Source: Octopus bimaculoides
Lineage: Eukaryota
NCBI RefSeq assembly: GCF_001194135.2
Contig: NC_068990.1
Span: forward strand, 25,091,752 to 25,155,751
DNA: 64,000 bases
Direction: 5' to 3'
Under the pieces are notes generated by a model. That model had not been told where the DNA came from and searched no databases. It saw only the letters and a list, made by a program, of their open reading frames with translations. Shown here piece by piece: positions 1-64,000 of this stretch. The position numbers and the translations under genes were made by a program. Position 1 is the first letter of the stretch; the number at the start of each line of letters is the position of its first letter.

Positions 1-75
1 GATCAACTGGCGACTCTCTTCAGTTACTTTCTGTAGATTTTCATGCAGAGGCTCAAGATTGCTCTTGACAAAATG
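1..75 (-). CDS. MACF1/DST (shot): Rod exon, partial (HFVKSNLEPLHENLQKVTEESRQLI...), continues beyond the window
   Basis: ttcatacag acceptor at 76-77, phase 0; resembles MACF1 FQKEEIEPLQ. Confidence 0.8.
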
Positions 76-1514
76 CTGTATGAAACAAAACGATTTGAAA
101 TTGTCATTAGTTAATAACTTTGTGAGACACATTTCTAATAAGATACACTGCTTATGGATTTCAGTTATTGTTTCTAAAAAAATAATCAATCATTTGAAGG
201 AACTTAGTAAAATAACTGTAGCAAGGCATAGCTTCAAAGATGTTAGCTCAGTAATGAGAAAAAGGCTGCAGCATATCAGGTGATTTGCTCTGAATTCTGA
301 CCAGTTTCAGCTGCAACTGTTTGATCATATGATTTGAATGGAAATTTTCATAAGTTTTCTGCCAAAAGATAGTCAAAAATATAGAAGCATGGGACTATCA
401 GCGCAGAGGTTGAGAGAGGTCCCAGAGAAGACAGATGAACAGGATTCTTGGTCGAATGCTTGAGCTGGGGTTAAACAGAATCGCTTTTCCCACAATGTGC
501 TTCTCTAAGTAGTGACATAAGACATTCTTAATTCTCACTTGTCACCAACATGAAGATGTAGCAATCTACTTCTAAGCCAACATATATATAAAACTTGTGA
601 TCAACAATACAGTCTCTGGTAAATATTTATTGTCCGCATTGTGATGTTTGTGTATAAACACTTCCCTCAAAAACTTCAATAGACTTGGTTTAATATGGAT
701 AACAACAACAACAGCCCAAACCAGCCTAACCAAGATAACAATAACCCCTCTAACCAAGGGCTAAATAACTAACAAATATTTTCATCAGTAAGTTGGGAGT
801 TTGGAATATAAGAAAAAGAGTTTGAAATAAAATTATAGTAAAAGGTTTTAACTTTTAATTAAAATACAAACACTTTAAAAGAGGCAATTTTGTATCAAAG
901 AACCAGGAATTAACTCAGGCAGATTTGTTTGAAAATTGTTGAACAACCCTTGGCGTGATGGTGGTCACTGAAATCATAAAGGCAGCAGATGGCAGAATTG
1001 GATGACTGGTAAACAAAATACCTTGTGTTATTTAGATGTTAGGTATAAATCCCAGAGACCAGCTTTGCTTTGCATCCTTCCAGGGTCAATAAAATACTGG
1101 TCACACAAGAGCACGTGGCCTTGAGTCTATATTAGAAATCATGATTTGTATTATTACTAAAGGCAGAATTGGTAGAGCAACAAAGTAAATGCCTTGTGAT
1201 ATTTACTTCATTTACATTCCTTTAATACTGGCAAGATCAACTTTCAGTTTCTGTCTACCAAATCCACTCACAAGGCTTTCATCAGCCTTGAGCTATTAGA
1301 GAACACTTGCCAAAGGTGCCACACAGTGAGAGTGAACCCAAAGCCACATGGCTGGGAAGCGAACTTCTTCACCTTACACTCAAGCTTCCAACATCTACAA
1401 AATTTCTTGCCATGTCATTATGTTAGAAATTAAGTCCCACTTAAGCACTGGGGTCGATATAATCGACTGGCCCACGCCTCCAACTTTTTAGGTCTTGTGC
1501 CTATAGTAGAAAGG

Positions 1515-1553
<39 letters not shown>

Positions 1554-4500
1554 TTTGAATTGTATCAAGAGCTAGTCTAATGAACTAGATGGTTTAGAGT
1601 ATCAAGTTCCATTCCTTGTATTACTATATAAAAGGCCTCAAAAAATATTTTCCAAGTCACTAACCTTCATTTGCTCCTGTTGCTTTTTGATCACAGGAAC
1701 ACTGCTGCCAACTGGTTCTTCAGACTGAAGGAGGACCAATGTTCTGTCGATGTCACTGTGTAACTTCTGTAGCTTGGCATCATTGTCGTTCATTTTGTTT
1801 AATGTGTCAACAGCTTCCGTCTCAAATGCTTTAGATTTCTCAGCCAGGTTGTCATAGAACTTCAACAGAGCAGTAATCTGACAAAGGAACAAAGGTTTTC
1901 TTTTATGTTATTTTATCACAAAGAATTTTCCCTCTCATTAACACCATTTTCTTTATATAGCTCTATATACTGAGTGGTAATATGGACTTTTGACAGGTAG
2001 AATGTAAACATCTGCTACAATATAAACACTTAAACCAAACAGAGAGTACAGGTGAATATACAAAACATAGAAGCAATGAAAGCAGTTAATTAGAGAGCAA
2101 ACTTTGTATAAAATCAATGCAAACTGGATTCATTTATCAAAAGAAGGCTGCTAAGTTAAAGACAACCACTTAATGAATATTGAGGGACCCTTAATTCAAA
2201 ACATAATTTAACATATCAAAGCTGGTGTGGGTTGGACAATCTAAAAGGAACCAATGAGCCAAACGACAGTGTTGAGTTTCAATGTCTGCTTTGGCATCAT
2301 TTCTTTGGCTGGATATCCTTTCTAACGTCAACCATTTTACAGAGTGTACTGGGTGCTTTTTCATGCCACCAGTACTAGTGAGGTCACCAAGAAACCCACA
2401 AGACAGAATCCCTCAATTGAGTGAGGGTGTATTATTGAAAGATGTGGTTTGACACCAGGTGTTGAGAAACTAAAGTATATTAGGACAGGAACAGGAGTCT
2501 TGCTGTAGAACAAGATACATGATGGCTTTAACAGGAAAGAAAAAAAACATCTTTTTGATAGTTAGGAAGGAGCATTTTCAGCATTTCTTTCTCCCTCTCT
2601 CTCTCAGATTGGGTTTGATTTGGGGGTTGAAAGGAGACAAACTTCCCAAAGATACTAATGAAATCATCATCGTAATAAATAAATAAAAGTCCTTGTTTGA
2701 TTAGATAAGCTTCAATAGATAAATATATGAAGAAGTATTTCAATGGAGAGATTAAAAGAGACTAACCTGGTTTGTAAATGTTGTACTGTCTGAAAGAAGT
2801 CCAGTTTTTACCAGGTCATCACACTCGTTTTTCAGCTGGTTTATTCTATCTTTTTTACCAGCCAAATCAACAGAGAAGAGCTGAGTAAAGATAAAGATAC
2901 ATAAATATATAAGATAAAGCAGAATGCAAGGAAATTGGCGGTGGTCTGTGTTGGAAAAATTTGACAGAATGAGTCGTGAAATTGTCACAGGAAGTGGAGT
3001 GTCCAATGTTTCAGGCAGAGTTCTTCTTCAGGGTAAAAATAATGGGAGGAAGATAAAAGAATGACAACAGAGTTTTGTGCAGGCATGACTAGGTGGTTAA
3101 CAAGTTTGTTACCCAACCACATGGTTCCAAGTTCAGTCTGACTGCATGACACCCTGGGCAAGTGTCTTCTACTAAAATTCCAGGTTGATCTAAGCCTTGT
3201 GAATGAATTTGGTGGACAGAAAAAAGTCTGTTGTATATGTATTTATGTATGCATGCATACATGTGTGTGTGTGTGGTATGAAGATTCTAGGAAGTGAGGT
3301 TAATATTTGTATCTAATACTTGAATAAATGAAGCTATGAAAATGAAACTGTTCTGCAGTCAACTTTCAAGTTGTAAATGATTGATGCCACTGTTTTAATA
3401 GTTAAGGGCAGATGTAAGGTTAGGGTTTCTAATTAATCAAATGAAAGGATTGGGACTGTAGCTTTAAAAAAAAAAATTTAAACAAAAAGGTAAAAAGAAC
3501 TACCTTCATGTTTTGACATTGCTCTTTCAGTTCTGCCATATCTCTGGCTACTGGTAAGTATGAAGTCAGTCTGGAATCCATTGATAACAACTCATTATCC
3601 AAATCCTTCATTTGATTCTGTAAAAATAAGGAAATAGTTAATTCACAAAACAAAACAAAAAACATTTAAGTTAATGGTTTCTATGCCCTTCCTAATACTC
3701 AACAAAATCAGTGCCTTTCTCATGAAACCAACACAAGTCAATATTAATCACCTGAGCCAAATTTTGTTTTGTTTGTTTTTTTCTTCTGTTTAATAATAAC
3801 TTTTACATGTTAAAATAATTGGGATCATTTTATAAATTTTAATATTAATATGTGGCTGGAGAAAACAATTTTAGACAGTGTTGCTCTTACTGCTGACCAG
3901 TCAATTGTATTGAAGTGGAATCTGCTTGACAGTCAAGCAGACTGAGGCAAACAGTTTCACACCAACAATGGTATTTGATGATTGAATTTAACTATGATTA
4001 TAAAAGGGTTAAAGGAGAACTATCCAGATAATTTTTCTTTCTCAGAGAAAGTCACACAATCAATTCAGACCTACCTTGATCAAGTCAATGGTTTGTGATC
4101 CAGATTGCATGTCTTTTAGCAAACCATCAACGTTATCCCGAAGTGATGAATGTTTGTCTTCAGCTTTGGACACTTTGGCTGAAATGTTTTCAAGATTAGT
4201 GACTTTGGTGTCACCAGAAGATAATCCATTCAGAATGCCCTTTGTGTAGTCAATTTGGTTCTGTACAGGATACAGCTCTTGGTTTAGAGCCTGAAAAATA
4301 GCAATAAATTATAATATTGATGTATATATACAAAATTATCTGTTCTAACAGCAGCAACAACAAGTACTTATTATTTCACATAAGGTGCTAGAGTGAATGT
4401 GAATAAGCTTGTACAAGGCAAGTAACCATTTAGCCCCAAGCAGCAAGACCCACTGAGGAGGACTAAGAGAATTATCTCAGAGTTCAGAATCATGTGATAT

Positions 4501-7500
4501 ATCATTTGCAATTGTCCCTTGCTTTAGTATGTTGGCTATTTTTCTCACTATCTTGATTTCATCAGCTTGTTAACTTCAGTGCTTGTGGCTAATTGAGTTG
4601 CTTTTGACTCCTATTTCTAGCAAAACTGCTATCTAGTACCCTTGTTTATATATATTTATATATATATAAGTTCTTTTTTTTAATCTAAAATATACTCTCC
4701 TTCATTTTCTACAATGCTTTATTTCACGTTCTATACTTTATTTCACATTACTCCCGTTCACTCAGTTGTAGAAATGATTTGTGACATCACAGGTGCCAAG
4801 CTGTATTGCCCTTTGCCTTTCTCTTGGATAACACTGGTGGCATGGAGAGGGGAGGCNNNNNNNNNNTGGATAACACTGGTGGCATGGAGAGGGGAGGCCG
4901 GTATGCATGGGTGACTGCTGGTCTTCCATAAACAACCTTGCCTGGACTTGTGCCTGGGAGGGTAACTTTCTAGGTGCAATCCCATGGTCAGTCATGACCG
5001 AAGGGGGTCTCAGCTCAGCTCATATATATATGAACAACGAATGCATGAACATGATCTACTCAATGTCCATGGATACCATGGGCTGTAGTCATCCCACAAA
5101 TACAGACTATGATCTTAAGAAACATGTGATTTGTGGAAACACATGTAACGATGCATTAAAATGCTTATAAATTCCATCCATGGAGTATTACTATTGTTAT
5201 TATTACTATATTTATCCTACTTTATATCAGCATAGCTCAGTGCAACCCCCAAACAACTGGTTGTCGCCAGTTGGCTTCATTAGGCATTAATAAGATAGCA
5301 GCTTTTATGTGCATATTCAAAACATTTCCCATAAATGAACTGAAAGGATATATGTATAAACCTATACATGGGAGTGCATACATTTGGTTCTGGACATGTG
5401 TTTGTGTACCTTTATATGTACCAAGCAGGAACACCAAGCATATACACCCAAAATTGAATAACCTAGTTGGGATCAGAAAACAAAACTGATAAAAATGATT
5501 GAAAGAACTCTTACTTGGATCTTTTCAATATGTTGTGGGTCTTTACTGGCGTTATTAGCAGAATAGTGATCTTCCAGTTTGGTGTTGATTGTTCCCAGAG
5601 TATTTTCAACATCATCAATGACCTCATTGAATTCTGTCAGGCGCTGTGATACATCTTCAAGATTTTGAACTTTCTTGTCCATGGCTGTTTAGTTAAAAAA
5701 AAAAAAAAAACAGCTTGAATTTTAAGGATATCAGGTTTGAAAAATAGCTTCAATATAAACACAAATGGAAATAGTTAAGATGGCAGTTGATTTTCTTGTT
5801 CTAGCAATTGATGAAAATATCTAAATTTGCATATTCTTACTTCCATGATGTAAAAATCCACTAATGTTAATTAAGGCAATTAAAATAATGAATACTGGAG
5901 AATTAACAATAACTTAAAATTCACAAAGTTTGGAGAATTCTAGAACCCTACCAGGTTTCTTTCATACAAGAACACCTAAATATTAAATGTTTACAACAGG
6001 TGGAAGAAGCTTCAGGAACTTTTGATATGTTTTCTTTTACTAAAGTGTTAGGTTCTTGATATTCTGGTTTATATGAAGAGACAACTGTGATGGTAAAGAT
6101 ACATGATGCTAATTAATTCATTCATTATTATCATTTACTGTTTGTTTTCCATGTTGGTATGGGTTAAACGGTTTGATGAGTCAGAAGATTGTACCAAGCT
6201 CTGTTTTGGCATCGTTTCTGTAGTAGGATACCCTTCCTAATCCCAACTAATTTACTGGGTGCTTTTTACGTGGGACCAGCAGTAGTGAGATCACCGACTT
6301 GCAAGACACGATCCCTCAAGTGAATGGAGAGTAGTTTTGAGGCATACATATACATATTCCCTATACACTGCTGCTGATAGGGATTAACTGTGATTGAGGT
6401 TGAACATGGAAGAGTTGGATGAGGTTAAATTGGATCAAAAAAATATTGGGGCCCACAAATGTGATAATACAAGGTGAAGACACCCAACTGTCTCAACAAA
6501 TTTTGTCTGACTTATGCAAGCATGGAATATGGATGTTAAAGGATGACGACAATGATGATAGATAAGATCTGAATAAAGAACTTACTGGATGACAAGGCAG
6601 TAGACCTTTGTTTAATCTCATCCACATCTTTTTGAATTTCATCTTGGTCAGTTTCCACACATTGTATGAAAATTTGAGCTTCACGGTTAAGAACATCGAG
6701 GTCATATGACAATTTCAGAACATCATTTTGTAAAGCCTGCAGTGAAATAAAATTAATCACAATAAATATTTAAACATTTAAAGATGAAAAGATAAAGATC
6801 AATACTTCTTTCTATGAGTTCCAAAACCCTACCTCACCCCTATTCAGGAGAGCATGTGGTATGATAGACATCACCTTGTCAACAGCTGCTTGATAAATAT
6901 TTTACCCATAATTGAAAAGACATGTGCACACGCACGCACACACACAGAGGCATAAGTGGAGAGAGAGAGCGAGAGAGAGAGAAAGAGAGAGGCGTATGTA
7001 AGTGACATACACTGGTATATGTAAGTGTATACGTATACACAGAAGCATATATAAGTGTGTACACACACAGGTATATGTAAGTGAATACACACACATGGAC
7101 AAAAGTACTAATACACACACACACACACACTGGTACATGTAAGTGACCATACGTACATACACAGAGGTATATATAAGTGCATACACACATACATACACTG
7201 GTGTATGTAAATACACACGCACACAAACATGCCTGCACAAACAGACACACATACACGCGTGGACGCACACACATGCAGATTGACATATGCACACAACTTA
7301 CCCTGGTTTCCTTTAGTTTCTTAATGACATCTTCAGCCTCAGCCTTGGGACAGGTCATGTTCTCTAACTTTTCCTCATTGTATTTTGTGGTCAACAAAGA
7401 ACTACTGAGGTGTTCTTGGAACCGTTTGCCGTGTTTCATGCTATCCTGAATACTCTGGTGCCGACCTTCGGCCTTCTCTTTGATCTTAGACATTCCAGTA

Positions 7501-10500
7501 TTCAGTTCTTCCACTTGGTGACACAGCTTCTCTGGATTATTTCCGCTGCTTTGCAGTTCTTTGACCAGTTTGTTCCCTGAGTCGACTAAATCTCGCACAA
7601 TTTGCTCATGCTGAGCTATTTCCTGTTGAAGGATCTGCAGGGGAAAAAAAAACCCTCATCATCAACATCTACATCTTAATGCCCTTTTAGCCCCAGGCAT
7701 GCTTATTTAACCCTAGGCATTTTTATTTACTCCCAGCCTCAAATTATTCTTTCTGCTGCACCATAAACATTAAATATTTTCTTCATATTTTCTTTTTTTA
7801 AATTGTTGGTGATATGATGGGAGTTTTGTAATAACAAGATTCTAATAATGTCATTTCAGAGAATGTTTTAATAAAGTGAAAGCTTGCACCTCCCCATGTA
7901 GCAGTCAGTAAACAACAAAGCTTGCTGTGAGGCCTGTAATTGGTTAGTCTGACATCTACTGGTTGGCATGTTAAACTACCATATGCTGGCAACAGGCTAG
8001 TTTGCTAAACCATCATTACTTGTCTACACAACTATTATTGTAAAACATCTGTTTTTCTCAACACAACTGAATGACAAAGAAAACTGGTGAAGCATTGTGA
8101 ATGGAAAGTAGTGTACTGTCAACAGCCCTTTTGTCGATAATTTATCCAACCAGCTTTTGCAAATAGCAATATGACCATGATTATAGAGGTCTCTAGGCCA
8201 GAGGTTGGAAAAGACATCAACATTGACCCCTGGGTGTCTATGTGGCTATTCAAGGGGATCAATCAAAACCTGAAATGATTCTAAATGTTAAGGGTGCTGA
8301 ATTTTTTAGCCAAGTGAATCTGGAAGAGTGTGGTAATTTAAGGTTAAAACTCACTAATTTCCAACAAAATATCAATGCAATATTAATTAGTATTCACTAA
8401 ATACATTTTTACATCTACTGCATGATACAAAACATTTCTTATTTAAAACTATTTTCTTCTTCGGCCATCTTAACTTGCTCTAACTTTTCACTAGATAATC
8501 CATTGCATGATTATATAGCTCTCTAGATAAGAAAGGACATGAACACTCACTTGGTCCTGATGATGTTGTTGTTTTAGGATGTCCATTTTACCAGACAATG
8601 GTTCTACAAGGTCTAACTTGGCCACAAAATCGTTTTCCCAATTTAATTCTTCTTGGCAGTCAACTGTGAATTTTTTACTTGTTTTATTAGCAAGATCCAG
8701 ACTGTTTCTTCGAGATACTGAAACAAAAATAAACAAAAAAAATCATGAAAAAAACAACAAAAAAACAACAACAAAAAAAACAAATATAACATTATAAACT
8801 GTGAGTAAAATTAATGAACCAGCAGTAAGTTAAGAACAGTTTCATATTTGTTGAATTAAAATGGCAACTTTCAAGTTATTTTTCTACTAGACAGTTACCC
8901 ATCATATGACAGTAAAGTTTGGAAATATACTTTCACTACCATGGGTAATATCAGGAGATTTGGCATACAATAATTATAATTCAGCTTTCATCAAATTTCT
9001 TGGTGCTTATATATAATGGATAAAATGAATAAAAATTTATAAAAGAAAAATATCTATTACCTTAAGATAAAATTAAATGAAACAAATTTTGCTCTTGTAT
9101 ATTTGCAATAAATATGTCATTTTTATAAATTTTAAATACATCTACTCTACTGGAAACTTATCTCTACAAATTTCATTAAAAAATGTGTATTTTTCAGAAA
9201 TTTACAAGACATTCATTATGTACCTCTTATGTTAACTCACCCTCTTTGACTATCTGTCCGTTACTCTATACCATGTCAAGCATGACTGGAGAAATCAACC
9301 AACCAACATAGAGATTTTAGTCTTTAACTATTGCTTAGACTGGTGTAAATAAATCAAGTAGTTTACCTACCAATAAACTTGATGTAATTCAAGAGGTAGG
9401 GTTTCAGGAAATGAAACCCTACCTTTGAAGACCAATAACCCATAACCAGTTTTTGAATTCCTATATTAGGTTGATGGCAACACATTTAATGCATGGAATA
9501 TCAACCCATAAGCATTCAGATTCTTCTGTCAAATGTAATGCTTATTTATTTGCATTACATTATTTTGAATTAATCCTGCATCATCTTGTAGCTGATGTAT
9601 TGATGATGATGATGATGTGATTGTATGTTATCAGAATGATATTGTGTGATCAGGCTGGATCTGGATAGTTTGAACTTTAAACAGGTAAAATATTTGATCC
9701 AGATATGGCTAGATTAAATGCTAAAGGCACAGTAAACAGGTGGTAATGTGCATTCTATGAAAGCTGTTTGCTACAAAAAGTGTTGCTGTCAGTTCTCCTG
9801 TCAATTTGTCCGCTTGCTTTGTGCCTTCAAAGACATGCGATACAGGAAATTTCTTACTTAAAAAATTAGTAAAGTTAGTGACAGGAAAGGCATCTGGCTG
9901 TAAAACAATGCCTCAAAAATCTATTCAAGTCCAGTGTTTTGCAGCCATTTTTTACTCCTTTAGTCCCCATTTTACTCTGCTGGATACTCATAACCACTTG
10001 ATGCTAAAAAAATCCTATTATATTTTTATAATTAAGTATTATTAGAAACTTTATTTAAAAATTGTTAAAATATTTTGTGACTTGTAGAAGTTTAAACAAT
10101 TTATTGCACGTAAGTTTTAACAACAAAATCTTAGATGGACCCTAATTGAGAACCAATAGTCTAATCCATGCTATCACAGAAAAAAAAATGAATGAACTTA
10201 CATAATTTCTTTTCAGCTTCTTGAAATAATTTTTCCACACCAGAGAGTTTAGTCTTGAGATCTGTTCTTATAGACATGTCTTTGGTGGCGTCTCCTAGTT
10301 TACGGCTGATCTCCTTCAGTTTCTCCATATCACCTTTCCTTTGCTTCAGTTGGTCTTCATGCATCTAAAAACACCATCAATAAGCATATTTCAGAAATAA
10401 CTTCTCCAACTCTTAGATTTACCAAATTAATTCCATGAGAAACAATATTATTTTATGTAGAGAACCACCATCCCATTTTCATTAAAATATAGATATATTT

Positions 10501-13500
10501 AGCAAATTAATTGATTCATCAGTCATCTAACATCCATTTTCCAAACTGGTATGGGTTGGATGGTTTGACAAGAGCTGGCGACCCAGAGGACAGCACCAAG
10601 CTCCAATGACTGCTTTGGTTGGGTGCCCTTCCTAACACTAACCACTTTACATAGTGTGGTGGGTGCATTTTATGTGGTACAGACACTGGTGAGGTCATCA
10701 AGACCCCTCAACTGAAGGGAGTGTAGGTAATGAGAAAGGTGGCTTTATGTAAGTAAAAGTAAATATTGTCCTGAATCCTAAGACTCATGAGGTTAGTTAC
10801 TCAGTTTTCATGGTAAATAAGTAATTGAAATCACAACACTCCCCCTGGATGGGATGCCAGTCCATTGTATAGTTACTCCACTACAGCTGAGTAGACTGAA
10901 GTAAACGTGAAATGAAATGTTTTATGCAAGAACACAATATACTGTCTGAGCTGGGAATTGAAACTATGATCTTGCGATTGTGAGTACAACATCCAAACCA
11001 CTAGGCCATATGCCTCCCCGGTGGATTTATACCAGAAATATTAATTTGTCTGTAGAACCATTGAGTTTATTTCTTTAAATTAGATATTTTTTTTAATGGT
11101 TTGGTCTGAATGGAAAAAGGTAGTACCAAGGTTTTTGCAGGTAACATGAGATCAAAATTATTACAGATAACCTGTAGAATATTGCTAAGCTAAATTAATC
11201 TGTTGATTATTAATGTAATATTGAATAGCAAACACTTGTCTTGTTTATATTTTAATGAGGCACAGGTATGGATATGAAGAATATATATCTATGCATGCGC
11301 ACACGCATACACATATGCACAACTATACACACACACACACACACACACATGCACAACTATACACACACACACACACACATGCACAACTATACACNNNNNN
11401 NNNNNNNNNNNNNNNNNNNNNNNNNNNNNNNNNNNNNNNNNNNNNNNNNNNNNNNNNNNNNNNNNNNNNNNNNNNNNNNNNNNNNNNNNNNNNNNNNNNN
11501 NNNNNNNNNNNNNNNNNNNNNNNNNNNNNNNNNNNNNNNNNNNNNNNNNNNNNNNNNNNNNNNNNNNNNNNNNNNNNNNNNNNNNNNNNNNNNNNNNNNN
11601 NNNNNNNNNNNNNNNNNNNNNNNNNNNNNNNNNNNNNNNNNNNNNNNNNNNNNNNNNNNNNNNNNNNNNNNNNNNNNNNNNNNNNNNNNNNNNNNNNNNN
11701 NNNNNNNNNNNNNNNNNNNNNNNNNNNNNNNNNNNNNNNNNNNNNNNNNNNNNNNNNNNNNNNNNNNNNNNNNNNNNNNNNNNNNNNNNNNNNNNNNNNN
11801 NNNNNNNNNNNNNNNNNNNNNNNNNNNNNNNNNNNNNNNNNNNNNNNNNNNNNNNNNNNNNNNNNNNNNNNNNNNNNNNNNNNNNNNNNNNNNNNNNNNN
11901 NNNNNNNNNNNNNNNNNNNNNNNNNNNNNNNNNNNNNNNNNNNNNNNNNNNNNNNNNNNNNNNNNNNNNNNNNNNNNNNNNNNNNNNNAGAGAGAGAGAG
12001 AGAGATGAAAATGTGAGTGAGTTGCCTCATATTTGTTATCTTCTTTCATATACCCCTTAACCCTTTGAGCATTCTGATTACTCCATCAAATGTAATATTT
12101 ATTTATTGTCTTGAATTAATCATATTATATCTCATAGCTTTGAAATTTCAATGATGTGACTGTTTATTTTTAGTATGACATTGTAGGATAGGTGAGAGAG
12201 GCCAGATCTGGCCAGTTTGAAGATAAAGTGGGTAGAATATGTGTGTTTGATATAGCCAGTTTAAATACTAAAGGATTAAATAAAGCCAACTTAATTATAT
12301 ACCTTTGTTTCATTTGTCAATCGGTGTTGGTTGTCTGAACAAGCAACAACTGGAGTCAAGGCATTGAGAACATCATTAAACTCAGTTAACCAAAGTGTAA
12401 GTGAGCCCAATGTATCCTGGAAGTTTGAACTCAAATCAGTCATTGATGTCAAACTGTTCTGTCGGTCTTTCAGACGTGTCTGCAACCGTTCCCATGCTTT
12501 GCTAATTATATCCATTCTCTGGCTCACGTCAAGGGCATCTTTTGATGCCGGTTCACATCGGTCAAGTATTGAGTGACCAGCCTGAATGAAATGTTCATAA
12601 ACTGGTTCTTGTCCATGCAGTTCTTCTTGGAGGACCTAAACAATGAAATTGAAATTAAATACAAAAACATTAGTTTGATATTAAAGACATTTAGACAGAA
12701 GCATTTCATTCTTATTTCTCCCAGCATTTGTACAGTGATTGGTGGTTTTAAAGTTTAACATGTTTACATAAATCATAGGTAGCAATATATTACAGTTAAA
12801 AAGAAAGAACACCGTATTTTGCAGCTTGGAAGCTGAACACTTTTTTGTTGAATAAAATATCTTGAAACTAACCAAGTGTCTACCATGATGCTTTTCTAAG
12901 AGCAGTATCTGGTGGCATTTTGCTGTATACCCTGGGTGGTTGGTTCCAGCTAGGAACCAGTAGGTGATCAGCAGTAGCAGGTATGCTTTGATCATCATGG
13001 TGTGTCACTTGAATAATCAAAGGACAGTTAAAGCAAAGAGAATGGTGTTGCATATTATAATAATATCCAGCAACAAACCACCAGGTAGGCAGCCATTGGC
13101 TGGTGATTTTGCTCAGTTACAGTGGATCTGAGTATTCTGCTGCTTTAACCACCAGTTTTAACTAACTCGGCACCAAAATAACATTAGATGGAGACTGCAT
13201 TCATGAAATAAATACAAGAATCAGCAAAGCTAACCAATCATTTGGTATGTTAAACTCAATATGGAAATCATCAATACTCAACAAGAGCACCAAAATACAA
13301 TTTTACCAAAACAACATACTTAACATCCTCTTCTATGGATCCGAATGTTGGGAAACAACCAAAAGTTTTGAAAATAAATTGGTGTTTCAAAATAAATGTC
13401 TACGAAAAATTTTGGAGGTCTACTTGCTGAATATGACCTTGAATAGCCAACTGTCACCAAGGCTAACGTGAAACCAATAAAAGAAACTATTGAAGCAAGG

Positions 13501-16500
13501 AGATGGAAATGGCTGGGTCGAGTTTGCCACTATAAACCGAACCTAATTGTCAGGATTGCAAAATGTGGTAAATCTAATGATTCCATTTGTATATCATAAG
13601 ACAGGATAAATCGAAAGTGCTTTTATTATAGAAATCTCAATTCTGTTAGAAACTAGAGACTGATGAAATGCAGATATCAATATCTGGGCATTGATTTTCT
13701 AATTAAATCATTAATCAACAAATAAATAATTAACGAATAATATCACCAATCTAACCACTGCTTATGATATTAAGCACCACTGAGCTCAATATTCAAAGAA
13801 AGGAAAATCCAGAGACATTTACTAGATAAAATATGGAAAAAATAAAAATAAACACAAATGATGCAAACAGGAAGTTTTTTGACAGGACAGTCTTTTTAAA
13901 ACAAGGTTAAACTTTAAAAATAATACATTTCTAAATCTCTCAAAGAGATTTAAGCAGTAGTGATACGATGAAGTAGTTGTATGCTGTCAACTTAATGTGA
14001 CAGTCCCCTGAAGGGAATAATACGACCAACAGTCGTATNNNNNNNNNNTGAAGGGAATAATACGACCAACAGTCGTATTATTCCCTTCAGGGGACTGTCA
14101 CATTAAGTTGACAGCATACAACTACTTCAAGGTTAAACTTGTTTAACAGAAGAGTGCTTAGTTTTAGTTTTCTAGTATCTGAATTGAGGTTTTATGCAAC
14201 AGCTGTGGATATCTGTGACAGAAGTTTAAGAGTTAAAGAATCCACTTTTATTTGAGTTGTATAAAAAAAAAAAAAAAAAGACAACAAACTGGATTGAATT
14301 GAACAGTTTGCTAAAATGAGATGAATTTTTTTAAAAATCACCTCCCTAATTAACTCCTTACTCTGTGGATGATAATCTTTGACAATGTTAAAGCTATAGT
14401 CATTAAAGTAATTTTTATGTGAACAACAATAGTGAATGAATTACCTTGACTTGTCCAATTTGGTTTTGGATAACAACAGGATCGATAGCTAAAGGTCCAA
14501 GAACAGCAACCATCTTTTCCTTCTGAGCTAACCATGTATCTAACTGATGGCCAGATTCACGGAACTCACGTAGATCAGCAATTATGTCTTCTAGTAATTT
14601 CTGTTCATTTTCAGATTTGGTTTTCAATGTGGACCATTTCATTTCTAAAAGTGAGAAACAAAACTCATAACAACTAAGTAAGAACTCCACAATACAAGAA
14701 AATCAAAATGAATAAATATCTTACAGAAACTGAGATAATGATTTATTTTTTAATCTGTGAGGCATCCCTGTATCTCTTCAATTGCAAGACACCTGTGGCT
14801 ATCTCAAACAATTCAAGGTGTCTGGAAGGAAGCCATCAAGTGGAATTGAAGGTAAGAGTAAGAAAAAGGAAACACCCTGCCCCCAATTCTTGTACATCAT
14901 TCCCTACATCACTCTCCTCTCACATTCTTATAAACTTATCCACCCACAGTTCTCCATCTTCAGTCCATATTTTCTCTTATAATCCCCTTCTTGTACCTTG
15001 AGAGAGTACATCCGACACTTCAACATCGCCATCTTTATCTTCTTCCCAGTTACTCCCACCCATCTTTATATAATGTAGGGTAGCCATTTATCTTCTCTAC
15101 AGCAAGACAACTGTGCTTGTCTCTCTCTGTCATACTTTAGCCTTTTAACACTTGGCATAAAACCTCCCCCCCCTTCTACTACAATCCTATTCAGTTGAGA
15201 GGTTTTCTTTTCTTTGTCTTGCATATCACTGGACGACCTCACTAGTGCTGGTGCCATGAGAAAGGCACCCAGTCTACTTTGTAAAGTGGTCAGCATTAGG
15301 AAGGCATCCAGCCATAGAAACTGTACCTAAGCAGATACTGGAAATCAAGGTAGTCCTGTGGTTCATAGGATCCTGTTAAACCACTGATCTGAAGCCAACA
15401 TGGAAGATGGACATTAAATGATAACGATACATCCATAATAAATAAATAGAATTGTTGTCATACCTAACAAGTTCAGTGGTTCTTGAATAAATTCCAGTCC
15501 ATCCACTGAATCATGGCTCTTAATTAAGTTGTCAGATTTTCTTTTTATTTCTTCCACCAAATGTTCTTTGCCAAGAATTTTTTTGTGGAATGCCTGTAAA
15601 GATAAATTCATCAAAATGAAATAAGTTGAGGATTAAAATCCATATTTTTTTCCATTTAACCCTTGAACATTCAAATTATTCTGTCAAATGTAATTCTTAT
15701 TTATTCACATTATTTTGAATTAACCATGCATTATCTTGTATCTTCAAAATTTTGATTATATCATTGTTCATTTTTAAAATGACATTGAAGGGTAAATGTA
15801 AGAGGTAGGATCTGGCTGGTTTGAATGCAAAACAGGCAGAATATTTAGGTCTGATATGTCTGGTTTAAATGCTAAAGGGTTAAATATTGTAACAGAGTTT
15901 CCCAAGTCTTGTTTTGTACAATGGATTTGTTCAAGTGACTCTTAATGGGGGAGGGGGGGGGCAACAATGAAAACTGAATTGGATTAAATAGGAAAACAAA
16001 ACAAAATCTTTCTTGGGTTTATACACAGCAGCTTCATGACAATATCTCTAGAAGTGATGTACATAAGAGGTTGAATAGCAGTAATGAGGTAGGTTTATAC
16101 TTGCTAATTAAGAGAGAGAGAGAGAGAGGGTGTGAAGAGAAAGGTGTAGAGAGAAAGGGGAAGTAGGGGGAGCAGCAGATGGGTGGCAAGTGGCAGTAGA
16201 GAAAGAGTAGAGAGGGAAAATTGACAGAGAGAAGGGAGAGGAAAGTAATTGATGATGATATGATGATAAGTAATAAAAGAAATCCATTAACTAACAAGCT
16301 GGCATTGACTGACACACAGACAGACCAGGTAAATTCCTACCTCATGATTTGAAAGAGACTCTTTAGCATCTACTTCGTTTGTTGGCAGCACTCTGTCTTG
16401 TTTCAGGCTGTCTTCTTTCAAAGCTATCCAATTCAGTAAATCTTTGATATCTTGGTGGAAACTCTCAACATTATCCATGGTGGTGTTCAACTCCAGATGG

Positions 16501-19500
16501 CGTTCACCGAGACGTTCTCCAAGGATTTCATAACGTTGGTTAATATCCAACAGTTGTTGTTGAATATCACTGAGATCTGATGAGAGAAAAAAAAAATCAA
16601 AATGTTACAGTTCTAAAATGAAGACGAAAGAAAAGTGGGGATTCTTTTCATTTTTCCCCCTTCATACGGCATAAGCATGGCTGTGTGGTTAAGAACCTCA
16701 CTTCCCAAGTACATGGCTTTAAGTTCAGTCCCACTGTGTGGAACTTTGGCAAGTGTCTTCTACTATAACCATGGATTGACCAAAGCCTTGTGAGAGAGAA
16801 GCCTGTCGTGTGTGTGTGTGTGTGTGTGTGCTTCCTTGTCTTAACATTCTATAAAGGCAGTAAACAAGTGTCACTGTCATACAAGTAGTATCAACTATTT
16901 TTAGTTTTTCATGAAAAACACACCTGACCATGGGGAAATATTACCTTGCTCTGAAACAGGTGAGGGCCAGCAGCAGGAAGGGCATCCAGCTGTAGAAAAT
17001 TTGCCTCAAAAATTCTGTCTGACCCATGAAAGCAGACATTAAATGATGATAATGATAATATAGTCGGTGCTGTAAAGATTGAAGAATGAATGGAACCAGT
17101 AGAACAAAAACAACCTACCATCAAGGAGTAAATTATCTGAAGAACTTTTCCTGCTGCTTACTCCACTGGATTCACTTGACATGGGACTGATACCAATTGT
17201 GGTTGGAGAAACTGGTATAATAGGAGATGGACTTCGAATACTTGGTGATGGTAGTCCAGCTGCTTTTCGGCTTCCTGCATAAGATGAAATTAAGAGATTG
17301 CTTGAAAACTAAGAACTTACATATTTCTAACCATTCTTCTCTCAAGAAGACAAGAATCAAAGAAGAGTTGCAAGGAATGATAATCTATTTAACCTTACTT
17401 CCATTCCATTATGGTTTGGTTTCAAGATCATTTCTTCAATGAGATATTGTCAATCATTTCAGAGATACTTTTCCAGATATTAAAACACACCAATAAATAT
17501 GTTCAATGTCTTTACTATCATATTTGACCACAATGTGTTGTTAGATGCAGCCAAACTTGCCTTACCAAGGAGCTACCTATTATAATGCTCAGGTATTTCA
17601 AACTCTTAAAAATTTTAAATTCTTAAAATTTTATTATTAATGTACATATTTTATTACAAAAAATTCTTTTTTTGGCATTTTTGTTATTTTTGAATTCGAA
17701 AATAATCATGAATTTAAGTAAAATAACCACGGCATTATTAAGTTGCTGCTTGGAACTTTATTAAATTAAACGAAAGAATAAGATTGAGTTTTAAGAACCG
17801 AGATGGAACATATGAAGCAAACTAACCAGAAAAATACAGAACCCCATCCCCCACCCTGTCATCAAATAACAGGTAACGACTTACTTCTGACTGGGCTGCT
17901 TGTATTTTCTATTGTTTGAAGAGAATCTAAAGCATTTCCTACATCGTTGACTTCATTGATCTTTTTCCGTTGATTGGAATGTTCGTTTAGTAATGGCTGA
18001 AAATATAAAGATTTCAAAGGAATTTGAACACAAATATGGCTTTATACACACACACACACACATACTTGTTATAATGAAGTCAGACAAAATAATGATATTT
18101 TGAAAACATTTAATATGCACATTTTAGATTTTTCTAATATATAATAGGAAGTACATCCCCTTATGTAAGACCTTCTTCATTTAATACATACACACACATA
18201 AAATCATCATCATTTAATGCCTCACTTCCATGCTGGTATGGGTTAGACAATTGAACAGGATCTAACAAGCCAAAAGTCTGTGTTGAGTTCCAATATCTGC
18301 TCATTTATTTTCAATGCTCGCATGGATTAGACAAATACATCCTTGCAGCATTGTTTTACTGTCAGACACCCTTCTTAGCACTAACACTTGCCTGTCTTTC
18401 AAGTAAACAGTAGACAGGAACTAAAAGAAACTCCTCATATGTGTGTGTGTGTGTGGGGTGGGGGAGCATGTATGTATTTGTTTTCTTGTTATGATATTGC
18501 ACGATAGTTTTGAATGTGTGTCACTGTCATACTAGCAGTAGTGCTGTTCATTTCAAATTTTCTGTGAAAATATATCCAGCTGAGGAAGAGGTTGGGGATA
18601 TTACCTTGCTTGGAAACAGGTGAGGGTTGGTGACAGGAAAGGCATCCAGCCACAGAAAATCAGCCTCAACAAACTGTCCAACTCATTCAAGTCCAGAAAA
18701 GTGGAGGTTTGATGATGATGATGAATAAGTTCTCCAAACATTCATTTATTATGTTTGTATTTACAAATTAACATTTGTTTCAAGTTAGTTTTAGCTTTTT
18801 TTTTTCTTCCCAGGCTGACAAACAAAATTTACTTGATACAATAGAAATTTGATTTTTCTGTGATGAGACTTTACATCCCACAATAACCATTGTATGGCCT
18901 TGAACAAAGTACTTTATTTTTAACCTTTAGCCTTTAGATGAAGATTGCTAAATCTGTGTAACAATCCCAGAAAGAAATGACTCAATTACATCTGATGGAA
19001 AACTGAGAAGAATTATAATTATTATTATCATCTAGTATATATAAATCACAGTATGTGTGTATGTATAATGACTAACACATACATTTCCACAATTCTCGGA
19101 CTGATTTTCACCAAACTTTACACACACGTCCCAAGGATGACCATGCACTAAACATTTTGCCCAGAGCTGCTACCTAAATGGACAGGGCTATAGTAGAAGA
19201 CACTTGTCCAATGTGCCACGCAGTGGGGATGAATCCAGAACCATGTGGTTGGTAAGCAAGTTACCTACCACACAGCTACTCCTATATTTATATCGTTTAG
19301 ACATCTGATATGTGGCACACTTGTGCACTTGTACAAGCAATGTCAATTTGATGGAAGGAGTTAGCTAATGTACAGCACATGCATTTCATCACCATAAATA
19401 AGTTGTTTGTGCAGGTTGTTCAAAAACTGAACGCTCATATGTCGTCTCCATCATATATAACATGGCTGCATTGTTAAGTTTGCTTTCCAAGCATGTGCTT

Positions 19501-22500
19501 TCAGGTTCAGTTCCACTGCACAGCACCTTGGGCAAGCGTCTTTAACTAGAGCCTTGGGCTGGCCAGTACCTTGTGAATTGATTTGGTAAGAAGAAACTGA
19601 AAGAAGCTTGTCATATAAATATACACACACACACACATACACAAACAGATAGTGATGTAAGCATGTAAGTGTGTGGGTGTGTGTGTGTCCATTCATCTTG
19701 ACAATACATAATATTTGTAAATGAGCATCACCATCATACAAGTGGTGTTACTCATTTCCAGTCTCCTGCTGAAACATGTCTGGCCATGGGGAAATATTAC
19801 CTTGCTTGGAAACATGTTAAAGGCAGCTGGCTGTAGAAAATCTACCTCAGTGAATTCTGTTTGATTTATGTAAACATGGAAAAGCAGGCATTAAAATGAT
19901 TATGCTTTTTTTGTGTTTTTTGTTTTTTTACTAAACTTAATGATAAAAATTTAGAATGTTCTTACCTGTAAATCTTGCAATTGTTCCTTTACATCTTCAA
20001 TTGCAACAGCAGTAGGTTCCAAGCTATCCGTTTTCACTTCTAATGTTCCAAGCCAGTCTAATACCTCTGTCTTTAATACTTCAAATTCTTCACCCTTCTC
20101 CTCTCGTAAACCAACCTCTTTTTCCCTCATAGCAAGCAACAAGTCAAATTCTGTCCAGCTACGTTCTAAAGTGGCAATGCACTCTTCAAGAGATGATGAT
20201 TCTCCAGTCCTTGGATCAGCAATAAGTTTTTTACCAGAACCTATCAAATCTTTTATCGGCTGCTTTTTACTTTTGCATTCAGTTGATACAATATCAACCC
20301 TTTGTTTAAACAAAGGCATTGGTAATTGAGTCAATTCTTTAGATTCCAACATGTCGATACTGCTGGCTAACCAATCATTTGTCACTTGGAGTTCTTGGTG
20401 GAATTTACTAAGTTCTTCAAATATCTCTTGGAGGTTGCTACTTCGGCTCTCAACTTTTTTAGTGAGTGCAAGGAATCGTGAATTAAGAGCACCTATTTTC
20501 TTTTCTACATTTTTAGCCATGTCAAGATCACATGACTTCATTAATTCATTTGCACTCACTTGAACAGCATCTACACTTGGTTTGTGACTGTCTATATCTG
20601 TTTCAATCACTTTGATCTCATTGATCTGTTCAAGAAGATTATCTCGATACAAACTGATTGGTCTTTGGTTCACAAGGGAGCCTTCAACATCTCTCAACCA
20701 ATTTAGGAGACTTTCTATAGCTTCTTTTACATCCTGTGATTTAGTTAGAGCCATTTGTAAGGTGTTATACCGACTGTTAATGTCATCACTCAGTGATGCA
20801 CAACGGAATGAAATTTCCCTGATTATTTCATCAACTTTTTGTATTTGTTCTGGTTCTGTATTGAACTGATTTAAACAGGAGATCAACTGTTTGCCACAAA
20901 CCTCTAAGTCGGTGATCTGTGATTGATAGGTAATAGTTTCATTGCTCATTGCCTTCATTTGATCAAGTTGAGCCTTCAGCTCTTCTGGATCTGTTGAAAG
21001 AGGTTCTTGTAATGCTTCTTCAAGTTTCTCCTCAGCAGTGTTTATTGATGTCAGCAGTTTGTTACTCTGGAGGTGGAACTCTCCTTGTTTGTCTGAAACT
21101 TCATTTAGTTTATCACAAAGTGAACTACATTTGCTCTTGAGTTCTTGGTAACGGTCAGACGATTCTTTCAGTTTATCTTTCACAGATTCAGCCTCTAATG
21201 TATCCATACTGATACGACTTAATCGCGTCGGCTTTTGTTTGTCAGCTTTAAAGGCATCCAACTCCAGTTTATGAAACTGGAAAAGAAAAGATATTAAGGA
21301 AACATTATCAGATTGAAAAGACAAGGTGAGGTGATAAGAGAAAAGTACAACTATTCTAAATACCTACAACTACAACTACAATTACTGCATGAGAAGTACA
21401 AGTGATTTAGTAACTAAGAAGGTTCCAATACAATTACATATACCAACAATTATCAACTGTGAATTAGTTTATCAAACATTGATTGCCACTCTGCTAATGA
21501 CTTTTCAATGTTAAAACACTCAAGATATACTGATATGCCATTATTTTAAAATTATTCCTTTCATTTTGGAATCAAAAGATCTGAGTATGATTTGGTAAAA
21601 GTGTGGAGTAGCAGTGGGTAGAGATACCAAATCTAAAGTCCGGTTGACTTTGTTTTCCTTCCTTCAGATGAAGTCAATAAAAAGAAGTACTAATACTAGG
21701 TGCCACATAACCAACTCCACTCTTGAAGGTAATACCCAAACATGGCCACACTCCCATAACAAACCAGTTAAAAAATATTTAAAAAATTTAATTTACCTTT
21801 GCCTCTTCAATGTATTTCTGAACTGCCATGGACATAAAGCGCACGTCAGCTTGGTGTGCAATGATGTCATTGGAGAAGCTCTATAACAAAACAGCAGAAC
21901 ATTTTAATTATGTGTAAAACTCAAAACAAAAAACAAAGAACTGTTGCAAAGAACTAAGTAACTACAAATATGAAAGACAGAAAGCAAAAAACACAAAGCT
22001 TTATTAGGATATTTCATTATATCTCATTTAAATGGTTTTATTTGCAACTTATTTTACAAATATTTCTCTCCAAAATAACATTAGTAAGATTACAATTAAA
22101 AAAAAAATATTTAACCCTTTTGCTGCCAACCTACCTGCCCCAACCCCTTAATTCTATGATACAAATTTCCTTGTTTAGAGTGATCTTCACACCAATTTGG
22201 GTGCAGAAAATTGAGAGAATAAAGGATGGTACCATTTAGAAGGCTAAACAACATCCCCAACCTCATAAAAAAATTCTAATCTTCTCCACTCACTCACAAA
22301 TCCACCTTAAACAAGATTCTATGCCTCTCAACCCACTCCCAAACCCATACAAAACAAAACTCTATGCCCCTCAGCCCATTCACAAACCAACCTAAAAAAA
22401 GATTCCAAACCCTTCAATTCATTTAGAAATCCACATTAAATGTAATTTTCCTCCAAAATTATATCTGTATCACACGTTGAACATAATTCAATGAAAACCA

Positions 22501-25500
22501 AATGAAACCAAATTGTTTTTACCTTGTGTTTTTCTACAACAGACTTCAAGGAATCAATGTCTTCAAGTACAACTTTATCAATGGTGTTCTCAGCAGAAGT
22601 CATCCAGTCCTTAAATTTGGCTAGTTCATCCTCAAACTTTCCAAGCTGTTCCGTTGCACTTTCAAGATGTTTTAGTCGGTTTCCAGAAGTTCTCAACACC
22701 TAAATAGGGATTGTTACAAGAGAAAAAGTTGTGAAAATATATTTAATTATCACAGTATGTCAATTTTTGGATCCGATTTTATTATTTTAGCATTAATTAA
22801 ATGCTAAAACTAACTTAGAGGAGTGGTGCTGGCAAATGAACCAAAAAGAGGGCAGAGGTACAGGTAAGTGTATCCAGATGAAGGATATGGTACTGAGAAA
22901 TGTACCTGATGAAGGGAGCAGTACTAAGAATTGTACATAGATGAGATATTGTTATATGTAACCAGCTGAGGGCAGCAATACTAGTAAAAGAAGGGAGGGG
23001 TGTCGTATTGGCAAGGGTAGCCACTCAGGACACTCAAAATTTAAGTAACCAATACTCTGCTCCAACTCCAGTCCCCTCATTGATTGCAATGGTCCAGGGA
23101 TTCCAGGATAGCCTGTCTGCTACTCTGCCACACATACTTCAAGTTACCCAGACTATCCTGAGCAGTTGAACTAGGTACGTTGGACAAGTGAATAAGATTA
23201 CCATGATATGAAGTCGTTTTTGGAATAATGAATCTTCTCTCATCTTTTGATAATGACATTTTACAAATATAACACACACACAAAATAGCAAAGACACTAT
23301 CAAAAATTAGTAAAACTAAAATAAAAATTTTTATGCATCATTTAAATGCTAAAGAGATTTCTGAATCACCATATGATGATTTAAAATTTAGTGTAATTTA
23401 AGTTTTGAAATGTTTTGGAAACTAAATTTCTTTACAAAAAGAAATATATACATATATATGTTTATAAAAATTAAAAATCAACATAAATACCAACCTTTTC
23501 CATTAGGTCTTTAAGGGACACAGAAATGGTTTTTAGTGCATCAACTTGCTCCGGAGTAATTTCTTCTTGGTAGTGTTCCAAGATTTGTTCAGCTTGGAAG
23601 ACAAGAGAAAGTACTGGCTGTTGGTGGTCAAGGATTTCTGCATGATGCGTCTGTAGATGGAAACATTACAACATTGAGTCACTAAGTTTTTCTGATTGCA
23701 TTTCTCAATGAAATTAATAGACAAGTTTCACAAATGTGGCAGACATTAGAGTATTGGATAGAATACTTTGTGGAATTTGTGGCAAATTTCTGCATGGTGA
23801 GTTCAAATCCTACCCAGGTTAACTTTGGCTTTAATCATTTTGGGGGTCAATAAAAGTGACAAACCAGGGTAGTGGAGCTGTGTGCTGGAAGGGGTGTCAT
23901 GCATTTCTTCCAGCCCTTTTGGGTCCTAACAATAACAAGTGCAACAACACAGATGCCAAGCTTGCAAAGGTCCTCAGGCAGTGTTTTTTGCTTCAGATGA
24001 GAAAGGACAAAAAAGACCCTTCATCCAAGCCTACCTGTACCTGTGCAGTCACATGATCAATACTAACCAATGCAAACTTAATAGAAATATATTTCAATTA
24101 GTTTTGGAAATATTCAAGAGTTAGAGAAGTGGGGCTCTACAATAGGACGGCAGTTTTATACTAGAAGATGAACAATTAAAGTATGAGAGAAGGGTCCAGA
24201 ACAGAACAGGTTTCTTGTTGTAAAGGATTTACACAGCTATTTGCCCTATAGAATGGTGGGTGGGAAGAACCAGGGTGGAGCTAGAAACAGATTTAAATGG
24301 TGGTGATGAATTATAAGGGTGGACCTTCAAGGTGAGGATAAGTTTGGGAGGATTTAATGAAAACTAAATTTTTCACATTTATGGATAGCCCACTTCACTT
24401 CATAAAGAGCACATGGGCTGGTTTCTGGGTTTTTCTAGTGTACATATTCCTCTCTGAATGGGATGCTGGTCTGTTGCATATTTACTCAATTTTACCAGCT
24501 GAGTGGAGTGGAGTAATATGAAATTAAGTCTTTTGCTCAAGAACAATGCATTGCCCAGTGCAGGTATCAAAACCACATTCTTACGATAATGAGTTCAACA
24601 CCCTAAACTGTAAGCCATGCGCCTCCACATTTTCATTTATAGGTAAATGCAAATATTGTTTGGAACATAAAAATGTTCTTACATAAAATTGAAGCAGATG
24701 TTTTTAATTTAAACAAAAATACTTTGAAATGAGATTTAGAGTTACAGGACTAAAAATGATGTTGGAGTGTGTTAGTATTAACCCCTGTGTCACTATATTT
24801 CTGTTGAATTGTCTTTGCTATAAATAGTTTTGAAAATAAGGAATAATTTAGTAAAATAATTAATTATAAAAGCTGGTGTTTGAAACATGAATTAAAATGA
24901 AAGGTTTTTCACTTTGATCACCAATGGTTTCATGCAAAGAGATCTCTTTACAATTTTCAGGTGGACCATATGGAAATGAAGAGAGAGAGAGAATGAAAAA
25001 GTTACAGAAAGTGGAAATAATTAATTTACTCTGCACATAATGAAAAGCAACATTGACATTGGTAGGATTTGAACACAAAATATAAAGAGCCATAACCAAA
25101 TACCACAAAATATTTTACTCAGTACTCAAAAGACTTAATCAGCTACTCTAAAACTCTGATGATGAATATGTAACAGTGTTATAATTTCACACAAAAAAGA
25201 CAAAAAAAGAAAAGAAAAAGAAATACATTGACTGATTTAACCAAAGGTTATTACTGGTACTTTTGTATGATTTGACCTTGAAAAACAGATAAAACTAAAT
25301 TGTACAATGTACTAAGTCGAACACCTGACTCAAAACCCTTTAAACTTTATGTATTAAAATTATTTGGAAGGACTTACCTTTTGTGCATCTCGCTGTCCAG
25401 TCAATTCCTTAATGTTGCAACTAACTGCAGAGTCTTCTTTAAGCAGTTGTTCTGCATCAGTAAACCAATTCAGTTCAGAGTTTAGTTCTTGCAGAAGTCT

Positions 25501-28500
25501 GTCGTAAGAGTCTGGAAGACGACCCTGTAGGCAACAGGCAAAGAAAGATGTTAGAGAGAGAGAGAAAAAAAAAATCAGTATCAAAACACATTAATTAATT
25601 GAATGTAATAAACACAATGAACATTGAAAGAAAAAATTTAGCCCTGGATCAGTGACTAACAACATAAAAATTGTATAAAAATTTTATATCTAAACAATTA
25701 ATTAGGATCATGACCAACATTTCTTTAAATCTTTGATTTACCAATCAATACAAGCATGACAATAATACCTCTTTCCTCCACCCCATCCCTTCTGCCATTC
25801 AGATGCCTCTGGGTGAAAATTTGGAATAAGAGTTCTTATGATTATTCTTTTGTGCAGTGATGTGTGAAATTATGAAAGAAAGAAGTGGTGCAATGATGCA
25901 AACAAAGAGATGAATAAATGTGTGTGTGTGTGTGTATGTGTGATGGGGAGGTACTATTTCTTTTCTAAAACTGTGTCCAGTGCAAAACAAATTGTCTGAC
26001 AGTGAAAGCGCAGTAAGGTGGAATGACAAGCAAAAGTTAAGCACACTCATCAGAAACAAATCTTAAAACAACATTAAATAATGTTACTATTAGATTCTAT
26101 ATCTTATATTTCACAATATGATGTAACAATGAGGTCGGAGAGTTGATATATATTTTTCAACAAATATCATTCATTCAGCTTCAATTTGACCATAATAAAA
26201 AGACATAACTGAAGGAAGAACCATTGGAAGATCTGAATATAGCACAGTGACCTTAAAAAAAACTCCCTGATCTTAAAATAAAAACAGAGACATTCAAGAA
26301 TTTTACACTACTTACAATAGCAAGCCATTCCTCTTTGTGGTAGAAAGCTTGAGAGCTTAAAGTTCACTGTGAAGTTAATTGTTGGCCCTGAGCTAAAAGG
26401 CTTGAAAAGAATTGGGAATTGGTCCCCTGACCGAACTGAAATCACTTCAATATCAGTCAATATACTCTTATTGAAGTATCATTACTAAATGCCTTTTTTT
26501 TGGAATACATGTGTACACATACACACACATTATATATATATATATATAACATACACTTTACAGCTAAAAAGCAAATATCTTAAATTCTTTCATATAGTGC
26601 TTATGTTAAAAGTAAAACAGAAATACAAGGCTACACTGCTATACTTTGCTGAAGAAACAAGAGAACAAGTCTACTGTTGTCTCAGTCAACAACCAATATT
26701 GGTTTTCCTCTACCTCCACCAATACATATTTATATGTAATTCAGAGTTTTTAATACTGCATGCATTAAATAATCTAATACACACAGATCTAAAATGATAC
26801 AGCATTTATTTGATGGTACAACAAAAAAGTCTTGAAGCAAAATTAATAACATGGTGGCATATCAGGAGCTCATCTCGAGTACATCAGAGAGAAACTCTTG
26901 GTATCTCACTAAATATTTCTAATTGAGGTCTTTAGTCCACCAAACTGATCATGATCTAAAGATTAAAACACAAATTCAAATCCAAATATTCTCTTCAAAA
27001 CACTTTGCATTTTAAGGACTCATATAATTTTGACTCTAATGATTTTTGGATACATCAGTTAAACACCACACACCAATCTCAAAGATGATAAATTTTCTTC
27101 ATAACATTTCTGTTCTTACATTATCATGACACAATCTGATAATTTATTTTCACATCTAATAATTGGTGCTGAACTGGCACTTAATTTATTGACTAAGGAT
27201 GCAAGGATGAAAGCCAAAGTCAACTTTGGCAAACTTTCATAAAGAGCCAGAAGAAATTCCACCAAGCATTTTGTCTGGTCTGCTTAGGATTCTGCAAGTT
27301 TGCTGCCTTGTTTTCAAATTTAGTAATAAACACTCAGGAACAAAGACTGAATCAGGTTGCAGTCTATGTCTAGAAACAGACTAAAGTTTGTACATTTATA
27401 TTTATATCAGCATTCAACAGAAAGGCACAGTGTGCACCAGCAAGCACATCAACTACATGTGGTGGGATGTGAAGCAAAATTCATTTTTATAGCAAACATT
27501 GCTTACATTTTGCACAAATAGAAGACCAGTTTTGCAGGGAAGGAATAGAATTGACTCAATTGGTACACTTAGTATATTGTGAAGGTGTGTCGCTTAGTGG
27601 TTAGGGCATTCAGCTCACAGTCATAAGGTTGAGAGTTTGATTCTTGGTGACACCTTGTGTCATTGAGCAAGGCACCTTATGTCATTAAACAGTTGGCAAA
27701 ACTGAGTTATGCCTGTAATTCAAGGAGCCAGCTATGTCACATTGTGCGTCATACTAAATCTCTCTGAGAACTATGCTAAGGGCACACATGTCTGTGGAAT
27801 GTTCAGCCACTTACACGTTAATTCACAAGCAGGCTGTTCTGTTGACTGGATCAACTAGAACTTTCATTGTTGTAACTGACAGAGTGCTTGTTACCTAGTA
27901 TATTACAGGTGTGTATTATTAACCCTGGACTGAAGAAAGATGAAAGTAACCCAGACAGGTATTGAAACTAGACTGTAGAGAGGTGAAAGCTGAATATACT
28001 GTGAAGAGATCTCATGTCCTCTTCCTGTCAACTCACCACACTTTTTTAATCTTAAAACCATAAGACAGTCAGTGTCTTTTGTTTCTTTAAAAAGAAAATT
28101 CATATTCAGAAACAAATTATTTGGAAAGTGAGGCTAGAAATATGTTCAAAATAAATTTAATTCTTTTTTAAGTGATTTCAAACATAATTAGGGGAAAAAA
28201 TAACAACAATAAAAAACTGAATAGAATTTCTGCAAAAATGATTAAATATGAGAATGGTAAAATAAAAGCATATTTGAAATGCTCACATAAGAAACTATAT
28301 AATTTATGTCCATGCTGTGTCTATTTCTAATTGTATGCATGCAAGGGAGGAGTGGGGTGGGGGCTAATGCTAAGTGTTACACCTATGTCGCAGCAAATTG
28401 AAGTAAAAATGTTTCTATAGGTTAAAAAACAAAAAAAAACAACAAATATTAATTGAAAATGAAAGCATACCAAAGCAAGGTAATTATTTATGAAAAATTA

Positions 28501-31500
28501 AATTAAGAGAAAACAAACAAAAATCAGCACCAACCTAACAAAGGGTTATTAAATGTTTTTTTGTTTATAATTGGATATCCAGTTCCTCCACAATAACTTG
28601 TAAAACAAAGCTTTCATTGTTAAATAGGAAATAAAAATGAGTGAGAGATATAGAAAAAGTTGTTGGAAGAGGGTTTTACATCTTGTAGCTTCTTCATATT
28701 GGTTCAAGATGTTACAGGATGTTTCAATATAAGTCACATCGAAATTTGTTACCAACACAAAAATCAGCTGTTTTAATGATGGCAAAAAAAAAGACCNNNN
28801 NNNNNNNNNNNNNNNNNNNNNNNNNNNNNNNNNNNNNNNNNNNNNNNNNNNNNNNNNNNNNNNNNNNNNNNNNNNNNNNNNNNNNNNNNNNNNNNNNNNN
28901 NNNNNNNNNNNNNNNNNNNNNNNNNNNNNNNNNNNNNNNNNNNNNNNNNNNNNNNNNNNNNNNNNNNNNNNNNNNNNNNNNNNNNNNNNNNNNNNNNNNN
29001 NNNNNNNNNNNNNNNNNNNNNNNNNNNNTTTAGTTCATTTATTGGAAAGAAAAATCATAAATAAATAAAGAAAGAAAAAGCAAATCTTTCAGGTTTGCAA
29101 ATTTTCTAAGGCTATCTTTTGAAATGAGAAGAGAAAGAAGAAGAAAAAAAGAAATTCTTTGAAATATATTTGTATGTAAAGGATAATAACACAAAGACAA
29201 ATAATTCTGTGGAATTGGTAATTTAAAAAAAAAAAGGAAATGAAAGAAATGTAACAAAAATGAGGATATTTTTCTCTTGAGTTTTTCCCTTCCCCATCAT
29301 TTGTTTCTGATTTAAAGAATGGTTAAATGAATAAAGTAATTTATGTTTGTAAAAAAAAAAAATCACAATGTAAGAACTCCTCAATTGTAAAGAATGCTGA
29401 TTGAAAAATTATGGAACGATTAAATGGAATAATATTTTGTTTTTGGATTTGACACTCCCCAGACACAACAGTAAATGGAATAAGTATTTGTGAAAAAAAC
29501 ATGAGAAGATTGGAAATGATATGAGATATCTGTTTTACATGAACTATGAATAAATAAACATCCAATCACTTAATCTAAACTGAAAGCTAACGAACTAATA
29601 ATCATTATTCCCCCAAATTGTTTTATGAAATCTTTTTTAAAAAAAGAGAAAAAAAAGAAAAAGAAAATACTTGTCCATATTCACTAATAGTATAGTTGCA
29701 AGATATGAATGGTACTGAAGTGTTTAATATGCAAGACTTGACATTTTGATATGAGCAAGATGTAGACATGCTTTTAAAAACTTCCACTCAAAGCACATAT
29801 ATTAACACAGATATCCACCAACGATGGGAATATAATGAATCAACATGCTAGAGGTAGACAGACAGAGACAGAGATTACAAAAAAAAAAAAAAAAAAAATC
29901 ATATATGTATACATATAGAAAGTTTGAGAAACATTAGAACAAATCTGGTAAAGGAAATCTAAGCAGCAATCAGTAAAAATTAAGTCAGTAAACTATAATA
30001 TCGATGCTTTCAAAGCATTAGTAAAACAGTATTCAGACAACTGTGTTGAGGGCAAGTTAAACAAAATGGCCATTGAGAGACTGTTGCCGGAATTCAACTA
30101 ACTGCTCTTGCTTCACAAACCAGGCCCATTGCACCTGTACATAATGTTAGTACAGGAATTTTTCAGTAGGTTAGTTCAGAAACATGAAGCAAAAACCACA
30201 TCATGAAAGCCTTCAATAAGTCCATTCCAAGGAGAACCATACCTTACAGCTAGACTGTTGCCAAAACTGATTCCAAGAATTTGGTCGTGGTTTGACATCT
30301 TTTTTCTCTCTCAGGAATACATTGTTTTCTGTCTTATTTGCAAGAAGGTTAGGTTCCTTATTGCTGCTAATTTGCTTAGAATCTGTTAGTTGTATAGGTT
30401 CAGTTGGTTGAGGGTGGAGTTTGTCAGTAAATGATATTTGGTTAGTTTTATCTGCTGAGAAATCAGGAGAGGACTGAACATCAGATGGAACAACAGTTTC
30501 TAATCTGTTAGATGACACCGGTGACAGAGAGGAAGACAATCCACTTTGAGGCAGACCATCAGGAAGAGACAATTGTATTGCTTCTGTTGTAGCATCATTT
30601 ATTGGTTTCTTAAATTCTGGATTTTCAGCAAATTCTTCTGTATGCAGAATATCTGAAGTTTGTTTGGAAGGTACTGTAGTTTCAAATGATTCCACTGTAT
30701 TCTTGTCTGCATGTGAAGGCAAACCAATCAGAGGAAGTTGTTTATCCTTATTATCTGAGCCAGAAACCATTTCAAGAGGTTTCTGTGGCAGGTTGCTTTC
30801 CATATAGGGTTTAGCAGCATTTTCAGGTGTTACCAAAGTTTGGTTTGAATCAACTGAAAGAATTGGCTCCGTTTCTGACGAGGTTGTTTCTGTGTAGTCT
30901 GCATTATTAGAATCTTTTAATCCTTCTCGTGTGCTGTTGCTAACTATTAATCCTGCAGCTATTGCTTCAATGAAGTCCAGCTTTTTGTGATCTCCTGGAG
31001 TAATATAAGTTCCCTTATGAGGATCGATTATACCTCGATTGATAGCTTCTTTAAGATTTATGATTGAATCCTGATTGAGGTCTCGAATTTCCATACAACT
31101 AGCTGTGATCAAACCATTTCCAATAACAGTAGCGAGATCATTGTGTTTTCCAGAGCAAGGGTCACAGAAAAGCCCAAGCTTTTTATCATAAAGAGCCTGA
31201 TCAACAGCACTGTATAGGGTCAGTCCACTTGGACTAATGATGAAACCTTGGTGAAGGGCTTCAGCCAAACTCATGCACTGCCCTGTCTGTGGGTTTTTAA
31301 ATATACCAGTTTTGATATCAATAAGACCTAAACTAGCAGCTCTTCTTAGAGTAATTGATTGCACAGTATCAGGGTCAATAACTTGAGAATTTGATCGACT
31401 TAGCATTCCAGAAGCAAAAGCTTCTTCTAGTTTCATATTTTCTATCTCAGAATTATTCAAATCAGAATACGTGTTGTTAGTTTTATCACTTGCCGACATA

Positions 31501-34500
31501 TCTGAATTTATAGAATGGCTAAGATCAGCATTTTGAGCCTTTAACCCTTTATCCTCCTTTGAAATCCACCCCTTCTTTTTGGCGTCATAAAGGTTCATAA
31601 TTTCATTAGACACAGGGTGTTTAAATTTACCTTTCTCCAATGATAAAAGGCCAATCGAATTGGCAACAAGGATGTTCATAGTTTCTAGAGTCTGAGGACA
31701 CACAATTTCATCAGCTAAAGGATTTAAAAGTTCTAATTTCAAAGCATTCAGTATTGTCATAGAGTTGCCAGTATTGGGGTCTATTAAAAACCCTGTCTCA
31801 GGTTCATACAAACCTTTGTCAAGATAATCATTCAAAGTTGTTTCAGGGTTAGAACACTTCAAATTCAATGGCAGCATCAGTTGAGAGAGTTCTGGGTTAT
31901 AGAGTAATATTGGACTTTGTAATGGTTGCTCTGTGGCAGACGCTTGGATATTGGAAACATCACTGCTAACTGAAATATTCTGGGGTATGAATTTTGGTAC
32001 TTTAGTCAGCATGATTTTTTCATCAGGTGCTGAAGAATTTTTAATTAAAGACAAACTGCACAATTCTGGCTTCATTTCCTGCAGAATTAATGTACTTTTA
32101 GAATTTGCCCTTTCATCAGGAAGCATTTTCATATCATCAGTCACAACTACTTTATTATCTGGTTCAACAGAACCTTTACTGTACAATAAAATTTCATTAG
32201 AAATGGTTTCTTTCTCAGTTCTCTGACCTCTCAAGATATCATCAGACAAGGACACAGAATCAGTTTTATCAGAATCAGTTCCTATTGATGTTGTACATGG
32301 CAAATTTTCTTGATTCTTTGAAGAACCACAAGGTAGTGTTGTAGACTCACCCTTATTAAATACATTTCTTTGAAGTTCATCCTGCCAAATTTCTGGTTCT
32401 TTTAGGTACTTGAGAGGTTGCATTTTAGACAGAGAGTCTTTGACTATAACTTCTTTAAAAACTGTAAAGAATTCTTGAGTTCTAATGCAAGTATCAGCCC
32501 CTTCTGTGTATTCTTCTATATCATATAAAATCCTTGTTGGAGTCGTGTCTTGGATGGTTTCATGATCTGTTAATATGCTATCCGACACATCTGCACTTTC
32601 TACGTTCTCAGATACAGTTTTTATAGCAGTTGTATTCTGTAAAGTTTGCTCATCTCTAGGAGAACTATCAGACATTCCTATACATTCTACCTTATCAGAA
32701 ACAGTTCTTAAGGCGGTTGAGTCTTGCAGCGTTGGCTGATTCTTTAGTGTATTAACAGACAGTGATGTATATGGTACCTCATTAAATACAGTGTTTTTGG
32801 AAGCCACAGTATCAAAAGATTCCTGCATCTCTAATGAACTATCGAGTGTTGTTATACCTCCTGTTTCTTTACAAGCTGAATCTTGTGTTTGCTTTTGATT
32901 CTTTGGAGCAATATTAGGAAATGCTGTAAAGTCTGCTTTATCAGAAATATTTGGAACAGAATTTGAGATTTGGATCATTTCTTGATCTTTTTGGTAAGTA
33001 TCAAGTAAATCCTTATTAAGTTGTATTCCTTCAGAAAGTTTAGCCTGTTGATTTTCTGGGTTTCTTGGTAAACTATCAGGTAGTCTTGGAGATGCTTCTT
33101 CATTTGATCCAGTTCTTCTGGGAACTGTGACTTGCTGTGATGACTGGTCAAGTACTGTTCTTTTAGACATAGCGTCCTGCAAAGTTTCTTGACTGCCAAC
33201 AGGATTCTTAGGAAGTGCAATAAAATTGGCTTCATTTACTGCAACTCCTTCGGAATGTGGATTTTGAAGCAATTCTTGTACATTAGATGAAGATTTCTCT
33301 AAATCTGGATGGTTTACATCAACTGTGAAAGTAGGATTCAGCAAGGCCTGCTGGGAGTTTGAAATACTTTTTAATGGCGTCACTTCTGCATTATTAACTG
33401 CATTTCCTTTGGAAATGTTTTCTGGTTTAAGTTGTGATTCAGCAAATGTCATAGATTTTGGATTCTTTGACATAGCACTTGCATCTTGCAACGATTCTTT
33501 ACCTTTTGGTAAATTATCATTCAACAATGGAGTTGGCACATTAGAAAGTTTACTTTGCAAAGTTTCTGGAGAATGTAGAGAGCTGTTGTCCAATGATGGG
33601 TTTTGTTCGATAGTAGGTGTATCTTGTATGGTATGAACAAAGTTTGACGAAACACCATTTGATATTGGAAAGAATATTTGAGGTGCAACTTGTGAAGTTT
33701 CTAGACCATTTGGGAAATTATTTGGCATCACACTGTGCACATTGTCAAGTGCCATTCCTTTTGAACTTACATCAGGAAATACATCTTTTGTCTTTTCCAA
33801 TTCATTATTTAATTCTGAAGGTTTTAAATGATCAAATATAATTCCTTTCAACACAGCATCTTGTAAAGTTAAATTGATGCCAGATTGAGTAAGACATCCT
33901 GTTGTTAGATCAAACATGTTGTCCTCAATAATGCTTGACAATAACAAAGGTTGTTTGTTGTCTGCTGAAACAAATGTATGGTTTATATTTATAAAACCTG
34001 AATCAATAGCTTCCTTTAATGTCTGCCTTTTTCCTGTCGAAGTGTTCAACATGCAACTAGAATTGGAATCAAAAAGTTTCATGTTTACTGCTTTTCCCAA
34101 GTCAATTTGTTGGTCAGGAATGGTAAATATAGACCCGGATTTAACAGCTTTTTCCAAAGAAATTCTTGTCTTTTTAGATTTATTTAGCAGTGACATTGTC
34201 TTACTACTAATCACTCCCTTTTCTAAAGCTTCATACAGAGTGAATACAGACCCATTTTCTGGATGTTTAATCAAAGATGTCTGTCCATCAATTAGATTAC
34301 TTGATAAAGAATCAGTTAAATTCTTGTAATCATCTATTCTAGGATCCCAAAACATCTGTCTCTGAGAATCAAATACTCCATATTCATAGGCTGCTTTTAA
34401 ACTGAGTTTAGGTTTCTCTGCATCAATGATATAACAAACTTCTAAAGCTTCTTTATAAGAAAGATGCTGGTTTCCAGGAATGGATAAAGTAAAGTTTTCA

Positions 34501-37500
34501 GGATTTAAAATTCTTTTTTTAACAGCAGTTTTAAAAGGAATGTAACATTTTAAATGAACATCCCATACCAATGGCTCTTTCAAAAATCCCATTTCACTAT
34601 TTTGATGAAGTTGGGGTATATCTATCATTTGTTTACCATTCAAATTATTGCAAGGTAAGATTTTCTGAGTTTTTAGCCCTTCAGCAAGTGTATAGCTTCT
34701 ATTTTGAGAAATAAATTTACCAGAAGAGTCTAAAACATTTGCCTCTATGGCTTGCAGAATGGATAGTGGGCTGGGGTGATCAGGGAACATAAAACGATCC
34801 TTATCGGATAAGACATGAGACTCCACTGCTTCCTTCAATGGAATGAAAGCTTGTGTATAGATGTTGTAAACTGAATTAGTGTCCTCCTGGTAGAATCCCA
34901 GCTCAATAGCCTCATTCAGACTAATGTTATTTGAGATATCCGATATAAGATTATTACTGAGGGCTGTAGAAAGATCAACACAAGATCCCTCAGAATTACA
35001 AAGAGTCCCTTTTACACTGTCAAACCAGCCTTGATCAATGGCTTGGTTTAGTGGTGAAAAAGATTCGCTGTTGGATTTTTTCACTAATGTTAGCTTTGAA
35101 TCTATCAACCCAATATCTACAGCATCTTGAATATCAATTTGTTTTCCTGATATTGGATCAATAACATTCTTTAAATCCTGATCAAAAAAGCCAGATTGAA
35201 TAGCAGTGACAAGACCAACTGCAGATTGGCCTGTGGCAAGTCTGATGATGCCAGCATCAACAGCTTCTTTTAAATCAAGATCTTTACCATTAGACTTAAT
35301 CTTAACATCTTCAACATTTAAAATTCCCTTTTGAACAGCTTCGTCAATAGTCAGAAAATGATCTTCATGTTTAATTGTAATTTGATCAATCATTAGTAAT
35401 CCACTGCTCACAGCTTCCTGCAAATTTTCAATCTTTCCTGATTTTGGATTCATAAATTTACAGGATTCTGGATTATAGATACCAAGTTTAACAGCTTCTA
35501 TAGGAGTAGTTTCTGATGTACCTTTATCTTGAAGAATTAAACCTTTGCGTATTGCTTCTTCTAGAGGGTAACATTTTGAAGGTGTAATGTAGGAACCATC
35601 AGAAGCACTTATAATCCCCTGTAGAATTCCACCACTCACAGTTAAAAGAGTTTGAGAATTTACATCTCGAACAGTGATAGAATTTTTGTCTAGAAGTCCA
35701 AATTCTAAAGCATTCATAAACGAACTTGGGAGTGAGGAAAAGGGATCAACAAATCTCTTTTTACAAGGATCATAAATTCCTTCTTCAAAAGCTTCCTGAA
35801 GTGTAAGGCCAGGCTGTGAGGAAATATCAAGAATCAATCCTTTATCTATGGCCTCAATCAAAGAGTATTCAGTCCCTCGATAGGATAACTCTGACCTTTC
35901 AGCATTAAACAAGTTATTTTCTAGAGCAGAACTGAAGCTACAAGCTTCACCAGCATCATTCCGCACTCGTACCAGATCAGTATCAATCAATCCAATATTG
36001 ATTGCATCAGAAAATGAAATTTCTTCATTAGTATTTGGATTTAGAAACAGATTAGTATCTTCATTGAAAAGTTCATCAAACATTTCAGTGAGAGATAATT
36101 TTAATGGCGAACGGCATCTCACAATCAACCCTTTCTCAAGAGCAAAGTTCAAAGCAATAGCTTGACTTTGAGCATCCATCATTTTACCAGAATCAACATC
36201 AATAAGCCGTTTGGAAATGGCTTCGCTAAGAATCATCACATCCCAACTTACAGGGTCTCTAACGAGAGATTCCATTCTTATAAATCCATCATCTATAGCA
36301 GTTGATAAAGGAACAGATTCATTTGATGGGTAAGTCACAGTATTTTTTAATGGGTTGTACAGGCCAGTAAGGATAGCCTCATCTAAAGTCACTGAATCGT
36401 TAGCATTTTCTGCTAAGAGAGGGGTACATAAAGACAGACTTTCTCTTCTCAGAGTGGAGACTGATGTTCTTCTTTTGGAAGAAAGAGTTGGCATTGAAGA
36501 TCGTCTTCGGAGAGATGGCGATGTAGTAATTTTATCAGAGTTAAGCTGAATATTATCAGTTGTGAAATTTGAATTCAAAATTACATCAGATGGATTGTGT
36601 TGGAGTTGTTCATGATGTCGGGGTTGTTCATGAAGCAAAATTTTAAGCTTACGGGAGATTAAGAATTCTTTGTTTACAGCTTCAGTGATAGTTAGTTGCC
36701 TATTCTTATTCAGATCAAGATAAAAACAGCCAACAGTATTTGAATGGAGAATATTTTCACAAAAAGCTTCTCTTATTGAAACGATTTGATTGGATTTTGT
36801 ATTTACAACTTCTTCAGAATATAGGCTCAAATATTGAAAACTTATCATCTCATCCAGAGTATACCATTTTCCTGTAGTGGTTTCCTTAAACAAATAATTG
36901 GAACTATCAAAATTTCCTTCATGTACCAGATCAGCAATAGAAGTTTCAATTTTGTCAACTATGAAACCTTTATGCAGTGCTTCATTCCAGTCCAGCCATT
37001 TTTTCAATGAAGAATTCTGAATCTGCCCAGTCTGAATATCAAACAGATGTCTGTCGTTAGCAGTGGCTAGATTAATAAATTCTTGGTTTTTCACATCTAA
37101 CATTCTGGTTGCTGCTGTAACAGATCCTGTCTTGATAAGGTCAAATAAACCAGGACCAATTTTATTACGAAACTGGAAAAATTCTGATTCCTTTATTTCA
37201 GGGTGTTCCAAACAAATAATTCTTTCTTTGAAAGCTGATGCCAGAGAATATTGCAAATTACTGTTGCTAACGATTAAGTTTCCATTATCGATGTGAACCT
37301 GTCCTGATAAAATAGCTTGCTCTAAACTAATCGAAGTTGAAGGATTCAAATGAAGAGTCACACTAGGTCCATAGAGTAAACCAGATTCTAAACTTTGGTG
37401 AAGGTTGAGTAATTCCATATTAGATGGGTGAGCAAATTTACAACTAAGAGGATCCCAGAATCCTTTAATAAAGTTCTTGCAATAGCAGTCGAGATTGGAC

Positions 37501-40500
37501 ACATACGGACAATCACCAGATACAATGGGAGGGGATGTAATATATTGATCGTTCAGATTTGATTGGGAAAAGCTATATGGATGCTCATCAATATCCTCAC
37601 TGCTATCTGTAGTGGAGGAATTGGAACTATGAAAGCCATTTGGAATGGAATGGTGAAAACCTGGCAAACTTTGTTCTTTTGTCACAACTGTTGAAGATTT
37701 CTCACAAAGACCTTGACCTTTTGGATTGGGAGGCATATTCTTACCCTGAAAATTAGAATCTATATCTCAACAAAGAGTCATTAAATCCATACCTACTCTA
37801 AATTAAATAAAAACAGAGGCAAATAAATCAATAAATATATAATACAAATATGTACAGATGAATTTTGTACTTTGTTTTGTTAATATAGTCTTAGAATTGT
37901 TTTTTATGGTGATGGTAAGTCAAAATATCTTAATATAGGATCAAAAAAAAAAAAAAAAAATAAGGAAGAAACAATGAAAATGATGCTCTCCAAAAGGATA
38001 ATAAATTTTTTAAATTCATAAACAACATGAAAGAGAAACTCAGAGTTAATGAACATGGAATGAAATCCACCCCAGCACTTTTTAGTACACGGAATGAAGT
38101 ATTATGCTTCCCCCACCCTACTATCCTACAAGAAGTACATGATATGAACTTTCATCATCATCATTAGCAGCACTTATAAAAAGCACATGGAATGAGGTAT
38201 TACCTTGCCTTATACCCACCACTCTTTAAAAAACATGAAATTAATCATTACTCTCCATCTAGCTTTTAAAAATGCACTAACAATGATAGGTCAACTCACG
38301 CACCAGTGAAAACATTAAAAAATACAAAAATAAAGTACTATTCTTCCATTTTTACAAATGTATACAAGACAAGGCATAACCTCACCACACATCTTCCCAA
38401 ATGAACACAGGAAAATTAAATATGACAAACATCTGACCTATTTTCATATTGGTTTCAATTTTTGGCACAAGGTCAGTAATTTCAGGGGAGGGGATAAGTT
38501 GATTGTATCAACCCCAGTGCTCAACTGGTACTTATTTATTGACCCCCACCAAAAGGATGAAAGGCAAAACTGACCCTGGCAGAATTTGAACTCAGAACAT
38601 AAAGATGACAAAATACCACAAAGCATTTTGCCTAGCAGGCTAACAATTCTGCCAACTCACAGCTTTTGGAGCTATTTTAATATTGAAAATCATCTGTGTT
38701 CAACATTGGATATCTTCACAAGTATGAAGTATTAATTTTCTAACATCAGCACAAATCTTCCCATGTGAGGGTTGGGTGAGCCAATCAGCTTGACTCCAGT
38801 TCACAGTACAAAGTTTTGATCTGCGATTGCAGTAAACCTGCTCATACACTGAAAACAGATGCAGATGAAGCAGCATCTTATAAAGTCTGGTTACTATTAG
38901 ACTCACTATCATCATTTCAACATCCAGAGTTTTCCATGCTCAAATGTGTCATATGGAATTTGTTGAGGAAGATTTTCCATGGCCAGATGTCCTTTCTGTT
39001 GCCAACCCTCACCTGTTTCTAAGTAAGGTAATATTTCCCCATAACCTGACATGTCTTGAAAAATTGGAAATGAAGGATACCACTTGCATGATGGTGACAC
39101 TTGCTTTTCACAATCACATGATGTCAAGGAAAGGAGACAATAACACATACAAATATGACAGGCTTCTTTCGGTTTCCACCTGCCAAACCCACAAAAAGCT
39201 TTGATTGGGCTATAACAGAAGACACCAACTCAAGGTGGAAACTTCTTATCACACAGGCAGGCCTGCACCTAGACTAGTTTAAAATAATTTAATAAAGAAT
39301 TAATATCCTAAAACAGGACATTATAAAAAAAGACTGTTGCAATTAGTTAAACAAATAACCATTTCTAATTTAGGTACCATGCCAGTAACTGCGAAGGGAG
39401 TGGGGTTAATTGATGACATTCATCCAGGAAATGACCGGTACTTTATCTAATCAACTCTGAAGTTGACCTCAGCAGGATTTGAACTCAGAATGTAAACAGA
39501 ATGAATGCTGCAAAGCAATGTTTTTATCTGACACTCCAATGATGTTACCAACTCATCACCTTTGTTAACCAAATAATAAAACTGAAGTTTACAGGTCCAG
39601 GAAAATGTGTGTATATATTCAATGCTAAGAGACAAGTTTATATTATTCTTTCTAATTTTGGCACAATGCCAGCAATTTCTTGAAGGGAAAGAGAAGTCAG
39701 TTACGTTGATTCCAGTGATCAATTGTAATTTATTTTATTAACCCTAAATGGATGAAAGGCAAAACCAACCTTGGTGGCATTTGAACTTGGAACATAAAGA
39801 GCTGGAAGAATTTTCTAGCGTGTTAACAATTCTACCAGTTTTCTGCCTTGCATTTATTTATAATACTGATTTCAAAATTTGGAACAAGGCAAAATTTCGG
39901 GGAGAGACTCTAAGGTCAATAAAATTGACCTCAGTACTCAACTGGTATTATATCGACTCCAAAGGGATGAAAGGCAAAGGTGACCTCGGCAGAAAGGAAA
40001 AAAAAAAAATCACACTATAATATTAAAATGACACTAGTTAAATTTTAAAAATTTGAAGAGTGATGTATGTGAAAACAAAAGCAAATATGCAAATTATGAA
40101 ATGTGTCAATAAGAAATGACAGAAGACGTTTTCTTTCTTAGGGTGAACAGAACAAGATTAAAATCACAATGGTAACAAGTTTCAATGAAATATAAAACTG
40201 TTAGAATACATAAATGAAATATCAATGAGTTCACTAATAACTGCAACAAGGTGGCTAAGCCGTTACCTACCTGACAAAATCGAGTTATCTCATAACAGCA
40301 CCAGGTGAAAATAGATCTGACCATAATTTTGACAGCTGCATCTTTAATTATCATAATTATTGCTGTTTGTTTTTGCTAAACAAATTCAAATGTACAATTT
40401 CCAAGTGGTATGTCCAACTCAGAAAAGCCATTAATAAGAAACGTGTGTCTTCATTAGAAAGGTTTTCTTTTATGAAGCTTCTCAAGACATTTTACAGACA

Positions 40501-43500
40501 GAAATGATACGTTTCAAAATGGCCACACACACACAAAAAAAACAAAAAAAGTTGTGAGGTTAGAATTAGCTGGTGCCAAGTCAAAGTACACAGTAGCTTA
40601 TTGTTAACTGTTGCTGTGACAAAATCCAAGAAATAACTATTTAAAATAGACTGGTGAAAAAATGTTTTTCATATGCAAATATTTCACTAACAGCAGAGGG
40701 AAGAGTCTATATTTCAGAAAAAAAAAAATGCTAATTAAAATAACAATTAAGCTAATAATTACAAACAGTTTGTTTCAAATTTTAAAATAATCCCATAAAC
40801 TCTGACAACAAATTACTTTAAATGGGTCAGAAATACTTCCAATAAACAGAGTCCATTGAATGTGTGTGTGTGTGTAACTATCGTTTACTTGTTTCAGTCA
40901 TTAGACTGTGGCCATGCTGGGGTATTGAAGAATTCTTAGTCAAACGATTCAACCCTAGTACTTATGTTTTTCATTTTTAGCCTGGTACTCTTTTGATGAA
41001 CCATTAAGTTATGGGGATGTAAACACACCACTAGGGTTTATGTAATCGACTTACTCACTCCCCTAAAATTGCTGGCCTTGTGCCAAAATTTGAAATCAAT
41101 ATGCTATATATGCCAAGTGTTCCCCCACCCCATCCCAAATCACTTCACAGAATGTATTGGGTGCATATCATCATGGCACCAACACCAGAGAGGTTATCTA
41201 AAGCAGATTTAGGGTCTTTTGGACCCTGTATCAGCTTCTATTTAAAGTTCTTTCCCTACACTGACAATCTTTGCTACAGCTTGACAAGTGCACGCCATCT
41301 TTGTTCCTTTCTTTTACATGGGACTAAACAAATAGAGTGAAATGGGAGGTTGTCTCAATTCTACAGTGGTGGCCACTCAGGACTAAATAATAATTCATTA
41401 CATTGCTAAATAGGAAACAGAGTAGCTGATTGAGTCAGTTCTGATAGAAGTATATAAAATAAGAATATGCAAATTTTATGGACCTTGGAGGGATGAATGG
41501 TAAATTCGACCCTGGATGGGCTTCGACATAAAACACTGTTACTAAATACTACAGGACGTTTGCTGTGGCGTTCTAAAGTTCCTTCCTTGACCATCACTGA
41601 TGATAACAATAGCAAGATGTAATTAAAAATGAAGACTTAATTAATTAAAGTTAAATATCAAAACCATTTATAAACTAATGACCAATGAGTCACTAAATGT
41701 AACACCTTACCTTCTCATGATGATGGTGATGATGAAAGTAGAAATAACGATAGTAATGTTATTGATGATGGTGATGATGATGGCAATGATAATGAGAGTA
41801 AATATGAAGATGATGATGATGATGATGAATTTCACAAGGATGATGAAACATTAAAGTTGTTAAACTGTAATGAAGTCTAAGTGAAATCCAACACAAATTA
41901 CTTTAAAAAAAGACAAAATTAAAAGGAGTTGCATCATAGAAATAGGAGTACTTACCGTTTCTGAAGATTCAATTTCTAAAGTTGGCAGTGGTTTCTCTCC
42001 AATTACCTGAAGAAAACTACTTCCTTCAACAGCTTCTGATGTTACGAGCCCAGCAGCTACTGCTTCCTTGAGAGGAATCGAATCTCCTGTGGTGCTGTTC
42101 ACAACATTGCCGCTGGAATCAATGTAGAAACCAGGAACTGCCATATAGGTGGAACTAGTGGCTATCGTTTGGATTTCGGTAGCACTTTTTGAAATTAATT
42201 CTCCATTTGAATAATAAGCACTTTGATCAGGACTAAAAGGTGAACCTTCTGTGACAGTCATGTATTGACCTTTTCGGAATGGTTCCTTTTGCTTTGCTTC
42301 ACCAGGAATGTCTGTTTTAGCGGCAATATAACCTAGCTGAAGGGCTTTGTCTAGAGAGAGAGTTACATGGCTTGTAGGATCCGTGTAATTTCCTGTTGTC
42401 TCATCTAAATAACCGTCTTGCAAAGCTTTGCTCAAAGAAATAGGTTTGTCGTCATTGGGAGGAATATTTCCATTGCTAGCAGATGGAGAAGAACTAGTAG
42501 GTACCAAAAATCCACATTGGAAAGCTTCGTCCAATGACAAAGTAACATTGGTGACAGGGTTTCGGAAAGTTCCAGATGAGGAATCAATCAGTCCAGATTT
42601 AAAGGCATCATTAAAAGTAATGGGATCTCCAGTAGTCAGATCACTTAAAATACCCCTTTTCACAGCATCCTCAATGGTCATATCTAAACCTTTATCAGAA
42701 TCCCGGTATCGTTGGCAGTTCACATCTAAGAGGCCATCATTAAGAGCTTGTTTAAAAGTTATGCTTGAACCAGTTTTTGTATCGGCTGGAAGTTCAGAGC
42801 TTTTCAGCAGCACAACTGATTCAACTGGGGACTTCTTGGCTCTCGGTAGTTTTGGAGAGAGATAGCCTTCATCAACAGCAGTCTGAAGATCACATTCAGT
42901 TTTGCTATCAGGTCGTGTGAATAAGCCCGTTTTTACGTTTATTTGGCCTATTTTTATAGCCTCTTGGAAAGAACATGCTTTTGGTGACCGGGAATTATCA
43001 GGGAAATGGAAAGGTTCATCTTGGTCATTCAATAAGATTCCTAATAAAACAGCTTCATCAACAGAATAGCAACTGTTGGAACCCGGATCAATAAATTTAC
43101 CAGTTTTTCGATCCACGAGACCTTTAATCAAAGCGTCTTTTAATTTTAATCCAGGTTTTGCTCTTTTAACTGAACCTTCAGTAATTTCAGCTTTCACAAA
43201 TCCCTTTTGAATTGCTTCTGTAATTGATAAGGTGCTGTTAGTTTTAATGTCAACATAATTTCCAGCTGGGTCTAAGATCCCCTTTTCAAACGCATCAGCT
43301 GTACTTATCATTTCTTGCTTCTCAGGATCAACAGCTCCAATAACGTTATATGTTACTCCAGGTTTCTGAGATGATACTGTGGTCTTTGTGGTAACCACAG
43401 ACTGAACAGAGCCAGAAACGAAACCTTCTTTCATAGCGTCCTCGATACTGAGAACAGTACCAGAATTTGAGTCCAAATAGGTTTTCCCATCTCTGTCAAT

Positions 43501-46500
43501 AATTTTCTGTGAAACGGCTTCTTCTAGTGTAAGTTCTTCTCCTGTAGTGGTGTTCAGAACAGCAGTCACATTTACATGGCGAGCTGTACCTTTTTGAATG
43601 TCACATTTCTTAGGTTTCTTCATATCTGCAACTAAGTTTTTCTCAATAGCTTCGGATAAGTGCATGGTTTCTCCTGTAGCTGTATTCTTGAACAGATTAT
43701 TCTTTGGATCTAAAATACCAGCATTTATGGCTTCTTCTGAAGTTAAGTTTTTGCCAGTTTTAACGTCTTTTACAATGGTTGAAGAACTCAAAGATTTTGC
43801 AGTTGGAACATCTGGTGAGACTGGAGTAACTTTCACTAAGCCTTTTGTCACAGCCTGCTGGATTGGCAGACGTTCTCCAGTAATTTGATCGATCATTTCT
43901 CCCCTCTGAGGGTCAAACAGTCCAGCTTTCACAGCTTTATCAAGGGGCAAAGTTTTACCAGAACGAGTATCCACAACATCTGTGATTTGGATAGATTCTT
44001 GTTTTTCAGGTCTAACCACAAAATTTCCTGCTGGTTCGACAGTCATTACCAAATCTTTCTTAATAGCTTCTGACATTGGATATATATCACCAGTGGTTTT
44101 GTCTCTGTAACTGCTTAAGTTTTTATCAACAATGTTTTGTCCTATAGCTTCTGTTACAGTTAGTTGACGTCCAGTTTGAGGATCAACAATAAATTTAATA
44201 GGAGGCAGAACATCAGTGGTATCTTGTTCACTTTTACAATAGCCCTTCTTTACTGCTTCAGATAGAGAAATCTTCACTCCATTTTCATCAGTATAAGTAC
44301 CACTTTCCAAACATATAAGGTCCTTTTTACTAGCATCTTCAATGGACAAAAAGTCTTTCAGTTTAGGGTCATAAACAGATTGAATTTTCAATGTTTTTTC
44401 AGAGCCAGGGTATGTCAAATCAGCAGGAGAACCCTCTGCTGAGCCTTTCACCAAACCCTTTTTGTATGCTTCAGCCAATGCCATATGTTCTCCAGTGGAT
44501 TTGTTTAAAAGAACACCATCAGAAACATCAACCAAACCTTTCTCTACAGCATCACTGATAGGAAGAACTGTTTGTGTGACAGGGTCAGTCACATGACTTA
44601 TTGTAATTGATTGTCTTTTTGTGACGGTCACATCTTTCTTAGGATCCCTTGGTTGAGAGCTAGAAAACTGATCATCTGTTTCTTCTGTAGAGATGTAGCC
44701 TTTACTGAGAGCTTCATTTATGCTCATGCGCTCACCCGTCTTTTGGTTTGTGAATGTTTCTTTTTGTATATTTAATATGTTCTTCTTTACTGCTTCAGTA
44801 AGCGGCATCTTTTCTCCTGTATTTGGGTCTAACACAGAAGAAACATGGACATCTTTCTGCTCAGAGAATGAAACTGCAGCAGTGTAGCCCTCTTTGGATT
44901 TCTCCTCTCTTGATACAAGATTGTCAAGTGTGTTGCCATGGACAAAGCCAGAACTAAGGGCATTGACCAGAGAGAAAGTTTGTCCAGTGACAGGATTGTG
45001 GTAACTTCCATTTTCAACATTAACAATATCCTTGTCAATCGCCGTCTTTAGATCAATATAATTACCAGTTGAAGGATCAAGTACTTCATCAATAGACAAT
45101 TTATCAATCATCTTGATTGTTATTTTACTTGATGCACGATTATCTACCGGTGTTTCTTGTAAATCACCATTATTAATTAAATCATGCAATGTCTTTTTGG
45201 TTTTGTTACTGGGATCAACAAAATGTCCAGTAGCATCGATTAAATTTTGGTCAAATGCTTCTTGTAATGTGTAGGTACGACCAGCAATATTTATAGACCC
45301 TGATGTTGGGAAAATATAACCAGAGTCAATAGCTTCTTTAAGTGTGATGGAATTTCCTGAGAAAGGTATTTTGTACATTCCTGTGTTAGAATTCAAGAAC
45401 CCACTTGATATTGCCTCCATCAATGTCATTGCATCTTCAGAGACAGGTGACACTTGTTTAATTTTGACAACTTCAACCACATTAGGTTCAACAATACTGC
45501 CCTTCGTTGCTTCAACCGTAACTGGAATAGCAGGAGATTTTGTTTTGCTGGTAGATTTTCCTATTAATTCCTTTCCTTTATCAAAAAGCATTTTCCCAGC
45601 AATAACTGGAGCCCCAGCAATACCAGCCACAGCAATAAGTCCAACTTTGGCAGCATCCTTCAAGTCAAATGCTTTATTTCCCTCAATGAATTTACCACTG
45701 GTTTTATCAATCTTTCCTTCTTTCCAACCATCTTGGAGAGTTAACATTTTCTCACTCTTTAAGTCATAGATAGCAGTCTGGTCGTTGATGAAACCTCGAT
45801 CAACTGCTTCTTGTAGAGTCATAGTTTGTCCTGACATGGAGTCTGTGAACTTCCCAGTGTTAGGATCAAACAGACCAGCATCAATGGCTGTAATTAGGCT
45901 CATTTTGGAGGAAGGTTCTGGTGAGGTTTCAACATCAGCGCTAGGGTCAATAAGTTGTTCTCTGATAGCATCTAAAATTGCCATCCGAGATCCGGTCTTA
46001 GGATCTGTGTATTTATTTTCAGCTAAATCAATAAAACCTTGGTTAAGAGCTTCTGCAAAAGAAAGTCTCTTGGCCAACTCATCAGTGTTTTTAGTGCCCT
46101 TCTGCCTTTTTACAACAGCTTCAGGGGTGATGTCAGCTGGGCCTTGCTCTTTGAACTGTTCCCCAGTTGACAATGCCATTGGCTGATGGACAAGTGTTGA
46201 TTCTGGAGTAGTCATTGGATAAGTTTTCATTGAGACATTAGAAACACTGTCTTTCGTTACCTTTTCATATTTATGAAGCTCTTTTGGCTCCACCACACTG
46301 TCCTTATCAGAACCAATAAATCCATATTGAACAGCAGTAGAAAGTGTCATTGTATCTTTGGTTGTTGGGTGAGTAAAAGTCCCATCCTGTTCGTTAACCA
46401 AACCAAGATTTATGGCCTCATCTAAAGTATATTTTTGCTCATTAAATAGATTTTCAGAGAATTCTTTGCTTGATTCTGCAGAATCTTTTATGTCCATTCC

Positions 46501-49500
46501 TGTAGATAATATCTCATCAGGAATCAAACCCTCCAGAAGAGCTTCATGCAAAGGTATCCGCTCACCAGTCACAGTATGGATAAGTTCACCTGTGTCAGGA
46601 TTAAGAACTTTTCCATGCATTGCCAACCTCACAGATAAAACAGTACCACTTTTGGGATCAATTATAACAGATCTATCACAGTCGATCACTCCATGGTCAA
46701 CAGCCTCCCGAATGGACATTGGTTGACCATTCATTGGGTTGATAATTTTACCCAATTCATTTATGAAATGGCTACCATGAACAGCATCATTTAAGGTCAT
46801 TGGTAACCTAGTTGTGAAGGAAGCTGATTGCTTCACATGTGTTCCAGACTGAGATATGGTACAACTTTCTCTCACATTAACTGTCTGGTGGAATTCCTTA
46901 GTATTAGTTGTCAGAAGTTCTGGCTCAGATCGTTTGGTCTTTTTCGATTGTAAGGCACTAGCGATGATGTCAGTGGGCAATTTTTCCCCAGAAATTACAG
47001 CTAATTTCTGTGCAGTTGCTATATCAAGAAGTCCTTTATGTAAAGCTTCAGTTATTGTTAGTGGTTGATTAGTTTTGATATCGGTTATTCTGCCAGACTG
47101 CCAGTTAATGTTGATGTTCTTGGAAAATGGAATTTGTTGGGGAGTACGCTGCTCAGCCAGATTTTCTATCAAATCACTATTGAGCAGACCTTTCTGTACA
47201 GCTTCAGCAACAGTCATCTGTTTCCCGCTTGAAGAATCAAATACCAAACCATTTTCCCAATCAATGCTAACATTTGAACCATCTTTGAGAACCACATTTG
47301 GATAAGAAATTACTTGGGATGAATCCCTGTCAACAGGTTGGATTTGATTACTTGAAGCTGGGAGAGATGATATGCTAATAGTTTCACTACTAACAGTTGA
47401 TGTGCTACTCATAAAGACTGACTGACTTACACTCACTCCTTGTCCGGCAGGGTGGGTGGGTCTTATCTGGTCATCAGGTTTAGCATATATTATTGTTGTA
47501 GTTGGTTTATCATAAGAATCCCCTTGAGAAGTTGGTTTATCATAAGAATCCCCTTGAGAAGTTGGTTTATCTGTTCCTATTATTTCTTTAGAATAATCAG
47601 GGTATTTATCTTTCTGTTGCATATCATTTGTAGCAGAAGGTGACTGGAAACTTTGTGGTACTTTCGGTGAAGATGGTTGTTGACTTTTCTGTAATATGTC
47701 AGTTGCAGAAACAGGTGGCTGACCTCTGTCAGGCACATCAGTTGTAGAAGGTAACTGATCACTCTCTGGTAGAACACCTCTCTGTAGTACATCAGTTGTT
47801 GACAGTGGGTGTCCTCTCTGTGGCATATCAGTTGATGGTAGTTGACCTCTTTGTGGGCTATCAACTGTTGGTAGGGCTTGACCACTATGTAGTGCATCAG
47901 TTGTCAATGGTGGCTGACCTCTCTGTGAGACATCAGCCGCTGATGGTGTTTGATCTCTTTGTGAGATATCAGCTGTTAGTGGAGCTTGACCTCTCTGTAA
48001 TGCATCAGTTGCCGATGGTGGCTGACCTCTCTGTGGGACATCAGCTGCTGATGGCATCTGACCTCTTTGTGGGACATCAGCTGTTGGTGGGGCTTGACCT
48101 CTCTGTAATGCATCAGTTGCTGATGGTATTTGACCTCTTTGTGGGACATCAGCTGCTGATGGCATTTGACCTCTTTGTGGGACATCAGCTGTTGGTGGGG
48201 CTTGAGNNNNNNNNNNNNNNNNNNNNNNNNNNNNNNNNNNNNNNNNNNNNNNNNNNNNNNNNNNNNNNNNNNNNNNNNNNNNNNNNNNNNNNNNNNNNNN
48301 NNNNNNNNNNNNNNNNNNNNNNNNNNNNNNNNNNNNNNNNNNNNNNNNNNNNNNNNNNNNNCCGATGGTGGCTGACCTCTCTGTGGGACATCAGCTGCTG
48401 ATGGCATCTGACCTCTTTGCGGGACATCAGCTGTTGGTGGGGCTTGACCTCTCTGTAATGCATCAGTTGCTGATGGTATTTGACCTCTTTGTGGGACATC
48501 AGCTGCTGATGGCATTTGACCTCTTTGTGGGACATCAGCTGTTGGTGGGGCTTGAGCTCTCTGTAATTCATCAGTTGTCGATGGTGGCTGACCTCTCTGT
48601 GGGACATCAGCTGCTGATGGCATTTGACCTCTTTGTGGGACATCAGCTGCTAGTGGGGCTTGACCTCTCCGTAATGCATCAGCTGTTGATGGTGGCTGAC
48701 CTCTCTGTGAGACATCAGCTGCTGATGGTATTTGATCTCTTAGTGGGACATCAGCTGTTGGCGGGGCTTGACCTCTCTGTAATGCATCAGTTGTCAACGG
48801 TGGCTGACTTCTCTGTGGGACATCAGCTGCTGATGGTGTTTGACCTCTTTGTGAGACATCAGCTGTTGGTGGGGCTTGACCTCTCTGTAGTACATCAGTT
48901 GTCGATGGTGTTTGACCTCTCTGAGGCACATCGGTTGTTGATGGTAGTTGGTGGCCTTTCTGTAGCACATCAGTTGTTGACGGTGGCTGGCCTCTCTGTG
49001 GTACATCACCTGCTGATGGTGTTTGACTTCTCTGTGGCACATCAGCTGTCGATGGTGGCTGGCCTCTCTGTGGCACATCAGTTGTTGGCTGATCTCGCTG
49101 TAGCATCTCAGATGTTGATGAAGGTATCTGCTCTCTCTTTGATCTATCAGATTGTTGATCAGGGCCCGATGATGGTAATTGACTTTTAGATTGCGATCTG
49201 GTAGATGTCTTTTCTTGAGCATCTTTAGCAGACTTTTCATTAATTTTATTCTTAACAGCATCGTAAATAGCTTTACCAGCAAGAGCAGTACCTATAATTG
49301 GTGCACCTACAGTTGCTAGCAGACCAAGTTTCACAGCTTCTTTGGCACTTAAAGTTTTATTGCTTGAAGAATCAATCACCTCCCCTGTCTGTTTGTTGAC
49401 AAGATTTCTTTGAATTGCAACAGATAAGGGGACAGTTTCTCCTCTTTCACTGTCATAAACTTCAAACTTTGACCCACTTGGAAGATCTTCTGTGATCACT

Positions 49501-52500
49501 GATTTAACTGGAACAGTTTGTTTTGTTTTCGGATCATATAATCCCCCAGTTTCTGGATCGTACATGCTTTCAACAATCTTATTTTCAATAGCCTTTGTCA
49601 GAGGAAGTTTACATAAATGTTTAGTGTCTGTTACTTCTGCTGTCCGCTTATCTACTAATCCTCGTTTTAAGGCTGAGTCAAAAGGGAGTCTCTCAGAAGT
49701 TGAAAGATTTTTTACTGTTGTAAAGTCAGTAGATATAATATTATCCCTGATGGCTTCTTCAAGGGTGAAAGTATGGCCTAGTTTATCAGAAAATAGTTTA
49801 GTCTCAGGATTAAACATTCCAAGAGAAACAGCATCAATTATATTCACTGGTTTCAAATCTTGAGCACTGCTAAGACCTTGTAAATACTCAAGAGTTTCAA
49901 TATCATTTACTTTACCTGTTTGAGGATCGAGTTTATTCATTTTAAAGCAGTCTTCCAGTGTAAGGGTCTGTTTTCCTTGAACATCAAGGATAGCAACTTT
50001 GTTGGGATCTATCACATTCTGATCAATAGCTTCCAAAAGAGTGATTGGTTTTTCCAATGAAGGGAGATTTACTAAACCAGTTTGTGGATCAATAAACCCT
50101 AATTTGATTCCTTCAGCATACGAGAACCCAGGTGTAGGTTCTTCAGGTTGTCTCTCTGCTGAAAATGGAGTTGAAAATTTGTCATCTCTCTTCTTTGTTA
50201 TATCGACTTCAATGTTAATAGCTTCTGTAGCAATTGACTCATTCTCAAAAGGACTAGATGTAGTTAGTTCTGATTTCTCTAACTTCATATCCACTTTTGT
50301 TGGAGACCTTGGAGAAAGGATTTCAGTGTTTGATTCCCCAAAATCTTCTTCAAACTTGTTCTCATCTTCAGTGATGTTTAGTTGCGAGATGTCAGTTGTT
50401 TTGGATAATTTTATAAAACCTTGATTCAGTGCATCATTAAGACTCAACCGTTCATGTGAACGGGAATCAAAGAATACTCCATTGTCAACATCAATTATGT
50501 TTTCTTTTATAGCTTTTGATAAAGACACCTCTGCTCCAGTTCTAGGATCAATAACTGATGTTACTTTATTGAATGGAAATTCAGGTGACTCAGCCATGAT
50601 GGAACTTTTCAATATATCTTCTTCCCTTTGCTGTGAAGTGACTTCTCCATGAATAAGACCCTTTTCCAGTGCTGTTGTGATGGACATGTTCTCTCCAGTT
50701 GATGGATTTGTATAGAGGCCTTCGTGTAGATTCAGCACCCCCCTTTCAACAGCTTTGTCATAGGAGACAAGATCCATGGTGAGTGGATCAACAACACTAG
50801 TAATACTTAATGTGACAGTTTGTGAAGACACATCTTCAACCATTGTACTTTCAAAGGCTTCTTCATCTTCAGTTATATGGATACTACTTATTTCAGATCT
50901 ATTGTTAACAGGAGCTCTTGTTTCTTCAGTAAATAGTAATCCTTTTGGAATAGCATCTTCAAGAGACATCTCTTCTTTTGTTAATGGGTTTATGTACAAT
51001 CCTTTAGAATAATTTAATATACCATCTTTGATAGCTTCATTTACTGATATCTTCTTACCAGTTCTAGGGTCCACTACAGCAGAGACAGTCATGGTGGTTT
51101 GTTTTGTTGTTATGATCCGATTTCCTTCTCGTTCAACATTTGGTGTAACAAATGACAATTCAGCATCAATGAGTTTCTTTTCAATTGCCTCAGTAATCAT
51201 GATTTTTTCCAAGGTCAGAGGATTGACATAAAGACCACGGGATTCATCAATGATTCCTTCGTGAATTGCTTCTGCTACAGTCATAATTTCATTTGTGACT
51301 GGGTGGACCACACTCTTTAAGTTGAATGTCTTTGTTTCCCGGATCCAATCTGGTTTAATGGACTTTGGCACAGTACTTAAGTCTTCAGCAATAACAAGAC
51401 CTGCTTCAATTGCTTGACTAATGGGGATTCGACATTCTTTATTATCTTTAATTCCTACATATTGTCCTCTGTCTTGATCAAGGATTCCTAATTGTATTGC
51501 TTGGCTAACAGATAATTTCCCTTTGGTGACAGGGTGCAGGACGCCAGTTATTGAAAAAGCGACAGTTTCTTTAATGGGTTCTTCAGCCACTGTAGGTGGC
51601 TCCACTGTATATTCTGCAACTATGTAACCTTTTCTGATTGCTTCATTTATAGGAATGTTATCACCTGTTGTGGGATCAGAAAATAAACCTGAACCTAAAT
51701 CAATGAGACCTTTATTGATGGCTTCATCTACGTCAATAACTTTTTTAGATTTAGGGTCCACCACAGATTTGATTGACATGTTACGAACTTCAGAGATGAC
51801 GGCTTTGACAGGTTTAGTCAAAGCTATTTGAGTGAAGGTATAGTTCTGAGCTGATTTACTAATAAAAGCAGATTCCACAATGGAATCATTAGATTTCAGA
51901 GATTCTTGTGGAGTTCGTATCGTACTTTCTGTTGCACTAGAAATCGCAGTTTTCTGTTTCTTAGGTGTTCTCTCCATTGTTTCATCTAATTCATCAATGC
52001 TGCTTTTGATAAACTGTCCGGGGACATTACTGGAAGGCCACTCTGATGACAAACGAAGTAATTTTCGGTAGATGGCATCCTCAATAGTCATAATTTCACC
52101 TGTATTAGGGTCTTTAAATGTGCCAGCTTGCTCTGCAAGAAGACCTCTGGAAATTGCTTCAGAGATTGTGATAGCAGTGACAGGTGGTTTTACTTGATCA
52201 GACGACACACAAGTTGTAACAGTTGTAGAAATAATTAATGGACTTATTAATTCTAAAATCATCTGAGCCTTTTCTGGTGAGAGAATATTTTCAGTAACTG
52301 CATTCTGTAAGGGTACCATATTACCAGATTTGTCTTGAATATTTCCAGACTGAATATCAATCATACCAATGTTTATGGCTTCAATCACTGACAGTTTTCT
52401 GCCAGATGGATCTTCAAGTAATTTCTTGGTCAAATTCGAGGCTATTTCTTCATCAAGGAAACCATGTTTGGCAGCATTCATTATTGAAAGCTTTCTTCCA

Positions 52501-54266
52501 GTTTGTGAGTCAACAAACTCACCTTGTGTTGTTAAAACTCCGTTCATTAGAGCTTCATAGACAGACAGCAAAGATCCAGTGTTACTGTCTAGAATAGTCT
52601 TAGGTGGGAATGACACACACTCATTGGCAATTTTAATATGACCTTCCTTCAAAGCCTCTTGTATAGAAAGTGGGTGTTCAGCATCTGGTATTAAAACTTG
52701 CCCTTTGTCATTTAAGATTCCTTTCTGAAGAGCATCTTTGATGGAAAATATGTCATTAGTCTTTGTAATTATCAAACTTTTAGAATCAGTATTGATAATT
52801 CCCTGGTTGACAGCGTTAGCAAAGGAAATAGCTTGGTTACTGACAGCCTCAAAGATCAAACCATCTTCATTGAGGTTTCCTTTTTGAATGACATCTGATA
52901 AAGACATAGGTTGAACAAGTAATTGTTTACGTTGTGCTTCAGATAAGCTCATCCATTTCCCAGAGCTGGTTTCCAGGAACTGTCCTGATTGTGGGTGAAT
53001 GATTCCCTTGGACACAGCTTCAGTCAAAGAAATCAGAGGAGTTGCTCTCGCTGCACGGATTTCCTTCAGCGAAGGATTTATATAACCTTTCTCAACTGCC
53101 TCAAGTATTGTCATTTCTTGACCAGAAATTGGATCACACACTTTGCTCTTCAGTTCATCAAACATACCCTTCTGAAGAATTTCTGCCAAACCGAGAGCTT
53201 TGTCTGCTCCTGGGAAATTTTGAAGACCAAAATGAGCTTGTGATTGAGTAATTTCACTGACAGTGATGTCGGGGCTAATACCAAGCAAACTTGGTAGCTT
53301 TTGAGAAATTAAACCTTGTCCATATGCATCTTTTACAGGAATCATTTCTCCAGTCAAAGGGTTTGATACTTGGCACTTTAGTGGATCCAAAAGACCTAAC
53401 TTGACAGCATCTATTAGTGTGTACTGTTGGTTTGAATTAGGATCAACAAGGCCACAGGGTTGGTGCAGTTGCTGGAATAAAGTTGAATCTAAGTAACCTT
53501 TATAGACTGCTTCTGACAAACTTATTTTGGCTTTTGTTAGAGGATCAACATACGTAGCAGACCTCGTGTCAATTATACCTTGTTGGAATGCTTCATATAA
53601 ACTGACTTTCATCTGGCTCTGTGGGTTTACAACTAAACTCTCCAAAATACTACCATGTGTTGTCTCAAGTTTTGTTTTGGCAACGCTTATAACGTTTTGG
53701 ACATTTTTCACAGGAATCTGAGAAATTTGCATTGCATCACCTTCAACATGTACATCACCATTCAATGGTGAAGGTTCTGGCATTTCAGAAATATTTGATA
53801 AATGAGTATCTTTAGCATCTCGACTAGGTCTGTGCATTTGTTTTATGGAGGTTTTAGTTGTCGAGACAAATGTGCTACTTGTGTATGTTGCTGAAGGCTG
53901 ATTGGATGCTATGGTAGTTGAAGAGGAGGAGGAAGAGCTCATGTAGCTAGCAGGAATACTGCCAAGACTATCAAATTTATCAAGTTGCTGAAAGAATCCT
54001 TGCATGTCTTCATCAACAAGCATTGAAGAACGTTTAGCTAGTTCAGCACGGAATGTTCGAAGCAGTGGTATATTCTCATCAATCACCATTTGAAACTAAA
54101 ACAAGACAAAACCAAAATGTAAATAAGGGAAATAAAAGAAGAAAAAGAGTTTTTTTTTTAATTCAACGATTCCTCCCCTCTTCCCTAAAAAAAACAAAAC
54201 AACAAAAAAGTGTTTGAGAAGCAATACACATGCATTCACATGTTCACTAACAGCATATATACATAC

Positions 54267-54302
<36 letters not shown>

Positions 54303-55920
54303 ATATATATATATGTATCTGCTGCATGTACATTGTACATATATTACACATATATTCAATGTTATTGCTTTAAATCATTTTAGTACTAACTTTTCCATGC
54401 TTGTATGGGTTAGAAAGAGTTTATTGAGGCAGATTTTCTACAGCCAGATGCCCTCTTAGTTGCCAAACTTAACCTGTTTCCAAGCAAGGAAATATTTTCT
54501 CATGACCAGACATGATTTTGCAGAATGTTGATAATGAACGACATTGTTTGTAAGACAGTAGCACTCGTGTACTATCATGCAATGTCAAGACAAGGAGACA
54601 CAAACATACATGATGGGCTTCTTTCAGTTTCCTTCTACTAAATCCACTCACAAGGCATTGGTCTACTAAGGACTTCAGTACAAGCCACTTGCCCAAGGTT
54701 GCCATGCAGTGGGACTAAACCTGAAACCATGTGGCTGGGAAGCAAATACTAGCATAGCTCGAGTGTATGCCGCCTGGGGTGGCCCTTCCGTTTTCCACCC
54801 CTGGACCCCACAAAAACAATTATTGCCTACAGCAGACCCAAAAGTGGTGCCCCATTAAAAGTGTCACTCGGGGTGGACTGCCCCTACCGCCCCTTCCCCT
54901 AGCTACGCTAGTGGAAGCAAACTTACCAAACCACACAAGCTACACCTGTACATATGTTCACATGCTTACCATGATGATGAGGGTTCCAGATGATCCGATT
55001 AACAGAACATCCTGCTCAAGAAATTAACAGGCTGAGTACTCCACAGACACGTGTACCCTTAACATAGTTCTCTTATAGGGAAATTCAGTGCGAAACAGAA
55101 TGTGACAAGGCTGACCCTTTGAATTACGAGTACAACTCATTTTTGCCAGCTGAGTGGACTGGAGCAATGTGAAATAAAGTTTCTTGCTCAAAGACACAAT
55201 GTGCTGCCAGGATTTGAACAAATGACCTTACAATCATCAGCCAAATACACAAACCACTAAGCCACATGCCTTCAATACACATATAAACACTGGAAATATA
55301 TTTACATGTTCACACACAGCACATATATTACACATATATTCTCATATATCCACAGCAAATACATCTTTTTACATGTTTACACACACAAATATTTTAAAAA
55401 TAACTTAAAAGTAAGATTCACTTACTTTCATATCAACATTAGCTTCAGACAAAATCGAAGTGATGTCTTTCAGCCGGTTATTAGTCCATTGAACCATATT
55501 CATATAGGTAGTATTGAGCAAGTCCAGTTCTTCTCGGATAGTTTCAGCTCCATTTGGCTGGTCAGTACTTTGTTGTACATTGGTCTGTGATGAAAGCAGA
55601 CTGTCTGCATATTGCTTCATTTTCTTGTCATAAATCTACAAAAAAGTGGCAAAGAGGAAAACTAAATCAGTCCCAGTGAAAATAGGAGACACAAATTAAG
55701 TGTAGAACAGATGTGGTGTTGTTCAAATCAGTCAAAGAGAGACTTTTGTGAAACTAAAAAGACTTTGTGGTATTTTTAGGTTATGAAAAAGACTTCATAT
55801 AACTAGAGAGAGAGTGGTAGAGAGAGAAAGAAAGGAGCAACTAGAGGGAGGGGGATTCCATAGAATGGGAGACAAAGAGACTTTGTAGAACTAGAAAGAC
55901 AAACTTGGTAAAGAGAGAGA

Positions 55921-55964
<44 letters not shown>

Positions 55965-58900
55965 CCCCACTAAATTAGAGGGAGACAACTTCACAGAACC
56001 TGAGAAATTCCATTTACACAGGAGACAAAATCTGAAAAAGTATTCCCAATCTTATTTCTCTTAGATGAATTATATGATAATAATGGGAAACTTGCTGTTT
56101 ATGAATTTTATTCTTTCGTATTTTTAATGATCAATGCCATGCTTTGATTGGGTCAATCCTGGAATGTCTCCAGAAGTCCTGTTTGTACAGATTCCATAAT
56201 GCTGAATCTAAATGGTGAACCTATTTCTCTATGCTGGAGATACTCAACATGCCACAGAGAGCTGACAAAATATTGAACAGATCTAAACATTAAAACGGAA
56301 CATGATGTTAGAAAACAACCAGAGAAATCAATATGATTAGTCTATTCATATCAATTATCATCATCTTTTAACATTCATATTCCATACTGGCATGGATTGG
56401 ACAGCCCGACAGGACCCAATGTCATAATCCAATGTCTGCTTTGGCATAGTTTCTATAGCTGGATATCCTTCCTAATGCCAACCACAGAGTGCACTAGGTG
56501 CTACTTTTTTAAGGTACCAGCACTAGTGAGGTCACCAAGTATCTTACAAGACTAAGGTTATTACCAACTGAGCAGGAGGTAGCATTATGCTAAACAATAG
56601 AACCAGTGGTTCTCAACCAGGGTGCATATAAGATTTTATTATTAATGTTTATGCGAGATAAATTGGTTATACTTCTATAATAAACAAAATATTTTAACAT
56701 TAAAAAAAAAAAATTCCTAATAAAATTTCATTATATAAAAAAAAAACCAATAGGCTATTTTTAACCCTTTTGTTACTGTATTTATTTTGAGATGCTCTGT
56801 TTCTTTCAATTAATTTAAAATATAACAAAGAACTTACTAAAATAACTTAATTATCATTAAGCTAGCATTAGGAACATAACTTATGAAAACAAAGTATCAT
56901 TTTAGATAATTAAAAGTCTGCAGTGAACAACAATGGTTTTTGAAGAACACTTCATTCAAAGATTTTCAAAGAAGACATTGGTTAATATAAATATTCAAAA
57001 TGTACATAATATATTTTATTTAGATAAATATCTAAAATATACAAAAATAAATTTGAATTCAAAACTACAAGACATGCACACATTTACAACAACAAAAACA
57101 AAACTTTTTTTTTGTTTGTTTCTGGAATACTTCATGATGCATGCTTGAGGAAGGATTCATGCAAATATCTTATGACATCTTGGTTCACATGCAGGTGCAA
57201 TAATAACTACAAATACTAACAGTTTTACTACGTACACACACATCTACACACACACACATTGATATGTACATACACATACATAATCATTTACCTAGACTTG
57301 GTGCTGAAATGTCAACTTCACCAGCTGAAGGATATCTGATCTACAGAACTAATTACTGATATTCAATTTGGGAATAAATTTGGTCTCAAAAGTATATTTA
57401 CACAAATAACAAGCTACCCTTCAGAGAAAAGAAAACCTATTTTCTCCACATCTTCATTCTTACAAAATCAATTTAAAATGTCATTATGGTAATGATTTAA
57501 AAGATGTCTGCATTAGAAGAAATACTGGGTTTGCTTCCTTGTATCAACTGTTCTTGACACCAGCACCAGGTCTTGTGTGGTTGAAGAATTTCACTATTAT
57601 AAATCAATGAAGAACTACAGAGTATTTTAGATTGGACTCAAAGCACGACCTGAACACAGAAGTGTGAGTCAAGGAACTAGTTCAGTCAACTTTGCTACAA
57701 CATTAAAACATTGCTTCTTCCTATTTGAGTAGACCTTATTGTGCAGTTTATAACAGAAGCTAGTTTTATCTTGGCCTTCATGGAAAGAAGGAAAGAAAAG
57801 AAAATGATCAATGACTTTAAATAATGTTGATCAATGAAACGTTTAAACACACGTGGTTCCCACTATTGCTTGCAGCTATTATAAGGGAGGTAATCAGGTC
57901 AATATGAAGCAGGATTATAAATGTGAAAACTGAAATTAAGTTTAACTTTAGCCCTTTCGTTACCACATTCCTGTTGAAACACACTTTGTTTCAATTTATT
58001 TTGAAAATAATGAAGAATTTAGTAAAATAATTTTCTCGACATTAAGCTGGTGTTTGGAAAATAAATTAACATGAAATTTTGATGGTAGATTCTAATTTAG
58101 ATCACTTTAAAACAGGAAGTTTGTATCGTAGAACCAAGGGCAGTGTTAGAAGGGTTGATGTTAACAGTGTAAAGTTAATATAGTAGTTTTACTTAATCCT
58201 TTTGCAGTTCATTCAGTTTATAAAGAAGTGATACACAAATTTACAGAGATTATATATCATGTCCATGTTCAAGGAAGTCATAGCTTCATTGTTTCTGTAA
58301 CATCAGCAAGGAATTTGATTAAAAAATTTACAATTCTGAATGTACAGAAGCAAGCTAACAACTTGGTTTTTTTCCCCCCCTTTTCTGCATAAACAATTCA
58401 GTAGTTACCTTGGTATTGTTCAGGTTTAGATGAATAAGACTTGAGAGTTTACACTACACAAGATAAAAATTTCTGAATTTTACATTTAGAATGAAGAAAT
58501 TATTTTTCCATTTTCTTAAACCAAATTCTTGAAGGAAGTTATAAAAGGCCCAGGAAAAGTTGTTGCTGCACAATTCTAGTCAGTTGTACTCGAACAAGAT
58601 ATTTTACATGTAAAGTCTCTCTGCAATGTTGAACTTCAGTTTGTTGGAGACCATACTATGCATTATCATACAACATTAAGATGTATTAAATGCAGTGGTG
58701 GGAATGATATGGCAGTCTGCTATAATTTGGACACAGCTGTCATAATTTTAATTCAGTCATTTAAACTGATCACCATAGTAACCAGATCCCCTCAATACAT
58801 CTAACTACCATCTTCGAAGTAGAACCAATACAAAGAATGATATCCCAAATGCTGCCATCTAAACTATATATATTTTTACTATACACTGAAGAGCTTTTTT

Positions 58901-60052
58901 TGTCAAATATGGTTTAGTATATTAATGATATATCATCTAAGTTAGGAAAGGTATTAAAAAATAACTATAAAACACGTATCAGTTTGTATATATATATATC
59001 AAAATGTTGATATATGACTAAATACATAGAACCTGATTGATTTTTTTAATTGTCATCAATGAAGCTTCCAGTAGCTGGATCTGAATGTCATTATCCAACA
59101 GCTGGTGATTGACTAGAAATATTGTTTCTTACCAGGTTTTGCTGATTTAGCCGAAATTTAAACAAGCAAGCACCAGTCACTATGTTCACTCAAGATAGAC
59201 AAAGTTAAAAAGAGTAAAGATTTGAAGAAAGAATATGTATAAACATTTAGTAAGCTTGTCACTTAGAAGAAAGAGGCAGAGAGAATCTCTTAACTGAAAA
59301 GAAGAGCAAAACTATTTAACGAATAGCAATAGAGAGAAAATGGTTATGATTATTGGGAAGACTTTAGTTTGGCAAAAAAAAAAAAAAAAAAAAAAAAAAG
59401 AGATAGTAAAAAAGAAAGAAAAAAAAGGTCTTTGGTGGTTAATATATTCAGGGAGACAGATTGGTTAGACATGAGTAATGGATTAAGATTTTGTGTGCTT
59501 ACATTGAAAGCAAAATAAAATTAAAAAAATTAATTCAAGAAGTTTTTGCAATATTGGTGAGTTTTAAGAAACTCAGTTAAAACCATCCAATTTCATATTC
59601 TTTAAGGGACAAGCATTTGATAAAACATAAAAAAATCTTTTTTTTTTTTGGTTTGTCAAGGCAATTCAGCTTTAAATATCACATACATTAAAATGGAAAT
59701 GTGAATACACACACAAACATACATAGCAATATAGAAACAAACAATTTTTTATTCAACATTTAACAAACATGCTAGAACTCTCTAAAAATACAAGAAGTTA
59801 ACATTTTGTCAAGAGAGTTACATGCATTACTTTCTGTACAATATTAGATGCCAGCAAATAAACGCATGCAACTTGGTTATTGCCTATAAGTAAAACTGAT
59901 CCAGGGCTAAGATAGTAATTGTAACAATAACATTCCGTATATCAAAACTTTAAAATTGATTAGCTTACCTTAGCCTCTCGGATATATTGTCCACCGTAAC
60001 GATTCATTGCTTCTATCTGATGGCGCCGCTCTCCCAGAGCATTGTAGATTGC
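1..60052 (-). CDS. MACF1/DST (shot): Spectraplakin (MACF1/dystonin/short stop family), partial gene: end of plakin domain, two giant plectin-repeat exons, spectrin-repeat rod; both gene ends lie outside the window
   Basis: 25 exons, all AG/GT bounded with matching phases. The translation resembles MACF1/Shot as I recall them: QKEKMVAVLGPLAIDPVVIQNQ vs EKELMVSVLGPLSIDP, SFSNDIIAHQADVRF vs SFSEDVISHKGDLRY. Plectin repeats (DPxTG..SLxEAIxxGLID) sit between the plakin end and the rod. Confidence 0.95.
1515..1553. repeat. (ATT)13 microsatellite, tail of a SINE 3' end at ~1430-1514
   Basis: Direct reading. Confidence 0.95.
1665..1877 (-). CDS. MACF1/DST (shot): Rod exon, 213 nt, phase 0-0 (ITALLKFYD...SEEPVG...EQMK)
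   Basis: ctttgtcag acceptor, AAG|gttagt donor. Confidence 0.9.
2767..2880 (-). CDS. MACF1/DST (shot): Rod exon, 114 nt, phase 0-0 (LFSVDLAGKK...TFTNQ)
   Basis: tttactcag acceptor, CAG|gttagt donor. Confidence 0.88.
3504..3617 (-). CDS. MACF1/DST (shot): Rod exon, 114 nt, phase 0-0 (NQMKDLDNELLSM...PVARD...QNMK)
   Basis: tttttacag acceptor, AAG|gtagtt donor. Confidence 0.9.
4075..4290 (-). CDS. MACF1/DST (shot): Rod exon, 216 nt, phase 0-0 (ALNQELYPVQNQ...IDLIK)
   Basis: atttttcag acceptor, AAG|gtaggt donor; open frame, no ATG so missed by the ORF track. Confidence 0.88.
5515..5684 (-). CDS. MACF1/DST (shot): Rod exon, 170 nt, phase 1-0 (TMDKKVQNLED...IEKIQ)
   Basis: taaacag acceptor, CAA|gtaaga donor. 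Confidence 0.9.
6586..6736 (-). CDS. MACF1/DST (shot): Rod exon, 151 nt, phase 0-1 (ALQNDVLKL...TALSS)
   Basis: cactgcag acceptor, A|gtaagt donor. Confidence 0.9.
6920..7295. repeat. Compound CA/GA/TA low-complexity repeat
   Basis: Direct reading; it causes the spurious CV-rich extension of ORF 6879..7598. Confidence 0.9.
7302..7634 (-). CDS. MACF1/DST (shot): Rod exon, 333 nt, phase 0-0 (ILQQEIAQHEQIV...LKETR)
   Basis: ccctgcag acceptor, AGG|gtaagt donor. Confidence 0.92.
8551..8717 (-). CDS. MACF1/DST (shot): Rod exon, 167 nt, phase 1-0 (LSRRNSLDLA...HHQDQ)
   Basis: ttgtttcag acceptor, CAA|gtgagt donor. Confidence 0.9.
9500..9728. mobile_element. piggyBac-like MITE, same family, diverged
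   Basis: Colinear with 15660-15879 (ctgtcaaatgtaatgcttatttatt ... aatgctaaagg). Confidence 0.7.
10202..10364 (-). CDS. MACF1/DST (shot): Rod exon, 163 nt, phase 0-1 (MHEDQLKQRK...AEKKL)
   Basis: gtttttag acceptor, T|gtaagt donor. Confidence 0.9.
10515..10740 (-). mobile_element. 3' part of an RTE-tailed SINE subfamily; similar copies at 2205-2420, 6120-6330, 18205-18400, 56360-56570 and (+) 15225-15430
   Basis: ttccaaactggtatgggttggatggtttgac..gggtgcccttcctaacactaacc..gggtgcattttatgtg. Confidence 0.65.
10830..11020 (-). mobile_element. CORE-type tRNA SINE fragment; similar copies at 24400-24630 and 60270-60460
   Basis: ggatgggatgccagtccat..gctgagtagactg..gtgaaatgaa..caagaacacaa..ggaattgaaac..aaccactaggcca. 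Confidence 0.6.
11290..12004. repeat. (CA)n with interspersed ATGCACAACTAT units, 594-N gap, then (GA)n
   Basis: Direct reading; gap 11395-11988. Confidence 0.9.
12061..12275. mobile_element. piggyBac-like MITE, same family as 15660-15879
   Basis: ttaa|ccctttgagcatt ... aatactaaagga|ttaa. Confidence 0.75.
12303..12635 (-). CDS. MACF1/DST (shot): Rod exon, 333 nt, phase 0-0 (VLQEELHGQEPVYE...NETK)
   Basis: ttgtttag acceptor, AAG|gtatat donor. Confidence 0.92.
13153..13570 (+). mobile_element. RTE-clade LINE ORF2 C-terminal fragment, degraded
   Basis: FN*LGTKITLDGDCIHEINTRISKANQSFGMLNSIW...TKIQFY..ILFYGSECW..KCLRKIL...RRWKWLG matches the RTE post-RT pattern (LLYGxETW, CLRRIL, RRWxWxGH). Confidence 0.85.
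13969..14129. repeat. Perfect inverted repeat: 58-bp arms, 5-nt loop CAACA
   Basis: tgaagtagttg...aatacgac / gtcgtatt...caactacttca. The 30 nt duplicated across the 10-N gap (14009-14038 = 14049-14078) is a contig overlap. Confidence 0.9.
14445..14644 (-). CDS. MACF1/DST (shot): Rod exon, 200 nt, phase 1-0 (EMKWSTL...VLGPLAIDP...GQVK)
   Basis: acttttag acceptor, AAG|gtaatt donor; diagnostic spectraplakin motif KEKMVAVLGPLAIDP. Confidence 0.95.
15464..15593 (-). CDS. MACF1/DST (shot): Rod exon, 130 nt, phase 0-1 (AFHKKILGKE...PLNLL)
   Basis: tttacag acceptor, G|gtatga donor. Confidence 0.9.
15660..15879. mobile_element. piggyBac-like MITE (TTAA|CCCT...AGGG|TTAA), ~220 bp
   Basis: TTAA on both sides; imperfect TIR cccttgaacatt / aatgctaaaggg; sister copies at 9500-9728, 12061-12275 and 62247-62466. 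Confidence 0.78.
16341..16576 (-). CDS. MACF1/DST (shot): Rod exon, 236 nt, phase 1-0 (DLSDIQQQLLDINQRYEILGERL...NHE)
   Basis: ctcatcag acceptor, GAG|gtagga donor. Confidence 0.92.
16677..17052 (+). mobile_element. tRNA-head SINE with (TG)n middle and RTE-like (GAT)n tail
   Basis: ggctgtgtggttaagaa...ttcagtcccactg...ggggaaatattaccttgct...gggcatccagc...atgatgat; homologous copies at 19462-19903, 18400-18723 and 3085-3270. Confidence 0.75.
17119..17274 (-). CDS. MACF1/DST (shot): Ser/Pro-rich insert exon, 156 nt, phase 1-1 (SRKAAGLPSPSIRSPSP...RKSSSDNLLLD)
   Basis: cttatgcag acceptor, G|gtaggt donor; frame-compatible with both neighbours. Confidence 0.8.
17885..17996 (-). CDS. MACF1/DST (shot): Rod exon, 112 nt, phase 0-1 (PLLNEHSNQRKK...SSPVR)
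   Basis: attttcag acceptor, A|gtaagt donor. Confidence 0.87.
18400..18723 (+). mobile_element. 5'-truncated SINE, same family as 16677-17052
   Basis: ttaccttgcttggaaacaggtgagggttggtgacaggaaaggcatccagcc ... gatgatgatg. Confidence 0.72.
19462..19903 (+). mobile_element. SINE, same family as 16677-17052
   Basis: Colinear head, microsatellite middle and tail. Confidence 0.72.
19966..21276 (-). CDS. MACF1/DST (shot): Rod exon, 1311 nt, phase 0-0, about four spectrin repeats
   Basis: ttccag|TTT CAT acceptor, CAG|gtaaga donor; lies within the 457-aa ORF; LLNWL and LDWL spectrin motifs. Confidence 0.95.
21797..21880 (-). CDS. MACF1/DST (shot): Rod exon, 84 nt, phase 0-0 (SFSNDIIAHQADVRFMSMAVQKYIEEAK)
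   Basis: ttgttatag acceptor, AAG|gtaaat donor; matches the recalled MACF1 SFSEDVISHKGDLR segment. Confidence 0.9.
22523..22699 (-). CDS. MACF1/DST (shot): Rod exon, 177 nt, phase 0-0 (VLRTSGNRL...VEKHK)
   Basis: tatttag acceptor, AAG|gtaaaa donor; FKDWM spectrin motif. Confidence 0.9.
23495..23650 (-). CDS. MACF1/DST (shot): Rod exon, 156 nt, phase 0-0 (THHAEILDHQQPV...LMEK)
   Basis: ctacag acceptor, AAG|gttggt donor; open frame not shown in the ORF track. Confidence 0.88.
25378..25524 (-). CDS. MACF1/DST (shot): Rod exon, 147 nt, phase 0-0 (GRLPDSYD...RDAQK)
   Basis: ctacag acceptor, AAG|gtaagt donor; spectrin helix A with conserved W. Confidence 0.9.
27582..27895 (+). mobile_element. Diverged SINE of the same family as 61021-61398
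   Basis: Shares gagaacta..aagggcacacatgtctgtgga..tcagccacttacacgttaattcacaagcaggctgttc. Confidence 0.75.
28797..29028. other. Assembly gap (232 N) in the intron after exon B
   Basis: N run; a small exon could be hidden here. Confidence 0.99.
30243..37745 (-). CDS. MACF1/DST (shot): Giant plectin-repeat exon B (7503 nt, 2501 aa, phase 0-0)
   Basis: aattttcag|GGT AAG AAT ATG acceptor; AAG|gtatgg donor; length divisible by 3; about 54 plectin-type motifs by eye in two clusters. Confidence 0.87.
32220..33570 (-). repeat. Degenerate 87-nt/29-aa coding tandem repeat in exon B
   Basis: TLQD/TLQN/TIQD unit starts at 32732, 32645 and 32558 (exact 87-nt spacing); weaker units on both sides. Confidence 0.7.
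38450..38670 (-). mobile_element. tRNA-derived SINE (family with ggatgaaaggcaaa..gacc..ggcagaatttgaactcagaac); co-oriented copies at 39360-39570, 39640-39850, 39860-39995, 41400-41530, 60100-60240
   Basis: Reverse B-box gagttcaaattc and shared body. Confidence 0.75.
38905..39270 (-). mobile_element. SINE, same family as 16677-17052, reverse orientation
   Basis: gttgccaaccctcacctgtttctaagtaaggtaatatttcccc. Confidence 0.72.
41715..41830. repeat. Degenerate (GAT)n trinucleotide tract
   Basis: Direct reading. Confidence 0.85.
41956..54095 (-). CDS. MACF1/DST (shot): Giant plectin-repeat exon A (~12.1 kb, ~4040 aa, phase 0-0), spans a 155-N gap
   Basis: ttgttttag|TTT CAA ATG acceptor; ACG|gtaagt donor. 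The ORFs 47976..54089 and 41860..48165 are one frame broken only at the N-gap inside the 36-nt repeat. About 85 plectin-type motifs by eye. Confidence 0.88.
47500..47571 (-). repeat. Perfect 30-nt coding tandem repeat, 2.4 copies (DKPTSQGDSY)
   Basis: agttggtttatcataagaatccccttgaga repeated exactly. Confidence 0.95.
47720..49092 (-). repeat. Coding minisatellite, 36-nt unit (QRGQxPxxxD[VA][PL]), about 38 units including the gap, with a 108-nt higher-order unit
   Basis: Recurrent gacctctctgtgggacatcagctgctgatgg-type units on the plus strand; 12-aa period in the translation. Confidence 0.93.
54380..54935 (-). mobile_element. SINE, same family as 16677-17052, interrupted by a hAT-like MITE
   Basis: The head sequence gaaaccatgtggctgggaagcaaa|cttaccaaaccacac is split by the insertion. 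Confidence 0.75.
54747..54913. mobile_element. hAT-like non-autonomous element (MITE), 167 bp, 8-bp TSD
   Basis: TIR actagcatagctcg / ctagctacgctagt; TSD gaagcaaa at 54739-54746 and 54914-54921. Confidence 0.8.
54990..55275 (-). mobile_element. Diverged SINE of the same family, with CORE-like segment
   Basis: Reverse of gctgagtactccacagacacgtgtacccttaac, plus tRNA-like head aaccactaagccacatgcc. Confidence 0.7.
55426..55635 (-). CDS. MACF1/DST (shot): Exon, 210 nt, phase 0-0, end of plakin domain (IYDKKMKQY...EANVDMK)
   Basis: ttttgtag acceptor, AAA|gtaagt donor; resembles the MACF1 segment DYELQL...ETLRR that precedes the plectin-repeat exon. Confidence 0.9.
55905..55961. repeat. (GA)n microsatellite
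   Basis: Direct reading. Confidence 0.95.
57950..58160. mobile_element. Second TTAA-type MITE family; other copies near 24780-24930, 56760-56900 and 17540-17800
   Basis: Shared core ttttgaaaataatgaagaatttagtaaaataa..attaagctggtgtttggaa. Confidence 0.65.
59969..60052 (-). CDS. MACF1/DST (shot): Exon, 84 nt, phase 0-0, last plakin-domain spectrin repeat (AIYNALGERRHQIEAMNRYGGQYIREAK)
   Basis: tattacag acceptor, AAG|gtaag donor, open frame, helical spectrin-like peptide. Confidence 0.88.
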
Positions 60053-61020
60053 CTGTAATACCAACACACTTTATTTCAGAATAATAAAATAATAATAATG
60101 GTTTCAAATTTGGACACAGGGTCAACAGTTTGGGAGGGGAAGACGAAGTTGATTACATCAACCCCAGTACATGACTGGTATTTATTTTATCAACCCTGGA
60201 AGGATGAAAGGCAAAGTTGACCCCAGGACTCATAAGGCCTGAGCTTAACCCAGCTTCCATGGCATATGAGTGACTGAGATTACAGCATTCTCCCTGGAGG
60301 GGATGCTGGTCTGTCACAGGGTCAACTTCCCAATTATTACTGGAACTCATTTACAGCTAAGTATACTGGAGAAACACGAAAAGTGTTTTTGATCAAGAAC
60401 ATCATCTGGTCTGGGAATTGAAACCACAATCTTAATGCAACATCCTAACACCACACTAAAATATTATTATAGTTATTGATGAATAACTACTCTTTCAATG
60501 AAACTAATAAGCTTTTACAATGTTTTATTAAAGAGGAGAACATTCTTCTTTCAAATAAGAGATTTTTATAGAAAGAACATGTAAAATATGTTGAAGTGAG
60601 ATGTTGCTTGCATGTAGAAATTGAAGTAGGTTGGTTTCCATAGTCATAGAAATGGAACCTTTGTAGAACCAATCCTAAATCTAACTGATATTCATCTCTA
60701 TTCACAGAGAGAAATGTTTAACAGAAATAATGAAGAATATGAGAAGAAATTTCAAAATAAATATAAAAAGAAGAAAATAGGTAGAACAAGTCATTAATAT
60801 ATCTAATTTCCTTCTGGTGTCTGAGAATAAACCCGAAAATAGAAAAATGTTTAAAATAGAATGTACATGTTGTTGCTTGATATTTACACCTGTAGATGTA
60901 AAACCCAGAAAGTAACTAAATATTGATGGAATGATTGGGAGTTGAGGATGGGTTGGGGAATGGAAGATAATGTTGGATAGCAGTAAAATGTAGGTTTTAT
61001 ATATTAAAACTACTTATTGT

Positions 61021-61398
61021 GGAGGAGCAATGGCCCAGTGGTTAGGGCAGCGGACTCGCGGTTTCGATTCCCAGACCAGGCATTGTGAGTATTTATTGAG
61101 CGAAAACACCTAAAAGCTCCATGAGGCTCCGGCAGGGGATGGTAGCGAACCCTGCTGTACTCTTTCACCACAACTTTCTCTCACTCTTACATCCTGTTTC
61201 TGTTGTGCCTGTAATTCAAAGGGTCAGCCTTGTCACACTGTGTCATGCTGAATATCCCCGAGAACTACGTTAAGGGTACACATGTCTGTGGAGTGCTCAG
61301 CCACTTGCACGTTAATTTCACAAGCAGGCTGTTCCGTTGATCGGATCAACTGGAACCCTTGGCGTCGTAAGCGACGGAGTGCCAACAACAACAAATGA
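61021..61398 (+). mobile_element. Full-length tRNA-derived SINE with (CAA)n tail and 9-bp TSD
   Basis: A-box tggcccagtgg, B-box-like ggtttcgattccc; TSD acttattgt at 61012-61020 and 61399-61407. Confidence 0.85.
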
Positions 61399-61407
61399 AC
61401 TTATTGT

Positions 61408-62100
61408 AATACAGTGCTCAGGTGCACTACAGCTCACTGGAAAATGTAGCCAAATGTGCATGAACAGTACATAGAATCATGCACAGGAAGTGAACAGTTA
61501 ATGGGTTGTTTAAAAAAAAAAAGGGTAGGGAAACACATCTAGAGTACTGTTGGTGAATTTCAGGAAGCATGAAAGTTTTGAAGGATGTAGTGTCCCAACA
61601 GGTAACAACTGATGCAGGTAGTTTATTCCATGCCTCAGCAATTCTAAGCATCAAAAAATGTTTCTGAATGTCACGGGTGCCATGTTGTCGTTTGATTTTG
61701 TAAGCAGGTCCATGGGTGTTAGACATATGGAATTCAAAAAGGGGTCCAAGGTTGTTGTTGTTGTTGGAAAGATGGTGGATAATCTTGTGGATGTCTACAA
61801 TGGTGATGAGGGAAGGATAGATGCATGTTTTGTGGAATGTTAGTGTGTTACAATAATGGAGCACAAATGTGTTAAGTGGTAAGTTGGGTTACAAGAGGAA
61901 TCAGATGTAATATGCAAGGGAGAAAATGGACTGATATGAATATGTGATGTGTAATGAAGGATGATAGTTGGGTAAAGAAGTGCCAGGTGATCCAAGTGGA
62001 TCATGAAGGAGATGAAGAAGAACCACAAATAGCAAGATGCTGTGCTAGAAAAACCCAATCCAACCCAAACAACCATGGAAAAATCAAAGTAAAACATTGA
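61408..62100 (-). mobile_element. CR1/L2-clade LINE 3' fragment, frameshifted
   Basis: NTHGPAYKIKRQHGTRDIQKHFLMLRIAEAWNKLPASVV..FK matches the CR1/L2 ORF2 end motif TRGH..K..RK.FFS.RV..WN.LP. Confidence 0.8.
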
Positions 62101-62246
62101 TGGTAATGATTACATATAAAATTAATGATTCTTAGAACAAAAAATGTTCCAAAACTAAAGAGTTTATTAAAAAAAATTAATGAAGCCAACCAAAAATGTA
62201 CTGTTTCAGCCAATGTATTGTTATATTTAAATATCTCAGTGCTTAA

Positions 62247-62466
62247 CCCGTTAATATTTAAGCCAGTCATATCCAGCCAAAATATTTTATGTTCTTCTAT
62301 GTTCAAACCAGTCAGATCCAGCCTCTTACACTTATCCTGCATCATTTTAAAAGTAAATAAATTATATCATTGAAATCTCAAAGCTACAAGATAATGCAGG
62401 GTTAATTCAAAACTGTGTGAATAAATAAGGATTACATTTGACAGAATAAACTGAATGCTAAAAGAT
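62247..62466. mobile_element. piggyBac-like MITE, same family, opposite orientation
   Basis: ttaacccg... aaataaggattacatttgacagaataaactgaatgctaaaag. Confidence 0.72.
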
Positions 62467-63084
62467 TGAATAAGTTTAGCAGTCTAAACTAGGATGTTAG
62501 CTGTATACATAAAATGCTTACATCTATGTAAGCTTTGAGGCTACTGGCATTTCATTCAAGTTGATTTTAAAATGTCTCATGGCTAATTGCAAATCATATT
62601 CAATCTGGCTGCTAGTTAGAGATTAGCCTCTAGTGATGAGATGACCCAGAATTTGGATCTGTCACAGTGTGTTCCTGTTAGAATAACACGTTCGCCATAA
62701 GCATTTTGACATGTACAATGAAAATCGTATTTTAGTGTGCTATATAGAGTTAAACATGAAATATTCGATATACACTACACACACACACACATCTATGAAT
62801 GATAGGGACAGACAGACAGACAAGTAAAGATGTAGGATAGATAGACACATAGACACATAAGCAGGCATATTGATAGATACACAGGGAGAAAGGGGCAGAA
62901 AGCTTGAAATAGAACGGTTAGGATTTTGGCAACAATGAAGTTGAAATTGAAGATGTTTTCAAAAATATGTAATAACACAGATAAGTTGAAGAAAGCTGAT
63001 ATTCTTGGAATGTCTACCTTCACAGGTAGCTACTTAACTATTCCTCTGGTATTTGGCTTCCAGTCTTCATAATTTATAAATCAT

Positions 63085-63087
63085 ATA

Positions 63088-63125
<38 letters not shown>

Positions 63126-63306
63126 AAACATTGTTCTAATTTGATGAGTAAACTTCATATTTCCTTTTTATCTAAGCAGGAAAATTAAGAGCAAAGAAAA
63201 TGTCTTTATGCAAATATGTGTGTTGATGTATGCATGCAAATGTATTTATATGTGTGTGAGTGTTTGTAAGTGTGCGTATATAAATATGTGGGTTTATGCA
63301 TGGATG

Positions 63307-63362
<56 letters not shown>
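63085..63362. repeat. Two (TG)n tracts with a TG/TA-rich spacer
   Basis: Direct reading. Confidence 0.9.
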
Positions 63363-63366
<4 letters not shown>

Positions 63367-63899
63367 AATTTATGTATGTAACGCATATGCCTACACCCAC
63401 ACATACAAGAACTGGGAGCTGAGATGTTGAAGAGATCAGCAAAGCTCAAGTTACCTGAGGAGCAGATAGTTTTCAATTAACCCTGTCAATTAATACATCA
63501 CACACATACAGTTTCATTTTTATCATTATGGGTGCAGTAGATATCTGATGAAAGGTGCTGGTTTTCAGATGTACTTCAGTCTGATGAAGGGCCCTACCCA
63601 AAATGTCAGAACTGTCTTTTTCCTCTCAGTGAATTAATATTATACCACGAGGAAGAATGACATGTATTGCAGAATCGTTTTTCAGAGAGGGAGGAGGGAG
63701 GGAAGGATAAATAAATTGGAATCAGTGACAAAAGAAGGAGGAGGAGAAGGAAAGGAGAAAAAAATGGAGAAAGAGGTAATGAATGTTGCTAGGGGTGGTG
63801 GTGGTGGTAAGAGTCAAAGTGAGGAGAAAATAAAAGGAATGACAGTAGATTTGGAAAATCATTGAAGGAAGGGGAGAGAGAATGACAAAGAAACACTGT

Positions 63900-63902
63900 C
63901 TC

Positions 63903-64000
<98 letters not shown>
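63900..64000. repeat. (TG)n(GA)n microsatellite running off the window
   Basis: Direct reading. Confidence 0.95.

Follow-up and report, generated by a model that had tools for sequence, protein, structure and literature searches.

The window analysed here, a 64-kb stretch of Octopus bimaculoides DNA, carries on its minus strand what is, judged from its sequence, the plakin-repeat region (PRR) of a spectraplakin of the MACF1/dystonin/Shot family, with the plakin domain (exon U0) before it and the spectrin rod (exon D1 onward) after it. Three minus-strand open frames, 54095..48362 (1,911 codons), 48204..41956 (2,083 codons) and 37745..30243 (2,501 codons, 7,503 nt), correspond to the 5' part of exon A, the 3' part of exon A and exon B, and scored 350, 394 and 120 bits, respectively, with Pfam Plectin (PF00681). 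Pfam Spectrin matched (84 and 55 bits) exons D1-D4 and others that follow the repeat region, and these were collinear with residues 1273-2688 of an abalone MACF1-like protein; upstream, the 28-aa exon U0 was 86% identical by tblastn to the plakin-domain end of abalone MACF1-like isoform X11. U0 alone represents the plakin domain in the window, the remainder lying outside it, where the N-terminal calponin-homology (CH) actin-binding domain and the C-terminal EF hands and GAR (Gas2-related) domain are also expected. The original observation of giant phase-0 exons was borne out: the open frames are full of Plectin repeats, the splice sites are good, and the flanking sites at 55426 and 25524 are present. 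All seven neighbouring exons (U0, U, D1, D2, D3, D3b and D4) are phase 0-0:

59969..60052, minus strand: exon U0, 84 nt, phase 0-0, encoding AIYNALGERRHQIEAMNRYGGQYIREAK, donor AAG/gtaagc; the last plakin-domain exon found in the window (tblastn with abalone X11)
55426..55635, minus strand: exon U, 210 nt, phase 0-0, donor AAA/gtaagt at 55426
25378..25524, minus strand: exon D1, 147 nt, phase 0-0, beginning GRLPDSYDRLLQ, the first exon after the repeat region, acceptor ctacag/GGT at 25524
Within 19966..23650, minus strand: exons D2 (23650-23495) and D3 (22699-22523), spectrin repeats, phase 0-0
Within 19966..23650, minus strand: exons D3b (about 21877-21794) and D4 (21276-19966), spectrin repeats, phase 0-0

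Junctions homologous to the start of D1 were seen in P0018 and P0034. Homologues of U are present just upstream of exon A in L001, L002, L010 and L011, and U is missing from P0018, an abalone isoform without the repeat region; this exon, earlier taken as a constitutive upstream flank, may itself be optional.

The features of exon A are the following:

48362..54095, minus strand: 5' part of exon A, 1,911 codons + 1 nt, acceptor tttag/TTTCAA at 54095; a conserved N-terminus, PLLRTFRAELAKRSSMLVDEDMQ, then about 34-37 plakin-type repeats
49260..49325, minus strand: hydrophobic landmark 1, GLLATVGAPIIGTALAGKAIYD
47776..49088, minus strand: coding 36/108-nt tandem array (TRF), 12-aa unit ..PSAADVPQRGQ.., no plectin motif
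48207..48361, no strand: assembly gap of 155 N (estimated length) inside the coding tandem array
41956..48206, minus strand: 3' part of exon A, 2 nt + 2,083 codons, donor ACG/gtaagt at 41956; end of the tandem spacer, a TTIIYAKP motif, then about 39-46 repeats
45571..45642, minus strand: hydrophobic landmark 2, GLIAVAGIAGAPVIAGKMLFDKGK

In the 5' part the repeats come mostly as doublets 27 aa apart. Landmark 1 is kept in mollusc-type orthologues, in P0013 and in Drosophila Shot. The acceptor of exon A is conserved in L001, as is its donor, in phase 0. The 12-aa tandem array is evidently a fast-evolving spacer, and L001 carries a different 12-aa repeat at the same position.

Exon B follows after an intron, and it contains two repeat blocks separated by an insert:

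37746..41955, minus strand: A-B intron, 4.2 kb, holding one interspersed-repeat copy
30243..37745, minus strand: exon B, 7,503 nt = 2,501 codons, phase 0-0, acceptor ttttcag/GGT, donor AAG/gtatgg
33816..36428, minus strand: N-terminal repeat block, aa 440-1310, super-repeat of about 98 aa
31866..33815, minus strand: central non-repeat, low-complexity insert, aa 1311-1960, dN/dS 0.62
30891..31865, minus strand: C-terminal repeat block, aa 1961-2285, dN/dS 0.12
30143..30242, minus strand: first 100 nt of the intron after B, 99% identical to a close relative and alignable in L004

Against the close relative L003, exon B showed 88% amino acid identity and a dN/dS of 0.33 (0.22 for aa 1-1310), with the frame, acceptor and donor kept; by these ratios exon B is under purifying selection. 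Orthologues were found in L004, L007, L010 and L011, and clear 1:1 orthologues of the B landmark segments only among mollusc-type sequences. The C-terminal block is the most conserved part of B (41-74% identity to orthologues), and the central insert is largely absent from the L004 orthologue, P0010 jumping from B residue 1312 to 1871. Each unit of the super-repeat is about 25 aa in length and comprises a beta-hairpin and a short helix. An AlphaFold2 model of B residues 528-925 (pLDDT 79.6) showed repeated hairpin-helix units, each of about 25 aa and with a single helix of 6 residues, and not the canonical globular 4.5-repeat plakin domain, in which 38-aa repeats (hairpin plus two helices) pack compactly. 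With this model, Foldseek returned a single significant match, the desmoplakin plakin-repeat region 5dzz (E 5.7e-05), which is local (TM about 0.1, rmsd about 25 A); the next ranks were other desmoplakin/periplakin entries at non-significant E values of 0.012 to 1.2. A sequence search of the PDB gave one weak plectin match for A and no match with exon B.

Pfam Plectin delineated 40 stretches at E<=1, and self-trained profile HMMs counted 96-121 repeats (A-seeded) or 76-114 (B-seeded), with about 1 in shuffled sequences. These profiles put the estimated total for A and B at about 100-125 plakin repeats, and the earlier manual figure of about 140 plectin-type motifs is too high. The repeats of B had been described as more divergent than those of A, in agreement with the Plectin scores (120 bits vs 350 and 394), and the difference in linkers was likewise confirmed as one of architecture, with 27-aa doublets and linkers in A versus a super-repeat of roughly 98 aa in B.

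Could either exon be something other than a single coding exon of this gene? The two halves of exon A lie in different frames (coordinate mod 3 = 2 vs 0), and with the nominal 155 N the exon measures 12,140 nt, which is no multiple of 3. This mismatch would be expected if exon A were an assembly artefact, consisting of two exons or of unrelated pieces joined over the gap, and L002-type molluscs do have an intron splitting A just after a TTIVYAKP motif. However, both gap edges lie within one tandem array whose register restores the frame: assuming 21 + 108k nt missing, 96% of positions match the previous period, vs 24% for 155 nt, and every such gap length is a multiple of 3. Because the register of the array fits only 21 + 108k nt, exon A would measure 12,006 + 108k nt, or 4,002 + 36k codons (4,038 if k = 1). 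The window frame is also open across the position of the L002 intron, and A is a single exon in each of L001, P0013, P0019 and P0025, whose frames run uninterrupted across the gap position. We thus regard an artefact as very unlikely. The earlier description of A as a phase-0 exon of ~12.1 kb survives as a single in-frame exon by the register test, whereas at the nominal gap length it is out of frame; until the 155-N gap in the coding tandem array is given its correct size, no gene model of exon A will stay intact. For exon B, the low Pfam score (120 bits) and the 650-aa low-complexity centre are what one might expect of a decaying duplicate, a pseudo-exon or part of a separate gene, but the 7.5-kb frame is open in two species with all indels in-frame, the repeat blocks have dN/dS values of 0.12-0.22, orthologues follow exon A in L010 and L011, and the splice sites are conserved, which leaves this explanation with almost no credence. 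Exon B, or A and B together, might also serve as an alternative 3' end, giving a short isoform that ends in plakin repeats, on the model of C. elegans VAB-10A, where the worm plakin-repeat exon encodes an alternative C-terminus, or of vertebrate BPAG1e. Read-through past the B donor stops after 9-12 codons in three cephalopod-like sequences, and the resulting peptide is partly conserved (VWFSLEWTY, VWFSLEWTC and VGLALEWSSYGV, each followed by a stop codon). Nevertheless, nucleotide conservation extends about 100 nt past the stop codon, so that coding does not explain it; the first AATAAA/ATTAAA signal lies 515 nt downstream; and the donor AAG/GTA is conserved in four species, L004 and L011 included. 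Such a terminal use of B is improbable.

The comparison with other invertebrate assemblies, one exon against two, gave separate A and B exons in L010 and L011: in both, U is followed by a single A exon and then by an exon orthologous to B, as here. In L005, about 145 nt separate a 3,970-aa A orthologue from a subsequent frame of 7,223 aa whose periodicity is of the B type. The U-A-B layout is thus shared by at least two and probably three invertebrate assemblies besides this one. A had been proposed, together with B, as a pair of cassettes peculiar to this lineage, a proposal that conflicts with the U-A-B order of L010 and L011 and the two adjacent giant frames of L005; a cephalopod-specific duplication of A as the source of B was rejected because B orthologues follow A in L010 and L011. 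Among these unannotated invertebrate frames (L005, L010, L011, L002 and others), the order U, A, B is as here, but introns are shorter (A-B spacing about 1.1 kb in L010, 0.6 kb in L011 and 0.15 kb in L005), spacers and inserts differ, and in one group A is interrupted by an additional intron. The A-type frames of relatives span 3,470-3,970 aa and the second frames 2,200 to 7,223 aa, with shared phase-0 boundaries. Frames longer than 3,000 aa occurred in at least about 25 representatives of 50%-identity clusters among the matches listed, some of them annotated full-length proteins.

D. kikkawai Shot and arthropod single-exon frames also contain both hydrophobic landmarks. Beyond landmark 2, arthropod P0012 and P0015 have a 99-aa period, which is weaker in P0014 and Shot, and in P0012/P0014 this part was best matched by the N-terminal block of B (225-231 vs 177-215 bits). 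Shot behaved likewise, its post-landmark-2 part fitting the B N-terminal block best (177 vs 144 bits) and the first part of its exon being best matched by A, with modest margins; B and the C-terminal third of the Shot exon share 20-24% identity, again at modest score margins, and a periodicity. These matches suggest a weak collinearity in which A corresponds to the N-terminal and B to the C-terminal part of the single plakin-repeat exon of Shot. Because of it, A and B look like a pair of ancient subdomains within one PRR and not like lineage-specific cassettes. The A-B intron, we infer, is common to other mollusc-type genomes and absent in arthropods, where one exon bears both parts.

The single plakin-repeat exon of Shot is 10,497 nt long and encodes 33 to about 40 repeats (Roper & Brown 2003, PMC2173965), compared with two exons totalling about 19.5 kb and about 100-125 repeats here. 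The Shot exon is giant, like those here, and is known to be alternatively spliced (PMC2173965; D. kikkawai shot isoform X12, XP_070139727.1); its repeats consist of a hairpin and first helix with a weak second helix, without grouping into 4.5-repeat domains; and it has both hydrophobic landmarks, with a B-like part beyond the second. Short Shot isoforms use an internal donor near the exon start; a scan of exon A for a GTRAGW site was negative over its first 1.5 kb. In MACF1 about 20 repeats, and in dystonin 9-11, are arranged in recognisable A/B/C-type plakin repeat domains, whereas the exon B model matches desmoplakin domains only locally (TM about 0.1). The earlier statement that known systems carry a single optional exon with far fewer repeats was therefore correct (Shot 33 to about 40, MACF1 about 20, dystonin 9-11). 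C. elegans VAB-10A and vertebrate BPAG1e also have plakin repeats in large exons of a spectraplakin locus, but there they form an alternative C-terminus, and here both exons have conserved donors onward to the rod. The closest named full-length relative found was Haliotis MACF1-like X11/X15 (XP_046365486.2, XP_071119797.1), with 40-86% identity in U0 and D1-D4. In these gene models a REAK/GRLADSY junction joins U0 directly to D1 and skips the whole module, leaving no plakin repeats and no U exon. A look-up of gene records gave none with exactly the abalone isoform as product; since records keep only the longest product of each gene, a longer abalone isoform may exist.

Taken together, these comparisons favour, at a probability of roughly 0.6, a spectraplakin PRR made of two conserved giant exons that represent old subdomains, with U+A+B optional as a module. 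U, A and B would most likely be spliced in together between the 59969 donor and the 25524 acceptor. This would lengthen the protein by about 6,600 residues, in beta-hairpin/short-helix repeats that were modelled as a non-compact array, and the giant isoform would be made alongside a PRR-less one; B could possibly be skipped alone. A gene that always makes the giant protein, with A and B constitutive, is rather improbable: no skipping junction was seen in cephalopods, where the searches gave genomic frames, and both exons are under purifying selection, but PRR-less isoforms are annotated in abalone, insects (P0036) and vertebrates, and the intron flanks around B are conserved. Compared with a relative, these flanks are 97% and 99% identical, the exon 92% and the distal intron 74-90%, as measured in one or two species pairs. 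Conserved intron flanks are a common mark of regulated exons. No conservation of the exon A intron flanks was found at L001 distance, and the flank argument is limited to B. It is conceivable, though we think it less probable than joint use, that A and B are independently regulated, possibly tissue-specific cassettes adding +0, +2,501, about +4,040 or about +6,540 aa. Both exons are phase 0-0; conservation is higher in the intron next to B than in B itself, and the flank on the donor side is kept even in the distant L004; and P0034, a gene model from another species whose relative L011 has B 0.6 kb downstream, joins an A-type exon end to D1. However, P0034 may be an imperfect gene model, and the last 105 residues before its D1 are low-complexity and assignable to neither A nor B; a B-only product (55426 to 37745) found no support anywhere; and, because all seven neighbouring exons are phase 0-0, frame compatibility is uninformative on cassette use. 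The lengths of B (7,503 nt) and A (12,006 + 108k nt) are multiples of 3, a property common to all seven neighbours. Thus, of the four in-frame splice outcomes first envisaged, the phase 0-0 boundaries of A and B hold but are no cassette signature, and nothing suggests the mutually exclusive use that had also been raised, the exons being unlike in length and architecture.

Homology searches in cephalopods gave genomic reading frames only. A U+D1-D4 query for spliced transcripts returned a single genomic D4 frame, and P0081 and P0113, with high identity to a junction chimera, were rejected as transcripts, being genomic frames that read into introns. The word-indexed protein search with the chimeric junction query yielded 8 matches and missed an 88%-identical B orthologue, low-complexity words having probably crowded the list. 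A literature search on spectraplakin and octopus found nothing.

The introns flanking the module contain a perfect and unique 16-nt complementarity:

59895..59910, minus strand: upstream arm, UUAGCCCUGGAUCAGU in RNA, 58 nt past the U0 donor
25638..25653, minus strand: downstream arm, ACUGAUCCAGGGCUAA in RNA, 113 nt before the D1 acceptor

A 16-nt duplex of these arms would juxtapose exactly the splice sites joined in the abalone PRR-less isoform. The downstream arm is invariant in L008/L009; the U0 exon, sought to test conservation of the upstream arm, was not found in the fetched L001 and L002 flanks. Other complementarities among the splice-site-proximal intron segments were low-complexity 10-mers only. 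It is unlikely, though worth stating, that such a duplex loops out the 34 kb of U+A+B and that B is separately skippable, which, if true, would yield a linker protein of at least three size classes and a length that can surpass 10,000 residues.

Spectraplakins connect actin with microtubules and, via plakin repeats, with intermediate filaments or junctions. The locus described here is ordinary spectraplakin biology, unusually large; even for flies and mice, understanding of what the internal repeat region does is still poor. Arthropods are without cytoplasmic intermediate filaments; this animal, unlike insects, should have them. Selection maintains about 6,500 residues of plakin repeats in a cephalopod-like genome, arranged in two conserved PRR subdomains traceable, weakly, to Drosophila Shot, and the exon boundaries between A and B would permit separate use of these subdomains. 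The locus thus offers concrete splice junctions in an animal expected to have cytoplasmic intermediate filaments.

The minus strand of the window holds three long open frames, 54095..48362 (1,911 codons), 48204..41956 (2,083 codons to the donor) and 37745..30243 (2,501 codons), all three of which contain Plectin repeats by Pfam (350, 394 and 120 bits, respectively), and the exons downstream of the repeat region encode spectrin repeats. The original prediction had read these frames as two giant exons, A and B, of a spectraplakin; all of the splice sites that it named were found, were of good quality and lay in phase 0, and its view that exon B is the more divergent of the two agrees with the Pfam scores. 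The exons and sites are as follows.

60052-59969, minus strand: exon U0, the last plakin-domain exon, 84 nt, phase 0-0
55635-55426, minus strand: exon U, 210 nt, phase 0-0; donor AAA/gtaagt at 55426, phase 0
54095..41956, minus strand: exon A; acceptor tttag/TTTCAA at 54095, donor ACG/gtaagt at 41956, phase 0
37745..30243, minus strand: exon B; acceptor ttttcag/GGT at 37745, donor AAG/gtatgg at 30243, phase 0
25524, minus strand: downstream acceptor ctacag/GGT, phase 0
Downstream spectrin-rod exons, minus strand, all phase 0-0: D1, 147 nt; D2, 156 nt; D3, 177 nt; D3b, 84 nt; D4, 1,311 nt

U0 was not among the exons originally listed, and the small 84-nt exon at 21794-21877 (SFSNDIIAHQADVRFMSMAVQKYIEEAK), between D3 and D4, was detected only through alignment with the abalone protein. 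A second possible phase-0 donor (CAG/GTAATT in gene orientation; LQ/VIGE) precedes the exon A donor by 15 codons, at 42000-42005, and its nucleotide sequence is conserved in L001, a related, cephalopod-like contig.

Exon A falls into two halves read in different frames, and at the nominal 155 N of the assembly gap its length would be 12,140 nt, not divisible by 3. The gap falls midway through a coding tandem array (47776-49088) of 36-nt units and a 108-nt super-unit, which encodes 12-aa units such as PSAADVPQRGQ and not plakin repeats. We scored gap lengths by the identity of the downstream array copies to the previous period: gaps of 21, 129, 237 or 345 nt gave 96% identity, and 155 nt gave 24%. 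Every fitting length is a multiple of 3, so the true join of the halves is in frame, with an inferred exon length of 12,006+108k nt, or 4,038 codons at k=1, the k nearest the gap estimate. Consistent with this, the equivalent spacer in L001 is read straight through, with another 12-aa repeat in its place, and P0013, P0019 and P0025 each have one frame collinear with both halves. The gap in exon A is benign. The spacer, which follows the first of two hydrophobic landmarks, is a species-specific 12-aa tandem repeat, of the PSAADVPQRGQ type in the window and the AAKGKEPSSVE type in L001 (∼14900-15750); in L002-type species it is short and non-repetitive and is followed by an intron. A +1 frame shift at L001 13955-13965 breaks the exon A orthologue where the window stays open; an assembly indel in that contig is the probable cause.

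Genomic sequence from a close relative (L003) is collinear with the window from 38200 to 29506 at 91.5% nucleotide identity, and it keeps the frame, acceptor and donor of exon B. The dN/dS of exon B is 0.33 overall, with 0.22 for aa 1-1310 (including the N-terminal repeat block), 0.12 for the C-terminal block and 0.55 for the tail. The 650-aa low-complexity centre (31866-33815), mostly missing from the L004 orthologue, is under relaxed constraint (0.62), yet every indel relative to the close relative is in frame. The acceptor and donor of exon A are phase-conserved in L001. Exons A and B are real, and in its core observation the original prediction was essentially right.

The number of repeats depended on the profile used. 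Pfam detected 15+19+6 = 40 Plectin stretches at E≤1, a profile built from repeat units of the window itself detected 96 (E≤0.01) to 121 (E≤10) repeats, and a profile seeded from exon B detected 76 to 114, with ∼1 match in the shuffled-sequence control. Exon B aa 528-925, modeled with AlphaFold2 from a four-sequence alignment (pLDDT 79.6, pTM 0.56), formed 15-16 units, each a beta-hairpin plus a six-residue helix; in the model the units recur every ∼25 aa, and some of them were missed by the profiles. A total of ∼100-125 plakin-type repeats is defensible, and the manual count of ∼140 was somewhat high. In a Foldseek search of the PDB, the sole significant match to the model was the desmoplakin plakin-repeat region (5dzz, E 5.7e-05); further desmoplakin and periplakin entries had non-significant E-values, and TM was about 0.1 for all of these, including 5dzz. 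As modeled, the exon B motif is plakin-like but does not form the compact 4.5-repeat domain; absence of that domain has likewise been argued for Shot (PMC2173965).

The two-exon layout, thought at the outset to be special to this lineage, is common to the window and other invertebrates. In contigs L010 and L011, a U homologue precedes one undivided exon A orthologue (of 3,662 and 3,470 aa, respectively; 36-39% identical to exon A of the window), and 1.1 kb and 0.6 kb further on lies a frame matching exon B (31-35% over the N-terminal block, 41% over the C-terminal one) that terminates, as in the window, at an AAG/GTA donor. In L005, ∼145 nt separate a 3,970-aa exon A orthologue from a downstream 7,223-aa frame with a B-type period of ∼100 aa, and in another group (L002, P0003-P0008) an intron after the TTIVYAKP motif divides exon A. 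Among the matches listed by an exhaustive search, at least ∼25 representatives of 50%-identity clusters had frames longer than 3,000 aa; these include annotated full-length proteins. Many plectin-repeat modules are described for protostome spectraplakins, including those of molluscs (PMC9145010).

It had also been proposed that A and B are independently skippable cassettes that switch protein size. Their phase 0 was confirmed, but frame compatibility is no argument for optional use because all seven neighbors (U0, U, D1, D2, D3, D3b and D4) are phase 0-0 as well. An optional giant plakin-repeat region is a known feature of spectraplakins: all members studied have internal repeat regions that are spliced in, and the plakin-repeat exon of Shot is alternatively spliced (PMC2173965). 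The cephalopod matches from word-indexed and exhaustive searches were genomic reading frames only. In the closest named full-length relative, the Haliotis (abalone) MACF1-like isoforms X11/X15 read ...GGQYIREAK/GRLADSY..., with the U0 homologue joined straight to D1 and with neither U nor any repeats. Since these isoforms lack U, this exon (55426-55635), originally taken as the constitutive flank, may be one of the exons of the optional module. In P0034, a 531-aa model that is properly spliced and comes from a species related to that of L011, the end of an A-type exon is joined to D1. The 100-nt intron flanks of exon B share 97% and 99% identity with those of the close relative; the exon itself has 92%, and sequence further out 74-90%. 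The donor-side flank can be aligned even in the distant L004. The putative A/B size switch is a reasonable hypothesis.

A scan of 150 nt of intron beside eight splice sites revealed one perfect 16-nt complementarity, between 59895-59910 (58 nt past the U0 donor) and 25638-25653 (113 nt short of the D1 acceptor). With two mismatches allowed, the 16-mer occurs at these two sites only within the window; its arms are predicted to fold as a 16-bp helix (z = -5.7), and in the close relative the arm near D1 is unchanged. The empirical chance of an inverted 16-mer in two of the eight segments is ∼0.005 from the 20 non-low-complexity 16-mers in the window, or ∼0.06 counting all 242 runs. This suggestive complementarity is a candidate lead on module splicing. 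It brackets the entire U+A+B module and flanks the pair of splice sites that the abalone isoform without the plakin-repeat region joins. Interspersed-repeat copies in inverted orientation (54373-54699, 38959-39042, 19525-19901, 16930-17012 and 18598-18675) are intronic, lying upstream of exon A, between the two giant exons and downstream of D4; inverted repeat pairs in introns can also affect splicing or back-splicing.

A hydrophobic small-residue motif, DAAKxGLLAxVGAPxxAG, has exactly two copies in exon A (49260-49325 and 45571-45642) and none in exon B. Two copies are likewise present in Drosophila kikkawai Shot isoform X12 and in P0012, P0014 and P0015, arthropod single-exon frames that run collinear with Shot. 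The motif lies at residues 1025 and 2057 of P0030, and other arthropod and invertebrate orthologues have it too. We found no published description of it; a membrane-associating or packing function is possible. Past the second copy, a 99-aa period is seen in P0012 and P0015, less strongly in P0014 and weakly in Shot. In all four sequences, the best match before the first copy is exon A and that after the second is the N-terminal block of exon B, at 20-24% identity and with modest score margins. On the simplest reading of these alignments, exons A and B would represent the halves of an old bipartite repeat region, which would be encoded by one exon in arthropods and by two or three in mollusc-type genomes.
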